In this document: one piece after another, positions 1 to 64,000 of the stretch | Layout of the letters: every line of letters begins with the position of its first letter | How positions within the stretch are numbered: position 1 is the first letter of the stretch | Assembly: GCF_032116555.1 (NCBI RefSeq) | Contig: NZ_CP134949.1 | Span: forward strand, 744,001 to 808,000 | Reading direction: 5' to 3' | DNA from: Halorarum halobium | Lineage (GTDB): Archaea; Halobacteriota; Halobacteria; Halobacteriales; Haloferacaceae | Length of the DNA: 64,000 nt | Translations under genes and position numbers: made by a program | The notes under the pieces: model-generated | The model's input: the letters and a program-made list of their open reading frames with translations, nothing else | Database searches by the model: none | What the model was told of the DNA's origin: nothing

Positions 1-770
1 TTCAGTTCTTCGTTGAAGTCGGTGACGCTCCGGTCTTTTGCGCCTGTGATGCAGTACGCGAGGAAGTTGAGTAGGTCTCGGACGGTTACGTGGGCATCGA
101 GCTTGCCGACGGACTGTAGGAGACGGACGATGTTGTCCCTGACCCGGTCGTTTCGGATCTTGTCCATGTTGTAGGAGATGTGTCCGTCAATGTCGTCGCC
201 GTTGGGCTCTTTCAGGAACTTGGATGAGGTCAGGTTCTCGATAGCCTGGACGATGACTTTCCGGGTGAGGATGTTCCGGTTGTTGAGGTCAATGACGGTG
301 ATGGAGTCAAAGTCTGCTTCGTCTGCTTGGCTATCGTCGTAGATAATCTGGTTCTGGAACTGGTCCCTGACTTCTTCGAGGAAGTCGTACTGGTCCGAGT
401 GCCGGGTCGTCATCTCGTACAAGGGACCGTCGTTGATAGCGAGCACTCCGGGCCGGCCCGCGTCAAGCGCGTCTTGCCACTTGTCGAGAAGGATGGTGTA
501 GTCGTCGTATTCAGAGGCGTCGGAGAGGTAGAAGTAGTCTGGTTCGGGATAGTCCGGTTCCATCTGAAGGATGTACTGGGTTTTCCCGTCCCCTGGGTTT
601 CCGGTGAGTACGACCTGCTTGCCGTCGTCCAGGGCGTCTTCCAGGTATCCGTCGAGGCGTGTGGTGATGTGTATCTCGCGGCGTTGTTCTTCAGTCAGCT
701 TCTCTGCGAATCCTCCCTGAGCGAGTTGGGAGAGGAATCGCAGATCAAGTGTCGATGCTTCGATACCCAT
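1..770 (-). CDS. P-loop ATPase, DptF/DndF-like; runs off left edge; absent from ORF track
   Basis: Manual translation from ATG at 770: MGIEASTLDLRFL...QVVLTGNPGDGKT (Walker A)...GVLAINDG...TVRDLLNFLAYCITG; open to the window edge. Confidence 0.7.
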   Translation of the reverse strand, partial: MGIEASTLDLRFLSQLAQGGFAEKLTEEQRREIHITTRLDGYLEDALDDGKQVVLTGNPGDGKTQYILQMEPDYPEPDYFYLSDASEYDDYTILLDKWQDALDAGRPGVLAINDGPLYEMTTRHSDQYDFLEEVRDQFQNQIIYDDSQADEADFDSITVIDLNNRNILTRKVIVQAIENLTSSKFLKEPNGDDIDGHISYNMDKIRNDRVRDNIVRLLQSVGKLDAHVTVRDLLNFLAYCITGAKDRSVTDFNEEL

Positions 771-808
771 ATTTATCTTGGATGTGGTGACCGAGTATTT
801 CCGACCTG

Positions 809-2923
809 TTAACTGTTGCTTATAATGAACTCCCCAAGGCTGGTCTGACGCTTGTCGAAGTCGATTTCACTGCTTAACTTGAAGTCCTGTTTGTCAAATT
901 CATGGATGTTTTCGAGGATGTCTGTTTTCTGGGCTCGCATACTGGCCCACCGGTCGATCCAGTGCTGGTAGATTGATTGCTGCTCCTGTTCCGGATCTTC
1001 GAACGGCCAGTAGTACTCGGGGTCGTCGTCTATTCCCAATAGGTAGTCCTGGGCGTTTTCGGCGAGATCGATGCCGTAGACGATACGCCGTGATTCGTGC
1101 TTGAGCAGGTCGGTTTCCAGTCCGCAGTTCTTCAATCCTCGCCGGATCTTGCGGATGCGGGGGGAGACGCCTTCTCCAAATCTACCTCGGACGACTTTCC
1201 GACCTTCCTCAAATTGGGTGACTTGACTTAGTCGCTTCCTGGTCTTCGGCCCAAATTGGATTGAGCCGTATCCCTCAGTGTATCCGATCTGGTCGTACTC
1301 GATCCGGCCTCTCTCGGTCGGGACTCTCACCCGGTCATACTGGGCGCTTCCAATCTCGAATAGTCCGGTTGTGTCGAGGAAGACCAGCTCATTCGGCTTC
1401 GTCAACGCTTCTCCTTTCATCGAGCTGGCGATCTCGCTCTGGTTATCGCCGTATTTGTCCTGGTACATGTTGATGACCTTTGGACCGGTCAAGGCCATCG
1501 CCACGAGTTTGCCACCCAGGATACGATTGTAGGGCGGGATAGCACCGCAGACCATGATGTTCATCATACCGGCCCCGACGCGCTCCTTCTTGAGCTCTTT
1601 CAGAGCGGTTTTGATAGCCCGGCGTCCGGACTCGTTGTTCAATCCGGTGTGGATGAACTCCTCGTCGTCCTGGTCGCTGTGTTCTTGGAAGTACTTCCTG
1701 TCTCGCAGGAGTTTCTGAAGTGCGCGTGCCCGCTTCTTCCTGAACAGGGCTGTCTCGCTGCGGTCCTCCCAGGAGTCCATCTTCTCCGGGTTTTCGTCTT
1801 CCCCGTCTTCGATGGTCTGCTCGGCTTGCTGCTCGATTTCTTCCAGGATTTCGATAACCTGTTCATCAGGGTTAACGAAGCTTTCGTCGGACAGTTCCGG
1901 ATGCTCCTCGACGAAGTCGTCGTACCGGATGTTGGCGATCGCGTTCCTGATGGAGTCCACTAGAGCTTCACGTATATCGGAGCAGAACTGGCTGACCCGT
2001 TCCTCGTACTCTTCCTCTGTTTCCAGCCACTCAGTCTGCGTGACGGTCCGGGTTTTCTTGTCTGGAGTCCGCTTCTCCTCCGGCAGTTGTTCTTCGTACT
2101 CGTGGACCCGCTTCTTCCGCTGAAGCTGTTCCTCAACAGCTTCAATCCTCCACCCGATATAGTTATCCCTAACTGACAAATTCATCATCGGGCTTGCCAG
2201 TGAGGCGATCCCCATGATGGGGTCATTCCGCTTGGCTCCGTTTCGGATGAGGAAGTTGATATTCCGGCCAGGAACGGTGTTATACGGCGTTAGCCAGGTG
2301 TATCGGAAGTACCGCCAGATATCCATCAGGTCTAACCCCGTGTGTGGGCACTTTTCTCCTTTCACTACTTCCTGGATGTAGGGTTGGACGACGTCGCCCA
2401 GATCTTCCGCGATTTCTTCTTGGCTCTGGTCTTGGAGCGGCGCTAAGTCCTGGTATAGTTCTGGGCCGTCGGTAATGAGGTCCAGGATACTGCCTCCGTT
2501 ACCGCTGTGCGTGTTGTCCCGCTCCATTTTCCGGACGAACTCGCGGACGCTTTCTTCCTTGAACTGCGCCCGGCGTTCTTTCTGGAGGATGGTTCTTTCC
2601 TGTTCCTTGAACGCCTCTGGGTCGTCCTTGTAACGGTCAGGGTCGGGTCTGACTACGTGGAGTTCCGAGTTTTTCCGGATGTCGTAGTCTATCTCGATGA
2701 GGTCGAGGAGAACTTCTAATGCCGCAAGGTATCGGATGCGTCCTTCTGAGACTTCTTCGTTCAGTGCCTGTTCTACTGATCGGATTTCGTCCCTGATTGC
2801 TACTTCTCTATCCAGTTCCTCCTGAAATTCGATAAGTTCGTCTGTTAGAGCGTCGAACCTGCGTTGATACTCTTCAGGTAGAGTGGGCGAAAAATCTACT
2901 TCTCGGTCAAAGGTCTCACCCAT
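809..2923 (-). CDS. DUF4338 / Druantia DruA-like protein
   Basis: 704 aa with PGRNINFLI, VCGAIPPYNRILGGKLVAM, TTGLF..SAQYDR and IGYTEGYGS motifs typical of DUF4338. Confidence 0.85.
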   Translation of the reverse strand: MGETFDREVDFSPTLPEEYQRRFDALTDELIEFQEELDREVAIRDEIRSVEQALNEEVSEGRIRYLAALEVLLDLIEIDYDIRKNSELHVVRPDPDRYKDDPEAFKEQERTILQKERRAQFKEESVREFVRKMERDNTHSGNGGSILDLITDGPELYQDLAPLQDQSQEEIAEDLGDVVQPYIQEVVKGEKCPHTGLDLMDIWRYFRYTWLTPYNTVPGRNINFLIRNGAKRNDPIMGIASLASPMMNLSVRDNYIGWRIEAVEEQLQRKKRVHEYEEQLPEEKRTPDKKTRTVTQTEWLETEEEYEERVSQFCSDIREALVDSIRNAIANIRYDDFVEEHPELSDESFVNPDEQVIEILEEIEQQAEQTIEDGEDENPEKMDSWEDRSETALFRKKRARALQKLLRDRKYFQEHSDQDDEEFIHTGLNNESGRRAIKTALKELKKERVGAGMMNIMVCGAIPPYNRILGGKLVAMALTGPKVINMYQDKYGDNQSEIASSMKGEALTKPNELVFLDTTGLFEIGSAQYDRVRVPTERGRIEYDQIGYTEGYGSIQFGPKTRKRLSQVTQFEEGRKVVRGRFGEGVSPRIRKIRRGLKNCGLETDLLKHESRRIVYGIDLAENAQDYLLGIDDDPEYYWPFEDPEQEQQSIYQHWIDRWASMRAQKTDILENIHEFDKQDFKLSSEIDFDKRQTSLGEFIISNS

Positions 2924-3047
2924 AGTTATCTGGTTGATGTGAGAAATCCTTCTCTGCTGAAATCCAAAAGAGTACCGAATCGGTTACCTCAGGTCCGGTA
3001 ACGTTCCTGACCATTATCGCCTGACGGGGAAGCGACGCTTAGGTTGC

Positions 3048-3482
3048 TTATTCTCCCTTGTTGAGTCCGTGGAAGCCTTTAGAGATGAGGAGGTTTAGGG
3101 CGGATCCGACTGTGATGACGTAAGAGAGTCCCTCGACGACTCTTCCGAGTCCTGTAGTTGGCGGGTAGAATTGGTAGTATAGCCAGAAGAGGAGGAACGG
3201 GATACCCATCGAGATCGCGGTATAGATACTTTGTTTGAGGTATTTGAGTTCTCTTAGGTCGACTTGCCGGTAGATCGGTACGAGTCCGATTAGTAGCGTC
3301 CAGTAAGCGGAGACCGGAATGAGATTTCCCAGGATCCATTGGTTGACGTAGGAGAACCCGTTTAACAGTCCTTGGACGAGGTATGTGAGTAGGAAGAGTA
3401 GTGTCCCGACTCCGATTGCGCCGAGTTGAATCTTCTGGGTAAGTGATATATTCAGAAGTCCTCTGTCCTCGTCGTCCGCCAT
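3048..3482 (-). CDS. hypothetical membrane protein (~4 TM)
   Basis: 144 aa, four hydrophobic segments; TTTATAAA box upstream at ~3506. Confidence 0.75.
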   Translation of the reverse strand: MADDEDRGLLNISLTQKIQLGAIGVGTLLFLLTYLVQGLLNGFSYVNQWILGNLIPVSAYWTLLIGLVPIYRQVDLRELKYLKQSIYTAISMGIPFLLFWLYYQFYPPTTGLGRVVEGLSYVITVGSALNLLISKGFHGLNKGE

Positions 3483-3545
3483 AGGGCTGTATGTGTACCG
3501 ATGATTTATAAATAATCAATCATATTTCAGTGTTAGGCGTCTACC

Positions 3546-3770
3546 GTGGAAACCCGCGATGATTCTGGCGAGCTTAAGTCCCTGAGTAATTCCGTGGATC
3601 AAGGACTGAAAGAGGACTTCGACAGGGCAGCAGCCGGCAGCGATTACTCGAAGAAGACACTGATGTCGGCCTTTGTAGATAGCTGCCTCACAGAGGATGA
3701 TCGGGGCCGGGTAGTCGTTGACGAAAATCTGGAGGACGAACTCGAGGAGTGGAGTGATCGTTATTCGTAA
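3546..3770 (+). CDS. small protein, possible ribbon-helix-helix regulator
   Basis: 74 aa with strand-helix-helix pattern (SNSVDQGLKEDFDRAA..SKKTLMSAFV); first gene of an operon. Confidence 0.5.
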   Translation: METRDDSGELKSLSNSVDQGLKEDFDRAAAGSDYSKKTLMSAFVDSCLTEDDRGRVVVDENLEDELEEWSDRYS

Positions 3771-4992
3771 AGCACTGGTCCCGGCACTGGCGCTGGTCTT
3801 GTTCTCGACTCTGTCAGCGGCTCAAGTACCTCAGATTAACGTGGTGCCGGACGAGGTCGACCGGAACGTCTCCGCCTACAACCAGCACGAGTTCGAGTTC
3901 TCGTTCACGAACCAGGACTCCAGCAGGAAGATCTACAACGTGACTCTGGAGAACACGTCTTACCTGACGTGGGAACAGAATAAATTCAATCTGAATGCGT
4001 CTCAGACCCGGACGGTGAATGCCTTATTCTATATTGAGAACATCACCACGATAAACGATACTCTGGAGTCGAGCTACAAGTACAGCGGCTCTGATAACGA
4101 CTTCTCCGGGCCGAACATTTCGATAGAGGTGTCCACCTTCTACAGGAATACGTCGATCAGCGTGGAGCCATTCGAGACGAGTTTCGAACTCCCGTTCGGC
4201 GAGAGCGACTCTTCCGTCTTCCGCGTCGAGAACACCGGCACTAAGACGGCGTTCAACGTAACGGTGGAAGGCGAGGACGTCGAGTTCTCCAGGAATAGTT
4301 TCGATGTTGCGCCGGGAGAGGATGTCCTAGTTCAGTACAACGTCAGTATCCCGAAACCGGACAGTAATGCTACAGCCGCCACGAACCAGACCTACAGTCG
4401 GACGGTCCAGGTTTCCGGTGAAAACTTCAACCAGACCGAGTTCACCGCTTCTGTTTTCGTCCCGTTCAAGCAGTACGACACGGAAGAAGCAGAGGAAGAA
4501 GCCATAGATACCTTAGTCCAGTTCTGCAGCGATAATCCAGAAGCTACAATCTGTAGTGGAGAGCAGATCGTGAAATGGCGGAACAACACGAAGTACGTCA
4601 ATAACACGTCTATCTATCGGGCGAACTTCACCGAGGAGCAGCTGACGGCGTTGCAGGTTTTAGCTAATACCAGGGCCGAGGATTACCAGGATATTCTCCA
4701 GAGGGTCCGGCTTCAGCAGAACACGTTTAGAAGCGAGCTACAGAAGACGCGGAGCAACTTCTCTGAGAACCTGGGAGAGGTCGAAAACGAGACGCAGCAG
4801 AACACTCGGATGATCCGGTCTCTGAACGAGACTATCAACGAGTACGGTGAGAGGCAATTGCAGGAGGCCCGAAACCGGACGTTCTACGTGCAGCTTGGAG
4901 TCGGGATTATCGTGTTCTACCTTGTAGGTAGAGGCTGCTGGTGGATCTACGTAAATCGGAATGAACTGACTCAGGACGAGGGGTGGAGTTAG
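3754..4992 (+). CDS. surface glycoprotein: signal peptide, Ig-like domains, coiled-coil stalk, C-terminal TM
   Basis: RKALVPALALVLFSTLSAA signal; many NxS/T sequons; FRVENTG..AFNVTV Ig-type motif; C-terminal TM. Start GTG 3754 or ATT 3763. Confidence 0.8.
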   Translation: MIVIRKALVPALALVLFSTLSAAQVPQINVVPDEVDRNVSAYNQHEFEFSFTNQDSSRKIYNVTLENTSYLTWEQNKFNLNASQTRTVNALFYIENITTINDTLESSYKYSGSDNDFSGPNISIEVSTFYRNTSISVEPFETSFELPFGESDSSVFRVENTGTKTAFNVTVEGEDVEFSRNSFDVAPGEDVLVQYNVSIPKPDSNATAATNQTYSRTVQVSGENFNQTEFTASVFVPFKQYDTEEAEEEAIDTLVQFCSDNPEATICSGEQIVKWRNNTKYVNNTSIYRANFTEEQLTALQVLANTRAEDYQDILQRVRLQQNTFRSELQKTRSNFSENLGEVENETQQNTRMIRSLNETINEYGERQLQEARNRTFYVQLGVGIIVFYLVGRGCWWIYVNRNELTQDEGWS

Positions 4993-5684
4993 TGGTTGAA
5001 TGGAACAAGAGTCAGAAGATTGCAGCAGGTGTCCTCGGTGAAATCGTGTTCTGGGGCCTGGTTCTGGGTTTGTCGTACTGGCTGGGTTTCCCTGGAGGAG
5101 GATTGTTTGTGGCCGCTCTCTTCGCGTTGAACGTTATCGTAGTTCTGGGAGGATATTTTGTCTCCCGTGAAAATGTCCGGTTCGCTGGTTATCAGACTAA
5201 GACAGAGGAGCAATTGTCTGGGAAAGAGGCGTTTGAGCTGGCGGAGTACTTGTTGGCTTATGGCGATAGGTACGGGTACCGTATTGACCGGACTGTTGAC
5301 CGGGGAATCGACCCTGCTGTAGCGCCGTCGGATGATAAGGAGGACTCGGTGCGGCTGTTCAAACTGGAGTTCGAGCCGTTAAATCTGCAGGGCAGGGCCA
5401 CGCTGTATATTGATTTAGAGCAGGAGCTCTCGGTCGATCTTGACGACACGCGCACTTTACAGAATGCTATGAGCAAAATCCAGAACTCACGGATTCAGAA
5501 GTCCTGGTTGTCTGTCGACTACGAGGAGCGAGTAGCTGATACGAAGGAGTCTCTGGGGCGTTCGGTTGACCCGACGATTACGAAGATTGTCGAGACTGAC
5601 GAAGGCCGGGAGATCCGTGAGAGACCGGTTATCACTCAAAACCCGGATACTGATGAATCGGATTCCAAGGAGACAGAGTCTTAG
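4992..5684 (+). CDS. hypothetical protein with two N-terminal TM helices
   Basis: GTG overlaps upstream TAG; two hydrophobic helices then a soluble domain. Confidence 0.75.
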   Translation: MVEWNKSQKIAAGVLGEIVFWGLVLGLSYWLGFPGGGLFVAALFALNVIVVLGGYFVSRENVRFAGYQTKTEEQLSGKEAFELAEYLLAYGDRYGYRIDRTVDRGIDPAVAPSDDKEDSVRLFKLEFEPLNLQGRATLYIDLEQELSVDLDDTRTLQNAMSKIQNSRIQKSWLSVDYEERVADTKESLGRSVDPTITKIVETDEGREIRERPVITQNPDTDESDSKETES

Positions 5685-5702
5685 GCAGGTGAAAATTGTA
5701 CT

Positions 5703-6242
5703 ATGAGCTTATTTGGCGGAAAATATCAGAATGACCCGTTGGTCATTAACATGAGTCAAAAACTGAAGTTCCACAAGAATCATCACGCCGGGATATTCCG
5801 GAACTCGCACGAGATCGGTGATGAGGTTGCCCGTAGAGTTGTTGAGTGGCAGCCGAAGGACGCTGTTGATAGCGAGGAGTCTGAAAGGCTTTGCCGGTCA
5901 AGTGTCCGGAAGGATCGTGTCGTCGAGTTTGCGCCTGGGGTGATTGCTCCGAGAGGTGTGATCTGGTTGATGCCGGATAAGGCGGATCAGCTTCCGGAGC
6001 AGGTGAAGAGCCATCCTCAGGTAGGGCCGTTCTTCAACGGCTGGTACCGGCACAAGGAGGTTATCCGGGGCTTGGAGTACAAGGCCAGGACTGAGTCCGA
6101 GGTCATGGACAAACTGAAGTTTGCTACCACGCCCTCGGAGCTTGATGACCGTGTTGCCCGTGTTATGAACCGCTACGTAGATAATCTACAGGAACAGGCA
6201 AAAGCCATGAACTCCAGCAACGGCAGCGGCAACGAGAGCTGA
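5703..6242 (+). CDS. hypothetical protein
   Basis: 179 aa, AGGTGA SD upstream, operonic. Confidence 0.75.
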   Translation: MSLFGGKYQNDPLVINMSQKLKFHKNHHAGIFRNSHEIGDEVARRVVEWQPKDAVDSEESERLCRSSVRKDRVVEFAPGVIAPRGVIWLMPDKADQLPEQVKSHPQVGPFFNGWYRHKEVIRGLEYKARTESEVMDKLKFATTPSELDDRVARVMNRYVDNLQEQAKAMNSSNGSGNES

Positions 6243-6255
6243 GGACTGATTTTAA

Positions 6256-6825
6256 ATGGAGGAAGAAGACGAGGTTAGGGAAGCTACGACTTCTGAGAAA
6301 CGCCATATGATTATCGGGGTCGCTTTCGGGTTAACTATTGGACTTTTCCTATTTTTGGTCTCACTAGGTGCTGATGCAGGCTCTCAGACCCAGGTCTCCT
6401 TTGACCAGTTGAATCTGAGTTACAGAGAAATCGGTATGAAGACAGCGAGCGGGGACAGGTTGAGGTGCACTGTTTCCCGCCTCAACGAGGTGCAGATCTC
6501 AGAGAACAGCTACGTCTACAGGAACAGTACATGCACCTCCTGGGTCACTGTGAACGGTAGTGCAGTAACGGCTCCAGTGAAGGGAGTGGTCCTATTCGAT
6601 GCTGAGGAGCTTCGTATCGGCTTTGACTTCGAAGAAGAGTACGTGGTCTGCGACGTTTCTGCAGAAAGGCAAGAGAAGACTGGCAAAGGCAGTTACGTCT
6701 ACAACGGTGCTGACTGCACCGGGTTTTCAGGTAGTCTATACAGCAAGTGGGACGACCCTGGGTTCGAGGACTTCAACGTCCATGAACGCGGGCAGGAACT
6801 CTTGCAGAATCAGACAGGGAGTTAG
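6256..6825 (+). CDS. membrane-anchored protein with duplicated Cys-bounded domain
   Basis: One TM; repeats C(T/D)VS...SYVY...CT twice. Confidence 0.75.
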   Translation: MEEEDEVREATTSEKRHMIIGVAFGLTIGLFLFLVSLGADAGSQTQVSFDQLNLSYREIGMKTASGDRLRCTVSRLNEVQISENSYVYRNSTCTSWVTVNGSAVTAPVKGVVLFDAEELRIGFDFEEEYVVCDVSAERQEKTGKGSYVYNGADCTGFSGSLYSKWDDPGFEDFNVHERGQELLQNQTGS

Positions 6826-7328
6826 GGACCGATCTGGTCTTCGGGCGGTAGTTCGACATCGACTTCACCGGTATCGATATCGTCTCTGAGCTGCCGCCAG
6901 TCCTCCTCGGACATCTTCACAGCTACTTGATCGTCGACCTCGCCGAGTTTCTCCACGTTGTACTCGGTGGAGTTATCGATGAGCGTGAAATCGATGTCGG
7001 AGAAAATCTTGATCCGGGAGTTACCTTCCATCGTAAGGCCGATCGTCAGGCCAGGAATGTCCTTGACGAACTTGAGGAACTGGATGACTCCTTCCGGGTT
7101 GGAGATGACCAGGATGGCGATGCTGGTCCACCAGATATCGGATTGCCTGGTGTAGCCGCGGATCTCTTTATCGATGACGTTGCCGTCTTCGTCCACCTGC
7201 TTGGAGTAGCGTGTTGTAACGTCGTCACCAGTCTCCTCGAGGAATTGCTTCACCAGATCTCTGGCCTCCTCTTTGCTGCCTTCGTACTCGCCGTCGATGG
7301 TAACGGCTTCAAGGCGTATCTCTTCCAT
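6822..7328 (-). CDS. hypothetical acidic protein
   Basis: Halophile-like composition; ATG at 7328. Confidence 0.65.
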   Translation of the reverse strand: MEEIRLEAVTIDGEYEGSKEEARDLVKQFLEETGDDVTTRYSKQVDEDGNVIDKEIRGYTRQSDIWWTSIAILVISNPEGVIQFLKFVKDIPGLTIGLTMEGNSRIKIFSDIDFTLIDNSTEYNVEKLGEVDDQVAVKMSEEDWRQLRDDIDTGEVDVELPPEDQIGP

Positions 7329-7406
7329 GTATGAGAGATTAGTTGCTGCTGACAAAGTGTTTGGTCCGGTATTTCTTTCCTGTTGGACGGGTTAGGCTCC
7401 AGTAAT

Positions 7407-7823
7407 ATGAGTGAGGTGGAGCTTCCGCCAGAGAGGGTGGAGCAGAAGTTCGAGAAGTGGGGGGAGACGTACGCTGTCGACAAGCTTGAGGAGTTGCCGG
7501 AGAACAAGCTGAGGTCGCAGAAGCACTTGTTTGAGGCCGAGGTCAAGGAGTTCAAAGCAGAGTACAACCCTGGGCGGTTGGTGACACCGGAGATGGCGCA
7601 GATCGCGGGGAAGGAGCCATTAACTCAGAACCAGTTTCGCCAGGTCCGCCGCTTGATCGATGACGAGGCGGATAAGGTCAGGATGAATTTTGAGCGGGCT
7701 ATCGGTCGTCGGAGAGAGAAGGAGACGGAGCGTCGGAATAGTTTCTTCGTTGACTTGGCTGGCCGGGTGTCGGATTCCTTGACGAATATCTCGGTGTCTT
7801 TCGAATTGCCGAAGCTTCGATAA
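7407..7823 (+). CDS. hypothetical helical protein
   Basis: 138 aa from ATG 7407. Confidence 0.65.
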   Translation: MSEVELPPERVEQKFEKWGETYAVDKLEELPENKLRSQKHLFEAEVKEFKAEYNPGRLVTPEMAQIAGKEPLTQNQFRQVRRLIDDEADKVRMNFERAIGRRREKETERRNSFFVDLAGRVSDSLTNISVSFELPKLR

Positions 7824-7866
7824 CCACTCTTCGGATTAGTTTTTTAACTGGTTTTGAGTAATTCGT

Positions 7867-8042
7867 GGGTAGAAGGTGTTGGCCGTCTTCCGCCGGGGGA
7901 AATTCAGCGTACCAGGCCTTGTTCCATGGGCTTGTGAGCGTCAGACCGGCAAAGGTTCCGACACGATCACCGTCTAACGGGCGGGATGCGTGGTAGACAC
8001 TTATCAGCCTACCGGGGAAGCGACGGCCAACCAGATTCACCC
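7867..8042 (+). ncRNA. candidate structured ncRNA of unknown family
   Basis: GTTGGCCGTC (7878-7887) pairs perfectly with GACGGCCAAC (8022-8031), stem extends both ways; internal hairpins with G-U pairs on the + strand; TTTTAA box at ~7842. Confidence 0.5.
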
Positions 8043-8087
8043 TCCACTCCCCATATTCTTAAAAACGACTTTGAGAAGTTACTACCT

Positions 8088-8324
8088 ATGCAACTCGGAG
8101 CTCTCTCCTACTTTTCCACGAACCTGTTCTGGTTCGCAACGTCTCTTTCCTTGCTCGGTACTTTCTATGTCGGGTACAAGTTCACAGGATCCAGCGGAGG
8201 GACAATCGGCCAGAATATCAACTTCTCTAATAACGAGAATAGGTTGAAGCTGCTTTCGGCGTTCCTGGTACTGGAGGTCGCCCTGAATCTGGCGTTCATC
8301 TTCGGTTCTTCTCTTCTTCTGTAG
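8088..8324 (+). CDS. small 2-TM protein
   Basis: 78 aa from ATG 8088, about 30 nt after CTTAAAAA; two hydrophobic helices. Confidence 0.65.
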   Translation: MQLGALSYFSTNLFWFATSLSLLGTFYVGYKFTGSSGGTIGQNINFSNNENRLKLLSAFLVLEVALNLAFIFGSSLLL

Positions 8325-8346
8325 TGCAGTGGCATAGTTGTGGAAT

Positions 8347-8395
8347 ACCTTTATAATTGTCATTCTCCCTAACTGTTGTAGAGGTTTGATAGTAT
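8347..8395 (+). promoter_or_regulatory. TATA promoter with downstream GTTTGATAGTAT motif (copy 1)
   Basis: ACCTTTATAA-N4-CATTCT...GTTTGATAGTAT; same layout at 28535-28584. Confidence 0.6.
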
Positions 8396-8483
8396 GGACG
8401 ATGTAGATTTCCAGATCGGACTTAACATGGCCGAGAAAGGGCCAAAACCTGCGGAAGACACTGACAACGGTGAAAACCGGTAG
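8394..8483 (+). CDS. putative 29-aa microprotein
   Basis: MDDVDFQIGLNMAEKGPKPAEDTDNGENR; TAG overlaps next GTG. Confidence 0.45.
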   Translation: MDDVDFQIGLNMAEKGPKPAEDTDNGENR

Positions 8484-8977
8484 TGCCGATTGAGCCGAAA
8501 GGAGACCAGTCAAAGGTCAAGGTTGCAGCGGTAGACGTGAAGGATCTCCGGGTCGAGAACCGTGGAGGTTCCGAAATCGTAGTTCTCGAAGCAGCCGATG
8601 GAGCAGAGTACTCCAACTTCAAAAACAAACTGGAGGCCGAGTTTGAGAACAGAGACAAATACCTCGGCAGCTACTGGCTGATCCAGTTCACGACGCGGGA
8701 GAAAGGAGGTAAGACCTATAAGAACTTGATAGGATTTGAAGAAGAGCTTGACGCGGTCCACGGGCATGATACCAGTAGGGACTCTGATCGAGACGACAGT
8801 ATAATTCGACAGAGTGCAGCTCATGACGCTTCCCGATTAGTCGAGGGAATGCTCGCCGGCGGCTACTTCATGAAGACGAGAGGTGGTCGAGAAGATATAG
8901 AAGACGAGATCCAGGAAGAGCTTGAGAAATGGACGGAGCGGTTCAAGACTCATCATCGTACAGGTGAGTGGGGATGA
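8483..8977 (+). CDS. hypothetical protein, possible OB-fold ssDNA-binding protein of virus type
   Basis: Beta-rich N-half ending EKGGKTYKNL, then SIIRQSAA helix; fold call is inference. Confidence 0.45.
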   Translation: MPIEPKGDQSKVKVAAVDVKDLRVENRGGSEIVVLEAADGAEYSNFKNKLEAEFENRDKYLGSYWLIQFTTREKGGKTYKNLIGFEEELDAVHGHDTSRDSDRDDSIIRQSAAHDASRLVEGMLAGGYFMKTRGGREDIEDEIQEELEKWTERFKTHHRTGEWG

Positions 8978-9267
8978 GCGACGACGTCGACGTAGCGGAG
9001 TTTCTGGTTAACCAGAAGCCGTGCCGTCTCCTGATAGAGGTGAACCGTACCGAGGAGCCGTTTGGTCGCCAAGTTGCATCGGAGATCGACTCTACGTACT
9101 CTCACACCATCAGGGTCTGCGAGAAACTGGAGGACCACGGTCTATTGACTCGTGAGAAAGATGGCCGCAAGATGATTATGTCCTTGACCGAGGACGGGAA
9201 GCAAGTCGCGGAAGCACTGGAAAATCTGTACGGTACGTTCCGTGCAGCAGGTGAGAATCCGGAGTGA
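8974..9267 (+). CDS. winged-helix (MarR-like) transcription regulator
   Basis: VASEIDSTYSHTIRVCEKLEDHGLLTREKDGRKMIMSLTEDGK. Confidence 0.88.
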   Translation: MSDDVDVAEFLVNQKPCRLLIEVNRTEEPFGRQVASEIDSTYSHTIRVCEKLEDHGLLTREKDGRKMIMSLTEDGKQVAEALENLYGTFRAAGENPE

Positions 9268-9365
9268 GTATCGACAACGCAGCTTACGGCTTCGGATACA
9301 CCTTCGGTCGATTCTATTTTGAAACACGGTACTACGCGAACAAGATTCAGAGGTTTCTACCATGA
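9264..9365 (+). CDS. putative 33-aa microprotein
   Basis: MSIDNAAYGFGYTFGRFYFETRYYANKIQRFLP; 4-nt overlaps (GTGA, ATGA) with both neighbours. Confidence 0.6.
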   Translation: MSIDNAAYGFGYTFGRFYFETRYYANKIQRFLP

Positions 9366-10528
9366 CAGACGATGCACTGAACGTACAAATCCTCTCCAGC
9401 GAAGGAGGGATGCAAAACGAACTCAAAATCTCAGACGGAGAAGATCTGCAGGTAGCCATCGAAGCACTGCAGCTCGCCGCCCGCTTCGAGTTCGGTGAAG
9501 ACTACACGGTTGACACCGGTTCCGACCAGGATCCTGTTGTCGATGAAATTCGAGAGCTAAGTGACAAGGTCGAGAGCCTGGACGACGTCGACGACGAACG
9601 GTTCCAGGAGATAGAAGACCGGCTCGATAAGCTCCGAGATTTCCTCGGGAAGGGTTTCTCCGAGTTCCAGGAGATGAAGGACAAGGTCGAAGACCTACAG
9701 GAAGCCAGTGCTGTAGTTACTGAGGACAAGGAATCTACTGGTGATTCTCGGTTAGATAGCTTCGAGGAGAACGGGTCCGAGGAACAGGAAGATTCTGAAC
9801 CTACAGAGCAGGAAGAAGACAGCTCTGACGAGGAGGACGATAGCCCGGATCTGAGTCGGATGTCAGCCCGGGATATTGTCGAGGAGGATCTTGTTGACAT
9901 CGACGTGCCGTATAGCTACGATGACTTCAAGGACCTTTCCGAGGCCAAGCAGAGGGCGGTGCTATACAGCATGGTTCTGTCTGTTCAGCCCGCTACCAAG
10001 GTCGAGGTTGCAGACACCACCCTTGAATCCGATGTGACGGATAGTAACGATAAGCGAGCTCAGTACATCGGTTACCGATTGGAGAACAAAGTTTCGTACA
10101 TCACGCAGAGAAGACGGCCTACAGACCAGGGTAAGGATCCGTACGAGTTCGCTGAGGAAGACTTCGATTTCGAGGAATATGATAGTCAAGAGGAAGGCGC
10201 AGAGGACGGTTCTGAAGAAGTTGAAGACGAGGAAGACACGGTGACCTCTGATGAAGAGAAGTCATCTGTTGAGAGAACTGCTGAGGCGATGGCCGAAGAT
10301 GCTCCGCCTCCATCAGAAGACACGGATGAAGGGGCATACGGCTTGGAGTGGCAGACTGTCGAGCAGGCGATTGCCGATTATAAGGAAGATGACGATAAGA
10401 ACTACCTGCTCTGTATTCGGTCGATGAAGTCGTTTGCGGCACCAATATCTGCTAAAACCCATTCAGAAGAGGACGAGGGAGAGGTCTGGGCTGCGGCTGA
10501 GGAGCTCCCAGACGAGTTCCTGCAGTAA
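9362..10528 (+). CDS. acidic protein with coiled coil and possible central winged helix
   Basis: 388 aa; QPATKVEVAD...YITQRRRP..KDPYEF resembles a wHTH. Confidence 0.7.
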   Translation: MTDDALNVQILSSEGGMQNELKISDGEDLQVAIEALQLAARFEFGEDYTVDTGSDQDPVVDEIRELSDKVESLDDVDDERFQEIEDRLDKLRDFLGKGFSEFQEMKDKVEDLQEASAVVTEDKESTGDSRLDSFEENGSEEQEDSEPTEQEEDSSDEEDDSPDLSRMSARDIVEEDLVDIDVPYSYDDFKDLSEAKQRAVLYSMVLSVQPATKVEVADTTLESDVTDSNDKRAQYIGYRLENKVSYITQRRRPTDQGKDPYEFAEEDFDFEEYDSQEEGAEDGSEEVEDEEDTVTSDEEKSSVERTAEAMAEDAPPPSEDTDEGAYGLEWQTVEQAIADYKEDDDKNYLLCIRSMKSFAAPISAKTHSEEDEGEVWAAAEELPDEFLQ

Positions 10529-10540
10529 TGGTGGTTCTGA

Positions 10541-10783
10541 GTGAGCGAGTGGAAGTACGTTAGGAAGAAGAATCTCCGGAATTTTGAGGGCTACAATCTG
10601 GCCGCTGGGATTCTCGTAGGTCTTGGAGTAGGTGCGTTGCTGGACGTAATTGGCGGCTATGGATCCATCGGTCCAGTTCTCTTCATATTTGCTATGTCTA
10701 TCGGTTTCTGGTATGTCCACAGGGACGAGTTCACCCGTATCAGGAAGGCCATCGACGATGCTGGAGGTGATAATCAGTCGTGA
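10541..10783 (+). CDS. small 2-TM protein
   Basis: 80 aa, coupled to next gene. Confidence 0.7.
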   Translation: MSEWKYVRKKNLRNFEGYNLAAGILVGLGVGALLDVIGGYGSIGPVLFIFAMSIGFWYVHRDEFTRIRKAIDDAGGDNQS

Positions 10784-11202
10784 GCGAGGACAGGAATTGG
10801 GCATTTGGTATCTCGGTAGTCGCATTGGTGTTGGCGGTAGCGGCTCTCGGTACTCCGTCGAGGGGAGAGAAGAAGGTGATCGAGGCCAGGGAGGTGACTG
10901 TTTCTCCTGGCAATGGCTATGAAGTGCCTCCGAGTATGGAGGATCTCAAATCTCAGGTGTGGTTTGAGAACAAGTCTAAGCTTGGGATCGCTTGTACCGA
11001 GAACGTAGGTATTGCTAAGGTCAATCTCTATGGAGAGACACATTACGTCACTTACCCTAAGACTTCGGATGAATCGGGTAGTTGCACCTACTACGATAGA
11101 GTCTCCAAGACCTACGTAGAGATCTACGGGTTGGAACGGGTTCTTCCAAAGTATGTAACACCCGTGTTCAGTATCTCCTGGAATACTGGAGGTGATGCCT
11201 GA
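10780..11202 (+). CDS. membrane-anchored exported protein
   Basis: N-terminal TM, two Cys, GGAGGTGA SD. Confidence 0.7.
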   Translation: MSEDRNWAFGISVVALVLAVAALGTPSRGEKKVIEAREVTVSPGNGYEVPPSMEDLKSQVWFENKSKLGIACTENVGIAKVNLYGETHYVTYPKTSDESGSCTYYDRVSKTYVEIYGLERVLPKYVTPVFSISWNTGGDA

Positions 11203-12002
11203 TTCAGGTACCGGAGACGTCGGTCGATGCGTACCAAGAGTTGAGGGAGGAAGGTGTCATCGAGGAGCGGCAGCACCTCGCCTTGGAGACCGTTCAGAAG
11301 TTCTATGAGGAGCACGGGTACTGGCCGACGCAGCGCGAGGCCCACGTTTTCCTTGTCGAAGACCTTGATATCCTCAGTAAACGGCAGCGGACCGAGGCGA
11401 TCACCGATGGGTACCGGTTCCTGGGTCGAAGGATGGGCGAGCTCGTTGACGACGCAGAGAATGAGTACCCGAGTCTCTTGGAGAAGCAGGAGAAACGGGA
11501 ACACGACTACCTGCAGGAGGAGCATCCTGGTGCTGATTCCGGGAGGAAAGGCGAGCCTCACCGCATCATCGCTGACGTAGCCGAGAAAGAGAAGCAGGTG
11601 GACGACACTGGTTCTGAAGCAGAGCCGGAGCAGGGGACCGAGGAACCCGACGAGATAGAGATTCCGTACAGCGTCGGGGACGGAGATGAGGTGTGCATGG
11701 GACCACCGAGTGAAGCGATCAAGGAGACCTCGGATCTGGAGTCGGTGAAGCAGCTGTTAGAGTCGAAAGGACTTCTCGAAGAGTACCAGGAAGAACTCGC
11801 TGCACAGGAAGACGACGTCGAGGAATCATATGATGACTCTGAAGAAGACGTGGAGTACTTGCTCGACCCAGACAAGGATCCAGAAAATACCGATAGTTCT
11901 GACTCTGATCAGGTTGAGGATGCTTCCGATGACGGGAACGGTTCCGATTCGGAGGAAAAGCAGGGGAAACTGATCTACGATAAAGGCAAGGTCGTCGGGT
12001 GA
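11199..12002 (+). CDS. acidic hypothetical protein (probable CTG start)
   Basis: Frame open from CTG 11199 after GGAGGTGA; CTGA overlaps the upstream stop. Confidence 0.65.
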   Translation: MIQVPETSVDAYQELREEGVIEERQHLALETVQKFYEEHGYWPTQREAHVFLVEDLDILSKRQRTEAITDGYRFLGRRMGELVDDAENEYPSLLEKQEKREHDYLQEEHPGADSGRKGEPHRIIADVAEKEKQVDDTGSEAEPEQGTEEPDEIEIPYSVGDGDEVCMGPPSEAIKETSDLESVKQLLESKGLLEEYQEELAAQEDDVEESYDDSEEDVEYLLDPDKDPENTDSSDSDQVEDASDDGNGSDSEEKQGKLIYDKGKVVG

Positions 12003-12008
12003 CTTCTC

Positions 12009-12473
12009 GTGAAATCCGCCGAGGACATTCTGAAGAAGATTGACGAGGAGAAAGCCGTCGTAATCAGAGACAGTGATCTCCCAAACAAGTACCTCGTCGA
12101 GGAAAACGGTGTAGTCATCCGTGTTTCCCAGTATCCCGATTCAGGAGAGTGGCTTCGCTGTATCTACTCCAATCTCGTCGGAAGTGTTCAGGAGAGATGG
12201 ATTGACCAGGCTCTGAATGATGAGTGGAGCACTTTCGAAGATGTAGAGATAATCTCCAGAAACGAGGTTCCAGATGTCGACGGAACGACGTGCATAGCGA
12301 AGTACTGCCAGGGCGACAGCCTGTACACCTGCAGTATGTGCGGTGAAGAAATCGAGGACGGAATGTCATTTGCTATCCATGCTTGGGACGAGCATGGTGT
12401 CACGGAGGATCCTCGAGAGATTCGTGATCCGGCACGTGGTCAGATGAGTATCGGTAAGAGGTGGACGGTATGA
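12009..12473 (+). CDS. protein with C-terminal C2H2-type zinc finger
   Basis: YTCSMCGEEIEDGMSFAIHAWDEH. Confidence 0.7.
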   Translation: MKSAEDILKKIDEEKAVVIRDSDLPNKYLVEENGVVIRVSQYPDSGEWLRCIYSNLVGSVQERWIDQALNDEWSTFEDVEIISRNEVPDVDGTTCIAKYCQGDSLYTCSMCGEEIEDGMSFAIHAWDEHGVTEDPREIRDPARGQMSIGKRWTV

Positions 12474-13083
12474 ATCGGAGGCAGTTGCAGCGGCAGGCAG
12501 ATAAGGAGAAGCGACTCCGCGAACTGGAGAGGACTGTTGACAGGGTGAAGCGCCGCCGGAAATGGGAGACTATTGCCACGGTTGTTCTCTACGGTACTCT
12601 GTTCGTTCTTGCCGGGATTTTTGCTGTGAGGGTCACCCTGTCCAGATGGACGGCGGCACTTCGACACAGCCATCCAAGATCTCCTTCACGGAATCGCATA
12701 TCCAGTGGCTTGACGAGAACTACAATCAGTCAGTCGAGAACGGGTTCTGTCTCTTCGGTACCGTAGAGGAGGACAAGGTGGTTGTGGAGCAGGTGGAGTT
12801 CATCGATAACCCGTTCAGGCAGAGCTCCGGTACGATGTTGTTCACCTGTATCCCGCAGATCCTGGCTCGGTGGAAGCGTTTGGTGTTCTAGGAAGAGTAT
12901 GAGCTGGTCGGTGCGATTCACACGCATCCAGTGTATGCGGATTTGAGTCGTCAAGACCGGGGGACTTTCCGATCCTTCGAACCAGTTCTCTCTGTGTTCG
13001 GTGTCTACAACGGAGAGGAACTGACCATGTATTCGAGTCCTGGTCAGGAAGAGGCGATGAGGAATGTTCTCCGAGTCAGTTGA
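12470..13083 (+). pseudogene. disrupted membrane-anchored JAB/MPN metallopeptidase
   Basis: TM in one frame, frameshift near 12620-12635, then ENGFCLFG..., in-frame TAG 12889-12891, then LVGAIHTHPVYADLSRQD to TGA 13083. Confidence 0.75.
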
Positions 13084-13313
13084 AGAAGAGGGAGAAGGGA
13101 TGTGGTGGTTTCTGAAAATTGTGGGCGTTGGAACGCTGCGAATTGCCGTGAGAAGGCTTTGAGTTGTTTAGTCCATTTTGCGTTGTAGTCGTAGAAGGTC
13201 GACACAGGTCACCTCCGGCATAGGGAATACTGGTGAACTTCTGCATTTAAAACTGACACCAGGACAGGTTTCCTGGGGAGGACTTTTCATACTGCATTTT
13301 GTCTCTCCTGGTT

Positions 13314-13988
13314 ATGGACATTCCTGACGAGTTTGATGAGGAGGTGGGGGAGACACGGACGCGGGACATGACGGATGAGGGAAAGAATGCAATGTCGTTG
13401 GCGTTCCTGGACGGTTTCCATATCCAAGTTCAGCGGTTGCACGACGAGTTAGTAGAAGCAAGAGAGGAAGCCGAAGGAGACGATCTTCCTATGGAGATCA
13501 GCTTCGGCGGTGTCGGGATGAAGACGTACGAAATCCACAGCTTGACCGTGAGTTATTTCGAGGCCGGTGTCCCATTGCTCTGCTTCTACCATTTCCGAAA
13601 CCAGACTGATGCTGGGTACAGGATCCTCGAATGGTTCGAGGAGAACCGGGATTTCGTCTTGGATGAGGACAGTGACGAGATGCTGGGTACTCAGATGATG
13701 GACTGGTTGAACAGCAGGAGATCATCTATCTCAGACATAGCAAGTCTGATGAAGGAAACAGGACTGCTAAGCCATGATAAGGTAAAGCGGGTTAGGACTG
13801 ACCGCCACCAGTTCCTACACTCTCCTCTGCAGATGCTCTACCTCTCTGAATGGGAGGATATCAACACGAAAGCAGATAGATGTGTTCGAGTGGCCGACGA
13901 TCTGGATGATCGCCTGTTTGAGGATCTGGAACTACACGCCGTCTACGATGTTCTAACCGACAAGGATCGTACGCGAAGCAGGTTCTGA
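13314..13988 (+). CDS. possible HEPN-fold protein
   Basis: Helical 224 aa with C-proximal Rx4H (VRTDRHQFLH). Confidence 0.5.
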   Translation: MDIPDEFDEEVGETRTRDMTDEGKNAMSLAFLDGFHIQVQRLHDELVEAREEAEGDDLPMEISFGGVGMKTYEIHSLTVSYFEAGVPLLCFYHFRNQTDAGYRILEWFEENRDFVLDEDSDEMLGTQMMDWLNSRRSSISDIASLMKETGLLSHDKVKRVRTDRHQFLHSPLQMLYLSEWEDINTKADRCVRVADDLDDRLFEDLELHAVYDVLTDKDRTRSRF

Positions 13989-13996
13989 CACGTACC

Positions 13997-14359
13997 CTAT
14001 CCCTGTCGCTCTTGGATCTGGACTCGATCACCGACTGCTGGTTCGCCGTTTCCGTATGTGAGTTCGTAAATTTCTCCGTTTTTCTTTTCTCCGACAGGGA
14101 TAGAGTTCGATCCTTCGAGTAGGTGTGCAACCCGTTCAAATCCGTCGTCCAGTAGCGGGCTCCACTGGGATTCCTCGATGATCTCGTTCACATCCTGGAC
14201 CAGGACGTCTTTCTCCACGCCGCCACGGTCACGGTGATAGAAGGCGGTGAACTCATCTGGTTCCTCATCAGGTTCCAGCCCTGCTTCTTGCTGGGCAATT
14301 CGTTCGTTGGTTGCGAAGGTGTAGTCATAGAGTTGTTTCAGGGAGAGTTGTTCCGGCAT
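13997..14359 (-). CDS. hypothetical protein
   Basis: Acidic 120 aa from ATG 14359. Confidence 0.6.
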   Translation of the reverse strand: MPEQLSLKQLYDYTFATNERIAQQEAGLEPDEEPDEFTAFYHRDRGGVEKDVLVQDVNEIIEESQWSPLLDDGFERVAHLLEGSNSIPVGEKKNGEIYELTYGNGEPAVGDRVQIQERQG

Positions 14360-14460
14360 AGTATGAAGTACCCTGGATAGCCGTATTGAAAACATCGTTC
14401 TCCCGCTAATGGTACCCCGTTTGCTGGGAAGAGGGGGAGTTTATACGGGCTCACTCGTTA

Positions 14461-15360
14461 GTGGCCGATAACGGAGACATGGGTCGAGAGATCAAGAGGC
14501 AGCACTTCGTCCCCCGGTTTTACCTGAATACGTTCTCCGAGGACACGGAGGAGCCGTACTACCTGTACTGCTATGATCTGCCGGAAGACAGGGTGTTCGG
14601 CTCTAACACGATGGATATCGCGCAGAGCGAGTATTTCTACGATCTCTCTGACGAGCAGTTTATCGAGAACAAGTTCGCGGATTTTGAAGGGATCTTCTCC
14701 CAAGCTTACGACAAACTGGTGGACAGCGCCGACGTCACCGCTCTAACCCATGAGGAACGACACGTTATCTCCCTCTTCCTCTCCCACCAGCATATCCGGA
14801 CCAGGAAGTTCCGGGAAGTCGTGAAACAGGCGTCCGAACACACCTTGGACATCGTCGACGAGGATGAGGTCGACGATAAGGAGGGGCGGAAGGCCGTGGA
14901 AGCAGGTACGACAGAGGAAGGTGCGAAGCAGTGGCAGGCACAGCTGACAGCGAACGCTCTCGAAGGCTTCGCAGATATCCTGTACCGGATGGACTGGTTC
15001 CTATTCGTGAATAAGACGGAGTACCCGCTGTGGACCTCTGATCATCCGATAGCGATCTTCAACCCGGTTAATCCGGAGCCGGATCCGGAGAGAGGGATTG
15101 AACGGCCAGGGTCGAAGGTCCACGTTCCATTGAGTACCGATCTTGTTCTGGCTCTATACGATCCTGGACAGTATTTCGTGAAGTCGAAGCGTGAAGAGTT
15201 GACGGAGAAGGAGCACGTCGATTTCCAGAACAAGCTGCAGGTCGAGCACTCACATCGGCAGGTCTTCTCCCCTGTGGAGGATTTCGAGTTCGCCAGAGAG
15301 GTTATTGAGGAGAACCCAGAATACGCCGAACTGGATTACTCGGACAGCTTCGTGGGGTAA
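14461..15360 (+). CDS. DUF4238 family protein
   Basis: KRQHFVPRFYL, LWTSDHPI and VPLSTDLVL motifs. Confidence 0.88.
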   Translation: MADNGDMGREIKRQHFVPRFYLNTFSEDTEEPYYLYCYDLPEDRVFGSNTMDIAQSEYFYDLSDEQFIENKFADFEGIFSQAYDKLVDSADVTALTHEERHVISLFLSHQHIRTRKFREVVKQASEHTLDIVDEDEVDDKEGRKAVEAGTTEEGAKQWQAQLTANALEGFADILYRMDWFLFVNKTEYPLWTSDHPIAIFNPVNPEPDPERGIERPGSKVHVPLSTDLVLALYDPGQYFVKSKREELTEKEHVDFQNKLQVEHSHRQVFSPVEDFEFAREVIEENPEYAELDYSDSFVG

Positions 15361-15367
15361 CGGTTGG

Positions 15368-16081
15368 TCAGTCGATGTACGGATACGGATTTTCCGGCTG
15401 CCCTTTCTCCAGGAGGGAGTCGAGGATCTCGGTGAGCCGTTCGTTGGACGAACTGTACTTATCTCGCAGGGCTTCTACGTATTCTTCCCAGTCCAGGTGA
15501 TGTATTTGGTACCAGCCTTCCGGGTATAGGACGTCGACGAACATGTGGCCGTAGTCCTCGTAGTGCTCGTTGCAGAGCGGTGCGAGATTCACCATGTCTC
15601 TCGAGCCACCGTACCTAGGCGGGACCATTCTTTTCACGTACTCTGCTTTCGAGCTGCAGGTAACGCAGGTGTGATCGGTTTTCTCCAAGGCGGCTTCTCT
15701 CTGGGACTGCGTTACTGACTTGATCTCGGATTTGGGCGTGGGTTCGTATCCTCTCGCTCGGATGTGTTGTTCTCGGTCGATAGAGGGGTACTCGTCGCAT
15801 TCGGGGCATTTCTTCTTACCTCCGTTACTCCAGGACTTGCAGTTGGGCCAGGATGCTTTGGACTCGTCTCCTCGGTCGAGTACTTCCGGTGTCAGAGTTG
15901 TTCCGCAGTCACAGGTGTAGGGTTCTGGTTCGATCCGGTTCAGTCCGTGCTTTTCTGCCTTCAGAAGAACGAAGATGAGATGGTTGGACCGGTTGTGATG
16001 ATGTTTTCCCGGCTCCACAAGGGCGTTGACCAACATGTCCGCGGATTCTCTTCTTCCCGTAATAGTTTCTCGGATACCCAC
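15368..16081 (-). CDS. zinc-ribbon plus degenerate HNH nuclease-like protein
   Basis: CVTC...MVPPRYGGSRDMVNLAPLCNEH; the first catalytic His appears missing. Confidence 0.7.
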   Translation of the reverse strand: MGIRETITGRRESADMLVNALVEPGKHHHNRSNHLIFVLLKAEKHGLNRIEPEPYTCDCGTTLTPEVLDRGDESKASWPNCKSWSNGGKKKCPECDEYPSIDREQHIRARGYEPTPKSEIKSVTQSQREAALEKTDHTCVTCSSKAEYVKRMVPPRYGGSRDMVNLAPLCNEHYEDYGHMFVDVLYPEGWYQIHHLDWEEYVEALRDKYSSSNERLTEILDSLLEKGQPENPYPYID

Positions 16082-16180
16082 TCTAACAAGATTCTCTACA
16101 TTGGTGGGGATCTCGACCAGTGTTCAGTTCCTGCTTGCTCGGAATGTTAATGATTGACACTGCGTTGTGGGAGGTGGTAC

Positions 16181-16774
16181 ATGAGCTATCCACGAACCCA
16201 TGTCGACCACCGAGATCCAGATCACCACGAAGCAATCCACCCAACTCGGAACATCGTCAATGCACACGTCGTCGCCGGCGAGTTCCTAACTTCGCGGTAT
16301 CACGAGGCACTCCAGACTGTACTCCATCCACTTGGAGAATCTCTCGACACCCACGACCAACACGCACTCAACGACCTCGGTATCGTCCACGCCGACGGCA
16401 GCCTGAACGACCTATCTCCGATTGTCCAGACCTACGTCAGGCTCGATGACTACTGGACCCGTACTCACCGTACCGCGCTCAATGAGCTATTCGATGAAGG
16501 ACGTGCCCATGTAATCGGTTGCTGTACACGCAACTTCCTCTCCGAGTTCTCCCGGCGAACACTCGAAGTCGAATCAGGACGAACCGGTGTTGCGCTCGAT
16601 GCTACCCTCGCCCCTCTCCTCGAACACGAGTTCCTTTCCAAGCCAGAGGACGAGGAGGATGACTACGTCGTTGTTGAGCACCACGCACTGTATCGGCCTA
16701 CTGAACAGCTGTTTGACGCGCTCCTTGACCAAGCTCCTGTCCTCTGCGATCTCATCCCGCCGACCGATCTCTAA
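16181..16774 (+). CDS. hypothetical protein, possibly tandem winged helix
   Basis: GGAGGTGG SD; FSRRTLEVESG...LAPLLEHEFL. Confidence 0.55.
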   Translation: MSYPRTHVDHRDPDHHEAIHPTRNIVNAHVVAGEFLTSRYHEALQTVLHPLGESLDTHDQHALNDLGIVHADGSLNDLSPIVQTYVRLDDYWTRTHRTALNELFDEGRAHVIGCCTRNFLSEFSRRTLEVESGRTGVALDATLAPLLEHEFLSKPEDEEDDYVVVEHHALYRPTEQLFDALLDQAPVLCDLIPPTDL

Positions 16775-16847
16775 ACTCTTGGAGAACAGTCGAATTTGAC
16801 TTCCGAGGGAACGCCTATTACGCTCTCGTATCACACCTCTGTTAACG

Positions 16848-17735
16848 ATGCGTATCTCACGGGATTTTCCCTCTGACCAGTATCCCTCTGAGCAAGCTGT
16901 AGAAGACGAGGACCCCAGTTTCCGGATTGAGACGATCCTGAAGCTGGATAGTGACGAGAAGGTGTTCGACATCAGTACCCACGAAAACCATCCAGGAGAC
17001 AGTACGCCGACTCAATCTTTTGGAGGCTCCTTCGTTTTCTCAGACTGGTCTGACCTTCAGGACGTAGCTGATTTGCTGAAGCGTTACATCCGGGAGCAGG
17101 ACGATCAAACACGGTCGATAACTGTCCCACTGGATTCTGGAACCGGCTTCAACAGCAGGCTTGGAAGGCATATAGAGGATATTGAGGAGGCCAGATTCAC
17201 AGTAGATGACTACCGGCTTGAGGTGGATGCAAAAGGGCATCGAGGCGAGATACGTCACTACAGCAAGTCCGTGGATCACACGCAGCAGGATCGACGGAAC
17301 GCAATGGCGTTTCTCGACATGGTCGATGAACTCTTCCATGACTTGGATGAGGAACCGATTCTCCACCTGGAACATCCCGACCTACGCAGTGACGCAGTCC
17401 CTGAGTACATCGACGGTCATTACCAGAGTTCCGTACGAACGGCGTTCCGAGTTCTCGAAGAGCGGATCAGGGAGGAGGGAGGGTTTTCTCAGGACGACAC
17501 TGGGATGGGAATGGCAGAAGATGCGTTCAATCCAGAGCACGGTCCTCTCACCTTTTCGGAAGTAGGTGCGGAGAGGAAGGGCTGGATGTTTCTCTACGCT
17601 GGTGGTTTCGGTGCACTACGTAACCCGCCCAGCCATAGAGATGAGGAATCTATCGATCAACAGCGTGCCATGCAGATCCTCCACTACGTCGACCTGCTTC
17701 TCGATGTCCTCGAGACAGAGGCTGCGGAAGACTGA
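16848..17735 (+). CDS. TIGR02391 (Ymh) family protein
   Basis: C-terminal GHYQSSVRTAFRVLEERIR...GGFGALRNPPSH. Confidence 0.85.
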   Translation: MRISRDFPSDQYPSEQAVEDEDPSFRIETILKLDSDEKVFDISTHENHPGDSTPTQSFGGSFVFSDWSDLQDVADLLKRYIREQDDQTRSITVPLDSGTGFNSRLGRHIEDIEEARFTVDDYRLEVDAKGHRGEIRHYSKSVDHTQQDRRNAMAFLDMVDELFHDLDEEPILHLEHPDLRSDAVPEYIDGHYQSSVRTAFRVLEERIREEGGFSQDDTGMGMAEDAFNPEHGPLTFSEVGAERKGWMFLYAGGFGALRNPPSHRDEESIDQQRAMQILHYVDLLLDVLETEAAED

Positions 17736-17758
17736 ACTCTATTAGCAGAACCGATAAA

Positions 17759-18226
17759 TCAGGACAACTCAGATACCTTCTCCTGTGATTCTTCTTGAAC
17801 CTCTTCCAGCATAGGATCCAGTTCATGTTCGATGTCGGCCAGATCCTTCCCCGAGTCGAGCTGTGTCAACGCTAGGCTGAGATCGGCGGATGCCTGCTCC
17901 AGTTTACTAACGATTTCGTAGTCGACGTTCAGTGATTGTCCGACCGCGGCGTGCCTCCGGAGTTCCTCTCTCCGCGTGTCGAACTTACCTGTGGCGTCGA
18001 CATCGTGAGGTACTTCGCCGCTCGTCATTACGTCGTACCAGTCTGAGAGTGTGAGTTCAGCGAGTTCGTTCGCCCGTTTGTACCAGTCGCGTCTTTCTCT
18101 CTTGTTCTGGAGAGAGTACTGGGCCTTGATCTGGTCCCTTGCGACCTTCCCTGAGACGAAGTAAGATACGATGCCACCTGCTATGGCACCGAGCAAGGTG
18201 GTCGCTATAGACGTTGCCAATGACAT
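17759..18226 (-). CDS. hypothetical protein, N-terminal TM plus helical domain
   Basis: LLGAIAGGIVSYF N-terminal helix. Confidence 0.7.
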   Translation of the reverse strand: MSLATSIATTLLGAIAGGIVSYFVSGKVARDQIKAQYSLQNKRERRDWYKRANELAELTLSDWYDVMTSGEVPHDVDATGKFDTRREELRRHAAVGQSLNVDYEIVSKLEQASADLSLALTQLDSGKDLADIEHELDPMLEEVQEESQEKVSELS

Positions 18227-18614
18227 AGCTGGGTAGTTATAGCGCAGAACAAAATTTGTGGGGAAAGCCCGGCCAAGACCATATTCTACAACAGCAGGGG
18301 TGCCGACCCCCCTTTCGAAATTTTATTTCGGGAAAAATCCCCTCCGTGTTCGAGCTGATTTCCGTGGTCCTGACTTTTCTCTCAGAAGGTTGTTGGCTGA
18401 CTCGTCTCGGTACAGGTTGAAAGCAAGTTGTGGAGGATGCCCTGGATGAAGCCCGAGATCTTCCTGGGAAAACACGACTTCCGCTATCCAGTTGGTTTTC
18501 TCAAGTGTGGAGGACGTCGTCTGTGAGGGTACACGTGGAGGGCCATGTTTTGATAAACGAGTTTTCACCACTGTTTTCCAGGGCCTGCGAACGGGTCTGC
18601 GAAAACCTGCTTAG

Positions 18615-19070
18615 GTGATGTATTTGAAAGCTTTAGACCGGATACTGTGGATTGCATACGGAAACCATACTCAAACCTCTGAATATCGGGAACTGGCCGA
18701 GGTGATTATCCAGCGTCTTCGGAGGGACGATCTTGTGAAGAAGCAGGAGCTGATGGAGGAAGTCGACCTCGACCCTGGCTCAGAGAACGATGACCAGAAG
18801 TTCAAGCGCGTGATGAGGCCGTTGAAAGGCCAGAAATCCAGCAACCCACTGGACGTTCAGTTTGTGGTTCAGAGACGGATGGACAACGGCAGTTTCTACG
18901 CCTTGTCTCGTGATGCGTTCGATGCTTCGAGCAGGAACTTGGTGCAGAACCTCCGCCGCTTCATAGACACAGAGCCGCACCGGGAGACGAGAGAGTTGAA
19001 GCAGGAGAACCGAGAGCTACGAGAGGAGAATGAGAAGCTTCGGGAACAGTTGGACAGCGAAGGGCGGTAA
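18615..19070 (+). CDS. possible winged-helix plus coiled-coil protein
   Basis: 151 aa; C-terminal heptads ELKQENRELREENEKL. Confidence 0.7.
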   Translation: MMYLKALDRILWIAYGNHTQTSEYRELAEVIIQRLRRDDLVKKQELMEEVDLDPGSENDDQKFKRVMRPLKGQKSSNPLDVQFVVQRRMDNGSFYALSRDAFDASSRNLVQNLRRFIDTEPHRETRELKQENRELREENEKLREQLDSEGR

Positions 19071-19073
19071 TCT

Positions 19074-19280
19074 GTGGCCGATCCGAGGAATGTAACGGCG
19101 TCGTTTCTGGCCGCTCCTCTGTTCGCTGTCTCTCTTCTGTTCTACGAACATCCGTACTGTGGTGCTCCTGGACTGGGCTGCACCGGTGTAGAGGGTATTC
19201 CTTGGCCGATTGAGAACCTGCTCGGGTCGTTGCTGTTTATTCTCTCAGCGATTGTCTTCGTGACTGTGAGCAGTGATTAG
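19074..19280 (+). CDS. small 2-TM protein with Cys pair in the loop
   Basis: 68 aa, YCGAPGLGC between two hydrophobic helices. Confidence 0.6.
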   Translation: MADPRNVTASFLAAPLFAVSLLFYEHPYCGAPGLGCTGVEGIPWPIENLLGSLLFILSAIVFVTVSSD

Positions 19281-19717
19281 ACGCCGAGTTCTTCTCTCAG
19301 TTGGAAGTAGTACGGCAGTGCATAGTATGTAGAACTGTTCTGACGTGGATTCTTAGCTCTGGACTTTTTCCACCAGTTGACGACTTTACCGTTCTCCAGG
19401 CGGAGTACGAAGAGCCAGGTGATGGGGTTGTTCCCTCCTTGGCCGAATGTCGTGGTGTAGAGGCCGTTCGGTAGATCTCCGAACCTGTCCTCGAAGTACT
19501 GCTTGAAGTCGTCCTGGTCGCGGAGATCGTAGATGCTGGTGCCTTTGACAGGGCTTCGCGGCAGGTGAATCGTCCGTATAGGCTTGTACTTGGTTTTGTT
19601 CCAGAGTGTGCCGCCGTTCTTCCCGTCAATCTCTTGGATTCGTTCGAGCTCGTATTTCTGACCGGGTTTGAAGTTGTACTTGTCTATTAGTTCCTGTACT
19701 GCTTGTTCTGCGTCCAC
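19277..19717 (-). CDS. hypothetical basic protein
   Basis: 146 aa, AGGTGA SD; unusually Lys-rich for a halophile. Confidence 0.65.
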   Translation of the reverse strand: MDAEQAVQELIDKYNFKPGQKYELERIQEIDGKNGGTLWNKTKYKPIRTIHLPRSPVKGTSIYDLRDQDDFKQYFEDRFGDLPNGLYTTTFGQGGNNPITWLFVLRLENGKVVNWWKKSRAKNPRQNSSTYYALPYYFQLREELGV

Positions 19718-20082
19718 TGAGTGGTTTTCACCTGGTATTCGCTGAGTGTTGACTGGTTTCGAACACTCACTCCTGTTTTTGGGGAGAGGGCAGAGGGTGC
19801 GAACACCCCCCTCTTGTCACGTGTCCGTGGTGACGCGATTTCACGCCCACTATGTAATATAATAGAAGTGTACGAAACAGAGGTTTAAAATTACCCTGCA
19901 GATGGCATGCGTCTTCGCGGCCCTCTCCCCCTCCCGGCGCTTGATTCTGAATTTTTCTTCGAGAGGTAGAGCGGGACAATTCATTTAAAAGACGGATGGC
20001 CATACTTCGATATCGGATACTTCCATTGAGGGAGAGAAGGACTCTTTTCCATCTCCTCTCTCTTCAAGTGGGATTACCTGAT

Positions 20083-20256
20083 GTCGGGATAGCTCAGTGA
20101 TTTAGAGCGGGCCAGCGTTCCGGGATGCTAAATCCCCCTCCCCTCCCCCTTACATCGTGCATACGTAGCTCGTGAAAGCCAGCAGGCTGTGAGTTGCATA
20201 TGTACCGAGAACGGAGCGGTGGCCGTCAGTCCCCGGTTCAAATCCGGGTCCCGACG
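20083..20256 (+). ncRNA. tRNA-like RNA 1; anticodon loop replaced by ~105-nt structured domain
   Basis: Acceptor GTCGGGA/TCCCGAC, D arm GCTC/GAGC, T arm CCCGG-TTCAAAT-CCGGG, stem GGCCA/TGGCC; no 7-nt anticodon loop and no BHB seen. Confidence 0.8.
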
Positions 20257-20270
20257 GTTCACATTTCACT

Positions 20271-20385
20271 GCCTCAGTAGCTCAGCTTGGTAGAAAGCGG
20301 CCTGAAGCACGGGGTGTACGTTCGTACGTGGCCCAACGCACAGGCGAAACCCGGAACCACGCAGGTTCAAATCCTGTCTGAGGCC
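20271..20385 (+). ncRNA. tRNA-like RNA 2; anticodon loop replaced by 36-nt insert
   Basis: Acceptor GCCTCAG/CTGAGGC, TAGCTCAG..TGGTAGA D region, T arm GCAGG-TTCAAAT-CCTGT, stem GCCTG/CAGGC; no U33, long variable region. Confidence 0.78.
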
Positions 20386-20393
20386 ATCCACGG

Positions 20394-20525
20394 ATGAAGC
20401 GATTACCCAGAAAGAGATGCACAGTATGCGGAGACTTGGTGATGAAGGGAAGATGCAGCCTCAGGTGCAGTCTCACGCTGATGCTTCGCCGTGGATTCAA
20501 CATCCAGGTGAACTACAATCGCTGA
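20394..20525 (+). CDS. putative 43-aa zinc-finger microprotein
   Basis: MKRLPRKRCTVCGDLVMKGRCSLRC...; stop overlaps the proposed helicase start. Confidence 0.55.
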   Translation: MKRLPRKRCTVCGDLVMKGRCSLRCSLTLMLRRGFNIQVNYNR

Positions 20526-22218
20526 CGAGTACAACCGACTGAAGGACGTCGAAGAAGAGGTAAACTCCATCAAGAATGCCGCCGACGGCATCGAATCTGT
20601 TCTCAAGGACATCGCCGACGAACGCAACAGGGAGGTCGAGGAGACGGCTATTCTGTTCCCTGCTCGCAGGGAGATAGTCATCCAGCATCCAGAAGAGGAG
20701 ACGAAGGAGTTACTGGGGCAGCTTGCCCACCTCGTTGATTCTACGGACGATGCTTTCATGTACAAGATACGCCGCGAGGATGTCTGGCAGAGTCCGTACG
20801 AGTTCCTCGACGAACTGATTGATGATCTACGGTCGGTGCTGCCGAGGAGGTCCCCTAATCTTGAGGAGTGGATTGAGAGGCGGTGGAAGCAGGCTCACCA
20901 GTTCACTCTCTATACGCACGAGGACGGGTTCACCGTCTTGGAGGCCGAGGACGCCGAGGTCATGGAGGATGTTGCCCGTCGGAAGCTGGAACACAACACG
21001 CATTATACGAAGCATCTGTCGGATACTGAGACTCGAATCACGGAGGGCAAGGAGGCAGATGTCAAGAAGGTTCTCTACGAGGCTAACTACCCTGTTCAGG
21101 ACCGGCGTGACTTGGAGCGAGGAGAAAGCCTCGACATTGAACTGGACCAGGACCTGAAGCTGCGTCCGTACCAGGAGGAGTGGATCCGCAGGTTCACCGA
21201 TATAGGGTCCGGCGTCTTCGTCGGTCCAAGCGGTTCAGGAAAAACAGTGGCTGGAATAGGCACGATGGAAGAAATCGGTGGTGAGACACTGATCCTTGTG
21301 CCGAAGCGTGAGTTGGCGACTCAATGGAAGCAGGAATTGATTAAGAAGACCAGCTTGAGTCCGCATCAGATCGGAGAGTATCACGGGGGGAAGAAGCAGA
21401 TTCGTCCGGTTACGATCGCCACGTACGATACTGCTGGTGCGAGCCGTCACAGGAAGCTGTTCAACGAGCGGGAGTGGGGCCTAATCATATATGACGAGTG
21501 CCAGCACATTCCTGCGAAGATCCACCGTAGGACGGCTAACTTGCAGTCTAAGCACCGTTTGGGACTCAGTGCTTCGCCAGTACGGGAAGATAAAAAGGAG
21601 AAGGAGATCTTCACGTTGATCGGCCAGCCGATCGGTACGGACTGGAACTCGCTTTTCGAGGATGGTTTCGTCCAGGAACCGGACGTCGAGATCCACAACG
21701 TGCCGTGGTCCTCAGACAATCAGAGACAAAAGTACAGGAATGCCGAAGGCCACGAGAAGAGGCAAGTCTCAGCGATGAACCCGGCCAAACTGGACCACCT
21801 GAAGGACGTCCTAGAGAAGCATGAGTCGGAGAAGACGTTGATCTTCGTGGACTGGATTGATCAGGGTGAGCACTACAGCAAGGAACTCGATATCCCGTTC
21901 TACAGTGGAGAAACAACTCACAATCAGAGAGAAGAGTACATCCAGGAGTTCAAGGACGGAGACCTGTCCACACTGATCGTCTCGCGAGTAGCGGACGAGG
22001 GAATCGATCTTCCCAACGCCGAGGTAGCAATCATCGCTTCAGGGCTCGGCGGTTCCCGCCGGCAGGGTACTCAGAGAGCAGGTAGGACCATGAGGCCAGA
22101 AGGAAGCTCTCAGGTGTATGTCCTCGGCACGAAGGGATCGAACGAGCAGGACTTTGTCCAGAGACAGATGCAGCACCTGCAGGAGAAGGGTGTGAACGTG
22201 ACAGAGACGGAGGTTTAA
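20518..22218 (+). CDS. XPB/Rad25-family SF2 DNA helicase
   Basis: LRPYQ, GPSGSGKT, IIYDECQH, GLSASP, EGIDLP, QRAGRTMR. Frame stays open 80 codons upstream of the track's ATG 20758, back to ATC 20518 after AGGTGA. Confidence 0.9.
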   Translation: MADEYNRLKDVEEEVNSIKNAADGIESVLKDIADERNREVEETAILFPARREIVIQHPEEETKELLGQLAHLVDSTDDAFMYKIRREDVWQSPYEFLDELIDDLRSVLPRRSPNLEEWIERRWKQAHQFTLYTHEDGFTVLEAEDAEVMEDVARRKLEHNTHYTKHLSDTETRITEGKEADVKKVLYEANYPVQDRRDLERGESLDIELDQDLKLRPYQEEWIRRFTDIGSGVFVGPSGSGKTVAGIGTMEEIGGETLILVPKRELATQWKQELIKKTSLSPHQIGEYHGGKKQIRPVTIATYDTAGASRHRKLFNEREWGLIIYDECQHIPAKIHRRTANLQSKHRLGLSASPVREDKKEKEIFTLIGQPIGTDWNSLFEDGFVQEPDVEIHNVPWSSDNQRQKYRNAEGHEKRQVSAMNPAKLDHLKDVLEKHESEKTLIFVDWIDQGEHYSKELDIPFYSGETTHNQREEYIQEFKDGDLSTLIVSRVADEGIDLPNAEVAIIASGLGGSRRQGTQRAGRTMRPEGSSQVYVLGTKGSNEQDFVQRQMQHLQEKGVNVTETEV

Positions 22219-22248
22219 GCCACAGGACGCACGATAGTCGAGTAATAG

Positions 22249-22731
22249 ATGGCGTGGAACGCTCTTGCGGACAGGATTCTCGCCGGCAGTAAGCGGAAGA
22301 AGGAGATCGAGGTCGAGAACCAGTCGGACTACGACCGGTGGCTGTCCGAGCTATACTCTGAGATCGAAGTCTTCGTGAAGCGAGTCAGCGCCCTGGACTT
22401 AGAGGAGGCAGAACAGCGGGACAAGTTCTACGAGTTCGTCGGGAGGTTATCTGATCGTCTCGAGAATCTTCGTGAACGTAGTGAGGCTTCTGCCGCACCT
22501 GCTGAGGCATTGATCCGGTTGGAGGAGTTGATTGAGGTGATGAACGAGTCGTCTTCCAAGGTACATGTCTCGGTAGCGTACATCGGGGATGACCCGTTTG
22601 AGAAGGCGAAGCGGGAGAAGAAGAGGGAGAAACGCAGGCAGGAGAAGATAGGGCAGTTGCGTGAGAAGCGGGACGAGATCGCGGATCAGATCCAGGAGGT
22701 TACTGAAGCCTTTGAGGAAGACGATTCTTAG
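22249..22731 (+). CDS. helical/coiled-coil hypothetical protein
   Basis: 160 aa, operonic. Confidence 0.7.
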   Translation: MAWNALADRILAGSKRKKEIEVENQSDYDRWLSELYSEIEVFVKRVSALDLEEAEQRDKFYEFVGRLSDRLENLRERSEASAAPAEALIRLEELIEVMNESSSKVHVSVAYIGDDPFEKAKREKKREKRRQEKIGQLREKRDEIADQIQEVTEAFEEDDS

Positions 22732-22742
22732 TCCACTGGTAG

Positions 22743-23621
22743 ATGTCGATCCTCTGCATCAGTGATATCCTGTGGGAGACTCAGGACAAGGATATCCTGG
22801 AAACGCTGAAAAGTGAGATAAGCGGCAAAGATCCCTCGTTGGTTCTCTTCGCAGGCGACGTGATCAACGACGGGATGAACAGCGATGAGCACACCGCCGA
22901 ATTTCTCGAACTGCTTGAATACTTGGAGGAGTTGGAGATCACGTCGTTCACGATAGAGGGAAACCACGACGAGTATTCTGATTACGACGCGGTGGTAGAG
23001 CGAACGGAGGATTTAGAGTATGCTCGGGAGATCTCAGGGGAAGTAGCTGAGTTCAATGGACTCCAGATTTTGGGGATTCCATTTTCCGATACTCATCGTC
23101 TCGGGAAGGCACGGCAGATCAGCGAGGAGTTCCCGGGAAGCTATGATATTGTTTTAGCGCATGCAGAAACTTCCCGCAGGATCTGGCTCCTTGAACTTGA
23201 TGCCGGAATCATCGTTACAGGTCATGTTGCTGCGGAACTCTGCCGGATCCACGACCATGTCTTTGTGTCGATGGGGTCGTATCCCGGTCAGAGGGCTGTG
23301 ATCAGTACGGGGTTGGATGAACTGCTGTATCAGCGGCGTGCGGACTCGTTCTTTGCCAGTCAGGACGAGTATGAGGCTGAGGTGAAAATAGAGGACGGTG
23401 AACTGACTTGGATACGTGATGAAGAGGAGTCTGATAGGGTTGGTTTGAGGGGGTTGAAGGATTCTAATTACCCTGACCGCTTTGAGAGACTTATTTCTGC
23501 GAAGAAGCGGGTCCAGGATGTGAATGAAGATGAGGAAAGAAGGATTATCGAGGATTTGCTGGATAGCGGGGTTCCCAAAACCCATATCCGGGAGTATATC
23601 AATCGTTATGACTTTCTGTAG
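22743..23621 (+). CDS. calcineurin-like metallophosphoesterase
   Basis: ISD, AGDVIN, EGNHD, LAH and TGH motifs. Confidence 0.88.
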   Translation: MSILCISDILWETQDKDILETLKSEISGKDPSLVLFAGDVINDGMNSDEHTAEFLELLEYLEELEITSFTIEGNHDEYSDYDAVVERTEDLEYAREISGEVAEFNGLQILGIPFSDTHRLGKARQISEEFPGSYDIVLAHAETSRRIWLLELDAGIIVTGHVAAELCRIHDHVFVSMGSYPGQRAVISTGLDELLYQRRADSFFASQDEYEAEVKIEDGELTWIRDEEESDRVGLRGLKDSNYPDRFERLISAKKRVQDVNEDEERRIIEDLLDSGVPKTHIREYINRYDFL

Positions 23622-23673
23622 ATGCTTGACGAAGCTGCCACTTTTATAAATAATATTTCACTAATGAGGGACT

Positions 23674-24204
23674 ATGAAGCTGCGTCTCCTCACACTTTCC
23701 CTGATACTCTTTACTAGCCTTTCAGCGGCTCAAAGCTCTAACAACACGACTATCGACTCGAGTCCTGGGCTGGTGAAGGCTGATTCTCCGATCTACAGCT
23801 TGGACGTAGCCTTCGATAACATGCTTCAGACGGCGGGCATGGTATCTGCCGGCGATGTGGCGGTCGAACGTGCGTCGGAGGTAGCCGTAGCTCACCGGAG
23901 AAACCACTCCGCTGCTGCAAGTGAAGCTCTGGATCAGCTGCAGGTCGTCGCCCAGGAAGCGAATAACCGGAACCGAGAGAAACTGCAGAGGGCAGGGGAG
24001 ATCCTGAACCAGGTGAAGAAACAAGTTCCCGAGCAAGCGCAGAAGGGAATTAAGACGGCTCTCCAGAACGTGGAACGGGCGAAGAACCGTGTTCCGCAAG
24101 AGTTCACCGCTGACAGTGGCGGAGCACTTCCTGATATCGAGGTGCCTGGCGGAGCCGGTGACCGAGATCTCGATGTGCCCGGCGGAAACACGAGTGGGAG
24201 GTGA
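23674..24204 (+). CDS. secreted DUF5667-like helical protein
   Basis: Signal peptide; PGLVKADSPIYSLDVAFDN...AVERASE; TTTATAAA about 30 nt upstream. Confidence 0.7.
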   Translation: MKLRLLTLSLILFTSLSAAQSSNNTTIDSSPGLVKADSPIYSLDVAFDNMLQTAGMVSAGDVAVERASEVAVAHRRNHSAAASEALDQLQVVAQEANNRNREKLQRAGEILNQVKKQVPEQAQKGIKTALQNVERAKNRVPQEFTADSGGALPDIEVPGGAGDRDLDVPGGNTSGR

Positions 24205-24215
24205 CTCTCTAGTCG

Positions 24216-24821
24216 GTGGGACTGCGAGCGATACTCAGTAAGATTGTTAGCAGCAGGTTGTTCCCGCCGTATCTCCTCTACAAGCTATTGGAGAAGCTGA
24301 ATCTACTGTATATCGCGTGGTTCCTTGTCCTGGTACTGCCGTCGCTGATCGGCACCTACGCCAACCTGATCGACAAAGGCGTACACCCACTGATTTCGGT
24401 ATTCGCTACGGTCGGCATCCAGTTCGGTGGCCAGGCGATTGAGGTGTGGAACGCTTTCTGGCAGATACAGGGAGCTTCTGTCGGTGAAGCATTAGTGATT
24501 TTCTTCGGGTCGGCAGCGTCGATTCTCCGCTTTCTCTGGTACTACTACGTGTTCAACTGGATTGCGGATAACATGGAGCCGACGGTCAGCAACTTCTCGA
24601 AATTTATCGTCGGCACGTTCCTGCTGGCGATGTCGACGATTATCGCGTTGATGGTCGACTTGTATGCTCTCCCGGCTGGAACTCACTTATCCGGGTATAC
24701 CTACGTCTTGGCGAATCCGGGGATCGTCCTTGATCCGTTAAGTCAGATCGTAGTTCAGTCGCCTGCCGAGCCTGCTGAGGCTTTAAATAGAACACTGAAC
24801 AATTCCAGTGTAGGTGGATAG
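24216..24821 (+). CDS. polytopic membrane protein
   Basis: 201 aa, about 4 TM. Confidence 0.75.
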   Translation: MGLRAILSKIVSSRLFPPYLLYKLLEKLNLLYIAWFLVLVLPSLIGTYANLIDKGVHPLISVFATVGIQFGGQAIEVWNAFWQIQGASVGEALVIFFGSAASILRFLWYYYVFNWIADNMEPTVSNFSKFIVGTFLLAMSTIIALMVDLYALPAGTHLSGYTYVLANPGIVLDPLSQIVVQSPAEPAEALNRTLNNSSVGG

Positions 24822-24824
24822 TTT

Positions 24825-25358
24825 TTGCCGGAAGACGATGTCCTTGAGCAGCAGGTATTCAGGATAGACGACGACTGGAGTAGGAGTGACGAAAAACAGA
24901 AGGAAGACGTGATGAACGCTGTCCTGAGAAAGCGGGAACGCGCTTTGCGGAAAGCCCGTGAAGCAATGGACCAACGGTACAGTCGGGGAACGAACGCCGG
25001 CACGGAGATCGGCTGGCTATACTTCTTTGCCTACGAAAATCTGAATGCTGCCGTCAACCAGGCCAACCTGAATGGCGACGGCGTCTCCGAGAAACTGGAG
25101 GACCTGGTTCACGAGTTCCACGAAGCGGTGAAGATCTACGACCGAGAAGGCGAGGAAGTCGTGAAGGAATACACGCCGCATGATATGCTAAAATGGAGCC
25201 AGGAAGCCGAGGAAATCCGGCGTATGCCTGCTCCAATGAGGAAGGTGATGGATGAGAATGGGGAGAAGATCCACCAGTTGATCGGGTTCGCTTACAGCGG
25301 AACTGAGGCTGTCACCGAAGGCAGCAGCGAGGACGAAAATCGGGGACCTGAAGGGTGA
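24825..25358 (+). CDS. hypothetical helical protein
   Basis: 177 aa, TTG start after AGGTGG. Confidence 0.7.
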   Translation: MPEDDVLEQQVFRIDDDWSRSDEKQKEDVMNAVLRKRERALRKAREAMDQRYSRGTNAGTEIGWLYFFAYENLNAAVNQANLNGDGVSEKLEDLVHEFHEAVKIYDREGEEVVKEYTPHDMLKWSQEAEEIRRMPAPMRKVMDENGEKIHQLIGFAYSGTEAVTEGSSEDENRGPEG

Positions 25359-25365
25359 CTAATCG

Positions 25366-28056
25366 CTGGCCTTAGCCACTCCGTTCAAGTTCCTGAATGA
25401 CCTCGAAGACGTTCTCACCAGCTACAATGAGGGACAGAAGGAGAACTCTGAGAACAACAATCTCGTCGTACCTGGCATCCCTCGATCGGGGAAAGGACAG
25501 GTCACGGGCTGGGCGAAGGAGCACGGACTGGCTGGTGACCACATCAAATTATTCGAAACACATGCTACCAAGATATCGCACCTGGCGGAGATCTTCCAGT
25601 TTCTCTTGCCGAACGGGTTCTTCCTGAACCGGGATTCCCGGGACATCGTCGAGTCGATTCAGGAGCAACTGGAGCGAGGTTCGTATCGAGAGCCAGTCCT
25701 CGACACCAGTGACTTGGACGAATTATTGGAGTTGCATGAGTTGGCTCCTCCGCCGCAGCGTATCGAGAAAATCGACGAGTTCCTCGAGAAAGAGTCGAAC
25801 CATAGTCTCTGCCAGAGACTGGAAGAAGCGAAGGAGAAGCAGGTGGGGATCAAGAACCGGCTGGAGCAGATCCATAGTCAATGCTATACTAATCCGAACG
25901 TCCCGGACACCTTCAGGAAGAACTACACGGACGGCTTGAACCGGAGCTTCGACATCCAGGTCTTCACACCGATCTCCCGGAATATGCCGACTGGAGAGGT
26001 CCCAGACTTTTTCGAGCCGTTCGGAGTACCGGTCGACGCCTTTGAGCGGTACGAGAACCTGAAGTGGGGCTTGCAGATCGTCCACGGGGATTCCAGCTAC
26101 GGCGACTACAAATACATCTATAGAAGGGTCGTCGACGTCGGGGACTCCAGCTTCGAGGACCTGAAGAACGTCGGAGAGCTCAAGGACAGCAAGCACTCCG
26201 TGGAAAGAGAGTACGGCGACGGCCAGACCTTCACCGTCAGCCGTGTAGTCAACGAGGAGAACGCCCGGAAAGCGTTTGAGAGAGACTGGGAGGACACGTT
26301 CGGTACTCAGGGCGTAGTCTGCTCTTCCGGCTTCGACCACACATTACGGGAACGCTTGAAGGAGGCGATGCTTTCAGACGAGCCGGATATCATCTGTCTC
26401 TACACCGGTTTTCTCAGCGATGAGACGGTGCGGAAGTTCGTCATGGTGTATTTCATGGAGACGATGTTCGATATCGTCCGCAACCTTTCCGGCAGTGAGC
26501 TCAAGAAATTGGACCGGCAGTTCATCGCGTCGATGATCGAGGCCCAAGAAGTGGTGAAGAAGTCGACGAAGGACACCAAACTCAGTACAGCGGACAAGGT
26601 GTTCAACCGGTTCGTGAAGGAGGCGATGAACGACTCCGGGCACTACAACTTCAACTTCTGGGTTGACTCCAAGCCCAGTGAGACGCATCAGATCCTGTTG
26701 TCGAAGGCGTCGAAGCGTATCATCACCCGGATGAACAAGGAGGACGTCGAGTCCTGGTACAACGGCGACACTCGGAAGAAGCTGAAGAAGGCTTTCAGCG
26801 ACGAACGGAACTACGCCTCGCTCGACGGCAGGTATCCGGAGTTCGGGTACGGTTTCATCTACATGAGTGACGGCATCGTCGAGTGGGATACCACGAGTGG
26901 TTTGAAGACGTACGGTCACCGGTTGCCGTGTCCGCGGATGTGTGTTCAAGATCCATTGGACGAGATTTCGAACAGTGACTGGAGTTTCTTCACCGAGGAA
27001 CTCGGCATGGATTCGATGCGTTTCCAGGAGTACCAGGACGCACTTTTCAAGGAGGACTGGGAAGCCAGCGCCGAAGCGTACATTGAAGAACGGGAGCGCA
27101 AGGAGCGTGAGAAGCAGAAGGAGAAGGAGGAAGAGGAGAAGACGAAGAAGGAGATGCGGAAGTCCGTGGCCTGCTCCAAGCTCGAGGCCAAGGTCTCCGA
27201 CATGGATGAACTGCCGTCGAAGTGGAAGCCGACTCACGAGGAGATCCTTGCGGAGATGAAGGAGGAAGACCTGGTGCCGGACGATTTCGAGCGCCGGACC
27301 ATCGAGAACTACACAAAGGAACGCCGTAGCGACTTGGAGGAGAATTTCAACAAGGGCAGCGACGAGGATATCGATGTCGAGCAGGTAGCGAATGAACTGA
27401 AAACCTTGGAGAGGAACGGGAAGCCCGCCTTTGTCTACGGACCGAAGTCAAAATCAGATAAGGAGATCTTGGCGAAGCAGTACATCCTGAAGAACCACGA
27501 TGTCGACGAGAGTGTTGCCGAGGATAAAGCGGAGGAGGCGACGAGTATCGCTCTCATGGACTTGAAACTGGAGGGCATCATCGACGGAAATTATCGGGTC
27601 AAAGACGAGTACGAGGATCCGGAGGAGTACAAGGCGATTATGGGTATGGGCCGGGGTGAAGCATCGGAGCAGGAATCACAGGAAGAAGAGCAGTCAGAGA
27701 CAGAGGATTCTGAGGACAACGAAACGGAGTATGTGGAGGTCCGGATAACTTCTGAAGTTCCAGAGGTCAGAGGCACTGACTTGGATGTCTACGGCCCATT
27801 TGAGAAGGACGAGGTTGTGGAAGTTCCGGAGGACAACGCGGATATTCTCGTCAATAGAGGAAAGGCAGAGTTCGTAGAGAACGGAGAATCAGAGAATGAG
27901 ACTTCTGAAGACGATGCTGAGGAGTTACAGGAAGCTCCGGGTGAAGAATGGCTGTGTACGTGTGGATCCTTCAACGAGGAAGACCGGGCCGTATGCCGGA
28001 ACCCGAAGTGTACGAAGACCTTTGAAGAAGTCGAGGAAGAACAGAGTTCAGAGTAG
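25366..28056 (+). CDS. divergent HerA/VirB4-like P-loop ATPase with C-terminal GINS B-like domain and RanBP2-type Zn finger
   Basis: In-frame extension to CTG 25366 supplies NLVVPGIPRSGKG (Walker A-like); FIASMIEAQE (Walker B-like); C-terminal VRITSEVPEVRGTDLDVYGPFEKDEVVEVPEDNADILVNRGKAE and WLCTCGSFN..C..PKC. Confidence 0.72.
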   Translation: MALATPFKFLNDLEDVLTSYNEGQKENSENNNLVVPGIPRSGKGQVTGWAKEHGLAGDHIKLFETHATKISHLAEIFQFLLPNGFFLNRDSRDIVESIQEQLERGSYREPVLDTSDLDELLELHELAPPPQRIEKIDEFLEKESNHSLCQRLEEAKEKQVGIKNRLEQIHSQCYTNPNVPDTFRKNYTDGLNRSFDIQVFTPISRNMPTGEVPDFFEPFGVPVDAFERYENLKWGLQIVHGDSSYGDYKYIYRRVVDVGDSSFEDLKNVGELKDSKHSVEREYGDGQTFTVSRVVNEENARKAFERDWEDTFGTQGVVCSSGFDHTLRERLKEAMLSDEPDIICLYTGFLSDETVRKFVMVYFMETMFDIVRNLSGSELKKLDRQFIASMIEAQEVVKKSTKDTKLSTADKVFNRFVKEAMNDSGHYNFNFWVDSKPSETHQILLSKASKRIITRMNKEDVESWYNGDTRKKLKKAFSDERNYASLDGRYPEFGYGFIYMSDGIVEWDTTSGLKTYGHRLPCPRMCVQDPLDEISNSDWSFFTEELGMDSMRFQEYQDALFKEDWEASAEAYIEERERKEREKQKEKEEEEKTKKEMRKSVACSKLEAKVSDMDELPSKWKPTHEEILAEMKEEDLVPDDFERRTIENYTKERRSDLEENFNKGSDEDIDVEQVANELKTLERNGKPAFVYGPKSKSDKEILAKQYILKNHDVDESVAEDKAEEATSIALMDLKLEGIIDGNYRVKDEYEDPEEYKAIMGMGRGEASEQESQEEEQSETEDSEDNETEYVEVRITSEVPEVRGTDLDVYGPFEKDEVVEVPEDNADILVNRGKAEFVENGESENETSEDDAEELQEAPGEEWLCTCGSFNEEDRAVCRNPKCTKTFEEVEEEQSSE

Positions 28057-28470
28057 TTCTTTACCCTCTCCGTGCTTCAGTCCTAACACGATGAAGGGCC
28101 GAGCCTCTTGGAATTTCTCGGTTGGCTCGATCTCTTCGCCCAGTTTTTTCTTCCAGTTGTGGGTGAAGACGAAGATGTCCGTGCCGTCGCGTTTTCCTAC
28201 GTGCTCTAGTATTCCTTCGTCCTCAAGGCTGTCCAGGAATCTGTATTCCCAGTCCCCGCCTTTTGTGCCGATGATGTCGGTGAGTTCGTATTTGCTGTAG
28301 ACTCTGTCGCTGTCCGAGAAGTCTTGGTTATTCCTTACAGGTTCAGTGAACGGGAGTTTATCTTTGGCCCAGGTGATCCCCCCGGTCCATAGCTTCCAGC
28401 TCTCAGGGTCGTGTTCGACCAGATTTTTAATATATTGGTATGCCTTCGGGTTTTCCCCGTCGATCTCCAT
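28048..28470 (-). CDS. winged-helix-like protein
   Basis: YSKYELTDIIG...FLDSLEDEGILEHVG. Confidence 0.6.
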   Translation of the reverse strand: MEIDGENPKAYQYIKNLVEHDPESWKLWTGGITWAKDKLPFTEPVRNNQDFSDSDRVYSKYELTDIIGTKGGDWEYRFLDSLEDEGILEHVGKRDGTDIFVFTHNWKKKLGEEIEPTEKFQEARPFIVLGLKHGEGKELL

Positions 28471-28534
28471 GATATTCTACTGTAGTCTTGTTCTTTTTAA
28501 GTATAACACGGGCTTTTAGAGTCCGGTAGAATAG

Positions 28535-28584
28535 ACCTTTATAAACACATTCTGTCATTTGTGTGGTATGACGTTTGATAGTAT
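28535..28584 (+). promoter_or_regulatory. TATA promoter with downstream GTTTGATAGTAT motif (copy 2)
   Basis: ACCTTTATAA-N3-CATTCT...GTTTGATAGTAT. Confidence 0.6.
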
Positions 28585-28628
28585 CCCTGCTACGAGCCTC
28601 CCCGGGCGAGTAGGGGGAGGTGGTTATT

Positions 28629-29648
28629 ATGGGACATGGTAAGAAAATTGCAATTGCAGCTGGAGGACTCGGAGGTACAGCAGCTCTTCTCTTCGTACTG
28701 GCGATGATATTCGCTCCAGGTACAGTTACACCAGATCAGGGAAACGGAGATCAAGTCACACCGCCTGCACAGAACGGGACCGATACAACTGGTCCTTGGG
28801 ATAACCGTGCAGTGAAGAAGACCATCAAGCTGGAGGATCTGAATAGCAACGCAGTCAGCAGCGGTACAATCCACGTCTTTGCGGACAAGCCGACAGACAG
28901 CAGCGGAAACGTAGTCTGGGGCAACGAACGTGCGATCGAACCGTACTTCGGAACAAGTCAGGAGAAGGATCAGGTCAGTGTCTCCAGTTCGGAGACCACG
29001 CTGCAGTACGAACCAGGAACATACTTCCTGGCGATCGAGTCCAGCGGCCACTACACGGAGTTCGTGAAGCTGGAGATTCCAGACGGATCCAGCTACGGCG
29101 ACACCTCGCTTTCCGAGTACAATCAGGCACCAGAGATGGTGAACTTTGAACTGGCTCAGACCTACAGTCCGGCGCTTGAAGCTCTGGATGTAGGGGTCGA
29201 CAGTAACTCCACATCAATCGAGACGTGGAACGACGACTACACAGTCAAGCCTTCTGAAGGAAGCGAGTACCGTGCCTGGAAGATGGTTGTGCACACCGGA
29301 GACGTTGATCCGACAACTGACAGTGACAGTGACGGCAACCACGATGAAGGAATCAGGAAGGCGTACTTCGAGCTCTCCGGAGCAGCAAGTACCAAGAGTG
29401 TCGTGTTCAACCCGTCTAACGGGATTGACAAGCTGGGAAGCAACGACAAGGCAACCGTCAACATCGACGACGTCGTTGTAACGCCGGATAATCCGCTGAC
29501 AATCAGCTCATACCTGGTCACCTTTGAGACAAGCACTTCGGGTGCTTCGGACGGTGACGAGGTTCTGACGGACGGCGAGAATCCGTTTGACTTCCAGCTG
29601 TTCAGTGACACTGGAACTGGTACGTCCAAGACGGACGTGACAGCGTGA
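28629..29648 (+). CDS. N-terminally anchored beta-rich surface protein
   Basis: Strong GGAGGTGG SD, N-terminal TM, DSDSDGNHD possible Ca-binding loop. Confidence 0.8.
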   Translation: MGHGKKIAIAAGGLGGTAALLFVLAMIFAPGTVTPDQGNGDQVTPPAQNGTDTTGPWDNRAVKKTIKLEDLNSNAVSSGTIHVFADKPTDSSGNVVWGNERAIEPYFGTSQEKDQVSVSSSETTLQYEPGTYFLAIESSGHYTEFVKLEIPDGSSYGDTSLSEYNQAPEMVNFELAQTYSPALEALDVGVDSNSTSIETWNDDYTVKPSEGSEYRAWKMVVHTGDVDPTTDSDSDGNHDEGIRKAYFELSGAASTKSVVFNPSNGIDKLGSNDKATVNIDDVVVTPDNPLTISSYLVTFETSTSGASDGDEVLTDGENPFDFQLFSDTGTGTSKTDVTA

Positions 29649-29801
29649 TGCTGGCTATTTAGCGCCCTTTTGTGGCGTGGCTGATGGCTTGTGGCGAGGT
29701 GGCCTCGGAACCCGGAGCCTTGCCGAGTGCCCTCCGCAGAATCGGGGGGCGGGAGTCTTCCTCCCTCTCATTTAAAAACAATATTCTACCAGTTCTTTCC
29801 C

Positions 29802-30668
29802 ATGGAGACCGAGGATGGACTGGAGCTGCTATCTGGAGTCCTGATGTTCTTCTTCCTGACAATCGCTTTACCAGCCTTCCTGCTGTACGGCCTCGGAGCA
29901 GCTTCTGAACAGGCAAATCTAGTGAAGTACTTTTTCTACGGCGTCCTCGGGTTCTCCCCTTTACTGGTCAACTTCGCTACGGTGTTCCTCGAGAATCGAG
30001 GCTTCTTCGAGAAGCATCCTTCTCTCAAGGGCTTCCAGTACATCACGTTCCACAGCCCGGAGCAGACACCGCTCGGTCAAAAGTTTCCGAAGCTGGTTCA
30101 GGCGAAGGTGATGATCCCGCTGTTCATTGTTATCGCGTTGTTTTTCGGGATGCTGGTCAGCGTCAGTGGAACGTTTTCAGTCGGTACTCCGGACCTGGTC
30201 ACCGGCAGCATCTCGCCAGGCGCAGAACTTGGACTCGCCGTGGAGCCAGCGGTCTCCGCTGAAACCTTCTTCTTCAACGTCGGAATGTTACTCGGGCAGA
30301 TCGGCTTCATCTACCTGTTCCTGTTCAGTCGAGGTGTTTCGCCGCGTTGGAGCTATATCTGGAGCCACGTATTGTCGTGGATCTTGACGTCGATTGAGTT
30401 CCTGTTCTACCACAGCTTCAGGTACGGGACTCAGGAAACCAGTCAAGCCTCCGTGTTCCTGCTGGGCTTGATTACCAACGGGTTCACGGCGTTGACGCAT
30501 TCGATTATCCCGGCGTACCTGATTCACGGCTCCGGGAACTTCTTTGACAAAGCCTCAGAGGCCGGGATATTTACTTCGGACGTAGCGGTGCTGATAGCAG
30601 TGGTTGGAACCCTGATTTCCGGTGTCGTCCTCGTGCATTTCCTTTTCAAGGAGTTGGGAGGTGAGTAA
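29802..30668 (+). CDS. CPBP (Rce1/Abi)-like intramembrane peptidase, divergent
   Basis: About 7-8 TM; SAETFFF, FLFYH and SIIPAYLIHGSGN match CPBP motifs but EExxxR is degenerate. Confidence 0.65.
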   Translation: METEDGLELLSGVLMFFFLTIALPAFLLYGLGAASEQANLVKYFFYGVLGFSPLLVNFATVFLENRGFFEKHPSLKGFQYITFHSPEQTPLGQKFPKLVQAKVMIPLFIVIALFFGMLVSVSGTFSVGTPDLVTGSISPGAELGLAVEPAVSAETFFFNVGMLLGQIGFIYLFLFSRGVSPRWSYIWSHVLSWILTSIEFLFYHSFRYGTQETSQASVFLLGLITNGFTALTHSIIPAYLIHGSGNFFDKASEAGIFTSDVAVLIAVVGTLISGVVLVHFLFKELGGE

Positions 30669-30677
30669 GACTCAGAG

Positions 30678-31280
30678 ATGGATCTTAAACGGGTAGTAGC
30701 TGTTGCGGTCGCTGTAATCTTCTTATCCGTGTTTTTCTTCGTCGCCACGTTGTACGTTCTGCAGTACTTGAGTTTCGGGACTCGTGGCCTGGTCCAGGAC
30801 GTGAGGATCGAGGCTGGGATGGGTCCACGGAGAACTGTCGACACCGTCTACATCCAGAAGAGTGACCTAGAAACGCTGCAGGAGGCGTACACCCCGGAAC
30901 GAGAGAAGCAGTGGATAGCCAATATCAACGAATCAGAGGTGATGACGGACCTGACGCTGACCGGAGTAGGGAATCTGACTCACGTCACCGGTAGTTACGA
31001 CAGTAGTAAGGAACCGGAGGTCCTGATTCACAGTCATAGGCCGAACGCTACGGGCCGTCTCTCTGGTTTCGACAAGGAGTGGCTGCGGAACGCTTCTCGT
31101 AAGGCGTTGAATCGGGGAGAAGAGAGGGAGGACTTGTACCGGATGAGCTGTATTCTTCACCGGAAGTGGCGATTCACTAAGCCACAGCTGTACTGCTACG
31201 CCAACCCGTTCATCTACAGGGATACGGAGGTTTCCGAGGGAGGATTTTTCAACCGGGTCAGCGTGACGGTTCTGGATTAG
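30678..31280 (+). CDS. membrane-anchored JAB/MPN-like metallopeptidase
   Basis: N-terminal TM; upstream Glu (EREK), then LIHSHRPNATGRLSGFD (HxH...SxxD). Confidence 0.65.
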   Translation: MDLKRVVAVAVAVIFLSVFFFVATLYVLQYLSFGTRGLVQDVRIEAGMGPRRTVDTVYIQKSDLETLQEAYTPEREKQWIANINESEVMTDLTLTGVGNLTHVTGSYDSSKEPEVLIHSHRPNATGRLSGFDKEWLRNASRKALNRGEEREDLYRMSCILHRKWRFTKPQLYCYANPFIYRDTEVSEGGFFNRVSVTVLD

Positions 31281-31310
31281 TATTTTAAATAGCTCTGAGC
31301 AGTTCTACGT

Positions 31311-34300
31311 ATGGTGTCTCGAAAACATTTTTTCCTGTTAGCCTCGGCTCTACTCCTCCTCGCAAACGGTTCTGCTGCTAATATCCAGGTTGTTGGTCTT
31401 GAGGAAGATGGAATCAACACGACGTACACAGAGAACGGTATCCGGTTCACCACGGACTATCTGAACAAGACAGTCTCCTACAGAAAAGTCGTCAAACCAG
31501 ATAATTTGGCTACGAAAGACGGTGTACAGGTCAAGTCCAAGAGTAAGGGAGACGGAGATCTCCAGATCCAGTTCAGTTTCCAGGTTGCACAGGATTCGAA
31601 CTACACGTACCTACAGGGGAAGACGTTCTCAGGGGAGATCTCGTTGAAGAAGGGTGTTCTGAAGACAAACTTCGTCAATGGGTCTGTGACCAGTGACAAG
31701 GACGAGCGAATTAACATCAGCTCCGAGGCCCACTACGAGCACCTGATCTTAGATTATGAATTGATTGATGCTGGGACGCCGAAGAACATGACCCAAAATG
31801 TATACTCCGGAGAGGAGACCAGGAAAATCCCAGTCTCCGGCAGTGTAGAACAGATCTCCGCTTCCAAAGTCCAGCAGGCGATTACGAAAGACAATCTGTA
31901 CGAGAACCGGACGACAGAGAAACTGGTGATCGCATACGACCCACGTACTAACATCTCAGGTGTCGACTGGAACGGTTTGAACCACTCGCCTGCTTCAGCA
32001 AGTTACAACGAAGATATCGACCCGGAGCTGGTGGACGCAGGGATCACAACAGGCAGGCTCGACAATGCTTCTCAGTACGAGTTCAAGGTATACAACGTCA
32101 CATACCCTGCTGACAGTGAGAGAACTGTCAAGGTGAACTTCACACAGCCAGAATACAATCCCTTGACGGATAACCCGGAGAACTTCGAGTTCCAGTACTA
32201 CAGCTACATCATAGGTTCTGTAGCGACTTTTAAAACCAACACATCAGAAGATTTCCAAAAAGGAAACTTTCAAGGAACTATTTTAAGTAATGGTAAATTA
32301 TTCTCTCAGAACAGAACCAATTTCTATAATACAACCGGTACGGCTCAGGAATTTTCTGCGAACTTGCCTAATACGGTCTATACCGTGAAGATCAACGGGC
32401 CGGGAGGAGGAGGGCCGAGCGGAACTTATGACAGATATGATCCCGGAGGTTCTGGAGGATACGTTAAAGGAAATATCACAATCTCCAACGATCAAAATTG
32501 GGATATCTACGTTGGTGGTGCAGGAGGAGAATCAGAACACGGAGGCTATGGAGGATGGGGATACTACAACGGAGGTTATGGAGGAGGAGTCGGAAACACC
32601 CCAGCGACCGGCGCAGGGGGCGGAGGAGGTCTTTCAGCGATTGTATCCCCTCAAAGTCATATTATGGCAGCCGCAGGAGGTGGAGGGGGTGCAGGTGCTC
32701 AGTACCAAGTTTATGATATGTACGCAGGAGGTGGAGGAGGCGCAGGAGGCGGCCTCGGAGGAAACGCAGATAACTGTTGTAGTCAATCAGAAGACGGTTC
32801 CGGAGCTGGAGGAGGCAACTGGGGAGGAGATGGAGGAGATTCGCCCGCTGGCGGTGTAGGAGAAGCGGGAGGAGACGGACAAGGATTCTTCAATACGAGT
32901 TTCGGCTCATCAATAAACACCGTTACGGGCGGAGGAGCTGGAGAAGCAACTAAAGGAAACATTACAATAAGTTTCGATTCCAGTAAAAAGAATTATATAT
33001 CTAAAGTTTACTCAGTCCCCGAGAAAAAGATTTGGGATAATATAACAGTCTCAAATTTCAAGAAGAATGGTGGAACGATCACGATTTGGGTTAAAACCAG
33101 CAACGATGGTTTCTCCACGACTCTGGAGGAAGAGAAGATGAGTAGTTCGGAGCTTACAAGTTCGGGAACTCAAACGATCGACCTCGGGCTTACGCAGGGT
33201 GCTACGGACGTAAAATACAATATATCATACAGTAAAGGATCTTCGAGTCCTTCAATCGACAGTATCTCCTTGGACGGGAAAACTGCGAATAAGCCTCCAG
33301 AGATCACCGGTGTAAAATTCGTAGATAATCATAGAAAAGACGACACCCGGCTGAACTTCTCTCTCGACGATAAGGGCGAAAGCGATATCTCCGAGTTCAC
33401 AGGCATTGGCTCCGCATTATCCTTCACGAACTCGACTCTCCGTTCCAGTATTTCTATCCCGTTCAGTTCCACGGTCTCGATCTCTGATGTGAAGGGTGCG
33501 TCGGACAGCTTCGAGATTGATGTCTCTGAATCAGATACTGGAGTGCGTGAGGATGACTTCGGCCACTCGCTTTCGACACAGAGAGTCAACCGGACGGTTA
33601 CCATCTTCAACGACGCGGCCTCCAGTATTGACTATCAGCTTGTACTTGATCTCGCTGGAACAGTGGTACAGGGACAGTCTTGGAACGGTTCAATTCCTGG
33701 AACGGGTAGTGTCACGCATTCTGCAGTCGCTGAGTCGGACTGGATAACCGGAGAGACTCTGGGAACCTACAACAAGTACAGCGACGGCGACTTCAGCCAC
33801 GGTGAGGATACGCAGAGAATCCACAACAGAACCGAGTTAATCGTCGATAATCCACGCAGTTTCACGTTCCATGATGTCGACGTCTCCAGTACCTGCACTC
33901 AGGTCTCGACCACAGATATCGACTCTGGAAGTAACGTCCGAGCGACGATGGACTGCACCAGACCTGTTCACGTAATTGACGTAATCAATGAGTCAACCAG
34001 TTCCCTGTACGCAGACATCGGCTACAGTCACGACTTAGGTAAGCAAGGGTTGGCGAAGAACAAGACTCTGGCCGAAACGGAGGGATACGTCTTTACAGGT
34101 GTCAATGTTTCCGCGCCTTCCCTTCCGGGCTCTACGGTGAATGGTGGGATGCGAGAGGTCAACCTTTCCAGCAAAGAGTCGACGACGGAGATCTACAACG
34201 CGACCGGTGACTGGATACAGGATGAACAAGAGAAGCAGGAAGCGTTTGGACAAGACGTTTCCAGGGTCCACGACATCGATCAGCAGTACCTCTACAATCA

Positions 34301-35744
34301 GACGCGGCTTGTCGTGAATAATACACGCAGCTTCAGCTTCTCTTCCGTAGATATCAGCAATTCCTGCTCGGTTACTACCTCCGCAGACGTACCTGCAGGA
34401 GAGTCAATCGTCACCTCGTCCTGCAACAACGGGACAACCAGCGGAGACTGGGTCAGGAACGAGGCAAACCAGTCAACGGAGTACGCCTCCGGCCCCGTGA
34501 CAGTTGGGAAAGGCATCAACAAGTCGTTCACGGCATCCCAGTATGTCGAGGCGGCGAACGTCCGAACCAGTACAGATCTACGGGTCGACGTCGACTCATT
34601 GGTTTCGGAAGTTTCGGGTTGCTCTGTCGTGAACTCGACCCAGCAGACGTTCCCTGCAGATAGTGTCTCCAGCTTCACGTTCCACAAATCCTGCAGCCCA
34701 GGAAACCACTTGAACAGGACTCCGGTGACGAAGACTGAGGCGTCGGATTACTACAAGTACAGTATCGAGTTCGGCTTCCACGTTAACTCCAATCTTACTG
34801 AGGAGCAGGAGTTCCGGTACGCGGTGAAGACGAAGTGGGCTGATAACTGGAACAGCCGTGACCCGACCGAGACAGAAGCAACCATCGACGGCAGCAGCAA
34901 GGACATCCAGGTCGAAGAACAGGTGATCGACGGAACCGAGTACATCGTATTCGTCATCGGAGAAAACCATACGAACTCCTCGATTCACGCCGGAACCCAC
35001 TCGGCCACGTTGACTTACTACGAGTCGAAGAGTCAGGGAACGACTTCCGGTGGAGGATCCAGTGGCGGCAGCACAACGGTCGTAGTCGGCTCCAACAGCA
35101 AAACCACTGTAGAGAATGTGACCAGCCCAGAGTACAACTGGACGGTCTCAGCCATCACCTCGGAGGACGACAGGACCTTCCAGCTCTCAGGCTACCCTGG
35201 ATCCAGCTTCGAGAAGTACGTAGTCGTCAGGAACACGGGGGACAGCAACGTCACCTTGAACATTGACTGCGTCTCCAGAGGCGACTCGTGTAGATGGGTG
35301 AATCTCTCCGTCGACCGGGTCATCCTGAACAGGAACTCGTTCAGCAAGAAGACAGTGACAGTGAACGGGACGATCCCGGAGACCTTCGACGGAGAGGAGT
35401 CGCCGGCGCGTTTCAGTATCCGTGTCTCCGATCCCCGGTTCAATGGAAGCCAGTCCACGGCGAAGGGCGTAGCCTATGTCGATTTCACCGTGAACTACAG
35501 TCCGGTTCTCGGCCCGGCACTGGATGTTGCTAAGAAAATCTTTGAGTGGAGGGAACTGGAGTCTCCGGTTCCGTGGGGTCACTCTGTTCCGTACCCGTTC
35601 TTCATCGTGCCGCCCCTGTTCTCGCTCCTTGTTGTGGCGGCTGGTTCGTTCGTGGAGTGGCTCGGGCCGTGGGACAGAACCTACCCGACTGTGAAGTGGT
35701 CAGCAGCGGTGCTCGTGTTCCTGATAGTCTTCATTTTCGGGTGA
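31311..35744 (+). CDS. large surface glycoprotein/adhesin with glycine-rich domain and C-terminal TMs
   Basis: 1477 aa; signal peptide; GPGGGG..GGSGGYVKG..IYVGGAG Gly-rich domain; internal repeats (H..Q..N.T.L.V.N.RSF; DWI/DWV); two C-terminal TM. Confidence 0.88.
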   Translation: MVSRKHFFLLASALLLLANGSAANIQVVGLEEDGINTTYTENGIRFTTDYLNKTVSYRKVVKPDNLATKDGVQVKSKSKGDGDLQIQFSFQVAQDSNYTYLQGKTFSGEISLKKGVLKTNFVNGSVTSDKDERINISSEAHYEHLILDYELIDAGTPKNMTQNVYSGEETRKIPVSGSVEQISASKVQQAITKDNLYENRTTEKLVIAYDPRTNISGVDWNGLNHSPASASYNEDIDPELVDAGITTGRLDNASQYEFKVYNVTYPADSERTVKVNFTQPEYNPLTDNPENFEFQYYSYIIGSVATFKTNTSEDFQKGNFQGTILSNGKLFSQNRTNFYNTTGTAQEFSANLPNTVYTVKINGPGGGGPSGTYDRYDPGGSGGYVKGNITISNDQNWDIYVGGAGGESEHGGYGGWGYYNGGYGGGVGNTPATGAGGGGGLSAIVSPQSHIMAAAGGGGGAGAQYQVYDMYAGGGGGAGGGLGGNADNCCSQSEDGSGAGGGNWGGDGGDSPAGGVGEAGGDGQGFFNTSFGSSINTVTGGGAGEATKGNITISFDSSKKNYISKVYSVPEKKIWDNITVSNFKKNGGTITIWVKTSNDGFSTTLEEEKMSSSELTSSGTQTIDLGLTQGATDVKYNISYSKGSSSPSIDSISLDGKTANKPPEITGVKFVDNHRKDDTRLNFSLDDKGESDISEFTGIGSALSFTNSTLRSSISIPFSSTVSISDVKGASDSFEIDVSESDTGVREDDFGHSLSTQRVNRTVTIFNDAASSIDYQLVLDLAGTVVQGQSWNGSIPGTGSVTHSAVAESDWITGETLGTYNKYSDGDFSHGEDTQRIHNRTELIVDNPRSFTFHDVDVSSTCTQVSTTDIDSGSNVRATMDCTRPVHVIDVINESTSSLYADIGYSHDLGKQGLAKNKTLAETEGYVFTGVNVSAPSLPGSTVNGGMREVNLSSKESTTEIYNATGDWIQDEQEKQEAFGQDVSRVHDIDQQYLYNQTRLVVNNTRSFSFSSVDISNSCSVTTSADVPAGESIVTSSCNNGTTSGDWVRNEANQSTEYASGPVTVGKGINKSFTASQYVEAANVRTSTDLRVDVDSLVSEVSGCSVVNSTQQTFPADSVSSFTFHKSCSPGNHLNRTPVTKTEASDYYKYSIEFGFHVNSNLTEEQEFRYAVKTKWADNWNSRDPTETEATIDGSSKDIQVEEQVIDGTEYIVFVIGENHTNSSIHAGTHSATLTYYESKSQGTTSGGGSSGGSTTVVVGSNSKTTVENVTSPEYNWTVSAITSEDDRTFQLSGYPGSSFEKYVVVRNTGDSNVTLNIDCVSRGDSCRWVNLSVDRVILNRNSFSKKTVTVNGTIPETFDGEESPARFSIRVSDPRFNGSQSTAKGVAYVDFTVNYSPVLGPALDVAKKIFEWRELESPVPWGHSVPYPFFIVPPLFSLLVVAAGSFVEWLGPWDRTYPTVKWSAAVLVFLIVFIFG

Positions 35745-35754
35745 GATAGCAGGA

Positions 35755-36027
35755 ATGGTGTTCAGCGGGCACAAAGACGAGCAGATTCTGAAACTGCTGC
35801 TTTTCACTCTGTTCACGGTACTGCTGGTGCTGACGGTTATCGGTTACTTCGTTGACCGGTATTCCGAGTACAGGTGCGGGCCTGATGAGTTCCTTGCACT
35901 GGATTTCGAGTGCCACAGCGAGTTCGACGCGATCCAGGTCCCGGCGACCGCGTCAACGGCTTGTGGAGAAGGTCAAGTGTTGACCGGTGGAAATCGGTGT
36001 GTCTCTATCAGCGAACCTCCAGATTAA
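35755..36027 (+). CDS. small TM protein with four Cys
   Basis: One TM then CGPDEF..C and CGEGQV..C repeats. Confidence 0.7.
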   Translation: MVFSGHKDEQILKLLLFTLFTVLLVLTVIGYFVDRYSEYRCGPDEFLALDFECHSEFDAIQVPATASTACGEGQVLTGGNRCVSISEPPD

Positions 36028-36066
36028 AGACGCTCTCTTGGCTCGTCTACTGTAACGAGGAGTCCG

Positions 36067-37503
36067 ATGCCGAGGATACTGACCAAAGGCTCCAGATCCG
36101 GCGTAGAAGATGATTACGCTGGCTGGAGCGACGAGGAAAACCTCAAACACTACAATATCGCGTTCTACGACCTGCTGGACTTGGAGAACCGGAAATACGA
36201 AGTCGTTCATCCTTGGTTTGATCTCGAGGATGCAGTGCATTTCCCGAGTCGGGACGACGTGGTCCAGTTCCTGTTCGGCGGCAACGACCTCGTGATACGG
36301 TTGCCAGAGCATCAAGAAGTAGAGCTTCGAGGAGAGGACCGAGAAGGGAATACCGAGAGGTACAGTTGCGACCTGTTTGAGTGGCTTCCTTTCTACGTCG
36401 GCCTGAACGACGGAGAGGAAGGATCGGATTTAATCGAGGTACGTGACGGGTTTGAGGACTGGGAACCGTGCTTTGCCAACGACTTCGAGTGGGAGGTCGT
36501 CCTTCAAAGAATTGCACAGCGAAGCAGGTACCGTTCAACCCCGTATTCCGATCCGCGTCCTCGTCCCTCGAAACCGGGGATGAGCCAGCAGGTACAGTCA
36601 CGGGCAGCCCCGAGATCCAGTGATTACGGCCCGAACGTGGAAGTTGAGGTTATTGCCGAGGAGAACGTTGGCCGGACGATTGCTGCAGAAGTCGGTCTTG
36701 TTGCGGATGACGATGATGGAGATCCTGTTCATTCGGATGGGTCGGTTTACCTGATTCCGGCGAACTCCTCGAAGAAGTTCGACGAGTTCACACAGGACAT
36801 CCTTGTGGAGGTTTTCGATGTCGACGTCGAGCAGGTCCCGGAATGGCTGGATGACTACCAGGTGCCGGGAGAGGAAGATATACTGAGCGAGATAGAGAGC
36901 TTGGAGAGCCAGGTCTCCGAGTTGGAGCAGCAGGTGGAGAGGGCGGAGTGGTTCCGCCAGCTGTTGTTTGCGAACGACGAGGATTACAGCGATTACGGGT
37001 TAGAGAAGCCTGTCAGGGAGGCGTTCCGGGAGATGGGTCTCACCGTTGAAGGTGAGAAGCCTGGTTTCCGGGACGGCGGGATAGTGCTTGACGACCAGAC
37101 GATTATACTGGAGGTCACGGGGCGGAAGAGAGGTGTGAGGTTGGGGAAGGTCCAGAAGCTAGAGCGCCATGTGGAAGATGCTGAGGAGGAAGGCTACGGT
37201 CAGGACCGGTCTGGGCTTCTGGTTTACAACCCGTTCCGGAATGAGGATCCGGAGAGCCGGTCGTTGAATCCGAACAATTTCCGGGAGGAATTGGAGGATC
37301 GAGGCTTCAAGTTCATCACCACCTATCAGCTGTACCAGATGCTATGTGCGTACGAGAGGGGAGAGATCGACACGGATGACGTGGTTGAGAAGTTAACCGG
37401 TGAGGATACTATCATCGAGTTCTCCGGCTCCGTGGGTCATGGCGGTGATACGCTTCGGGGCAGGATTGATTCGGTCCGGCAGCGCCTGGACAGGCTGTTC
37501 TGA
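36067..37503 (+). CDS. hypothetical protein with coiled coil and C-terminal restriction-endonuclease-like fold
   Basis: LEKPVREAF..MG...RDGGIVL...IILEVTG resembles a PD-(D/E)xK core with Lys replaced. Confidence 0.55.
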   Translation: MPRILTKGSRSGVEDDYAGWSDEENLKHYNIAFYDLLDLENRKYEVVHPWFDLEDAVHFPSRDDVVQFLFGGNDLVIRLPEHQEVELRGEDREGNTERYSCDLFEWLPFYVGLNDGEEGSDLIEVRDGFEDWEPCFANDFEWEVVLQRIAQRSRYRSTPYSDPRPRPSKPGMSQQVQSRAAPRSSDYGPNVEVEVIAEENVGRTIAAEVGLVADDDDGDPVHSDGSVYLIPANSSKKFDEFTQDILVEVFDVDVEQVPEWLDDYQVPGEEDILSEIESLESQVSELEQQVERAEWFRQLLFANDEDYSDYGLEKPVREAFREMGLTVEGEKPGFRDGGIVLDDQTIILEVTGRKRGVRLGKVQKLERHVEDAEEEGYGQDRSGLLVYNPFRNEDPESRSLNPNNFREELEDRGFKFITTYQLYQMLCAYERGEIDTDDVVEKLTGEDTIIEFSGSVGHGGDTLRGRIDSVRQRLDRLF

Positions 37504-37818
37504 TTACTGTTCAGAGAGTTCGTCGACGTCCATATCGAAGTGCAGTGAACCGTCCTCCAGCCTTCCCAAGTCCTCTTTCTCGATGTTGGTGCCTGGGATT
37601 TCGCAGAAGCAGGGGGCGCAGAACGCGGCTCCGGTCGACGGGTCCTCATACCAGGTCCGTTCCGCGTTCAGCAAGAGTTGGGTGTTCACTTCTTCGCCGG
37701 CGTCGATCTCAGCTACCGGGAAGTAGAGACGTGCCCCGCCGTCTTCCCACTGGAGTTTATCTTGGAGTTCGACTTCTTCGGTGTCGCCGCATTCCGAGCA
37801 GGTGAGCTGGCTGGGCAT
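37504..37818 (-). CDS. small zinc-binding protein
   Basis: CSECG and FCAPC pairs. Confidence 0.7.
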   Translation of the reverse strand: MPSQLTCSECGDTEEVELQDKLQWEDGGARLYFPVAEIDAGEEVNTQLLLNAERTWYEDPSTGAAFCAPCFCEIPGTNIEKEDLGRLEDGSLHFDMDVDELSEQ

Positions 37819-37898
37819 GGAGTGACTGTAGCAGGCTGGTAAGATAAACCCGGTTCCCGCCCATCGATTTTAAAAATACATCTTGGTAATTCTTGAGT

Positions 37899-38219
37899 AT
37901 GGATTTTCCCGAGTTCGTCAAGGAGCATCCAGCGATATCTGTAACTCTGTTTCTCGCCCTGATATTAGTTCTCGGCTTTGCTGCGGTTATCTACAGTCAG
38001 GGCACAGTTATCGGAGGCTCCAGCAGCCCATGTAGCTGGCAGGAAGCAGTCTACCCAGGAAACGATACCCCGATAGAGACGAAGGAGGACTTCCGGGACT
38101 ACGTAGAGGATAAAGGAGCGACTGTTCCTGACGGTCTCCAGCTTGAGTACAGGGACGGAGGAAATCTGTACTACAAGGCTCCGTGTGGATCAGTTGGAGG
38201 AGGTGGTACTTCGCAGTGA
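37899..38219 (+). CDS. small anchored exported protein coupled to fsx1
   Basis: TTTAAAAA at ~37868, one TM, two Cys, GTGA overlap with fsx1. Confidence 0.75.
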   Translation: MDFPEFVKEHPAISVTLFLALILVLGFAAVIYSQGTVIGGSSSPCSWQEAVYPGNDTPIETKEDFRDYVEDKGATVPDGLQLEYRDGGNLYYKAPCGSVGGGGTSQ

Positions 38220-40105
38220 AACGTGCCGCCTCACTGATTCTCTGCCTGGTTCTCTTCACAGGTGTTTCCTCGGCCACGGTGACCAGCGTCGACTCAATCA
38301 CCTACACTCAGACAAGCACCTTATTCGACGGGACATTATTCGCAATCTCGGTGGCATCGGATCAGGCCACCGATAAAATCGACATCCGCCTAGACAAGGA
38401 CCAGATGAGTCAGTCGGTTGAAGGCGATGTTCAGCAGGACTTGACCATTGACATAACATCTCAGAACAACCATCTGCGCTATTCTACGACGCCGAGTTCC
38501 GAGCTCCGTAAAATCCAGACAGTGGTCCCGTACCACGAGACAGGATTCTATTCTAAGGAGGAAGCGATTCAGGCTATCAAAAACCGGTGCTATGACCTGA
38601 ACGGGAACGGTGAGGGAAGCGGCCATTATGCCTGGAAAGCAGGTTCTTGGAGTTACGAGATCTACTGTTTCCAGCAGTCAACGTACCTGGGAACGCCAGC
38701 GTATCTGGATAATCCTGAGGAGCATTTCCAGACTCGGTTTGAGCTACAGGCAGGCGGCAAAACGGTTCAGTCTGCGACCTTGTCCAATGGAGATGCCGGT
38801 ACAGGAGTGATCTCTAATCTCGGTAGTCATGCTAAGGTTCGATGGAACGGAAACCTGGATACTGGAGCTCCGCAGCCGAATGTTGGCAGAGTCTACGCAC
38901 TCCACGCGAACAGGTACAGCGGCAGCTGGAGGATTATCAGCCAGCAGGGTTACAATGATTACAAGAACTACTTGGAGAACTCGGCGCACGATACCATTCA
39001 GGACTGGGCAGCCGGGATGAATACTGGTTGGCAGGCCGCGGAGTGGTTGAATGACCGTGCCTGGAGTGCTGCTGAAGTCGATACGTCGAGCGACCTGGCC
39101 TATACTACTGTTGCGGATACTTCGTTCAAGTCGGGGGCGTTCACCTACGATACAGAGGATCTTCTGGTCTATCCGATGTTCACGGTGTACGTCGATGTCG
39201 GGGAGAACGGTTACATCGAGATCTCCAAGCCAACCGGCGAACCAGAAATCGTGTCGAAAAGCTCAACGCGAATCGAGGAGCTTTCGACCGGTACAATCTC
39301 TTCCGTAGTGAAGAACGTTGGAGATGGTCAGGGTAGCTTCTCAGCTCGTATCACGGACTGCAGTAACGGCTTCACGTTCACGGATAGTCAGAGGACGAAG
39401 ACGGTGTACCCTGGTCAGACTGTTTCCTATAGCTTCGATGTCTCCTTCCAGTCAACCAGTACCGATAAGCAGGAGATCTCCGGAAGTTGTACCGTCCAAG
39501 TTGAGGATACTGGAAGCGGAGCAAGCACGTCGACGACGATAGATGTCACCGGTGTCCAGGCTTCGCAGTGTGAGGCAGGGACTCAGTCGATCAAGGTGAA
39601 CAGCGATGGCCTCTACGAGATTTACGAGTGCAAGCAGAACGAGCAAGGCAAGTTCCTGGTCAAGACCTGTGCCGAAGGTGAGAAAGCCTACGCTCAGGGC
39701 GATGGCACCTTTGCCTGTGAGAAACCAGACAACGGAGGCGGCGGAACAGGTCCTGGAGTATCGAATCCGCTTGGCTTCCTTTCTGGATTGTTCGGAGGAT
39801 CTGACTCAGGTGGAATCCTGGAACAGATCCACTTCGCGCTCTCACTGATAGCCGGAGTCCTGTCGGCAGTCGTCGGTTACAAAGGAGTCCGGTGGGTTGA
39901 CGGGGAATACCTGGTCAGAGGCAGTTTCAAGCCGTTGAAGAACAGGAATCTCTCCCGAGTCAAGAAAGGAAGAAAGCCGATCGGAGTACTCGGTGGACTT
40001 CTGGCCCTGGTCATGGGTACGTGGCTGGCGTTGCAGGTGCCGCTACTTGTCCAGTTGATCGTTATACTTGGGACCGGCTTCGTGATGTGGAAGACTCCAC
40101 TTTAG
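38216..40105 (+). CDS. fsx1: archaeal fusexin Fsx1 (HAP2/GCS1-like class II fusogen)
   Basis: 629 aa; SATVTSVDSITY, CYDLNGNGEGSG, YEIYCFQ, QSATLSNGDAG, WNGNLD, YPMFTVYVDVGENGYIE.SKPTGEP, VKNVGDGQGSF match the Fsx1 ectodomain as I recall it; 8 ectodomain Cys; three C-terminal TM. Confidence 0.93.
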   Translation: MKRAASLILCLVLFTGVSSATVTSVDSITYTQTSTLFDGTLFAISVASDQATDKIDIRLDKDQMSQSVEGDVQQDLTIDITSQNNHLRYSTTPSSELRKIQTVVPYHETGFYSKEEAIQAIKNRCYDLNGNGEGSGHYAWKAGSWSYEIYCFQQSTYLGTPAYLDNPEEHFQTRFELQAGGKTVQSATLSNGDAGTGVISNLGSHAKVRWNGNLDTGAPQPNVGRVYALHANRYSGSWRIISQQGYNDYKNYLENSAHDTIQDWAAGMNTGWQAAEWLNDRAWSAAEVDTSSDLAYTTVADTSFKSGAFTYDTEDLLVYPMFTVYVDVGENGYIEISKPTGEPEIVSKSSTRIEELSTGTISSVVKNVGDGQGSFSARITDCSNGFTFTDSQRTKTVYPGQTVSYSFDVSFQSTSTDKQEISGSCTVQVEDTGSGASTSTTIDVTGVQASQCEAGTQSIKVNSDGLYEIYECKQNEQGKFLVKTCAEGEKAYAQGDGTFACEKPDNGGGGTGPGVSNPLGFLSGLFGGSDSGGILEQIHFALSLIAGVLSAVVGYKGVRWVDGEYLVRGSFKPLKNRNLSRVKKGRKPIGVLGGLLALVMGTWLALQVPLLVQLIVILGTGFVMWKTPL

Positions 40106-40119
40106 AGGTGATCTCAAGG

Positions 40120-40425
40120 TTGAAGAAGCAGATCTGGTTTCTGGGAGTCGTGGTTTCACTGGTTTCTCCTGTCGTCGGGGTTGGGTACAGGAAGGCAGTG
40201 AACCGTACGTTGAATCCAGGCAGCGTAGAGCAGGTCCGAGTCTTGTATGAGGCGATGGGTTGGCACGTCGCCGGGTTTCTCGCCCTGCCCTTACTCGGTT
40301 TGCTGGCTTACGGATGGAAGCTGGGTGAATGGAAACGTGAGAATTACTGGCTCCTCATGATTTTGGGGATAGTCCTCAGTGTAATAGTACTACTAGGATT
40401 TCCGTTCGTATTCCTGCATCTCTGA
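40120..40425 (+). CDS. small 3-TM protein after fsx1
   Basis: TTG start after GAGGTGA. Confidence 0.7.
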   Translation: MKKQIWFLGVVVSLVSPVVGVGYRKAVNRTLNPGSVEQVRVLYEAMGWHVAGFLALPLLGLLAYGWKLGEWKRENYWLLMILGIVLSVIVLLGFPFVFLHL

Positions 40426-40481
40426 AGCTGTAGAGCTCGTCTCGGCAGTAAGTTTTTCTGACTGTTAAACGATGTTACTGT

Positions 40482-41129
40482 ATGCAGGCCACGGAACGCG
40501 CAGTAGAAAGATTCCGAGACCGGTTCACGAGGCTTTTCGCCTGGTTCTATCATAGCCCTGTGGAGTCAGTCGGCAGCTTCAACGGGTACAGTGATGAGGA
40601 AGATGTGTACTGGTGTTCCAGTGATTCAGCGGCGTTCGGTCAGGCTACGCCGGTCGGCACGATTATCCTGAACAAGCAGCGGATGGAGGACCTGTCCGAG
40701 GAAGCTTCTGAACTTGTGTATCGGCATGAGCAGGGGCATCTCAATCGCCTCCCGGTTTTCAGAGGCTTGTTCTGGGGGATGGTGATCAACGGAGCAGTCG
40801 GGATCTACTACTTCCTACAGAGTCTCGGATACTCGCTTCTGATCCCGTTCGGTGTCCCTGTGGAGCCGGTGGCGATGCTGGCAGGAGTCTCCCTGATGCT
40901 CGTCCTGCTTATGGCGGTTGCTGCCCGTCTTGAGGAGGTGGCAGCTGATCTCCACGCACTCCAGAGTCTTGGTGAGGAAGCGTTCCTTGATGCTTACGAC
41001 GAGATCTCTGACGAAGGCAGTGATTCGCTTCACGTCCGGATTGTGAACCGGATTCAGTACTCTGACCCGGAGGACGTGGTCAAGGTCCATCGTTTCCTGG
41101 TCTGGGCGAAGTCTCTCTATCCAGCATAG
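40482..41129 (+). CDS. M48-like membrane zinc peptidase
   Basis: VYRHEQGHL (HExxH), two TM, EEVAAD (ExxAD). Confidence 0.8.
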   Translation: MQATERAVERFRDRFTRLFAWFYHSPVESVGSFNGYSDEEDVYWCSSDSAAFGQATPVGTIILNKQRMEDLSEEASELVYRHEQGHLNRLPVFRGLFWGMVINGAVGIYYFLQSLGYSLLIPFGVPVEPVAMLAGVSLMLVLLMAVAARLEEVAADLHALQSLGEEAFLDAYDEISDEGSDSLHVRIVNRIQYSDPEDVVKVHRFLVWAKSLYPA

Positions 41130-41180
41130 CTCATATAATTCTCCTCGCCGGTTTCTTTTCGTGGAGAGGTGTAACCCGGT

Positions 41181-41537
41181 ATTTCTGCTGATGATATCGA
41201 TGAGGAGTTGAGGAAGATCGAGGAAAGAGAGAAGCAACGGCTGGAAGACCAGATCGAAGAGATAGAGGATATTCTTGAGAATCGGAAGAAGATCCACAAG
41301 GAAGCTAAGTCGGAGCTCAATGAGGAGATCCGGCGTCAGAAGAACAGGTTGAGTAGAGCGGAGTCTTCCAGCAGTTTGGAGGAGCGGCCTATCCGTGATG
41401 ACCTCCGGGACCTGTATCAGGAGCGCCGGCAGGAGTCCTTAGCAAAGTGGCGTGACCGAGAGTCCTGGTTAGAACGGAAGCTAGATCTGGAGGATGAGTT
41501 AGCTTCGATAGGCGGGTTGGATGACCTCGACTTGTGA
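41181..41537 (+). CDS. coiled-coil protein; last gene of the island (probable ATT start)
   Basis: GAGGTG then ATT TCT GCT GAT, in frame with the track's TTG 41208. Confidence 0.65.
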   Translation: MSADDIDEELRKIEEREKQRLEDQIEEIEDILENRKKIHKEAKSELNEEIRRQKNRLSRAESSSSLEERPIRDDLRDLYQERRQESLAKWRDRESWLERKLDLEDELASIGGLDDLDL

Positions 41538-41634
41538 GGCTCCGGTTTCTGGATTACTGGTTTAAGATTTGGCGTCGAAACGCTTACTAGGCTGACGTAC
41601 GTGCGCCTTTCCGCCTATGCTTGGCACCAAAGGT

Positions 41635-41710
41635 GTGGCCTCGGCACTCATAGGGCTCGTCATCGCAGGGAGCCACCCCGGCTCGGAGCGGTCGCCTCGT
41701 CATCGGCCAC
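41635..41710 (-). ncRNA. sR-tMet: box C/D guide RNA sR-tMet (Cm34 of elongator tRNA-Met)
   Basis: Terminal stem GTGGCC/GGCCAC; two GATGACGA (C/C') and two CCGA (D'/D) boxes; D guide CCCTATGAGTG complements CACUCAUAGGG and its fifth base pairs with C34. Confidence 0.88.
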
Positions 41711-41796
41711 CGCCACCTACGGCGACCCGACCAAAAACGGTTCTCGTCGCCGTCGCCAATCGAAACCGTCAGGTGACCCCCCGCACCTTCCCGAAC

Positions 41797-42240
41797 GTGG
41801 ATCACGCAGTCGCCGCCCGGCGCGTCGTCGAGCAGGGGCCGGCAGCGCCCATCTTCGCCGACGTGGACCGGGACCTCCGCGCGGCCGACACGACGCTCCG
41901 ACTCGAACTCGCGGAGGAGACGGTCGCCGCGCTGTACGACGGCCTGTTCGACCCCGCCGCCCACACCGACGTGACCGTCTGGGTCGGCGGGTCGCTCCTC
42001 GACGCCGCCGACGCCGTCCCGGACTCGTACTTCACGGAGTTCGCCGCCGACGAGGGCCGGTACGACGCCTACGAGGTCGTCGACGAGGACGCGACGCTCG
42101 CGTTCGTCTTCGGCCGCCATCACGAGGAGACCATCGAGGTCGAGACCGGGTACGACCGGCTTACCGTGGGGTTTCCCACCCCCGGCGCGTTCCACGACGC
42201 CGGGGCGACCCCCGAAACGAACGTCAGTCGAAGCAACTGA
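41797..42240 (+). CDS. hypothetical protein
   Basis: Acidic, host codon usage from GTG 41797. Confidence 0.7.
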   Translation: MDHAVAARRVVEQGPAAPIFADVDRDLRAADTTLRLELAEETVAALYDGLFDPAAHTDVTVWVGGSLLDAADAVPDSYFTEFAADEGRYDAYEVVDEDATLAFVFGRHHEETIEVETGYDRLTVGFPTPGAFHDAGATPETNVSRSN

Positions 42241-42313
42241 CCGCGCCGGCCGTGGCTCGCCGTGAACTCGATTCTCCGGACCGCTTCCGAACAGCCGGTC
42301 GAAAAGGCGCGTC

Positions 42314-42526
42314 TCAGGCGAGGTAGGCCGGGCGGTCGCCGCCGTCGTCGGACGCGTCCTCGTCGGCAGTGATGGCGATCTCGCGGACCGGCTTCAGGTA
42401 GGTGACCCTGACCACTCCCGGCCGGTTCAGCGGTTCGATCGTGACGTCGTGCGCGTCGGTGGGAACGTCGAGGAGGTCGCCGTTCGAACGAACCTCGGAG
42501 ACGATACGGTAGTTTCGATCACTCAT
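42314..42526 (-). CDS. small hypothetical protein
   Basis: 70 aa, host-like. Confidence 0.7.
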   Translation of the reverse strand: MSDRNYRIVSEVRSNGDLLDVPTDAHDVTIEPLNRPGVVRVTYLKPVREIAITADEDASDDGGDRPAYLA

Positions 42527-42676
42527 AGATTGGCGCGAAGCCCCGTGGTACGAGAGGGCTACTCATGGTACGGCCGAATTACCGCACGCATCTGTAAGAA
42601 GGTTCGGGTCCGTCACGGTTCCCGTCGACCCGCTGAAAAATCGCCCCCCGAGGGCGGCGACGGCTCCCGGCCGCGA

Positions 42677-43396
42677 TCAGTGGAAGCCGATCTCCCGCCG
42701 GTCCGTCCCGTCCTTCGGGATGGTGACGGTGCAGACGCCGTTCTCGTGGGTCGCGCTCGCGTCGTCGACGTTCCCGGTGGTGGGAAGCTGGATGAGATGT
42801 TCGAGCCGGTGGGGGCGCTCGGCGCGCACGCTCCGGTACTCCTCGCCGGTCTCCTCCTCGGCTCGCTCGGCGACGATCACGAGCGTGCTATCGTCGGCCT
42901 GGATGGTGATCTCCTCCTCCTCGTACCCGGGGACGTCCACGATGATGATCACCTCGTCCGGCGTCTCCATGACGTCGACGAGCGGCTGTGCCGCGGGCTC
43001 GGCCGGTGCTCGCTCGGGCCCCGTGGTCGCCTGGGGGCCGGTGACCGGCGGCCGTGCGGGAGCCGGGCCAGCCGGTGGGCCCCCGCCGACCGCCGCGGGG
43101 TTCCCCGCCTCCGCAACGTCCATCCGGGTCGGCCCCGGCGGTCCCGCTCCCGGCGGTAGCTGTGCCGGGGGCTGTGGGGGTCCGGACGCTGCGAGCGGCG
43201 GCGGTCCCTGCGGCTGCTGTGGCTGCGGCACGGGCTGGGCCTGCTGTGGACGCTGAGGCTTGCCGCCCGAGGTCGGCCCCGCCGGACCGACCGGCTGACC
43301 GGGCGTCCCGGACTGCCCCGGGACCCCTCCGGACGGGACGGTCCCCATCGGTTGCGAGTACGGGTCGTAGTACCCGTACTGGACGTACTGGCTCAT
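42677..43396 (-). CDS. Hsp20/alpha-crystallin protein with Pro/Gln-rich N-terminus
   Basis: LVDVMETPDEVIIIVDVPG...ATHENGVCTVTIPK; start MSQYVQYG. Confidence 0.88.
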   Translation of the reverse strand: MSQYVQYGYYDPYSQPMGTVPSGGVPGQSGTPGQPVGPAGPTSGGKPQRPQQAQPVPQPQQPQGPPPLAASGPPQPPAQLPPGAGPPGPTRMDVAEAGNPAAVGGGPPAGPAPARPPVTGPQATTGPERAPAEPAAQPLVDVMETPDEVIIIVDVPGYEEEEITIQADDSTLVIVAERAEEETGEEYRSVRAERPHRLEHLIQLPTTGNVDDASATHENGVCTVTIPKDGTDRREIGFH

Positions 43397-43406
43397 CGGC
43401 CAGTCG

Positions 43407-44336
43407 TCACTGGATTCCCTGCTGGGAAAACCCGGCCGACGGCTGCTGTTGCATTTCGCCACCCGGCGCGCCCGTCGGCTGCTGGATGGATTCGGCCCCG
43501 TACTGCCGGACTGGCTGTCCCAGTGGTTGCTGGGTCGACGGCTGCTCCTGCTGGACCGACTTGTCCTGCTGGGGTCCCTGTGGCTGCTGGCTCGTCGGCT
43601 GGACCGGAAGGCTCGCGCCCCCCATCGGTGACTGCCCGAGTTGCTGTGACGCCATCGACTCGGGGGATCGCTGGCCCTGCTGGGACATCCCCTGCTGGGG
43701 GACCTGCTGGCTCGCTCCCTGCTGTGGTGTCTGCTGCGGGATCTGCTGCCCTTGCGGAATCTGCTGGCCCTGCGGGATCTGTTGACTCTGCGGGACCTGC
43801 CCACCCGTCTGTTGTGGTACCTGCTGGCCGAACGGCTGTGGGAGCTGCTGTGGCTGCTGGCCCATCCGCTGTTGGGAACCCTGGGTGAGCTGGCTTCCCT
43901 GCGGCTGCTGAATTCCCTCCCTCGCGATCGGCTGTTGCTGAGTCTGGTGCCCCTGGTGGGGCTGGGTCTCGAACGACTGCTGTGAGGGCTGGACCTGTGC
44001 GGGCTGTTGAAGCTGCCGTGGTTGCTGGGCTCCCTGACCCTGCTGTGGCTGCTGCAGGTGCTGGCTTCCCTGGGGTTGCTGGAACTGTTGTCCCTGCTGG
44101 GGTTGCTGGAACTGTTGTCCCTGCTGGGGTTGCTGGAACTGTTGTCCCGGAAGGCTCTGCTGTGGTGGCCGTTGCATCGGCTGCTGCTGGACTCCCTGCG
44201 GCGGCTGGTACCCCTGCGACTGGTGGCTCGGTTGCTGTTGTTCCTGATACTGTGGCTGCTGGTGACGTCCCTGCTGTGTCTGGTGAAGCTGTGTCCCCTC
44301 GGCCGACTGCTCCGGTCGTTGTGACTGTTGTGTCAT
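43407..44336 (-). CDS. Gln-rich low-complexity protein
   Basis: 309 aa dominated by Q/P/G; 10 nt upstream of the Hsp20 start. Confidence 0.78.
   Translation of the reverse strand: MTQQSQRPEQSAEGTQLHQTQQGRHQQPQYQEQQQPSHQSQGYQPPQGVQQQPMQRPPQQSLPGQQFQQPQQGQQFQQPQQGQQFQQPQGSQHLQQPQQGQGAQQPRQLQQPAQVQPSQQSFETQPHQGHQTQQQPIAREGIQQPQGSQLTQGSQQRMGQQPQQLPQPFGQQVPQQTGGQVPQSQQIPQGQQIPQGQQIPQQTPQQGASQQVPQQGMSQQGQRSPESMASQQLGQSPMGGASLPVQPTSQQPQGPQQDKSVQQEQPSTQQPLGQPVRQYGAESIQQPTGAPGGEMQQQPSAGFSQQGIQ
44070..44148. repeat. 27-bp tandem repeat, about 3 copies (QQPQQGQQF)
   Basis: CTGGGGTTGCTGGAACTGTTGTCCCTG repeated. Confidence 0.9.
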
Positions 44337-44638
44337 GGGTTCGTCCCTCGCCTGCCGCCGCGAGCGGGACGGTCAGGCGATACGCAGATGGATGCAGGAA
44401 GGGCATAAACGCGCCAGACAGTTCACGAGAGTTCAGGTCAGTCGGCGGATCGTACTCCGGACGGGCCGTTCCACAGGGCGCGGTTGTGGCGACGTAAGCA
44501 GCGACGCCGTCTCGGGTTCTCCCCGGGTCGGTCCTCGTCCGGCCGACGAGCACCCCCGGGAGGTGCGGGCTCACGCCGGACCGTCGCCATCTCCACGAAA
44601 GCCGACCGTACCCTGTGGAACGACGTGGAAAGCCCGAC

Positions 44639-45733
44639 TTACGACCCGATCCGCTCGCGGGTCGCCGCGACCAGCAGCGGCAGGAACACCGTCGCGTCGC
44701 CGTAGACCGAGGCGTTCCGGGCGTCCGTCTCCAGTTTTCCCCACGAGCGCGCCTCCTCCAGCGTCGCGCCCGAGAGCCCCCCGGTCGCCTCGGGGTCCAT
44801 CGTGATCTGGACGGCGTAGTCGTACGCGCGCGGCGTGACGAGCATCGTCTGGAGCGTGAAGTTCTTCGGGACGCCGCCGCCGACGAGCAGACAGCCCGCC
44901 TCGTCGGCCTCGAACGCGAGGTCGGTGAGCGGCGTCATGTCCGCGAGCGCGTCGAGCGTCAGGTTCGAGGTCTGTGCGTACATCCACGCTTGCAGCCCGA
45001 GCACCGAGTCCTGGACCGCCGGGCAGTAGATCGGCACGTCGTGTTCGTGGGCCGCGGCCGCGACGCCCGGGCCCTCCTCGATATCTTCACGCTCGTTGAC
45101 CGCGGCGTTCGCACGACCGAGTTCCGCACAGAGGTCGGCGATGCTGACCGCGCCGTCGCGCTCGGCCAGCGGCTCGAACACCTCCGCGCGGAGGTGGGAC
45201 TCGAACTCGGCGAAGTGCTCCTGCGGGAGGTAGACGTTGTAGATGCGGTCGACCTCCTCGTCCCGGAGCTGCTCGTCGTGCTCGCGGAGCGACATGCCCT
45301 CCTGGTGGGTCTCGCCGTGGTGGTGCTTGCCGCCGATGGCCTCGATGGCGTCGTGGGTGAGGTTCGCGCCGGTCGTCACCAGCGCGTCGACGTGCCCGTC
45401 GCGGATGAGGTCCGCGACGACGCGGCGCATCCCGGTCGGCACCATCGCGCCCGCCAGCGAGAGGAACACCGTGCAGTCGTCGCTGCCCAGCATCTCGGCC
45501 AGCACGTCGGCGGCCTCGTGGACGGACTCGGCGCCGATGCCGGCGTGGCCGTACTGCTCGACGAGTTCGGCGACCGTCATGCCACCGTGGACCTCGGCGT
45601 GCCCGAGCGGGTCGTGCGAGAACGCCTCGCGGCGGGAACCGTGGCCCGCGTGGCCGTCGTGACCATCCCGCCCGTCGTGGTCGGCGTGGCCGTCGGCGCC
45701 ACCCCCCTCGAGATCCTCGTCGTGGTCGGTCAT
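44639..45733 (-). CDS. dys: deoxyhypusine synthase
   Basis: LAGAMVPTGMR, TTGANLTHD, GGGVPKNF, TGGLSGATLEEARSWGK. Confidence 0.95.
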   Translation of the reverse strand: MTDHDEDLEGGGADGHADHDGRDGHDGHAGHGSRREAFSHDPLGHAEVHGGMTVAELVEQYGHAGIGAESVHEAADVLAEMLGSDDCTVFLSLAGAMVPTGMRRVVADLIRDGHVDALVTTGANLTHDAIEAIGGKHHHGETHQEGMSLREHDEQLRDEEVDRIYNVYLPQEHFAEFESHLRAEVFEPLAERDGAVSIADLCAELGRANAAVNEREDIEEGPGVAAAAHEHDVPIYCPAVQDSVLGLQAWMYAQTSNLTLDALADMTPLTDLAFEADEAGCLLVGGGVPKNFTLQTMLVTPRAYDYAVQITMDPEATGGLSGATLEEARSWGKLETDARNASVYGDATVFLPLLVAATRERIGS

Positions 45734-45833
45734 GTCCCGACGTGTGACGCGCGGGGGTTAGAATGGCGTGGTTCGGAACCGGTCGAGTTCGGGCGGGTCA
45801 CAGTCGCTCCGGACCCGTCCGGACGGGGGCTCG

Positions 45834-46601
45834 CTACAACCCGGTCGGGTGGTCGACGTACGTCGTCTCCAGCCCCCACTCCTCGGCGAGCGCCCGGAGG
45901 CTTCGAACGCCGAACGTCTCGGTCGCGTAGTGGCCCGCCAGGAACACGGTGAGTCCCGCCTCGCGCGCCTCGTGATACACCTTCCCCTTCCCCTCGCCGG
46001 TGACGAGCGCGTCCGCGCCGACCTCGACCGCCTCGCCCAGCCAGTCCGTTCCGCTGCCGGTGAGGACGGCGACGTCCTCGACGCGGTTGGGGCCGAACTC
46101 GAGCACCTGCACGCCCTCCCCCGCGTGGTCCAGACTCTCGTCGAGCGTCGCGGCGACGTCGTCAGCCGTTCTCGGCTCGGGCAACGTGCCGCGCTGACCG
46201 ACGTACTCGGGACCGAGTTCGCCGAACGGCTCCCGGTCCGCCAGGTCGAGCAGGTCCGCCACGCCCGCGGCGTTGCCGAGGTCCTGGTGGCCGTCGAGCG
46301 GGAGGTGCGAGACGTACAGCGCGACGTCCTCGCGGACCAGCGGCGCGATCCGATCGTAGGCGCGCCCAGTCACCCGATCCAGCCCGCCCCAGACGACGCC
46401 GTGGTGGGTCACGAGCGCGTCCGCGCCGGCCTCGATTGCGGCCTCGGCGGTCGCCACCGAGGCGTCGACGGCGAACGCGACGTGGTCGATCTCCCCGTCC
46501 GCGGACCCGACCTGGAGCCCGTTCGGGCTGGCGTCGAGGTCGGCGTACGCGTCGGTGTCCAGTTCCGCGTCGAGTCGGGCGAGGAACTCCGAGCGGTCCA
46601 T
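45834..46601 (-). CDS. Nif3-like dinuclear metal centre protein
   Basis: NGLQVG, VTHHG, SHLPLDGH, AGHYATETFG. Confidence 0.95.
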   Translation of the reverse strand: MDRSEFLARLDAELDTDAYADLDASPNGLQVGSADGEIDHVAFAVDASVATAEAAIEAGADALVTHHGVVWGGLDRVTGRAYDRIAPLVREDVALYVSHLPLDGHQDLGNAAGVADLLDLADREPFGELGPEYVGQRGTLPEPRTADDVAATLDESLDHAGEGVQVLEFGPNRVEDVAVLTGSGTDWLGEAVEVGADALVTGEGKGKVYHEAREAGLTVFLAGHYATETFGVRSLRALAEEWGLETTYVDHPTGL

Positions 46602-46737
46602 GTCGGCCGCTGGAGCGCCGGGGGCAAGTAGTCTGTGCGTCGGGGCGGCCGCGGCGGCCGCCCGAGACGACCCCTCGAACGCCGCGGGTTCCGACGAGAC
46701 CGAAGTTGTCTTGGTCCCGGTCGAAGACCCCCAACGC

Positions 46738-47328
46738 ATGAGCACCGACGACGCCGGCGCGGCATCCGGCCCCGCGGGCGAGACGGAGCCGGACCACGAA
46801 AACGCCCTCCAGGACGTCATCGCGGTCGATCCGGACGACGAGCCGGAAGGGCTGGTGAACCGACTCGACGCCCACACCGGCGACGGCATCCGCCACCGGG
46901 CGTTCACCTGCCTCGTGTTCGACGGCGACGGGCGGCTCCTGCTCGGCCAGCGCGCGCCGGGCAAGCGCCTCTGGGCGACCTACTGGGACGGCACGGTCGC
47001 CTCCCACCCCGTCGAGGGCCAGACCCAGGAGGAGGCGACCCGCCAGCGCCTCGCGGAGGAGCTCGGCGTCACGCCGGACCAGTACGACGACCTGCGGGTG
47101 ACGGACAAGTTCGAGTACAAGCGCTACTTCGAGAACGCCGGGCTGGAGTGGGAGGTCTGCTCGGTGCTGAAGGTGACCCTGGAGGACGACGCGCTCGACC
47201 CCGACGAGGAGGAGATCGCCGGCCTGCTCTGGGCCGACTACGAGCACCTCCACGACCACCCCGAGTGGTACCGTCAGCTACGCCTCTGCCCGTGGTTCGA
47301 GATCGCCATGCGCCGTGACTTCGAGTAG
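46738..47328 (+). CDS. idi: isopentenyl-diphosphate isomerase type 1 (Nudix fold)
   Basis: HRAFTCLVF, LGQRA..K.LW, SHP, RLAEELG, EWEVC, CPWF. Confidence 0.88.
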   Translation: MSTDDAGAASGPAGETEPDHENALQDVIAVDPDDEPEGLVNRLDAHTGDGIRHRAFTCLVFDGDGRLLLGQRAPGKRLWATYWDGTVASHPVEGQTQEEATRQRLAEELGVTPDQYDDLRVTDKFEYKRYFENAGLEWEVCSVLKVTLEDDALDPDEEEIAGLLWADYEHLHDHPEWYRQLRLCPWFEIAMRRDFE

Positions 47329-47764
47329 CGACGCCGGCCCCGAATCGAGGCTCCTTCTCCCCGATCCCGTCCGCGAGACGCTCCACGAGCGCGCCGCCGC
47401 CGGCGCGCCCGAGGAGGTCTGTGGCGTCCTCGTCGGCGAGCGCGCACCGTCCGATGCTCGGCGCGAGCGGGCCGACCGCGTCGCCGCGGCCGTCGCCGTC
47501 CCGAACGTCGCCGACGAGCCCGAATCGCGGTACGAACTCGACCCGGCCGAAACCCTCGGAGTCATCGAGGACGCGGAGTCGGCCGGCGACGACATCGTCG
47601 GCTTCTATCACAGCCACCCGCGCGGGCCGGCCGAGCCGTCCGCCATCGACCGCGAGCGAGCGACGTGGCCCGGCCACGTCTACTGCATCCTCACGCGGGA
47701 CGGCCTGGCCGCCTACCGCTGGACCGGCGACGAATTCCGACGGCTCCGGGTCGAGTCGTCGTAG
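47315..47764 (+). CDS. JAMM/MPN+ desampylase-like peptidase
   Basis: PEEVCGVL and VGFYHSHPRGPAEPSAID. Confidence 0.92.
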   Translation: MTSSSDAGPESRLLLPDPVRETLHERAAAGAPEEVCGVLVGERAPSDARRERADRVAAAVAVPNVADEPESRYELDPAETLGVIEDAESAGDDIVGFYHSHPRGPAEPSAIDRERATWPGHVYCILTRDGLAAYRWTGDEFRRLRVESS

Positions 47765-47836
47765 CGTCACCCGGTCCACCCGTCGCCGCGACGACGGGTC
47801 GAAACGCCGTAGTCCCCCCGGCCCCGACCGGGTGAC

Positions 47837-48601
47837 ATGAGCGACGACGCCGACGCAGTCGAGGACGGCAGCGCTGGCGACCCCGCAGGAGCCGGGTCGC
47901 AGACGACCGAGCCGGTGCTGTACGACGACCTCTCGGGACAGGTGGCGCTCGTGACGGGCGCGAACCGCGGCATCGGCCGCGAGATCGCCACGAACCTCCG
48001 CGACCTGGGCGCGACGGTGTACGCAGGCGTGCGGAGCGTCACCTACGACCTGCCGGACGGCGTCCGCCGCGCGACGCTGGACGTGAGCCAGGAGGGCGAC
48101 GTGCAGGACGCGCTGAACACCGTCGGCGAGGAGGCGGGGCGGCTGGACGTCCTCGTCAACAACGCCGCAGTTGGGGGGTCCGGGGAGCCGCTTCACGAGA
48201 CGCGGACGGCCGACCTCGACCACGCCATCTCGGTGAACCTCCGCGGGCCGACGCTGCTGTGCAAGTACGCGCTGCCGCCGCTGTTGAGACAGGAAACGCC
48301 GCGCATCGTGAACGTCTCCTCGGGCATGGGCGCGCTCGACGAGCCACAGTCGGGCGGGTCGCCGGACTATCGCATCACGAAGACCGGGTTGAACGGGTTG
48401 ACGCGCTATCTCGACGGCGAGTACGGGGATCAGGGCCTGATCGCCAACTCGGTCTGTCCGGGCTGGGTCCGGACGGAGATGGGCGGCGAGGAGGCCGACC
48501 GGAGCCCGGCGGAGGGCGCGGCGACGCCGACGTGGCTGGCCCGGTTTCGGGACGGGCCGGGCGGGCTGTTCTGGCGCGACAGGTCCGTCATCGAGTGGTA
48601 G
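47837..48601 (+). CDS. SDR-family oxidoreductase
   Basis: TGANRGIG, NNA, VNVSS, YRITK. Confidence 0.95.
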   Translation: MSDDADAVEDGSAGDPAGAGSQTTEPVLYDDLSGQVALVTGANRGIGREIATNLRDLGATVYAGVRSVTYDLPDGVRRATLDVSQEGDVQDALNTVGEEAGRLDVLVNNAAVGGSGEPLHETRTADLDHAISVNLRGPTLLCKYALPPLLRQETPRIVNVSSGMGALDEPQSGGSPDYRITKTGLNGLTRYLDGEYGDQGLIANSVCPGWVRTEMGGEEADRSPAEGAATPTWLARFRDGPGGLFWRDRSVIEW

Positions 48602-48868
48602 GGGGAGGAGTCGAGTGCTGGCTCGGTGTTCGAGGGACCGTGGTGACGACCACGTACGGCCGCGCGACCGTCTGCTTGCGCATCGATCCGGTCGAAGCGG
48701 TGACCGATCAACCGGACGCGTCGAGCGCCGCGACGGCTTCCGGGGCGATCGAAGCCGCATGGGGGGAAACTGCTTCGACGCTGCGGCTCCGCCTCCGACC
48801 CCACCGCATTCCGGAGACACCGCCCCACAGCCCGGACAGTTAACACGGTTCCCGCAGTGGGACCGGCA

Positions 48869-50494
48869 ATGAGCACGTGGCGTCGTCGAACGATCGCCTA
48901 CCTCGGGGGGCTCGCGGTGGTCATCGTGATTTACACCGTCGCCTACCACGAGGGGATGCGGATCTACGAGGGCGAACGGCAGATGTTCGCCCACTCGCTC
49001 CAGGTCGTCGTCGAGACGTTCACGACGACGGGGTTCGGCTCGGACGCGCCGTGGGACACGACCGAGATGAACCTGCTCGTCGTGGCGATGGACCTCACCG
49101 GGGTGCTGCTCATCTTCATGGCGCTGCCGGCGTTCGTGTTCCCGCTGTTCGAGGAGACGCTCTCGACGACGCCGCCATCCTCCATCGAGGACGTCTCCGA
49201 CCACGTCGTCGTCTGTGCACACACCGCCCGCGGGCGCGTCCTCCGGAACGAACTCGTCGCGTTCGACGTCCCGTACGTGTTCGTCGTCGCCGACGAGAAC
49301 GAGGCGAGCGACCTCCACGACGACGGCGAGCCGGTCGTCCACGGCGACCCCGAGCAGGTGGAGACGCTTCGGGCGGCCGGGGTGGACGAGGCCGCCGCGC
49401 TCGTCGCCGACGCCGACGACGAGACGAACGCGAGCATCGTGCTCTCGGCCCGCGAGGTGTCCGAGGACCTCCAGGTCCTCAGCCTCGTGGAGGACGAGGA
49501 CGTGGCAGACTACCACCGCTACGCCGGAGCCGACGAGGTCGTCTCCCCGCGCCGCGCGCTCGGTCGGAGCCTCGGCGCGAAAGCGACCCAGACGGTCTCG
49601 GACGAACTCGGCGAGGCGATCGAGATCGGCGAGGAGTTCGAGATGGCCGAACTGCTGGTCCACCGCGACAGCCCGCTGGCCGGCAAGACGGTCACGGAGT
49701 CACGGATCGGCGAGCGAACGGGCGCGAACATCGTCGGCGCGTGGGTGCGCGGCGAGTTCGAGTCGCCGCCGGCCCCGGACCGCGTCCTCGACGAGCACAC
49801 GGTCATCCTCGTCGCCGGGCGCAACGAGCAACTGGAGGAACTGAAGCGGCTCACCCTCTCGGAGACGCGCCGTCACCGGCGCGGGCCGATCATCGTGGCC
49901 GGCTACGGCGTCGTCGGCCGGTCCGTCGCCGAGACGCTCGCCTCGACCGACGACGTGGTCGTCGTCGACCTGGAGGACAGGCCCGGCGTGGACGTGGTCG
50001 GCGACGCCACCGAGCGCTCGACCCTCGAGGAGGCGGGCATCGAGGAGGCCCGCGGCGTCGTCATCGCGCTCGGGTCGGATACGACGACGGTGTTCACCGC
50101 GCTCGCCGTCCAGCAGGTCGCGCCCGAGGTCGAGGTCATCGCCCGCGCGAACGACGACGAGAGCGTTCCCAAACTGTATCGTGCGGGCGCCGGCTACGTC
50201 CTCGCGCTCTCGACGGTCTCCGGCCGGATGCTCGCCTCACACCTCCTCGACGAGGACGTGCTCCGCCCGGAGTCCCAGATCGAACTCGTCCGCGTCACCG
50301 CGCCGAAGCTCCGCGGCCAGTCGCTCGCGGACGCGGACGTCCGCGCCCGGACCGGCTGTACGGTCGTCGCCATCGAGCGCGACGGCCGGGTCGTCGGCGA
50401 CGTGGGGCCCGACACGGTCGTCCGGATGGACGACACGGTGGTCGTGACCGGCACGGACGAGGCGGTGGCGCGCTTCGGCGAGCAGTTCGGCTAA
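48869..50494 (+). CDS. potassium channel-type protein with TrkA-N/TrkA-C domains
   Basis: ETFTTTGFG pore motif; two RCK units. Confidence 0.93.
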   Translation: MSTWRRRTIAYLGGLAVVIVIYTVAYHEGMRIYEGERQMFAHSLQVVVETFTTTGFGSDAPWDTTEMNLLVVAMDLTGVLLIFMALPAFVFPLFEETLSTTPPSSIEDVSDHVVVCAHTARGRVLRNELVAFDVPYVFVVADENEASDLHDDGEPVVHGDPEQVETLRAAGVDEAAALVADADDETNASIVLSAREVSEDLQVLSLVEDEDVADYHRYAGADEVVSPRRALGRSLGAKATQTVSDELGEAIEIGEEFEMAELLVHRDSPLAGKTVTESRIGERTGANIVGAWVRGEFESPPAPDRVLDEHTVILVAGRNEQLEELKRLTLSETRRHRRGPIIVAGYGVVGRSVAETLASTDDVVVVDLEDRPGVDVVGDATERSTLEEAGIEEARGVVIALGSDTTTVFTALAVQQVAPEVEVIARANDDESVPKLYRAGAGYVLALSTVSGRMLASHLLDEDVLRPESQIELVRVTAPKLRGQSLADADVRARTGCTVVAIERDGRVVGDVGPDTVVRMDDTVVVTGTDEAVARFGEQFG

Positions 50495-50515
50495 CCGTGA
50501 CGGAGCCACGGTCGT

Positions 50516-50998
50516 TCAGTCGTCTCCCGGGGCCGGCTCCAGGTGACATCGCTCCGCGGAGGGGCCGTCGGGTTCTTCACCCGGCTCGATCAGGAAGGCG
50601 AGTCGTTCTCCCTCCCAGCCGTCGTAGAGGACGTGGACGAGGACGTGTTCGGGACTCCCATCGACCCCCTCGTCGACGGACTGGGACACCCACTCGCCGC
50701 CTTCGAGCCTGGCGGCGACGACGTACGACCCGGACGTGTCCATCCAGGGACAGGCTCCCTGGGTTCCGGAAACGGACTCCCCGTCTCCCCCGAGGTCGTG
50801 TGCGGACTCGTGGACGACCGTCCCGTCCCGGTGGACGCGGATCTCGAACCGATGGGACGAGTCACCGAGGTTCGTGAGACCGAGCCGGACCAGTTTCGTC
50901 CCCGGATCCGGATACTCGACGGGGAAGCCAGTACACCCGACCGTCGGGATGGTCACCGCACAGCCCAGAGTGCCCAGGATCGAGCGGCGAGTTCGCAT
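50516..50998 (-). CDS. putative Tat lipoprotein
   Basis: MRTRRSILGTLG...VGC. Confidence 0.75.
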   Translation of the reverse strand: MRTRRSILGTLGCAVTIPTVGCTGFPVEYPDPGTKLVRLGLTNLGDSSHRFEIRVHRDGTVVHESAHDLGGDGESVSGTQGACPWMDTSGSYVVAARLEGGEWVSQSVDEGVDGSPEHVLVHVLYDGWEGERLAFLIEPGEEPDGPSAERCHLEPAPGDD

Positions 50999-51421
50999 GG
51001 GAGGAGCACGGGAGCGGACGAACGCCGCGCTGATAACGGTACTCCATTCCGGCCGAGAGGGGACAGATCCGGCCCGTTCGGGGACGCCAACGGGACCGAA
51101 CGGGACGGGCGGTCGCGACCGGGGACCCTGCCGGGGCAGCGGCCGGCGCGAGAACGTGGTCAGCGGCCAATCCGAGGACGTGGGCCGCGGCGCACCCGAG
51201 GACGTGGACCGTGGCCCATCCGGGGACGTGGCCTGCGGTCGACGCGAGCGGTTCGGGTCGAATCCATCGGCTGCCGGCGTCAGTCGGGACCGGAGGCGAC
51301 GCTGGAACGCCGGAACCGGGTGTCCAGCCGTCCGGCCACTCGCGGGAGCACTCCGTGAGCCGGGGAGTCCCGTCGGTTCCGCCTCCCGCACGTTTTTGCG
51401 CGCTCCGCTCACAGGTGGCCC

Positions 51422-52219
51422 ATGACGCTCTCGCTGCCCGAACTCGGCCTCGGCACGTCCGGCAACGACGACCCCGAACGCTGTGCCGAGACGGTCGCGC
51501 GCGCCCTCGAGGCCGGCTACCGACACGTCGACACGGCACAGATGTACGACAACGAAGCCGCCGTCGGCGCGGGCATCGCCCGCGCTGACGTGCCCCGCGA
51601 GGAGGTCGTGCTGGCGACGAAGATCCACCCGGACGACCTCGCGTACGAGGACGCCAAACGCACGGCCCGGGAGTCGCTCGACCGCCTCGGCGTCGACTCG
51701 GTCGACATGCTGTACGTCCACTGGCCGACCTCGGCGTACGACCCCGAGGCGACGCTGCGCGCCATGGACGAACTCCACGACGAGGGCGTCTGTGACCACG
51801 TCTGCCTCTCGAACTTCACCCCGGCGCTGCTCGACGAGGCCCGCGGCCTGCTCGACGCCCCGGTCGCCGCCCACCAGGTCGAGTGCCACCCGCGCCTCCG
51901 GCAGGACGACCTGCGCGAGTACGCTCGGGAACACGGCCACTACCTCGTCGGCTACTCCCCGCTCGGGAAGGGCGAACTGCTCGAGGACCCGGTCCTCACC
52001 GATATCGCCGGGAAGCACGACACGACGACCGCGGCGGTCTGTCTCGCCTGGGCGCTCGCGGGGGACGTGCTCGTCCCCATCCCGAAGGGCACCGGCGACC
52101 ACGTCGAGGCGAACCTGGCGGCGCGGGACCTCGAACTCGACGATGCGGACCTCGAGCGAATCGAGGAACTGGAGGAGAAGCGCTTCATCGACCCGGACTC
52201 GGCCGCCTGGAACCGGTAA
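51422..52219 (+). CDS. aldo/keto reductase
   Basis: GYRHVDTAQMY, LATK, YVHWP, YSPL, IPK. Confidence 0.95.
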   Translation: MTLSLPELGLGTSGNDDPERCAETVARALEAGYRHVDTAQMYDNEAAVGAGIARADVPREEVVLATKIHPDDLAYEDAKRTARESLDRLGVDSVDMLYVHWPTSAYDPEATLRAMDELHDEGVCDHVCLSNFTPALLDEARGLLDAPVAAHQVECHPRLRQDDLREYAREHGHYLVGYSPLGKGELLEDPVLTDIAGKHDTTTAAVCLAWALAGDVLVPIPKGTGDHVEANLAARDLELDDADLERIEELEEKRFIDPDSAAWNR

Positions 52220-52267
52220 CTCGTCGGGCGTCCCACGGCCGCTTTCAGCACCGTGGGAGGGCGGGAC

Positions 52268-53388
52268 CTACCGATTCGAGTCGCCCCCGAGCGTGGCCCG
52301 CCCGGAGGGCGACCCGTCGGCGGACCGGGCCGCTCCCGCAGTTCCGGGCTCCCGAACGGTGACGTCCCGTTGCGGGAACGGGATCTCGATGGCGGCCTCC
52401 CGGAGCGCGTCGTAGATGCCGCGGTTCAGCCGGTGTGTCGCCTTCGCGCTGCGGGTCGGCGAGGCGACCCAGCAGAGCAGTTCGTACTCCAGGGCCGAGT
52501 CGCCGAACGCGCGGAGGCGCATCCGCGGCCGCGGCGAGTCGAGCACGAGCGACTCCCCCGTCGCCACGTCGAGCACGACCGCCTCGAACTCGTCGAGGTC
52601 GGTGCCGTAGGCGATCCCGATCGGGACTCGGATGCGCCGACGGCGGCCGGGCGCGGACTGGTTGATTACCTTCGCGGAGTTGAGCACGGAGTTGGGGACC
52701 GTCACGAGCACCTCGTCGCGGGTCTGGAGCGTCGTCGAGCGCACGCCGACCTTCACGACCGTCCCGGCCTCGCCCGAGTCGAGTTCGACGTAGTCGCCGA
52801 CGCGGTACGTGTCGTCGAAGTAGAGCGCGTGCCGCCGAAGAAGTTGGCGACGGTGTCCTTCGCGGCGAACCCGACCGCGATGCCGGCGATGCCCGCGCCC
52901 GCGAGCAGCGGCGAGACGTCGATCTCCCAGATCGAGAGGACGAGCGCCAGCGCGCCGACGATGACGACCAGCGTCCAGACGTTCGAGATGACGGGCGCGA
53001 AGTCGTACCGGGCGCCGGCGTCCCGGAGGTGGTCGACCGTGCGGTTGACGACGTCGTTGAGCGCCCAGGCCCACAGCAGCACGACGGTCGTGAGCGCCGG
53101 GCGGCCGAAGTAGAACTCCAGCGACTCGGCCGTCACCGGCACGGCGGCGACGATGGTCGGGAGCCTGGTGAGCGCGAACACCCCGACGAGCGCGAAGGTG
53201 AGCACGAGCGGGAGCCTGAGCGAGTCGAGGACGAGTTCGTCGAGTTCCGTCTCCGTCCGGACGACGAGTCGCCGGGCGGCCCGGACGACGACGAACTCGG
53301 TGAGCACGGCAGCGCCGAGCGAGGCGACGAGCACGGCGGCGGCCGCCTGCCACGGCGGAAGCGCGGCCAGCGTCGAGACGAGATTCAT
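52268..53388 (-). pseudogene. MscS mechanosensitive channel with 1-bp frameshift near 52829 (or sequencing error)
   Basis: GFAAKDTVANFFGG continues as ALYFDDTYRVGD...VTVPNS in another frame. Confidence 0.88.
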
Positions 53389-53471
53389 GCCGCTCGGAGG
53401 CCGGCTACGGACATATACCTTCCCGGTCGCCCGCCCGTCACTTTATCCGGGAGAGCGACGAACGTCGCGGG

Positions 53472-53966
53472 GTGCATCGCACGGGACACCTCGGCGTCGC
53501 GCTGCTGCTGTTCGGACCGATCGGCCACGCGCTCGTCGCCGGCGGCTACCACGCGCTGGCGCTGCTCGTCGCCGCGGCGATGGTCCCGCTCGCGACGCTG
53601 CCCGATCTGGATCTCCTCGTTCCCGGGCTGACCCACCGGACGGTGACCCACTCGCTCGCCTTCGCGGTGTTCGTGGGCGGTCTCGTCGCCGCGGCCGCCT
53701 CGGTCGTGGTGCCGCTGCCGTCGGTGGCGGCGCCGGCGACGCTCCCGCCGGCGACGGCCGGGTTCCTGCTCGGGTTCGGGACGGTGCTGGCCCACCTGCT
53801 CGCGGACGTGATCACCCCGCTCGGGGTACCGTTCCTCTGGCCGTACCCGCGCCGGTGGTCGCTGAACGTCGTCCCGTCGAGCGATCCGACCTGGAACGTC
53901 GGGTTGCTCGCGGTCGGCATCGTCGTCGCGGGCGGTTCGATCTGGTCGGCGCTCGGGGTCACCTGA
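53472..53966 (+). CDS. YdjM-like membrane metal-dependent hydrolase
   Basis: GH, LPDLD, HRTVTHS, HLLADVITPLG. Confidence 0.9.
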   Translation: MHRTGHLGVALLLFGPIGHALVAGGYHALALLVAAAMVPLATLPDLDLLVPGLTHRTVTHSLAFAVFVGGLVAAAASVVVPLPSVAAPATLPPATAGFLLGFGTVLAHLLADVITPLGVPFLWPYPRRWSLNVVPSSDPTWNVGLLAVGIVVAGGSIWSALGVT

Positions 53967-54068
53967 TCACGGGTTCGGTCGCGTCCGTGAACGGCGAGTG
54001 CCGGCTTCGGTGGACGAACCGAGGCCGACACTTTTTGCCACGTCTCACCGAACCCACGAACAGCAGCC

Positions 54069-54674
54069 ATGAGCGACCAGAGCGCGGCCGAGCCCACCCT
54101 GAACGAGGACGCACAGCGACGGTTCCCGGTGCCGGCCTACGGGGACCTGCCCGAGGACCTCCGGGAGCGGATCGACGAGGAGACCGAACGCGCCGGATTC
54201 ACCCCGAACGTGTTCGCCGCGCTGGGGTACAAACCGAGCCACTTCCGGGCGTTCATGGCGTTCCACGACGCGCTGGTCGAGGACACCGACCTCGACCGCG
54301 AGGAGGTCGAGATGATCATCGTCGCGGTCTCGGGCCGGAACCACTGTCTCTACTGCAACGTCGCCCACGGCGCGCTGGTCCGCATCTACGCGAAGGACCC
54401 CCACCTGGCCGACCAGCTCGTCTCGAACTACCGGACCGCCGACGTGAGCGACGCGCGGATGGCGATGCTCGAGGTGGCAGTCAAACTGACCGAGGAGCCC
54501 GACGGCGTCACCGGGGCGGACCTCGACATGCTGCTGGAAGCGGGGTACAGCCGGGAGGAGGTGTGGGACGTCGGCGCGGTCGCGGCGTTCTTCAACTTCA
54601 GCAACCGGATGGCGACGTTCGCGGACTGGCGGCCGAACGAGGAGTTCTACGCGCTCGGCCGCGGCGGGGAGTAG
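54069..54674 (+). CDS. AhpD-like peroxidase-related protein
   Basis: GFTPNVF, NHCLYCNVAHG, FFNFSNR. Confidence 0.92.
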   Translation: MSDQSAAEPTLNEDAQRRFPVPAYGDLPEDLRERIDEETERAGFTPNVFAALGYKPSHFRAFMAFHDALVEDTDLDREEVEMIIVAVSGRNHCLYCNVAHGALVRIYAKDPHLADQLVSNYRTADVSDARMAMLEVAVKLTEEPDGVTGADLDMLLEAGYSREEVWDVGAVAAFFNFSNRMATFADWRPNEEFYALGRGGE

Positions 54675-54754
54675 GGACGCTCGCGGGCGTCGGACGGGTC
54701 CGTTTCACGGCCGCCACGCCGGGAGTCAGTCGGGCCCGCGACGGGCAGGGTCGG

Positions 54755-55594
54755 CTACTCCGCTTGCGAACCGGCGGTGCCGGGGTCGTCGTGGGGCACC
54801 AGGCCGGTCGCCATCAGCCGGCGCACGATGACGACGAGCCCGTTGTCGAACCCGCGCCCGAACACCGCCTGCTCGCGTCCCTCTCCGTCGGTCCCGGTCC
54901 GGTGGCCCGAGCTCACGAGGATGGTGGACCGGTCCACGAGGAGCAGCCGCGTGATCTCCGTGTCGTCGTCGGTGCCCGCCGCGGCACTGAGCCAGTCCAG
55001 CCCGGAGACGAACACCTCCGCGCCCGGGACGACGTCCCTGATCCGCTCGCGGAGCGCCTCGTCGACGGTCCCGAGGACGACGTCGACGCCCCGCTCTTGG
55101 GCCTCCCTGAGGCGCTCGGCGAGTTCGTCGGTCAACACCGCATCGTCGCCGACGACCATGACGAGTTCCCCCTCGGCCTCGTCGATCAGCCCTTGGGTCC
55201 GGTTCGTGATCGTGTTCTCGCCCGAGAGCGCCCACACCTCGTGGGAGACTTCGGCGTCGTCGTCGTTGGTCGCCGGGTCGACCCCGCGGAGCGCCTCCAC
55301 GAGGACGTCGGTCCGCGACTCGTACTCGCGCCGGAGCGTCGCCGCCGCCTCGTCGATCGAGACCGCGCGGAACCGCTGCGGGCTGGAGTGCTGGACGTCG
55401 ACGAGCCCCTTCGTTTCGAGCACCCGGACCGCGTCGTAGACGCGCGTCCGGGGCACGTCGGAGATCTCGCTGATCTCCTTTGCCGTCCCCCCGGACAGCC
55501 GCGAGAGCGCCACGAACGCCTTCGCCTCGTACTCCTTGAGCCCGAGCTGCTGGAGCAGTTCGATCGCCTGCTGTTGATTCGTGAGTTCTTCCAT
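54755..55594 (-). CDS. TrmB-family regulator
   Basis: LGLKEYEAK...VPRTRVYD. Confidence 0.93.
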   Translation of the reverse strand: MEELTNQQQAIELLQQLGLKEYEAKAFVALSRLSGGTAKEISEISDVPRTRVYDAVRVLETKGLVDVQHSSPQRFRAVSIDEAAATLRREYESRTDVLVEALRGVDPATNDDDAEVSHEVWALSGENTITNRTQGLIDEAEGELVMVVGDDAVLTDELAERLREAQERGVDVVLGTVDEALRERIRDVVPGAEVFVSGLDWLSAAAGTDDDTEITRLLLVDRSTILVSSGHRTGTDGEGREQAVFGRGFDNGLVVIVRRLMATGLVPHDDPGTAGSQAE

Positions 55595-55980
55595 GGGTCC
55601 CAACCATCGCCACCGGCGACCGGTAGCACGTCTGGACACTGCGGCTCCCAGCGGAAAGGGGTTTCCGCTCGTTTAGTGCAGTGACGAGTGACAGCTGGCT
55701 CCTCCAGAGCGACCTTTCAGACCGGCACGACTGTTGGCGTCGTGGCGTCGACAGGTATTGTGACTGCAGGAGTGACAGAACAGAAAGACGATTGTAGGCC
55801 CGTCAACCGTCCGAAATCGATTGAAAGAACATTCACTCAGTTACTCACAATACAAATATACGCCGGGCGACGAAACGGTCCGCTGGCGCACGGCTCCGGG
55901 ACGGGTCCCAACCTCTCCAGTGCTGTGCGTCGTGCCTCCCCGACGGGGAGGTTTCACACACGAGAGGAGGAAGTGGACAC

Positions 55981-56781
55981 ATGGCTCCCGATTCCACGGA
56001 CGAACCGCGGTCGGTCGTGCTGGAGCAACTCGAGGCGTTCGGGCTGAGCGCCTACGCCGTGCGGACGTTCGCCGCGCTGGTCAGCCTCGGCGACGGAACG
56101 GCCCAGGACGTGAGCGACGTGGCTGACGTGCCGCGGACCCGGGTGTACGACGCGGTCGAGGAGCTTCGGACGCGGCGACTGGTCGACGTCCAGCAGTCGA
56201 CGCCCAAGCGGTTCTGGCCCATCTCTTCGGAGACCGCCGGCAGGCAGTTCGACCGGGAGTACTCGTATCGCGTCGACGCGCTGGTGGCGGCACTCGACGA
56301 ACTCGAGCCGATCACCCGGTCGGAGGAACAGCGCGGCGTCTGGACGGTCACCGGTCGCCGGACCGTCTCCGATCGGGTCGTCGAGTTCATCGAGTCGGCC
56401 GAGGAGTAGGTCGTGTTCATGACCGTGACGGAGCTGTTGACAGAGGACGTCATCGAGGCGCTAGCCTCGGCGAGCGCGCGCGGCGTCCCCATCAAGGTGG
56501 GCGAGATGTCCGACTCCGTCGAGAACGAGATCGGCGAGGAGCTGCTGGACGCGGAACTGTTCGACTCGCTGTGGGAGTGGTCGGACACCCCCGCCGGGCG
56601 GCTCCTGATGATCGACACGCGAAAGACGCTCGCGAGCGTCCTCGCCGAGAGCGACTCGGGTCCGTCGGCGGAAGCGGTGGAGGAAACGGCCATCTGGAGG
56701 TCCGGCACGAAAAACAGCCTGGTCACCGTCCTCAGGGCCGTGTTCACCTGGAAACTCGATGGCACGCGGGCAGGGGAGTGA
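55981..56781 (+). pseudogene. TrmB-family regulator with in-frame TAG at 56407-56409
   Basis: VPRTRVYD HTH; SAEE*VVFMTV continues in frame to AGRLLMID. Confidence 0.85.
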
Positions 56782-56912
56782 TGTTACCCGGATTCTCACA
56801 AAACCTCTTTACCCGTTCATACCCTGCAATGTACTCAGGTGGGACCCGCACGGACGGTGGTGGCCGATTATCCCGGATGCCATGGCCGTCTCCTTACCGG
56901 AAGATCACAATC

Positions 56913-57248
56913 ATGGACGATCACGAACTACCCGTCGACACTGACGTATCGGAGCCGATCTCGCCCCCTGGACCGGATACTGCCGACGACACCTACCGGA
57001 GCCAGTGCCCCGAGGACGCGACGGTCGGCGTGGGCGTCGTCGAGGCCGTGGCGTCCGCGACCGGCCGGGACCCCCTGGACCTGCCGTCGCTCGAGCACCA
57101 CGTCGACAGCGAGGCCCTGGACGCGCTCGTCGAATCGGCGGCGGCCGGGAGCGACCTTCGCGTCTCGTTCGACTACGCCGGGGTCGACGTCGTCGTCCGT
57201 GCGGGCGGCGAGATCGTGGCCTCGTTCCGACGAGTCGGTCCCGCGTGA
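56913..57248 (+). CDS. HalOD1 output-domain protein
   Basis: VVEAVASATGRDPLDLPSLEHHVDSEALDAL...VSFDYAG. Confidence 0.88.
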   Translation: MDDHELPVDTDVSEPISPPGPDTADDTYRSQCPEDATVGVGVVEAVASATGRDPLDLPSLEHHVDSEALDALVESAAAGSDLRVSFDYAGVDVVVRAGGEIVASFRRVGPA

Positions 57249-57266
57249 CGCGGGTCGACCGATCGG

Positions 57267-57605
57267 TCACGGGACGACGTGCTCGTCCGTGAAGACGGTC
57301 AAGAGCGCGTCGAGCGCGTCCCCGCCCTGATACCGGATCGTCCCGCTCCGGGCGTCGAACTCGACGACGCCGGCGCCCCTCAATTTCGGGAGATGAACGT
57401 GGTGTAACTCGACCCGTAGCCGTTCGCCCGGCGCGTTCACGGCCGGTTCACCCGGGCCGTCCAGCGCCATCCGATCGACGAGTTCCCGGACCGAGATCGC
57501 CCCGTCCTCCTTTTCGACCAGGTGGCGGAGGATCCGTCGTCTCGTTCGGTCGGCCAGCAGTTCCAGAGCGACGTCGGTCGAGAGGTCCGGTTCGGTGGTC
57601 GTCAT
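57267..57605 (-). CDS. ArsR-like winged-helix protein
   Basis: LLADRTRRRIL...ELHHVHLPKL. Confidence 0.85.
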   Translation of the reverse strand: MTTTEPDLSTDVALELLADRTRRRILRHLVEKEDGAISVRELVDRMALDGPGEPAVNAPGERLRVELHHVHLPKLRGAGVVEFDARSGTIRYQGGDALDALLTVFTDEHVVP

Positions 57606-57743
57606 GGGGTGTACGACCATGCCCACCCTCAACCGTGCTATTTGTGAACATGGGTGGTCGAAAGGTGCCCCTCCGCAGGGAAGACACCCACGTTCACCCG
57701 AATCGTCACCACAGCGTGGGTGACCCCCCGAGGCCGCGGCGGC

Positions 57744-58595
57744 TCAGAACACGCCGAGCAGGAAGCCCACACCCATGACCCCGAGCACCGCCGCCGAGAC
57801 GGTCGGGAAGTGCTCGGCGTAGCGCTCCATCCGCTCCTCGAAGCGCTCGTAGCCCGCGACGAGCGCGAGCGTCAGGGCGGTGATGACCCCGACGACCGTG
57901 AGCGCGTACGCGAGCATCAGGCCGAGACAGTGGTCCGACCCGGCGCAGATGGCGATGATCTCGAACTCCTCCTCGTGGGCGAACCCGAGGACGAACGCCG
58001 AGACGGCGATGCCGGAGAGCCCCTCGTCGGCCGAGAGCGACCCGTGGCCGTGCGAGCGCCCCTCGTCCGGGGTCGCCTGCTCGGACGGACCGTCGTCGCC
58101 CTCGACGGCCGTGACGCTCACGGCGTCGTGAAGTCGACCGGGCCCGGTCGCGTCCCCGTCGTGTTCGTGGGTGCGTTTCGTCTCGTCGTGGGAGTGGCCG
58201 CCGCCGTGCCCGTGACCGTCCCCGTGGGAGTGCCCGTCGCCGCCGTGCGAGTGGCCGCCCCCGCGGTACTCGCGGACCGCGAGCAGGAGCAGGAGGACGC
58301 CGGCGACGACGCCGACGGGCGAGCCGATCTGGACGCCCGCGACCCGCAGCGATTCGTTCAGCCCCTCCGGGTTCAACTGCGCCTTCAGCAGGAAGAAGGC
58401 GAGGACGACGGCCAGGCTGGAAATCAGGTGGCCGACGCCGATGACGAGGCCCGCGACGAGCCCCGACAGCCAGGCGTTCGTCCGGTCGAACGCGTACGCC
58501 GCCGCGATGGGCCAGCCGTGGCCGGGTTCCGCGCCGTGGACCGCGCCGAGCGCGAGCGCCCCGAGCAGCAGCCCCGGGGCGACGTCGTGGAGCAT
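57744..58595 (-). CDS. Ni/Co transporter (RcnA/NicO-like) with His-rich loop
   Basis: GAVHGAEPGHGWP, His/Gly/Asp loop, LGFAHEE. Confidence 0.85.
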   Translation of the reverse strand: MLHDVAPGLLLGALALGAVHGAEPGHGWPIAAAYAFDRTNAWLSGLVAGLVIGVGHLISSLAVVLAFFLLKAQLNPEGLNESLRVAGVQIGSPVGVVAGVLLLLLAVREYRGGGHSHGGDGHSHGDGHGHGGGHSHDETKRTHEHDGDATGPGRLHDAVSVTAVEGDDGPSEQATPDEGRSHGHGSLSADEGLSGIAVSAFVLGFAHEEEFEIIAICAGSDHCLGLMLAYALTVVGVITALTLALVAGYERFEERMERYAEHFPTVSAAVLGVMGVGFLLGVF

Positions 58596-58696
58596 GGACG
58601 GTGCTCGGCGTCGCCCGGGCAAGAGGGCTGTTATGACCCGATCGCGGGGTGCGTAATACCGAAACGCCGAACCGCCGGGAGGACGGAGTTGCGGGC

Positions 58697-59095
58697 ATGC
58701 GAACGAGCCTGAACGTCCCGGACGGGGCGCTCGCGGAGTTCGACGCCGTCGCGGAGGCCGAGGGGTTCGACTCCCGCTCGCGGGCGGTCCGGGAGGCGAT
58801 GGCCGAGTACGTCGAGCGACACAGCAGGCTGGAGGACGCGACGGGCGAGGTCGCCGCAGTCGTCGCGTTCGATTACGTCCACGATGAGGTGATCCACGAC
58901 CTGCACGACGTCCAGCACGAGTACGGGGACGTGATCACGACGACCTCGCACGTCCACCAGGAGGGCTGGTGTCTGGAGTCGGTGTTCTGTCGGGGCGACG
59001 TCGACCGGGTCCGCGAACTGGTGTATCGCCTGCGCGACTTCGACGCCGTCCGGCGGGTCCGCGTCCTCTCGCTCGTCGACGGCGACGACCGGTAG
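58697..59095 (+). CDS. NikR-like nickel-responsive regulator
   Basis: RHH N-terminus (SRSRAVREAM), QH, SHVH, CLE; divergent from the transporter. Confidence 0.9.
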   Translation: MRTSLNVPDGALAEFDAVAEAEGFDSRSRAVREAMAEYVERHSRLEDATGEVAAVVAFDYVHDEVIHDLHDVQHEYGDVITTTSHVHQEGWCLESVFCRGDVDRVRELVYRLRDFDAVRRVRVLSLVDGDDR

Positions 59096-59254
59096 CCCGG
59101 CGGAGTCCTCGGCCGAGTGTCCTGGGGGAGTCCGGCGTGGTCGTCGGTCGAGCGTCCCGGTTCCTGGTCCCCGGCGGGCATCCCGTGGCCGCCACGGCTC
59201 GGGCGGTCGGGGACCCGCCACCACCCCTTTGCCCGCGCGGACTCGTGTTGGCGT

Positions 59255-59965
59255 ATGGTCACGGCGACCGTCGCGTCCATCCACCGCGTGACGCCGAACG
59301 TCAAACAGTTCCGCCTCCGCGCACCCGGCCACACCTTCGAGTACGAACCCGGCCAGCACACGACCGTCCACTTCGAGCGGGACGGCGAGGAGGTCGTCCG
59401 GCCGTACACCCCGACGAGTCGGCCCGGGACCGACGAACTGACGCTGGCGATCAAACGCTACGACGACGGGACCGCGTCGGTCTGGATGCACGAGCGCGAA
59501 CGCGGCGACGAGGTCGAACTCGGCGACATCGAGGGGAACCTCCACCTGCGGGACACAGGCCGCGACGTCGCCCTCGTCGCCACCGGGACGGGAATCACGC
59601 CGATGATGGCGATGCTGAAGGAGTACGTCGACCGCGGGGCGGGCGAGGCCCGCTTCTACTTCGGAGAGACGGACCAGGAGCACGTCATCTACCGCGAGAC
59701 GCTCGACCAGTTCGACGCCGACTACGGCGACGTCCACGTGACCTACTCGCTCTCCCGGGAGGACTGGAACGGGCCGACGGGGCACGTCCAGGAGCACGTC
59801 GTCGACGACGTCGGCGACGAACTCGACCCCGGGACCACGGATTTCTACGTCTGTGGCGTCCCGGGGATGGTCGTCGAGACGACGGACGACCTCGCGGACG
59901 CCGGCGTCCCCGACGAGAACGTCTACACCGAGGGCTGGGAGCGCGACGAGGTCGCGGAGGAGTGA
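59255..59965 (+). CDS. ferredoxin-NADP reductase-family flavoprotein
   Basis: RPYT, GTAS, ATGTGITP, YVCGVPGMV. Confidence 0.92.
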   Translation: MVTATVASIHRVTPNVKQFRLRAPGHTFEYEPGQHTTVHFERDGEEVVRPYTPTSRPGTDELTLAIKRYDDGTASVWMHERERGDEVELGDIEGNLHLRDTGRDVALVATGTGITPMMAMLKEYVDRGAGEARFYFGETDQEHVIYRETLDQFDADYGDVHVTYSLSREDWNGPTGHVQEHVVDDVGDELDPGTTDFYVCGVPGMVVETTDDLADAGVPDENVYTEGWERDEVAEE

Positions 59966-60022
59966 CGTGAATCACCCGGGAGGCCAGGCCGTGCGACGAC
60001 GTCGGGTGGCCCCCGGCCGCGA

Positions 60023-60190
60023 CTATGGTCGGTCCTCCCGGTCCCGCCGCGCCGCCCGTTCCGCGGACGAGCGGTCGGTGACGGTCGCGGCGTCCCGCTT
60101 CCGCTCGCCCCGAACGAGGGCGGAGAGGACCAGCGACGCGGCGACGGCGAACGCCAGGAACACCACCAGGAAGGCGGCCTCGGCGGCCAT
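60023..60190 (-). CDS. small single-TM protein
   Basis: 55 aa MAAEAAFLVVFLAFAV...; starts immediately after the zinc-ribbon stop. Confidence 0.6.
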   Translation of the reverse strand: MAAEAAFLVVFLAFAVAASLVLSALVRGERKRDAATVTDRSSAERAARRDREDRP

Positions 60191-60412
60191 CTACCCGAAG
60201 AACACGTCCACGAGGTCGCTCCCCGAGGAGCCGACGTCGCGGTAGAGTTCCGAGTATCCGCAACTGGTGCAGGAGACGACCCTGAACTTGTTCGTCTGGA
60301 TGTCGAACATCTTCGACAGGCCGCCGCCGGTGGTCGAGATGCTCCCGACCTCGGCGTCGGTGTGTCCACACTTGGGGCAGCCGTCGTCGTTCGTGGAGGG
60401 CTCGGACGCCAT
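60191..60412 (-). CDS. zinc-ribbon protein (CPxCG type)
   Basis: CPKCG and SCTSCGYSELY. Confidence 0.88.
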   Translation of the reverse strand: MASEPSTNDDGCPKCGHTDAEVGSISTTGGGLSKMFDIQTNKFRVVSCTSCGYSELYRDVGSSGSDLVDVFFG

Positions 60413-60451
60413 GGGTGCGGATTGTCTGTGGGGTGGAATGAATTTACCGCT

Positions 60452-61504
60452 TCACCCGCCGAGCGAGTTGTTCGCGACCCGGTTCCCCGACGACCTCACG
60501 AGCGAGACGCCGCGGGCGTTGTTCAACCCGACGTTGCCGACGACCTCGTTGCCGTCGCTCGAAATCAGGAGGATGGCAGTGTCGCCGCTCCCCCGAACGG
60601 CGTTGTCGGCGATCCGGTTGTCGTCGCTGGAGCGGAGGCGGACGCCGACCTCGTTCGACGCGGCGACGGTGTTCGAGACGACGTTCCCGTTCGAGCGGTC
60701 GGCGAGAAAGATCCCGTAGAACCGGTTCGACACGCGGTTGCGATGGAGGCGGTTCCCGGTCGATGCGGAGAGCCAGACTCCGGCGATTCGGTTCCCGCTT
60801 GCGACGTTCCGGGTCACGGCGTTGTCGTGGACGCCGATCAGGACGATCCCGAACTCGTTGTTCGAGGCGACGTTGTTCACGAGCGTGTTGTCCCGCACGC
60901 CGCCCTCGACGAGGTGGATGCCGTACAGCGCGTTGTCGGTCGCGGTGTTGTTCGCCAGCGTGTTGTTCGCGCCGGATTCGAGCAGCGAGATGCCGCGGAG
61001 GCGGTTCCCGCGGGCGACGTTGTCCGCGACGTGGACGTCGCGGGCGTTCAACAGCGAGAGCCCGACTCGATTGGTCGCGGTCGTCGCGTCGACGACGGCG
61101 CCGCCGTCGACCCCGATGTAGCGTATCCCGTCGTCCCAGTCGGTAACCGTCACGTTTCGCACGGTCACGTTCGACGCGGGTTCGTCCCCGTCCGCCCGGA
61201 CGACGACCCCGGCGGTCCCGAACGTCCCTCTCCCGTCGACGCGGTGGCCGCCGCCGGCAAGGACGACGTCGTCCGCCTGGATGCGGATGCAGGTGTCGGC
61301 CCCCCTGTCGGTGAGGTTCCGGTCGAGCACGTACCTGCCGGACTCGGTGATCTCCGTACACGAGTCGATCGTCGTCGCCGGCCGGGCGTCGCCGGTCGAC
61401 CCATCGGGACGGAGCGTGGACGCGCCGTAGACGGCGCTCGCGACCGCGAGTGTCAACAGCAGGAGGACCGCTCCAGCCCGTACGGGGTCCTCAGGGAGCG
61501 ACAT
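60452..61504 (-). CDS. exported right-handed beta-helix (NosD-like) protein
   Basis: N-terminal TM; repeated NN..GI.L units. Confidence 0.88.
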   Translation of the reverse strand: MSLPEDPVRAGAVLLLLTLAVASAVYGASTLRPDGSTGDARPATTIDSCTEITESGRYVLDRNLTDRGADTCIRIQADDVVLAGGGHRVDGRGTFGTAGVVVRADGDEPASNVTVRNVTVTDWDDGIRYIGVDGGAVVDATTATNRVGLSLLNARDVHVADNVARGNRLRGISLLESGANNTLANNTATDNALYGIHLVEGGVRDNTLVNNVASNNEFGIVLIGVHDNAVTRNVASGNRIAGVWLSASTGNRLHRNRVSNRFYGIFLADRSNGNVVSNTVAASNEVGVRLRSSDDNRIADNAVRGSGDTAILLISSDGNEVVGNVGLNNARGVSLVRSSGNRVANNSLGG

Positions 61505-61603
61505 TCCGTCCCGATTCGACGCGAACGTCAATAGATGTGACGCGGCCCGCGTGCGAGCCGACGGCGAGGAGACGCTTCCCGATTCAGCCCGCTGGTCGGT
61601 CCG

Positions 61604-63268
61604 CTACTCCCCGAACTTCTCGACCTCGCGCTCGCGCAGTTCGATGCGGCGCGTCTTCCCCGAGGACGTCTTGGGCAGTTCGTCAACGTACTCGACCCGC
61701 CGGGGGTACTTGTACGGCGCCGTCTCGGCTTTCATGTACTCCTGCAGCTCGTCGGTCAGCCCCTCGCTCCCCACGTGGCCGTCGGCGAGCACGACGTACG
61801 CCTTCACGACGTTGCCCCGCTCGTCGTGCGGGGAGGCGACGGCCGCCGCCTCCGCGACCGCCTCGTGGCTCACCAGCGCGTCCTCCACCTCGAACGGGCC
61901 GATGCGGTAGCCCGCCGAGAGGATGATGTCGTCCGCGCGCCCCTCGAAGAAGAAGTAGCCGTCCTCGTCGCGGCTGGCGAGATCGCCCGTCCGGTAGTAG
62001 TCGCCCGAGAACGTCTTCTCGTCCAGTTCCGGCTTGTCGTAGTAGCCGTCGAAGATGCCCGGGTTGCCGACCGGGACGGCGATCTCGCCGATCTCGCCCG
62101 TCCCGACCTCGGTCTCCTCCTGGGTGTCGATGATGGTCGTCTCCAGGCCCGGCGTCGGCTTGCCCATCGAGCCCTCCTTCACGTCGATGCCGGGGTAGTT
62201 GGAGACGAGACACACCGTCTCGGTCTGCCCGTAGCCGTCGCGGGGCGTGATGCCGTAGGCGTCCTGGAGCGCCTCGATGGGCTCCCGGTTGAGCGGTTCG
62301 CCCGCCGAGAGCGCCTCTGTCAGGTCCAGGTCGTACGCCGAGAGGTCCGTCTGGGTGAACATCCGGTACTGGGTCGGCACCGCACACAGGCGGGTGACGC
62401 CCTCCTCTTCCATCACCGAGAGGAACTCGTCGGCCTCGAACTCGCCCTCGTAGAGCAACTGCGAGGCCCCGACCGTGATGCCGACGCCGACCGGTGACCA
62501 GAACCACTTCGCCCAGCCGGTGCCCGTCGTGGCCCACAGCAGTTCCTCGTCGAGGTCGACCGGGTCCGAGCCATGCTCGCCCGGCGCCGTCGTCCCCTCG
62601 GCGGTCACGCCCCACCAGTAGGGCGCGTTCACGAGTTCGAACGCGCGCATCCAGCGGTGGCGGTGGAGGACGGGCTTCGGTTGCCCCGTGGTGCCGGAGG
62701 TGTAGTTGATGCTCATCGGGTCCGACGCGCCGACGTCCGGGCCGTCGTGGTCGTCGGACCGGCCCGCGAGCAGCTCCGCGAACGACTCCCGGCCGTCCGC
62801 CGAGCCGTCGCCCTCGACCACGACGACGGTGTCGACGGGCGTCTCGTCGACGACCGGCTCGACCATGTCGGTCAGGTCGTCGTGGACGACGACCGTCGTC
62901 GCCTCGCAGTCGTTCGCGCGGAACGCCAGATCCTTCGGCTTCAACATCGCCGAGCAGGGGACGAGCAGCGCGCCGCGCTTGAGCGCGCCGAGCTGGATGG
63001 CGAACACGTCGGGGTGGCGCGGCAGCAGGTGCATCACGCGGTCGCCCTTGCCGACGCCAAGATCCGCGAGCGCGTTCGCGAAGCGGTTCGTATCGCGCGC
63101 CAGGTCGGCGTACGTCCGCTCCTCGCGGCTCCCCTCGTCGTCGAGGAACGTCACCGCCGTCCGGTCGCCGTGGGCCTCGGCGTGGCCCTCCACGACCGAG
63201 GGGAGCGTGTAGTCCTCCGGGACGTCCCAGTCGAACTCCGAGACCGCCTGCTCGTAGGAGACTGACAT
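61604..63268 (-). CDS. acyl-CoA synthetase (AMP-forming)
   Basis: YTSGTTGQPK, YGQTE, YRTGD, GRADD, LPKTSSGK. Confidence 0.95.
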   Translation of the reverse strand: MSVSYEQAVSEFDWDVPEDYTLPSVVEGHAEAHGDRTAVTFLDDEGSREERTYADLARDTNRFANALADLGVGKGDRVMHLLPRHPDVFAIQLGALKRGALLVPCSAMLKPKDLAFRANDCEATTVVVHDDLTDMVEPVVDETPVDTVVVVEGDGSADGRESFAELLAGRSDDHDGPDVGASDPMSINYTSGTTGQPKPVLHRHRWMRAFELVNAPYWWGVTAEGTTAPGEHGSDPVDLDEELLWATTGTGWAKWFWSPVGVGITVGASQLLYEGEFEADEFLSVMEEEGVTRLCAVPTQYRMFTQTDLSAYDLDLTEALSAGEPLNREPIEALQDAYGITPRDGYGQTETVCLVSNYPGIDVKEGSMGKPTPGLETTIIDTQEETEVGTGEIGEIAVPVGNPGIFDGYYDKPELDEKTFSGDYYRTGDLASRDEDGYFFFEGRADDIILSAGYRIGPFEVEDALVSHEAVAEAAAVASPHDERGNVVKAYVVLADGHVGSEGLTDELQEYMKAETAPYKYPRRVEYVDELPKTSSGKTRRIELREREVEKFGE

Positions 63269-63426
63269 ACGAGTGTGGAGGAAACTGTCCGGGTTAATCG
63301 TTTGGGTGACGGTGACACGAGGCGGGGCAGCCCCCGCCGGCGTTTTCGACGTCGACCGGCCCCGACTGACGGCACGAACCGGCCCCGACTGGCGGCTTTT
63401 TGGTGCCGCGGGGCGACCCGCCACGC

Positions 63427-64000
63427 ATGGAGTACACGACGCTCGGCGACACCGGGATGGAGGTCTCGAAGGTGTGTCTCGGCTGCATGAGTTTCGGCGA
63501 CACCGACTGGCGCGACTGGGTGCTCGACGAGGAGGAGGGGATCGAACTCGTCGAGCGGGCCATCGACCTCGGGATCAACTTCTTCGACACCGCCAACATG
63601 TACTCCGAGGGCGGGTCCGAGCGCGTGCTGGGGAACGCGCTCTCGGAGTACGACCGGGACCGGTTCGTCGTCGCCACCAAGGGCTACTTTCGGATGGACG
63701 AGGACGACCCGAACTCGGGCGGGCTCTCCCGCAAGGCCATCGAGCAGGAACTCGACGCCTCGCTCGACCGGCTCGGGATGGAGACGGTCGACCTCTACCA
63801 GACGCACCGCTGGGACGAGACCGTCCCCATCGAGACGACGATGCGGGCGCTCGACGACGCGGTCCGGCGCGGGAAGACGCACTACGTGGGCACCTCCTCG
63901 ATGTGGGCCCACCAGTTCGCCGAGGCGCTCCACACGAGCGAGCGGCTCGACCTGGACCGGTTTCAGACGATGCAGAACCACTACAACCTGCTGTACCGCG
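63427..64000 (+). CDS. aldo/keto reductase; runs off right edge
   Basis: MEYTTLGDTGMEVSKVCLGCMSFG...GINFFDTANMYS. Confidence 0.92.
   Translation, partial: MEYTTLGDTGMEVSKVCLGCMSFGDTDWRDWVLDEEEGIELVERAIDLGINFFDTANMYSEGGSERVLGNALSEYDRDRFVVATKGYFRMDEDDPNSGGLSRKAIEQELDASLDRLGMETVDLYQTHRWDETVPIETTMRALDDAVRRGKTHYVGTSSMWAHQFAEALHTSERLDLDRFQTMQNHYNLLYR

Follow-up and report, generated by a model that had tools for sequence, protein, structure and literature searches.

The DNA analyzed here, a 64,000-nt window of the genome of the haloarchaeon Halorarum halobium, contains two tandem RNAs that are built like tRNAs and lack an anticodon loop (RNA 1 and RNA 2, Table 1). We conclude that they are a real and probably functional tRNA-bodied non-coding cassette, and a member of no family tested. 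The case for function rests more on the recurring architecture of such arrays and on kept pairing than on raw conservation.

Table 1. Features of the array and its surroundings, in window coordinates.
Feature	Position	Strand	Basis
TATA-box-like motif, putative array promoter	19984..19991	+	same motif and position in L020, L021/L022
Leader hairpin, purine-rich versus pyrimidine-rich strand, ending beside RNA 1	20008..20082	+	z -4.4, 30 mononucleotide shuffles
RNA 1, 174-nt tRNA body without anticodon loop (G1-C72, G73)	20083..20256	+	anatomy, fold, strict scan, L021/L022 ortholog, run X2 fragment
RNA 1 insert (putative cargo): stem extension, C-rich strand, rod	20115..20219	+	fold
C-rich single strand with two CCUCC motifs	20136..20156	+	unpaired probability mostly >0.94
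Rod hairpin of RNA 1, 49 nt	20157..20205	+	fold
RNA 2, 115-nt tRNA body without anticodon loop, Thr-like acceptor, C73	20271..20385	+	Rfam RF00005, 31.6 bits
ORF for 43-aa CxxC micro-protein	20394..20525	+	translation; starts 8 nt past RNA 2
Rad25/XPB-type helicase ORF, downstream of array	20758..22218	+	Pfam PF16203, PF04851, PF00271
Divergent 146-aa basic protein, element-family marker	19277..19717	-	11 homologs at 55-82%
Right att repeat, 16 bp	41637..41652	.	end of sR-tMet C/D guide gene, Rfam RF02163
sR-tMet C/D guide gene	41637..41708	-	Rfam RF02163

The preliminary description of this DNA reported two tRNA-shaped RNAs with perfect 7-bp acceptor stems, 14 nt apart, and we confirmed this: in each RNA, the acceptor stem pairs at 7 of 7 positions and the T stem at 5 of 5. 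RNA 1 also has a complete D stem (4 of 4 pairs), a TTCAAAT T loop, G73 and a 7-nt variable loop, while the GG of the D loop is absent. Between the two strands of its anticodon stem (20110-20114 and 20220-20224), 105 nt replace the 7-nt loop. The minimum-energy fold of RNA 1 is the cloverleaf (z -4.56, with none of 200 shuffles equally stable), and it includes every part of the insert described earlier, namely the stem extension, a small hairpin, the C-rich strand and the long rod. Folded alone, the insert is only modestly stable (z -1.7). RNA 1 falls below Rfam tRNA detection even at E 10. RNA 2 carries a 36-nt insert (20305-20340) and a 15-nt variable region (20346-20360). Its D stem is 3 bp long with extra A's, so that the D-like arm ascribed to both RNAs stands for RNA 1 and is imperfect in RNA 2. 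An Rfam scan had been proposed as a check, and tRNA was the only family matched, by RNA 2 with 31.6 bits against a gathering score of 29. Folded from 20272, RNA 2 is no more stable than its shuffles (z -1.25); the forced cloverleaf reaches -39 kcal/mol versus -44 kcal/mol for an alternative fold that breaks the T arm, and the insert alone is modest (z -1.8). A strict scan for bodies with a T loop, a 5-bp T stem, 7 of 7 acceptor pairs, U8 and A14 found none in the 97-kb element beyond RNA 1 and RNA 2.

The element is a 53% GC island (G000:C1:688688-785652) in a genome of 68% GC. At its right boundary (41637-41652) the GC content changes from 53% to 70%, and an identical copy of the 16-mer found there adjoins a tyrosine integrase gene at the left end (G000:C1:688688). 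Both this element and a sibling element in genome G007 use as attachment site a 16-bp sequence that matches the end of sR-tMet, which is a C/D box guide RNA gene and no tRNA gene. Besides the integrase, the element encodes Cdc6, HerA/VirB4-like ATPases, numerous membrane proteins and the defence genes pAgo, SspFGH-like and DruA. Because a PHROGs scan of 45 element proteins returned no clear capsid gene, we regard the island as an integrative element and not a provirus. The host has 46 tRNAs by a count of ARAGORN lists; this is a complete set, and the host needs no tRNA from the element. Elsewhere in the host chromosome, where GC content is high, an Arg-like and a Gly-like gene, both tRNA-like and atypical, stand in tandem 2 nt apart on the minus strand (L005:7070-7232, G000:C1:3077070-3077232).

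By established archaeal promoter geometry, transcription of the array would start near 20010. We rejected a single 400-nt Y-like RNA closed by pairing of 19994-20001 with 20382-20389, whose 5' strand falls between the TATA box and the likely start. Leaders are also structured in metagenome contig L020 and in G007 and weak in contig L022 (z -0.6); across the arrays, structure is seen in 8 of 10 leaders and spacers, with z from -2.1 to -4.8. A related CxxC ORF follows the last RNA of the L022 array, and in both the window and L022 this ORF starts 8-9 nt past the last body; the 5' end of its mRNA would be made by tRNase Z cleavage. The helicase frame stays open and conserved for about 250 nt ahead of the first start codon, where it overlaps with the last part of the CxxC ORF (20500-20760), and the same is seen in L020; a frameshift or a non-standard start is possible. 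For the divergent 146-aa protein, we found no Pfam or PHROG match, no protein-atlas match and no match in viral or GTDB contig scans; its predicted model (pLDDT 85.8) has no clear PDB match (best Z 3.2). Upstream of its ORF, inverted G-rich and C-rich repeats flank an AT-rich core (19780-19940), with a C6 motif in 5 of 5 relatives; these repeats could be an origin or an operator.

DNA searches with the window RNAs gave short matches in 8 of 400 other Halobacteria genomes and none in 50,697 phage records. Matches of RNA 2 to the haloarchaeal tRNA arrays L010, L011 and L013 were discarded, being just the T arm and a few bases. The sole plasmid match was a 36-nt piece from the 3' part of RNA 1. 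It lies in a Halopenitus persicus plasmid (L015:14990-15040), where the 3' half of RNA 1 is joined to the upstream motif of the element, next to pAgo and DUF4238 genes that the plasmid and the element have in common, and it is a deletion remnant. Exact RNA 1 patterns had no match in IMG/VR or in GTDB contigs, in a GTDB scan that also missed this known remnant.

The 146-aa ORF was a more productive query and led to three metagenome contigs (L020, L021 and L022), of which L021 and L022 are 100% identical over the compared region. Behind the same TATA motif, L021/L022 carry four insert-bearing tRNA bodies (118-181 nt) and L020 carries two (135 and 345 nt). The inserts of the two arrays are unrelated. 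Across arrays, insert size ranges from about 30 to 280 nt, and the largest inserts (RNA F and RNA H, about 280 nt) have multi-branch folds. An 11-nt piece of the C-rich strand of RNA 1 recurs in RNA E of L020. The acceptor stem of RNA 2 is that of RNA B in L022, whose insert is unrelated. In one body of L022 (4944-5060, minus strand), a 46-nt insert sits in the D loop and the anticodon loop has 6 nt; spacers close by hold acceptor-like stems that lack T arms, and a repeated 10-nt tail comes after these stems.

The marker ORF occurs without an array at its slot in 2 of 400 genomes (L024 and L025), one of which is G007. The G007 sibling shares 37 of 121 ORFs with the element, has an integrase 96% identical and uses the same att repeat. 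About 40 kb from its marker slot lies an array of two anticodon-less bodies, a normal tRNA-Leu(CAA) and a tRNA-Tyr(GTA). This tRNA-Tyr (L031:18171-18349, minus strand) has a highly structured 107-nt intron at 37/38 with a 3-of-4 bulge-helix-bulge (BHB) helix and a C/U-rich strand, and is possibly an intermediate between intron and cargo. A structured spacer RNA of 130-140 nt with nearly invariant ends and a variable middle is common to L020:4810-4958 and L031:18655-18788, both on the minus strand (z -3.9 and -4.8). It is present in 1 of 390 other genomes and has no Rfam match, and its motif was not found in IMG/VR.

A pattern for bodies lacking U33, with 52-82-nt spacing, matched 3 of 396 genomes, namely Halorarum halobium, G090 and G348; in the latter two, the matches lie on DNA unrelated to the element. 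Similar patterns in IMG/VR matched at least 116 and at least 119 stretches among the matches listed. By automated count, single bodies with acceptor pairing at 6 or all 7 positions made up 52 of 80 fetched loci in the one set and 14 of 80 in the other, and no likeness to the window inserts was seen among the fetched loci. Many bodies in these phage loci (L069-L148 and L186-L265) have replaced anticodon arms with recurring insert types, some of which look aptamer-like by eye; Rfam named no riboswitch family in the 13 phage scaffolds scanned. At E 5-10, Rfam gave only tRNA-level matches on the window, L020, L022 and L031. A mini-tRNA with a UUCG-tetraloop anticodon arm occupies the tRNA slot of two rRNA operon spacers (L066:7869-7938, minus strand, and L067:8426-8495 in G205).

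RNA 1 has an ortholog as the first body of the L021/L022 array, with 160 of 179 columns identical (89%). Its insert is 88.9% identical there and has no other match among 342 compared loci. Several changes keep pairing: U2-A71 becomes C-G, C3-G70 becomes U-G, a U-G pair of the rod becomes C-G and, after realignment by eye, a G-C pair of the stem extension becomes A-U. Two substitutions break predicted pairs, the apex of the rod varies and the small GGAT/ATCC hairpin is not kept. This covariation rests on a handful of changes in one full-length independent ortholog (L021 equals L022). A contig of run X2 covers 20155-20253 of RNA 1 with 6 letters changed. For comparison, identity to L022 is 72% for the divergent ORF (62% at third positions), 55% for the leader and 84% for the promoter region, and other neighbors of the array have 83-93% amino acid identity. 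RNA 1 is thus well above the divergent ORF and just slightly above the promoter region and the other neighbors. Among 12 anticodon-less bodies from six sources, the acceptor and T-stem pairs are standard in 144 of 144 cases, with several pair types at most positions; this count is partly circular, as the bodies were recognized by those stems. Because the bodies resemble different tRNA types, the anticodon was probably lost repeatedly. The insert of RNA 2 has no homolog among the 342 compared loci. A contig of low depth in run X1 links 20262 with 20393 across a stretch of unknown letters, which hints weakly that RNA 2 can be dispensed with. Of the pair, RNA 1 is the better-supported working member; RNA 2 may be young or in decay.

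The preliminary description held that the RNAs are unlikely to be spliced tRNAs, as neither U33 nor a BHB was visible, and a controlled test supports this. We searched for strict or relaxed BHB motifs whose cleavage restores a Y32-U33-R37 loop, a procedure that 9 of 10 haloarchaeal intron tRNAs pass (the host elongator Met was missed by the parser). The anticodon loop (7 nt with Y32, U33 and R37) is absent from RNA 1 and RNA 2, and no strict or relaxed BHB, nor one with a 3-of-4 central helix, would restore it in either. Six of seven related RNAs also fail, and the seventh gave only artefacts inside its D-loop insert. A single excision of any length, with no BHB required, yields no canonical loop in 10 of 13 RNAs, both window RNAs included. 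ARAGORN with default settings found neither RNA in the window and labelled them Ala and Arg once introns were permitted. One could still imagine real tRNAs whose one or two non-canonical introns are excised by an unusual pathway. In RNA 1, the last part of the C-rich strand resembles an anticodon loop and could be a middle exon: this heptamer is of the Val-UAC type in RNA 1 and of the CAU type in the ortholog, stands directly before the rod and, by eye, could pair at 3 of 4 positions near the 3' junction, and the Tyr gene of the sibling array does have a 3-of-4 BHB helix. However, such heptamers are frequent by chance, and the two orthologs have different triplets although the body is the same. 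Excision in one piece gives no loop, and in the one two-intron candidate seen by eye the first intron would lack a BHB. Moreover, the only EndA of the host has a length fitting the homodimeric type, which accepts strict BHBs only, according to PMC3488258. We consider splicing into decoding tRNAs very unlikely.

Specific roles had also been suggested for the inserts. A Y-RNA-like tether for Ro60 or a tmRNA-like RNA is extremely unlikely. The YrlA model (RF02553) does score across the junction of the two RNAs, with 14.8 bits against a gathering score of 69, but any tandem tRNA pair gives this level. Although other haloarchaeal tRNA arrays contain TROVE genes, there is none in the host, G007, G090 or G306, and the Ro60-binding stem motif found beside TROVE elsewhere is absent from these arrays. 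A permuted YrlA module (T arm, acceptor-like hairpin, D arm) would require pairing between the T arm of RNA 1 and the D arm of RNA 2, where the intervening strands are not complementary. On the tmRNA side (RF00023), there is no Rfam or ARAGORN match; both RNAs have C3-G70 rather than G3-U70, D stems are present and no tag frame was found. In haloarchaeal tRNA clusters (L018:8000-8400 and parts of L016 and L017), up to three Y-RNA-like units lie just upstream of a 509-aa TROVE gene; they have a closing stem with a shared internal motif, two have permuted tRNA modules, and all are below the Rfam YrlA threshold. The suggestion of an antisense carrier gained no support: the best duplex of the C-rich strand against 2687 start regions was no better than in six shuffles, and the longest perfect matches in host or element are 13-14 nt, with none above 13 nt for the C-rich strand. 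An element gene at 28620 ranked fifth among the duplex targets, which may serve as a lead. Likenesses to a K-turn, SRP helix 8, a CRISPR handle and a c-di-AMP motif, noted by eye, were dropped, and searching the host with one short repeat motif turned up no CRISPR array.

The reading that we prefer, to which the sequences lend slightly better than even chances, is that these are non-decoding RNAs whose body would be chassis and punctuation and whose insert would be interchangeable functional cargo. A tRNA scaffold with a functional insert had been proposed before; the homologous arrays and the compensatory changes in RNA 1 lend this proposal some support. One transcript would comprise the leader hairpin, RNA 1, RNA 2 and the CxxC ORF. 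Both RNAs have t-element anatomy, with an acceptor and T arm suited to RNase P and tRNase Z beside an RNA whose end could be set, and these host enzymes would cut the transcript at the bodies, as they do at the t-elements of Haloferax. The cuts would release stable, CCA-ended, uncharged RNAs, unable to decode or be spliced, and would also set the ends of neighboring RNAs and of the CxxC mRNA. Charging is not expected, because G3-U70 and an encoded G-1 are absent from both RNAs and the anticodon is required by most synthetases. The cargo probably derives from intron-like inserts that lost the splice motif. Tentatively, and with chances well short of even, it would act as bait or decoy for a protein that binds it, displayed on a tRNA frame that resists nucleases. 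That the C-rich strand lets it base-pair with G-rich leaders of mRNAs is improbable: we favor protein binding because this strand, though open and echoed in RNA E, has no target better than shuffles among the 2687 start regions. A wider and doubtful reading is a plug-in system, in which haloarchaeal integrative elements would display exchangeable aptamer or decoy domains on tRNA bodies against host or rival defences, as the archaeal arm of an undescribed effector-RNA class also common in phages.

Two alternatives compete with the cargo reading. The bodies could be punctuation only, t-elements that free the leader, the spacers and the CxxC mRNA, with the inserts being jobless intron leftovers. 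The t-elements of Haloferax volcanii act in this way, being tRNA-like and cleaved by RNase P and tRNase Z (PMC4326828), the leaders and spacers are mostly structured, one spacer RNA is common to L020 and G007, and the position of the CxxC ORF just past the last body fits as well. We consider this rather unlikely, as two consecutive bodies only 14 nt apart free nothing between them, the insert of RNA 1 is conserved like its body and inserts grow to about 280 nt with multi-branch folds. The RNAs could also be decayed tRNA genes from a mobile cluster, which hairpin insertions disrupted and which now drift neutrally. Pseudogenes are many in archaeal tRNA clusters (PMC6333295), arrays L016-L019 contain tRNAs with inserts, units are gained and lost between elements, and in RNA 2 the D arm is damaged and the insert is unique. 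The earlier argument that paired stems speak against simple decay holds insofar as acceptor and T stems keep all their pairs despite sequence changes, while the whole anticodon arm has been replaced. The change falls in the anticodon arm in 11 of 12 bodies, the other having the large D-loop insert and 6-nt loop, and the inserts are unlike each other and unlike host repeats. Decay is unlikely for the pair; for RNA 2 alone its probability is higher.

The architecture proposed here is that of the engineered tRNA scaffolds of Ponchon and Dardel, in which a cargo RNA reportedly replaces the anticodon loop for stability and precise ends; those scaffolds are synthetic, whereas the window RNAs are natural. 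Like species 1 RNA of phage T4 (rnaC, NC_000866), which is a stable non-decoding RNA from a tRNA cluster, the window RNAs have a T arm near the 3' end; rnaC differs in having no recognizable D arm, no sequence likeness was noted, and species 2 (rnaD) is not cloverleaf-like. The Haloferax t-element, a processing signal upstream of 5S rRNA, is likewise a non-decoding tRNA-like structure that sets the ends of its neighbors as a substrate of RNase P and tRNase Z (PMC4326828), a role only predicted here. Unlike it, the RNAs described here have full bodies with a D arm and structured inserts of 30-280 nt, and occur in arrays on a mobile element. With archaeal tRNAs that have 37/38 BHB introns (Trp, Met and Arg-UCU in the host), they share extra sequence in the anticodon arm, and pre-tRNA-Trp illustrates that an insert there can carry a functional RNA (PMC3488258); the window RNAs differ in having no Y32-U33-R37 loop, no BHB and no product of a single excision. 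The "enigmatic introns" of Lak megaphages are likewise inserts that are conserved and unexplained, in the tRNA genes of a mobile genome, but they are described as introns in bacteriophage tRNAs with assignable anticodons (PMC6784885), while here no anticodon is assignable and the host is an archaeon. Haloarchaeal tRNA clusters with TROVE (PMC6333295) and YrlA Y RNAs (RF02553) resemble the present case as mobile arrays of tRNA-like genes. As described in PMC6333295, the TROVE-linked clusters hold 10-25 mostly decoding tRNAs beside Ro60, whereas the window-type arrays are short, mostly non-decoding and without Ro60. Among haloviruses, aberrant tRNA-like genes have been reported for the HF1 group and a tRNA with a 5-nt intron for HFTV1.

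In the main text of the mainly open literature searched, we found no account of archaeal arrays of tRNA bodies that lack an anticodon and bear cargo, and supplementary pseudo-tRNA lists (PMC6333295, PMC6784885) could include such genes. The window RNAs are non-decoding tRNA mimics of a new variety. As ordinary tRNA finders miss or mislabel such genes, a class of mobile-element RNAs may hide among annotated pseudo-tRNAs and intron-tRNAs. The sibling array, where a genuine intron-bearing tRNA lies beside anticodon-less bodies, suggests how such RNAs originate. With a near-complete haloarchaeal genome and the genetics of Haloferax, a direct test of processing and function is possible, unlike for most metagenomic phage examples.

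Follow-up and report, generated by a model that had tools for sequence, protein, structure and literature searches.

The gene block at 23674-41129 of the window (the whole 64,000-nucleotide stretch of Halorarum halobium DNA that was analysed) makes up the right end of an integrated element of 96,965 bp and low GC, of the fsx1 integrated mobile element (IME) kind. Across such elements, fsx1 is accompanied by a core of surface, membrane and HerA-type genes but not by the block as a whole. In the reading that we prefer, to which we give slightly less than an even chance, the block would form most of the surface module of this element, and a fusion bridge would move the excised circle. Fsx1 is an archaeal protein related to HAP2, the fusogen of gametes. 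Fusion-dependent transfer has already been proposed and is not a new idea: Moi et al. 2022 (PMC9259645) present fsx1 integrated mobile elements of haloarchaea together with this hypothesis.

The element, its borders and its integration site

The element (~97 kb, 53.8% G+C in a chromosome of 68%) encodes a tyrosine recombinase (Phage_integrase, E 1e-16, Pfam). It resembles the elements of PMC9259645 in having an Fsx1-family gene within an insertion of >50 kb and deviant composition, a XerC/D-like recombinase and HerA/VirB4-like ATPases. It is collinear with L060 (Ga0207718_100100), a contig in the supplement of that paper, and may be among the elements analysed there (L numbers denote contigs and G numbers genomes, G000 being that of the present element and the others those of relatives). 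The text of PMC9259645, in the parts consulted, gives neither an att site, nor a target gene, nor a companion gene. The right border is defined by two features:

41637..41652, no strand assigned: right att core, 16 bp, with an identical copy at G000:C1:688688, the left end
41637..41708, - strand: complete host gene for the box C/D RNA sR-tMet (scoring 80.5 bits with Rfam RF02163, whose gathering score is 50)

The att core coincides with the 3' end of sR-tMet; it forms a perfect repeat with only two copies in the whole genome, which flank the island, and at the right copy G+C steps from 0.54 to 0.67-0.75. The sequence shows that the element was placed in the sR-tMet 3' end by a tyrosine integrase, whose gene has a small partner gene upstream, and that the host gene was left whole; the integrase and fsx1 are intact. 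The initial annotation had set the right border at 41129, short of the att site and of a 109-aa gene that is conserved. With the att sites known exactly, a single PCR could test for excision, and a recipient with an empty site could be chosen. Host DNA to the left of attL does not match what flanks the empty site in G381, and outside attL there is ~1.7 kb of DNA low in GC.

The sR-tMet 3' end is the landing site of five of the seven fsx1 elements and probably of one more; neither att nor sR-tMet was found in 18.8 kb of L062. The integrase clade is present in 46 of the 401 Halobacteria genomes sampled (about 11%), 40 of the 46 being without fsx1, and an integrase 85-95% identical in G007 and G291 uses the same site across host families, which indicates recent horizontal spread. 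Integration of fsx1 elements at this site was not found in print, and guide-RNA-gene integration by so common a clade would add a target class, one missing from the list in the review section consulted. In SNJ2-type modules, a tyrosine integrase, a small partner gene and a short att core move together among unrelated elements, and the target is coupled to the integrase clade, the sites being tRNA 3' ends (with three intergenic exceptions) placed relative to the int 3' end (PMC5861418). By description, the element has the same modular layout, but its core falls at the 3' end of a gene for a box C/D RNA rather than a tRNA, and lies ~600 bp upstream of int. A search of a phage collection with the integrase gave distant bacterial matches only. 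Five exact att-core matches in IMG/VR, with no element genes nearby, were taken as chance; ARAGORN under relaxed settings produced false calls for the most part, and a sigma-70 promoter scan was set aside, its model being unsuited to archaea.

A further idea, that the block has fallen silent or is decaying and no longer has a function, draws on G268, a deletion derivative that retains fsx1 despite loss of ~28 kb including the ATPase gene, on a remnant next to a broken integrase in G367, and on one truncated gene in the present element. We consider it very improbable: the att repeats are perfect, and the ORFs of the block are all open and full length relative to homologs, with Cys and motif residues kept.

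Fsx1 and a candidate companion

37899..38219, + strand: candidate Fsx1 companion, 106 aa, with an N-terminal transmembrane (TM) segment and two invariant Cys, ending in a stop codon that overlaps the start of fsx1
38216..40105, + strand: fsx1 (fusexin 1), intact, GTG start, 629 aa, no internal stops

The earlier call of an intact fsx1 is borne out by the NF053506 Fsx1 profile (831.6 bits, exceeding the curated family cut-off of 650) and by a match to PDB 7P4L (E 1.8e-150) that covers residues 37-542 of an ORF called at 640 aa. The protein has eight invariant Cys in its ectodomain and, by hydropathy, three TM windows at its C terminus, in keeping with the signal peptide, the ectodomain disulfides (domain IV included) and the one to four C-terminal TM segments of Fsx1 fusexins. 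At the aligned position of the fusion loop, which in Fsx1 fusexins is hydrophobic and lies between conserved Tyr residues, is an aromatic loop four residues shorter than that of 7P4L. A pattern-seeded scan of viral (IMG/VR) contigs found no fsx1, and neither plasmids nor a single-protein scan of genome contigs yielded a match; three weak partial rows of ten in the fsx1 search (E 3-8e-4) were dropped, and L058, L059 and L061 were excluded from counts, which avoids double counting. Membrane fusion activity is known only for a homolog, in mammalian (BHK) cells, where it required expression of Fsx1 in both partners (PMC9259645).

The 106-aa two-Cys gene immediately precedes fsx1 in 12 of 13 loci, an arrangement that was not found in print. 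The predicted complex of the two proteins scored 0.57, against 0.00 for the best control, with at least 81% of contacts agreeing between runs and a partner pLDDT of at least 75. The mark applied to this score is attained by 116 of 157 solved pairs and 2 of 215 mismatched pairs, and at or below 0.60 lie just 18 of the solved pairs and both mismatches; since 0.57 falls there, the models suggest only weakly that the 106-aa protein may bind Fsx1. Viral class II fusogens have accompanying proteins, as in the pairs prM-E, E2-E1 and Gn-Gc. The present pair is likened to these by layout, in that a membrane-anchored, disulfide-bearing protein is encoded right before a fusexin-fold fusogen; it differs in that the companion is a separate gene, with no polyprotein, and has 67 extracellular residues only. 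The companion provides a testable reason why Fsx1 expressed alone gives bilateral fusion only.

Conserved genes and cargo

The block comprises 16 genes, 14 of them on the + strand, much as the initial annotation had described. Besides fsx1, its companion and the ATPase gene (below), the features of the module and its surroundings are:

3051..6825, strands by gene: second conserved membrane-gene cluster, 144 aa (-) and 74, 424, 233, 179 and 189 aa (+)
23674..24204, + strand: secreted helical protein, 176 aa (also in G007, G170 and G306 contig L080)
24216..24821, + strand: polytopic membrane protein, 201 aa (G007, L080), common to both element types
24825..25358, + strand: soluble protein, 177 aa, preceding the ATPase (G007, L080)
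28048..28470, - strand: 140-aa protein, matched in L060/L061 only
28629..29648, + strand: N-anchored surface protein, 339 aa, with a transthyretin/CnaB-like domain and a second beta-sandwich
29802..30668, + strand: CPBP/Rce1-like intramembrane protease candidate, 288 aa, by motifs
30678..31280, + strand: TM-anchored JAB-motif protein, 200 aa, variable, with HSHx8SxxD and an upstream E
31311..35744, + strand: giant anchored surface protein, 1477 aa, N-terminal half variable, C-terminal half conserved
35755..37818, strands by gene: cargo of 90 aa (+), 478 aa (+) and 104 aa (-), in L060/L061 only
40120..40425, + strand: small membrane protein, 101 aa, encoded after fsx1 in elements of type A (G268, G306, G007 at E 6e-5, L060, L062)
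40482..41129, + strand: M48-like membrane peptidase, cargo, with HEQGH (HExxH)
41208..41537, + strand: coiled-coil protein, 109 aa, kept in both element types (G268, G185, G291, G306, L060, L062, L066)

Comparison of gene neighbourhoods across fsx1 elements, which the initial annotation had proposed as a check, upheld the core of surface, membrane and HerA-type genes but not the notion of the whole block as one machine: the M48 peptidase gene, of which a 37-aa fragment occurs in L060 only, and three other genes, confined to L060/L061, are cargo, and no other locus has a sequence matching the JAB-motif gene. Profile similarity between elements of types A and B is not significant for the ATPases, the Ig proteins, the CPBP proteins or the JAB proteins, so that equivalence across types rests on position and motifs; the 201-aa membrane protein has a remote match to a type-B family (hhalign 72.5%, E 3.3e-5). 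A gene analogous to the JAB-motif gene is present in type B. Leads from Atlas searches were all below 0.9, and fsx1 elements carry tRNA-like genes.

Three peptidase types had been proposed, and three motif genes are indeed present, as calls at the level of motifs: the CPBP (Pfam E 0.005) and M48 (E 0.004) matches are under cut-off, and the JAB-like gene has no Pfam match. The CPBP motifs (a single E, FxxxH and HxxxN) are invariant in the four type-A sequences and similar in type B by eye. This intramembrane type is the sole recurrent protease, and would fit maturation of the surface proteins of the element itself better than the envelope clearing formerly suggested. The giant protein, anchored as first described, has a signal peptide, a Gly-rich domain (PF12810, E 1.1e-6), 48 N-x-S/T sites and two C-terminal TM windows. 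The 339-aa protein (AF2 pLDDT 82; family in 3 of 401 genomes) is of Ig type as modelled, with a best Z of 9.0 over 79 residues and no capsid fold among its structure matches. The cluster at 3051-6825, which includes a 424-aa protein with a signal peptide and a C-terminal TM segment, is matched by six genes in G007 and four in G268, and belongs to the same module as the fsx1 block.

The ATPase, and proposed DNA transfer or particle formation

25366..28056, + strand: HerA/FtsK-fold ATPase, 896 aa, CTG start, with an optional GINS51-B domain and a C-terminal Cys4 ribbon

Read upstream, the ATPase frame opens at a CTG (25366) that follows a GGGTGA site and precedes the annotated start by 80 codons; the database form, of 816 aa, is without Walker A. 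Apart from GINS51-B (PF22090, E 1e-13), Pfam and NCBIfam gave no ATPase-family match. Structure prediction, the other check proposed initially, was applied to this and the 339-aa protein; the search for a capsid fold, which gave no hit, extended to these two models. With the AF2 model of the ATPase (pLDDT 80), HerA takes the top six Foldseek rows (TM-target ~0.35, E 1.5e-7 to 7.7e-7); as modelled, the protein is HerA-fold and not VirB4. Walker A (GxxxxGK, then G, N or D) is present in all 22 rows covering the region, and in Walker B the usual Asp is replaced in 24 of 24 aligned sequences while the Glu is invariant, so that ATPase activity is putative. The type-A family occurs in 3 of 401 genomes, all fsx1-positive; distant relatives of ~550 aa also exist. 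A same-strand HerA-type ATPase lies close to fsx1 in G000, G007, G185, G291 and G170; it is on a separate contig in G306 and absent from G268.

The fsx1 IMEs of PMC9259645 have ATPases of HerA, VirB4 and VirD4 type. Two further ATPases are encoded upstream in the present element: a VirB4-like protein of 515 aa and a HerA/TrwB-like protein of 466 aa, whose gene is 3'-truncated (relatives have 663-694 aa), such that the element may be immobile. The absence of a recognisable relaxase or capsid, as reported at the outset, holds in Pfam scans covering 95 of the 131 ORFs called crudely in the element and, for the relaxase, genome-wide with PF03432, a search that divergent archaeal relaxases could escape. 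A PHROGs scan of 26 ORFs gave weak coiled-coil-type matches and a partial ATPase match only. The reported lack of a type IV secretion core is true of this copy but not of its relatives, three of the six other cultured-genome elements (G007, G185, G291) having a pilin/VirB6-like/VirB4/VirD4 cassette whose pilin, membrane protein and VirD4 have no match in the present element (tblastn, E 1e-6). The G170 region analysed also gave no match; thus, fsx1 elements occur without the cassette. Its absence from this copy was not found in print, and distinguishes the copy from the elements of PMC9259645, as does a block ATPase that escapes Pfam and has a truncated entry in the protein database.

In the transfer model that we prefer, the element would, on induction, excise as a circle, replicate using its Cdc6/Orc1 gene and express the module. 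A partner cell would be held by the giant surface protein together with the Ig-type protein of 339 aa, Fsx1 would open a cytoplasmic bridge with the two-Cys protein as a folding or trigger partner, and the CPBP protease would mature the membrane proteins of the element. The HerA-fold ATPase would move the double-stranded circle to or through the bridge, with no relaxase needed. Such DNA pumping and transfer, which we infer, sit uneasily with bilateral fusion, given that a naive recipient has no Fsx1; moreover, the cassette could effect transfer where it occurs, and proteins with the HerA fold have roles in repair, defence and packaging as well.

The last of these functions bears on an unlikely but serious alternative, that the module builds an enveloped particle (a vesicle or pleomorphic virion), the ATPase recruiting or packing the circle, the Ig-type and giant proteins forming the coat and Fsx1 acting as entry fusogen. 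The ATPase model has weaker matches to viral packaging NTPases (STIV2 B204, E 3.8e-4; PH1 ATPase, E 1.8e-3), and a distant relative has a weak Pox_A32 match; viruses, too, place a companion gene before a class II fusogen, and the tRNA-like genes are also in keeping with a particle. Likened by description, the pR1SE-like plasmids, which spread in vesicles (apHPVs, PMC10818511), are large haloarchaeal elements of similar outline, with clusters of surface proteins of no known role and a VirB4/HerA-like ATPase; the word 'fusion' does not occur in that paper. Against particles, pattern-seeded scans of IMG/VR contigs found no relatives of either fsx1 or the ATPase, the conserved block proteins have no convincing PHROG match, the 339-aa protein lacks a capsid fold, and bilateral fusion tells against this alternative too.

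Bilateral fusion accords better with a third proposal, in our view rather unlikely, that a T4SS-like cassette or a helper element moves the family, with the fsx1 module as cargo whose role is fusion between carriers (kin fusion, serving recombination or repair) and the present copy, which lacks the cassette, stranded. The cassettes of G007, G185 and G291, the truncated HerA/TrwB-like gene and an integrase module common to many fsx1-free elements point the same way. Yet no relaxase was found in the present element, the one scanned, which still has its different VirB4-like gene; G170 too is without the cassette in the region analysed, and the constant part is the fsx1 module, not the cassette.

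Returning to the fusion bridge, a more specific version seems unlikely to us: relaxase-free transfer by a class II fusogen with a dedicated companion, viral-like, in which the companion would be the missing factor for one-sided fusion or particle entry, and spread would proceed via a box C/D guide-RNA hotspot. The map of conserved versus cargo genes singles out the few genes worth deleting.

Element borders and the sR-tMet site

The block at 23674-41129 is the right end of a low-GC region (about 53% G+C from C1:687 kb of the host chromosome to window 41.6 kb, vs 68% for the chromosome), within which a 16-bp repeat, its only two genomic copies lying at C1:688688 and window 41637, encloses 96,965 bp. 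The right copy forms the 3' end of a full-length box C/D RNA gene, sR-tMet, which, as its Rfam name implies, we take to be a guide for tRNA-Met. Comparison of the att sequence (41637-41652) with the host pre-tRNA-Met region (G000:C1:907339-907488) reveals that the sR-tMet 3' end matches the opposite strand of the pre-tRNA-Met anticodon-intron junction exactly over 12 bases, as expected of a guide for it; it is a matter of speculation that the integrase switched target from tRNA-Met to this antisense guide. Adjoining the left copy are genes for a 166-aa protein and a tyrosine integrase, the three forming one module at G000:C1:688688-690283 (L001:4688-6283; relatives L081-L110). Beyond attL, about 1.7 kb of low-GC DNA (G000:C1:687000-688687) with a 463-aa lipoprotein-like ORF may be what is left of a different insertion at this hotspot.

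We found fsx1 in 7 of 401 Halobacteria genomes, three weak partial matches being excluded. sR-tMet adjoins the fsx1 element in the host (G000), G007, G291, G306 and G268 (whose left att copy has two mismatches), and the G185 element probably borders it, the gene lying on another contig with G+C falling from 0.70 to 0.49 beside it. Records L059 and L060, which the PMC9259645 supplement names, likewise end at sR-tMet; the G170 element has no such border, and no site was found in the L062 DNA examined. Judged from sequence, the site is tied to the integrase rather than to fsx1, since only 6 of the 46 genomes (of 401) with an integrase match at E 1e-60 or better carry fsx1. Among the best 30 of 48 integrase matches, the small partner gene is present at every locus (30/30) and the att core, at three mismatches or fewer, lies 575-680 bp upstream of the integrase gene at 25, compared with 9/300 random host pieces of 4 kb and 0/300 of 200 bp, although these integrase and site counts include related genomes and are not independent. 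The module targets sR-tMet in many fsx1-free elements. Integration at a box C/D guide-RNA gene was not found in the open-access literature, and sites called intergenic in other publications could be the same; the portion of PMC8371274 available gives tRNA, coding and intergenic targets, with no mention there of sRNA or guide RNA.

Farther in, the element carries Cdc6/Orc1 together with VirB4-like and 3'-truncated HerA/TrwB-like ATPases, besides the following features.

Defence-like cargo and tRNA-like sequences of the element
G000:C1:730271-746923 (to window 2923): Argonaute-like ORF in defence-like cargo (NCBIfam E 3e-4)
G000:C1:730271-746923: defence-like cargo, 1535-aa FtsK-domain protein, MAD7-like protein, Druantia DruA-domain protein
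20083-20256, + strand: tRNA-like 1, cloverleaf fold, anticodon loop enlarged by an insert of some 100 nt
20271-20386, + strand: tRNA-like 2, 31.6 bits on Rfam tRNA

Neither tRNA-like sequence showed conservation by blastn; in G007 three tRNA-like sequences lie clustered, and G291 has a single one.

Conserved genes, cargo and the block ATPase

The ORF map gives 16 genes in the block, 14 of them on the + strand. As the initial annotation held, fsx1 is intact, its score exceeding the NCBIfam cut-off, and both a giant surface protein and membrane proteins are present; that the block is a relic seems most improbable to us. The three proposed peptidase types correspond to three genes with peptidase motifs, the assignment standing at motif level. 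The view of the block as one transfer machine is partly right but overdrawn, in that the block includes cargo, namely the M48 gene and the three genes at 35755-37818. Immediately upstream, at 20758-23621, are an XPB/Rad25-like helicase, a 160-aa ORF and a metallophosphoesterase; a close match of the helicase sits outside the G291 fsx1 element, so the helicase is likely captured cargo.

The fsx1 elements fall into type A (G000, G007, G306, G268, L060, L062) and type B (G185, G291, G170, L063-L069). Type A members have in common, each in a subset, the 896-aa ATPase family, a 339-aa Ig protein, a CPBP protein and the 3051-6825 cluster. The ATPase occurs in 3/401 genomes, every one fsx1-positive, and the Ig family in 3/401, i.e. 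two fsx1-positive genomes and one fragment adjoining a broken integrase. The type B ATPase is a HerA of about 400 aa, and positional analogues of type A genes are present where the DNA extends to them, their profiles giving no match to type A. Sequence links across types comprise fsx1, the giant protein, a 201-aa membrane protein, 176-aa and 109-aa proteins and a 106-aa gene. The G268 element is a 41.7-kb derivative that retains fsx1 but from which about 28 kb, the ATPase among it, is gone; its deletion breakpoint is marked by an in-frame fusion (L020:1023-3917) in which the N-terminus of the 233-aa membrane protein is joined to the giant protein's C-terminal half.

The proposed HerA/VirB4-like ATPase is a real gene with a predicted structure matching HerA, but its database form (P0002, 816 aa) is truncated. 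The frame, which starts at CTG 25366 behind a ribosome-binding-like site, takes in Walker A; residues 1-560 are at least 94% aligned in 22 of 24 other homologs. Start codons of the ATPase appear to be weak, with TTG or ATA in relatives (G007, L080), which would explain why database entries are truncated. Walker B lacks Asp in 24/24 sequences. In 11 of 25 homologs the ATPase is fused to a GINS51 C-terminal domain (27730-27870, + strand), which could tether it to the host replisome; G007 has a stand-alone 62-aa GINS51 copy, identified by eye. Distant relatives (P0070-P0102, about 550 aa) are lysine-rich, which is not halophile-like, and have HTH domains at the C-terminus; one of them contains an intein.

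A candidate companion of Fsx1

Directly upstream of fsx1, 12 of 13 non-duplicate loci with visible upstream DNA (G306, L063 and L064 end too early) encode a protein of about 100 aa that has a TM anchor and two invariant Cys, several of the metagenome loci being close kin; in the window it is the 106-aa gene at 37899-38219 (+ strand). Position and pattern identified five of the 12, and an HMM picked up two of those as well. The companion stop codon overlaps the fsx1 start in the window and in L060. The one locus lacking the gene is G007, whose Fsx1 N-terminus tops the non-member matches of the companion profile (E 0.012, 1119 proteins), suggesting that the companion anchor is fused to Fsx1.

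The predicted Fsx1-companion complex scores 0.57, vs 0.00 for the best control, with contact agreement of at least 81% and partner pLDDT of at least 75. The score mark is reached by 116 of 157 solved pairs and 2 of 215 mismatched pairs, of which only 18 solved pairs plus both mismatches lie at 0.60 or below; the model thus lends weak support to binding. Viral analogues of the candidate companion would be prM, E2 and Gn. The companion gene was not found in the open-access literature, though Supplementary Tables 3-4 of PMC9259645, which cover the coordinates and genes of the IMEs, may bear on both the companion and the att-site claims.

Possible routes of transfer

PMC9259645 already proposes conjugative-like, fusion-dependent mobilisation of fsx1 elements; its main text makes no mention of tRNA, excision, vesicle, companion, chaperone, accessory or operon. 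The element is a genuine, intact member of that published kind, with a published hypothesis on its transfer, to which our analysis adds sR-tMet as a hotspot, a candidate companion gene, a correction of the ATPase and a core-vs-cargo map.

Beyond the boundaries, target gene, intact genes, folds and co-occurrence established here, we infer a route in which the element would excise as a circle, adhesion to a partner cell would be followed by membrane fusion in the host, and the circle would move through an Fsx1 bridge, contact-dependently and without a relaxase. We favour this route over its three rivals, albeit tentatively; one of them, spread of the element in an enveloped particle, is in our estimate rather unlikely. 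HAP2 acts from one gamete in vivo. The main objection to Fsx1-bridge transfer is that Fsx1 fusion in BHK cells is bilateral, according to PMC9259645.

Transfer by a T4SS or a helper, with fusion among kin only, is unlikely in our view. A pilin/VirB4/VirD4 cassette is present in G007, G185 and G291, and no match to it was found in the G000 element, G268 or G170 (G306, being fragmented, was left out). Separate VirB4-like and VirD4-like genes lie on the 158-kb replicon of the host (G000:C2:65095-69610), and could serve the element as helper in trans.
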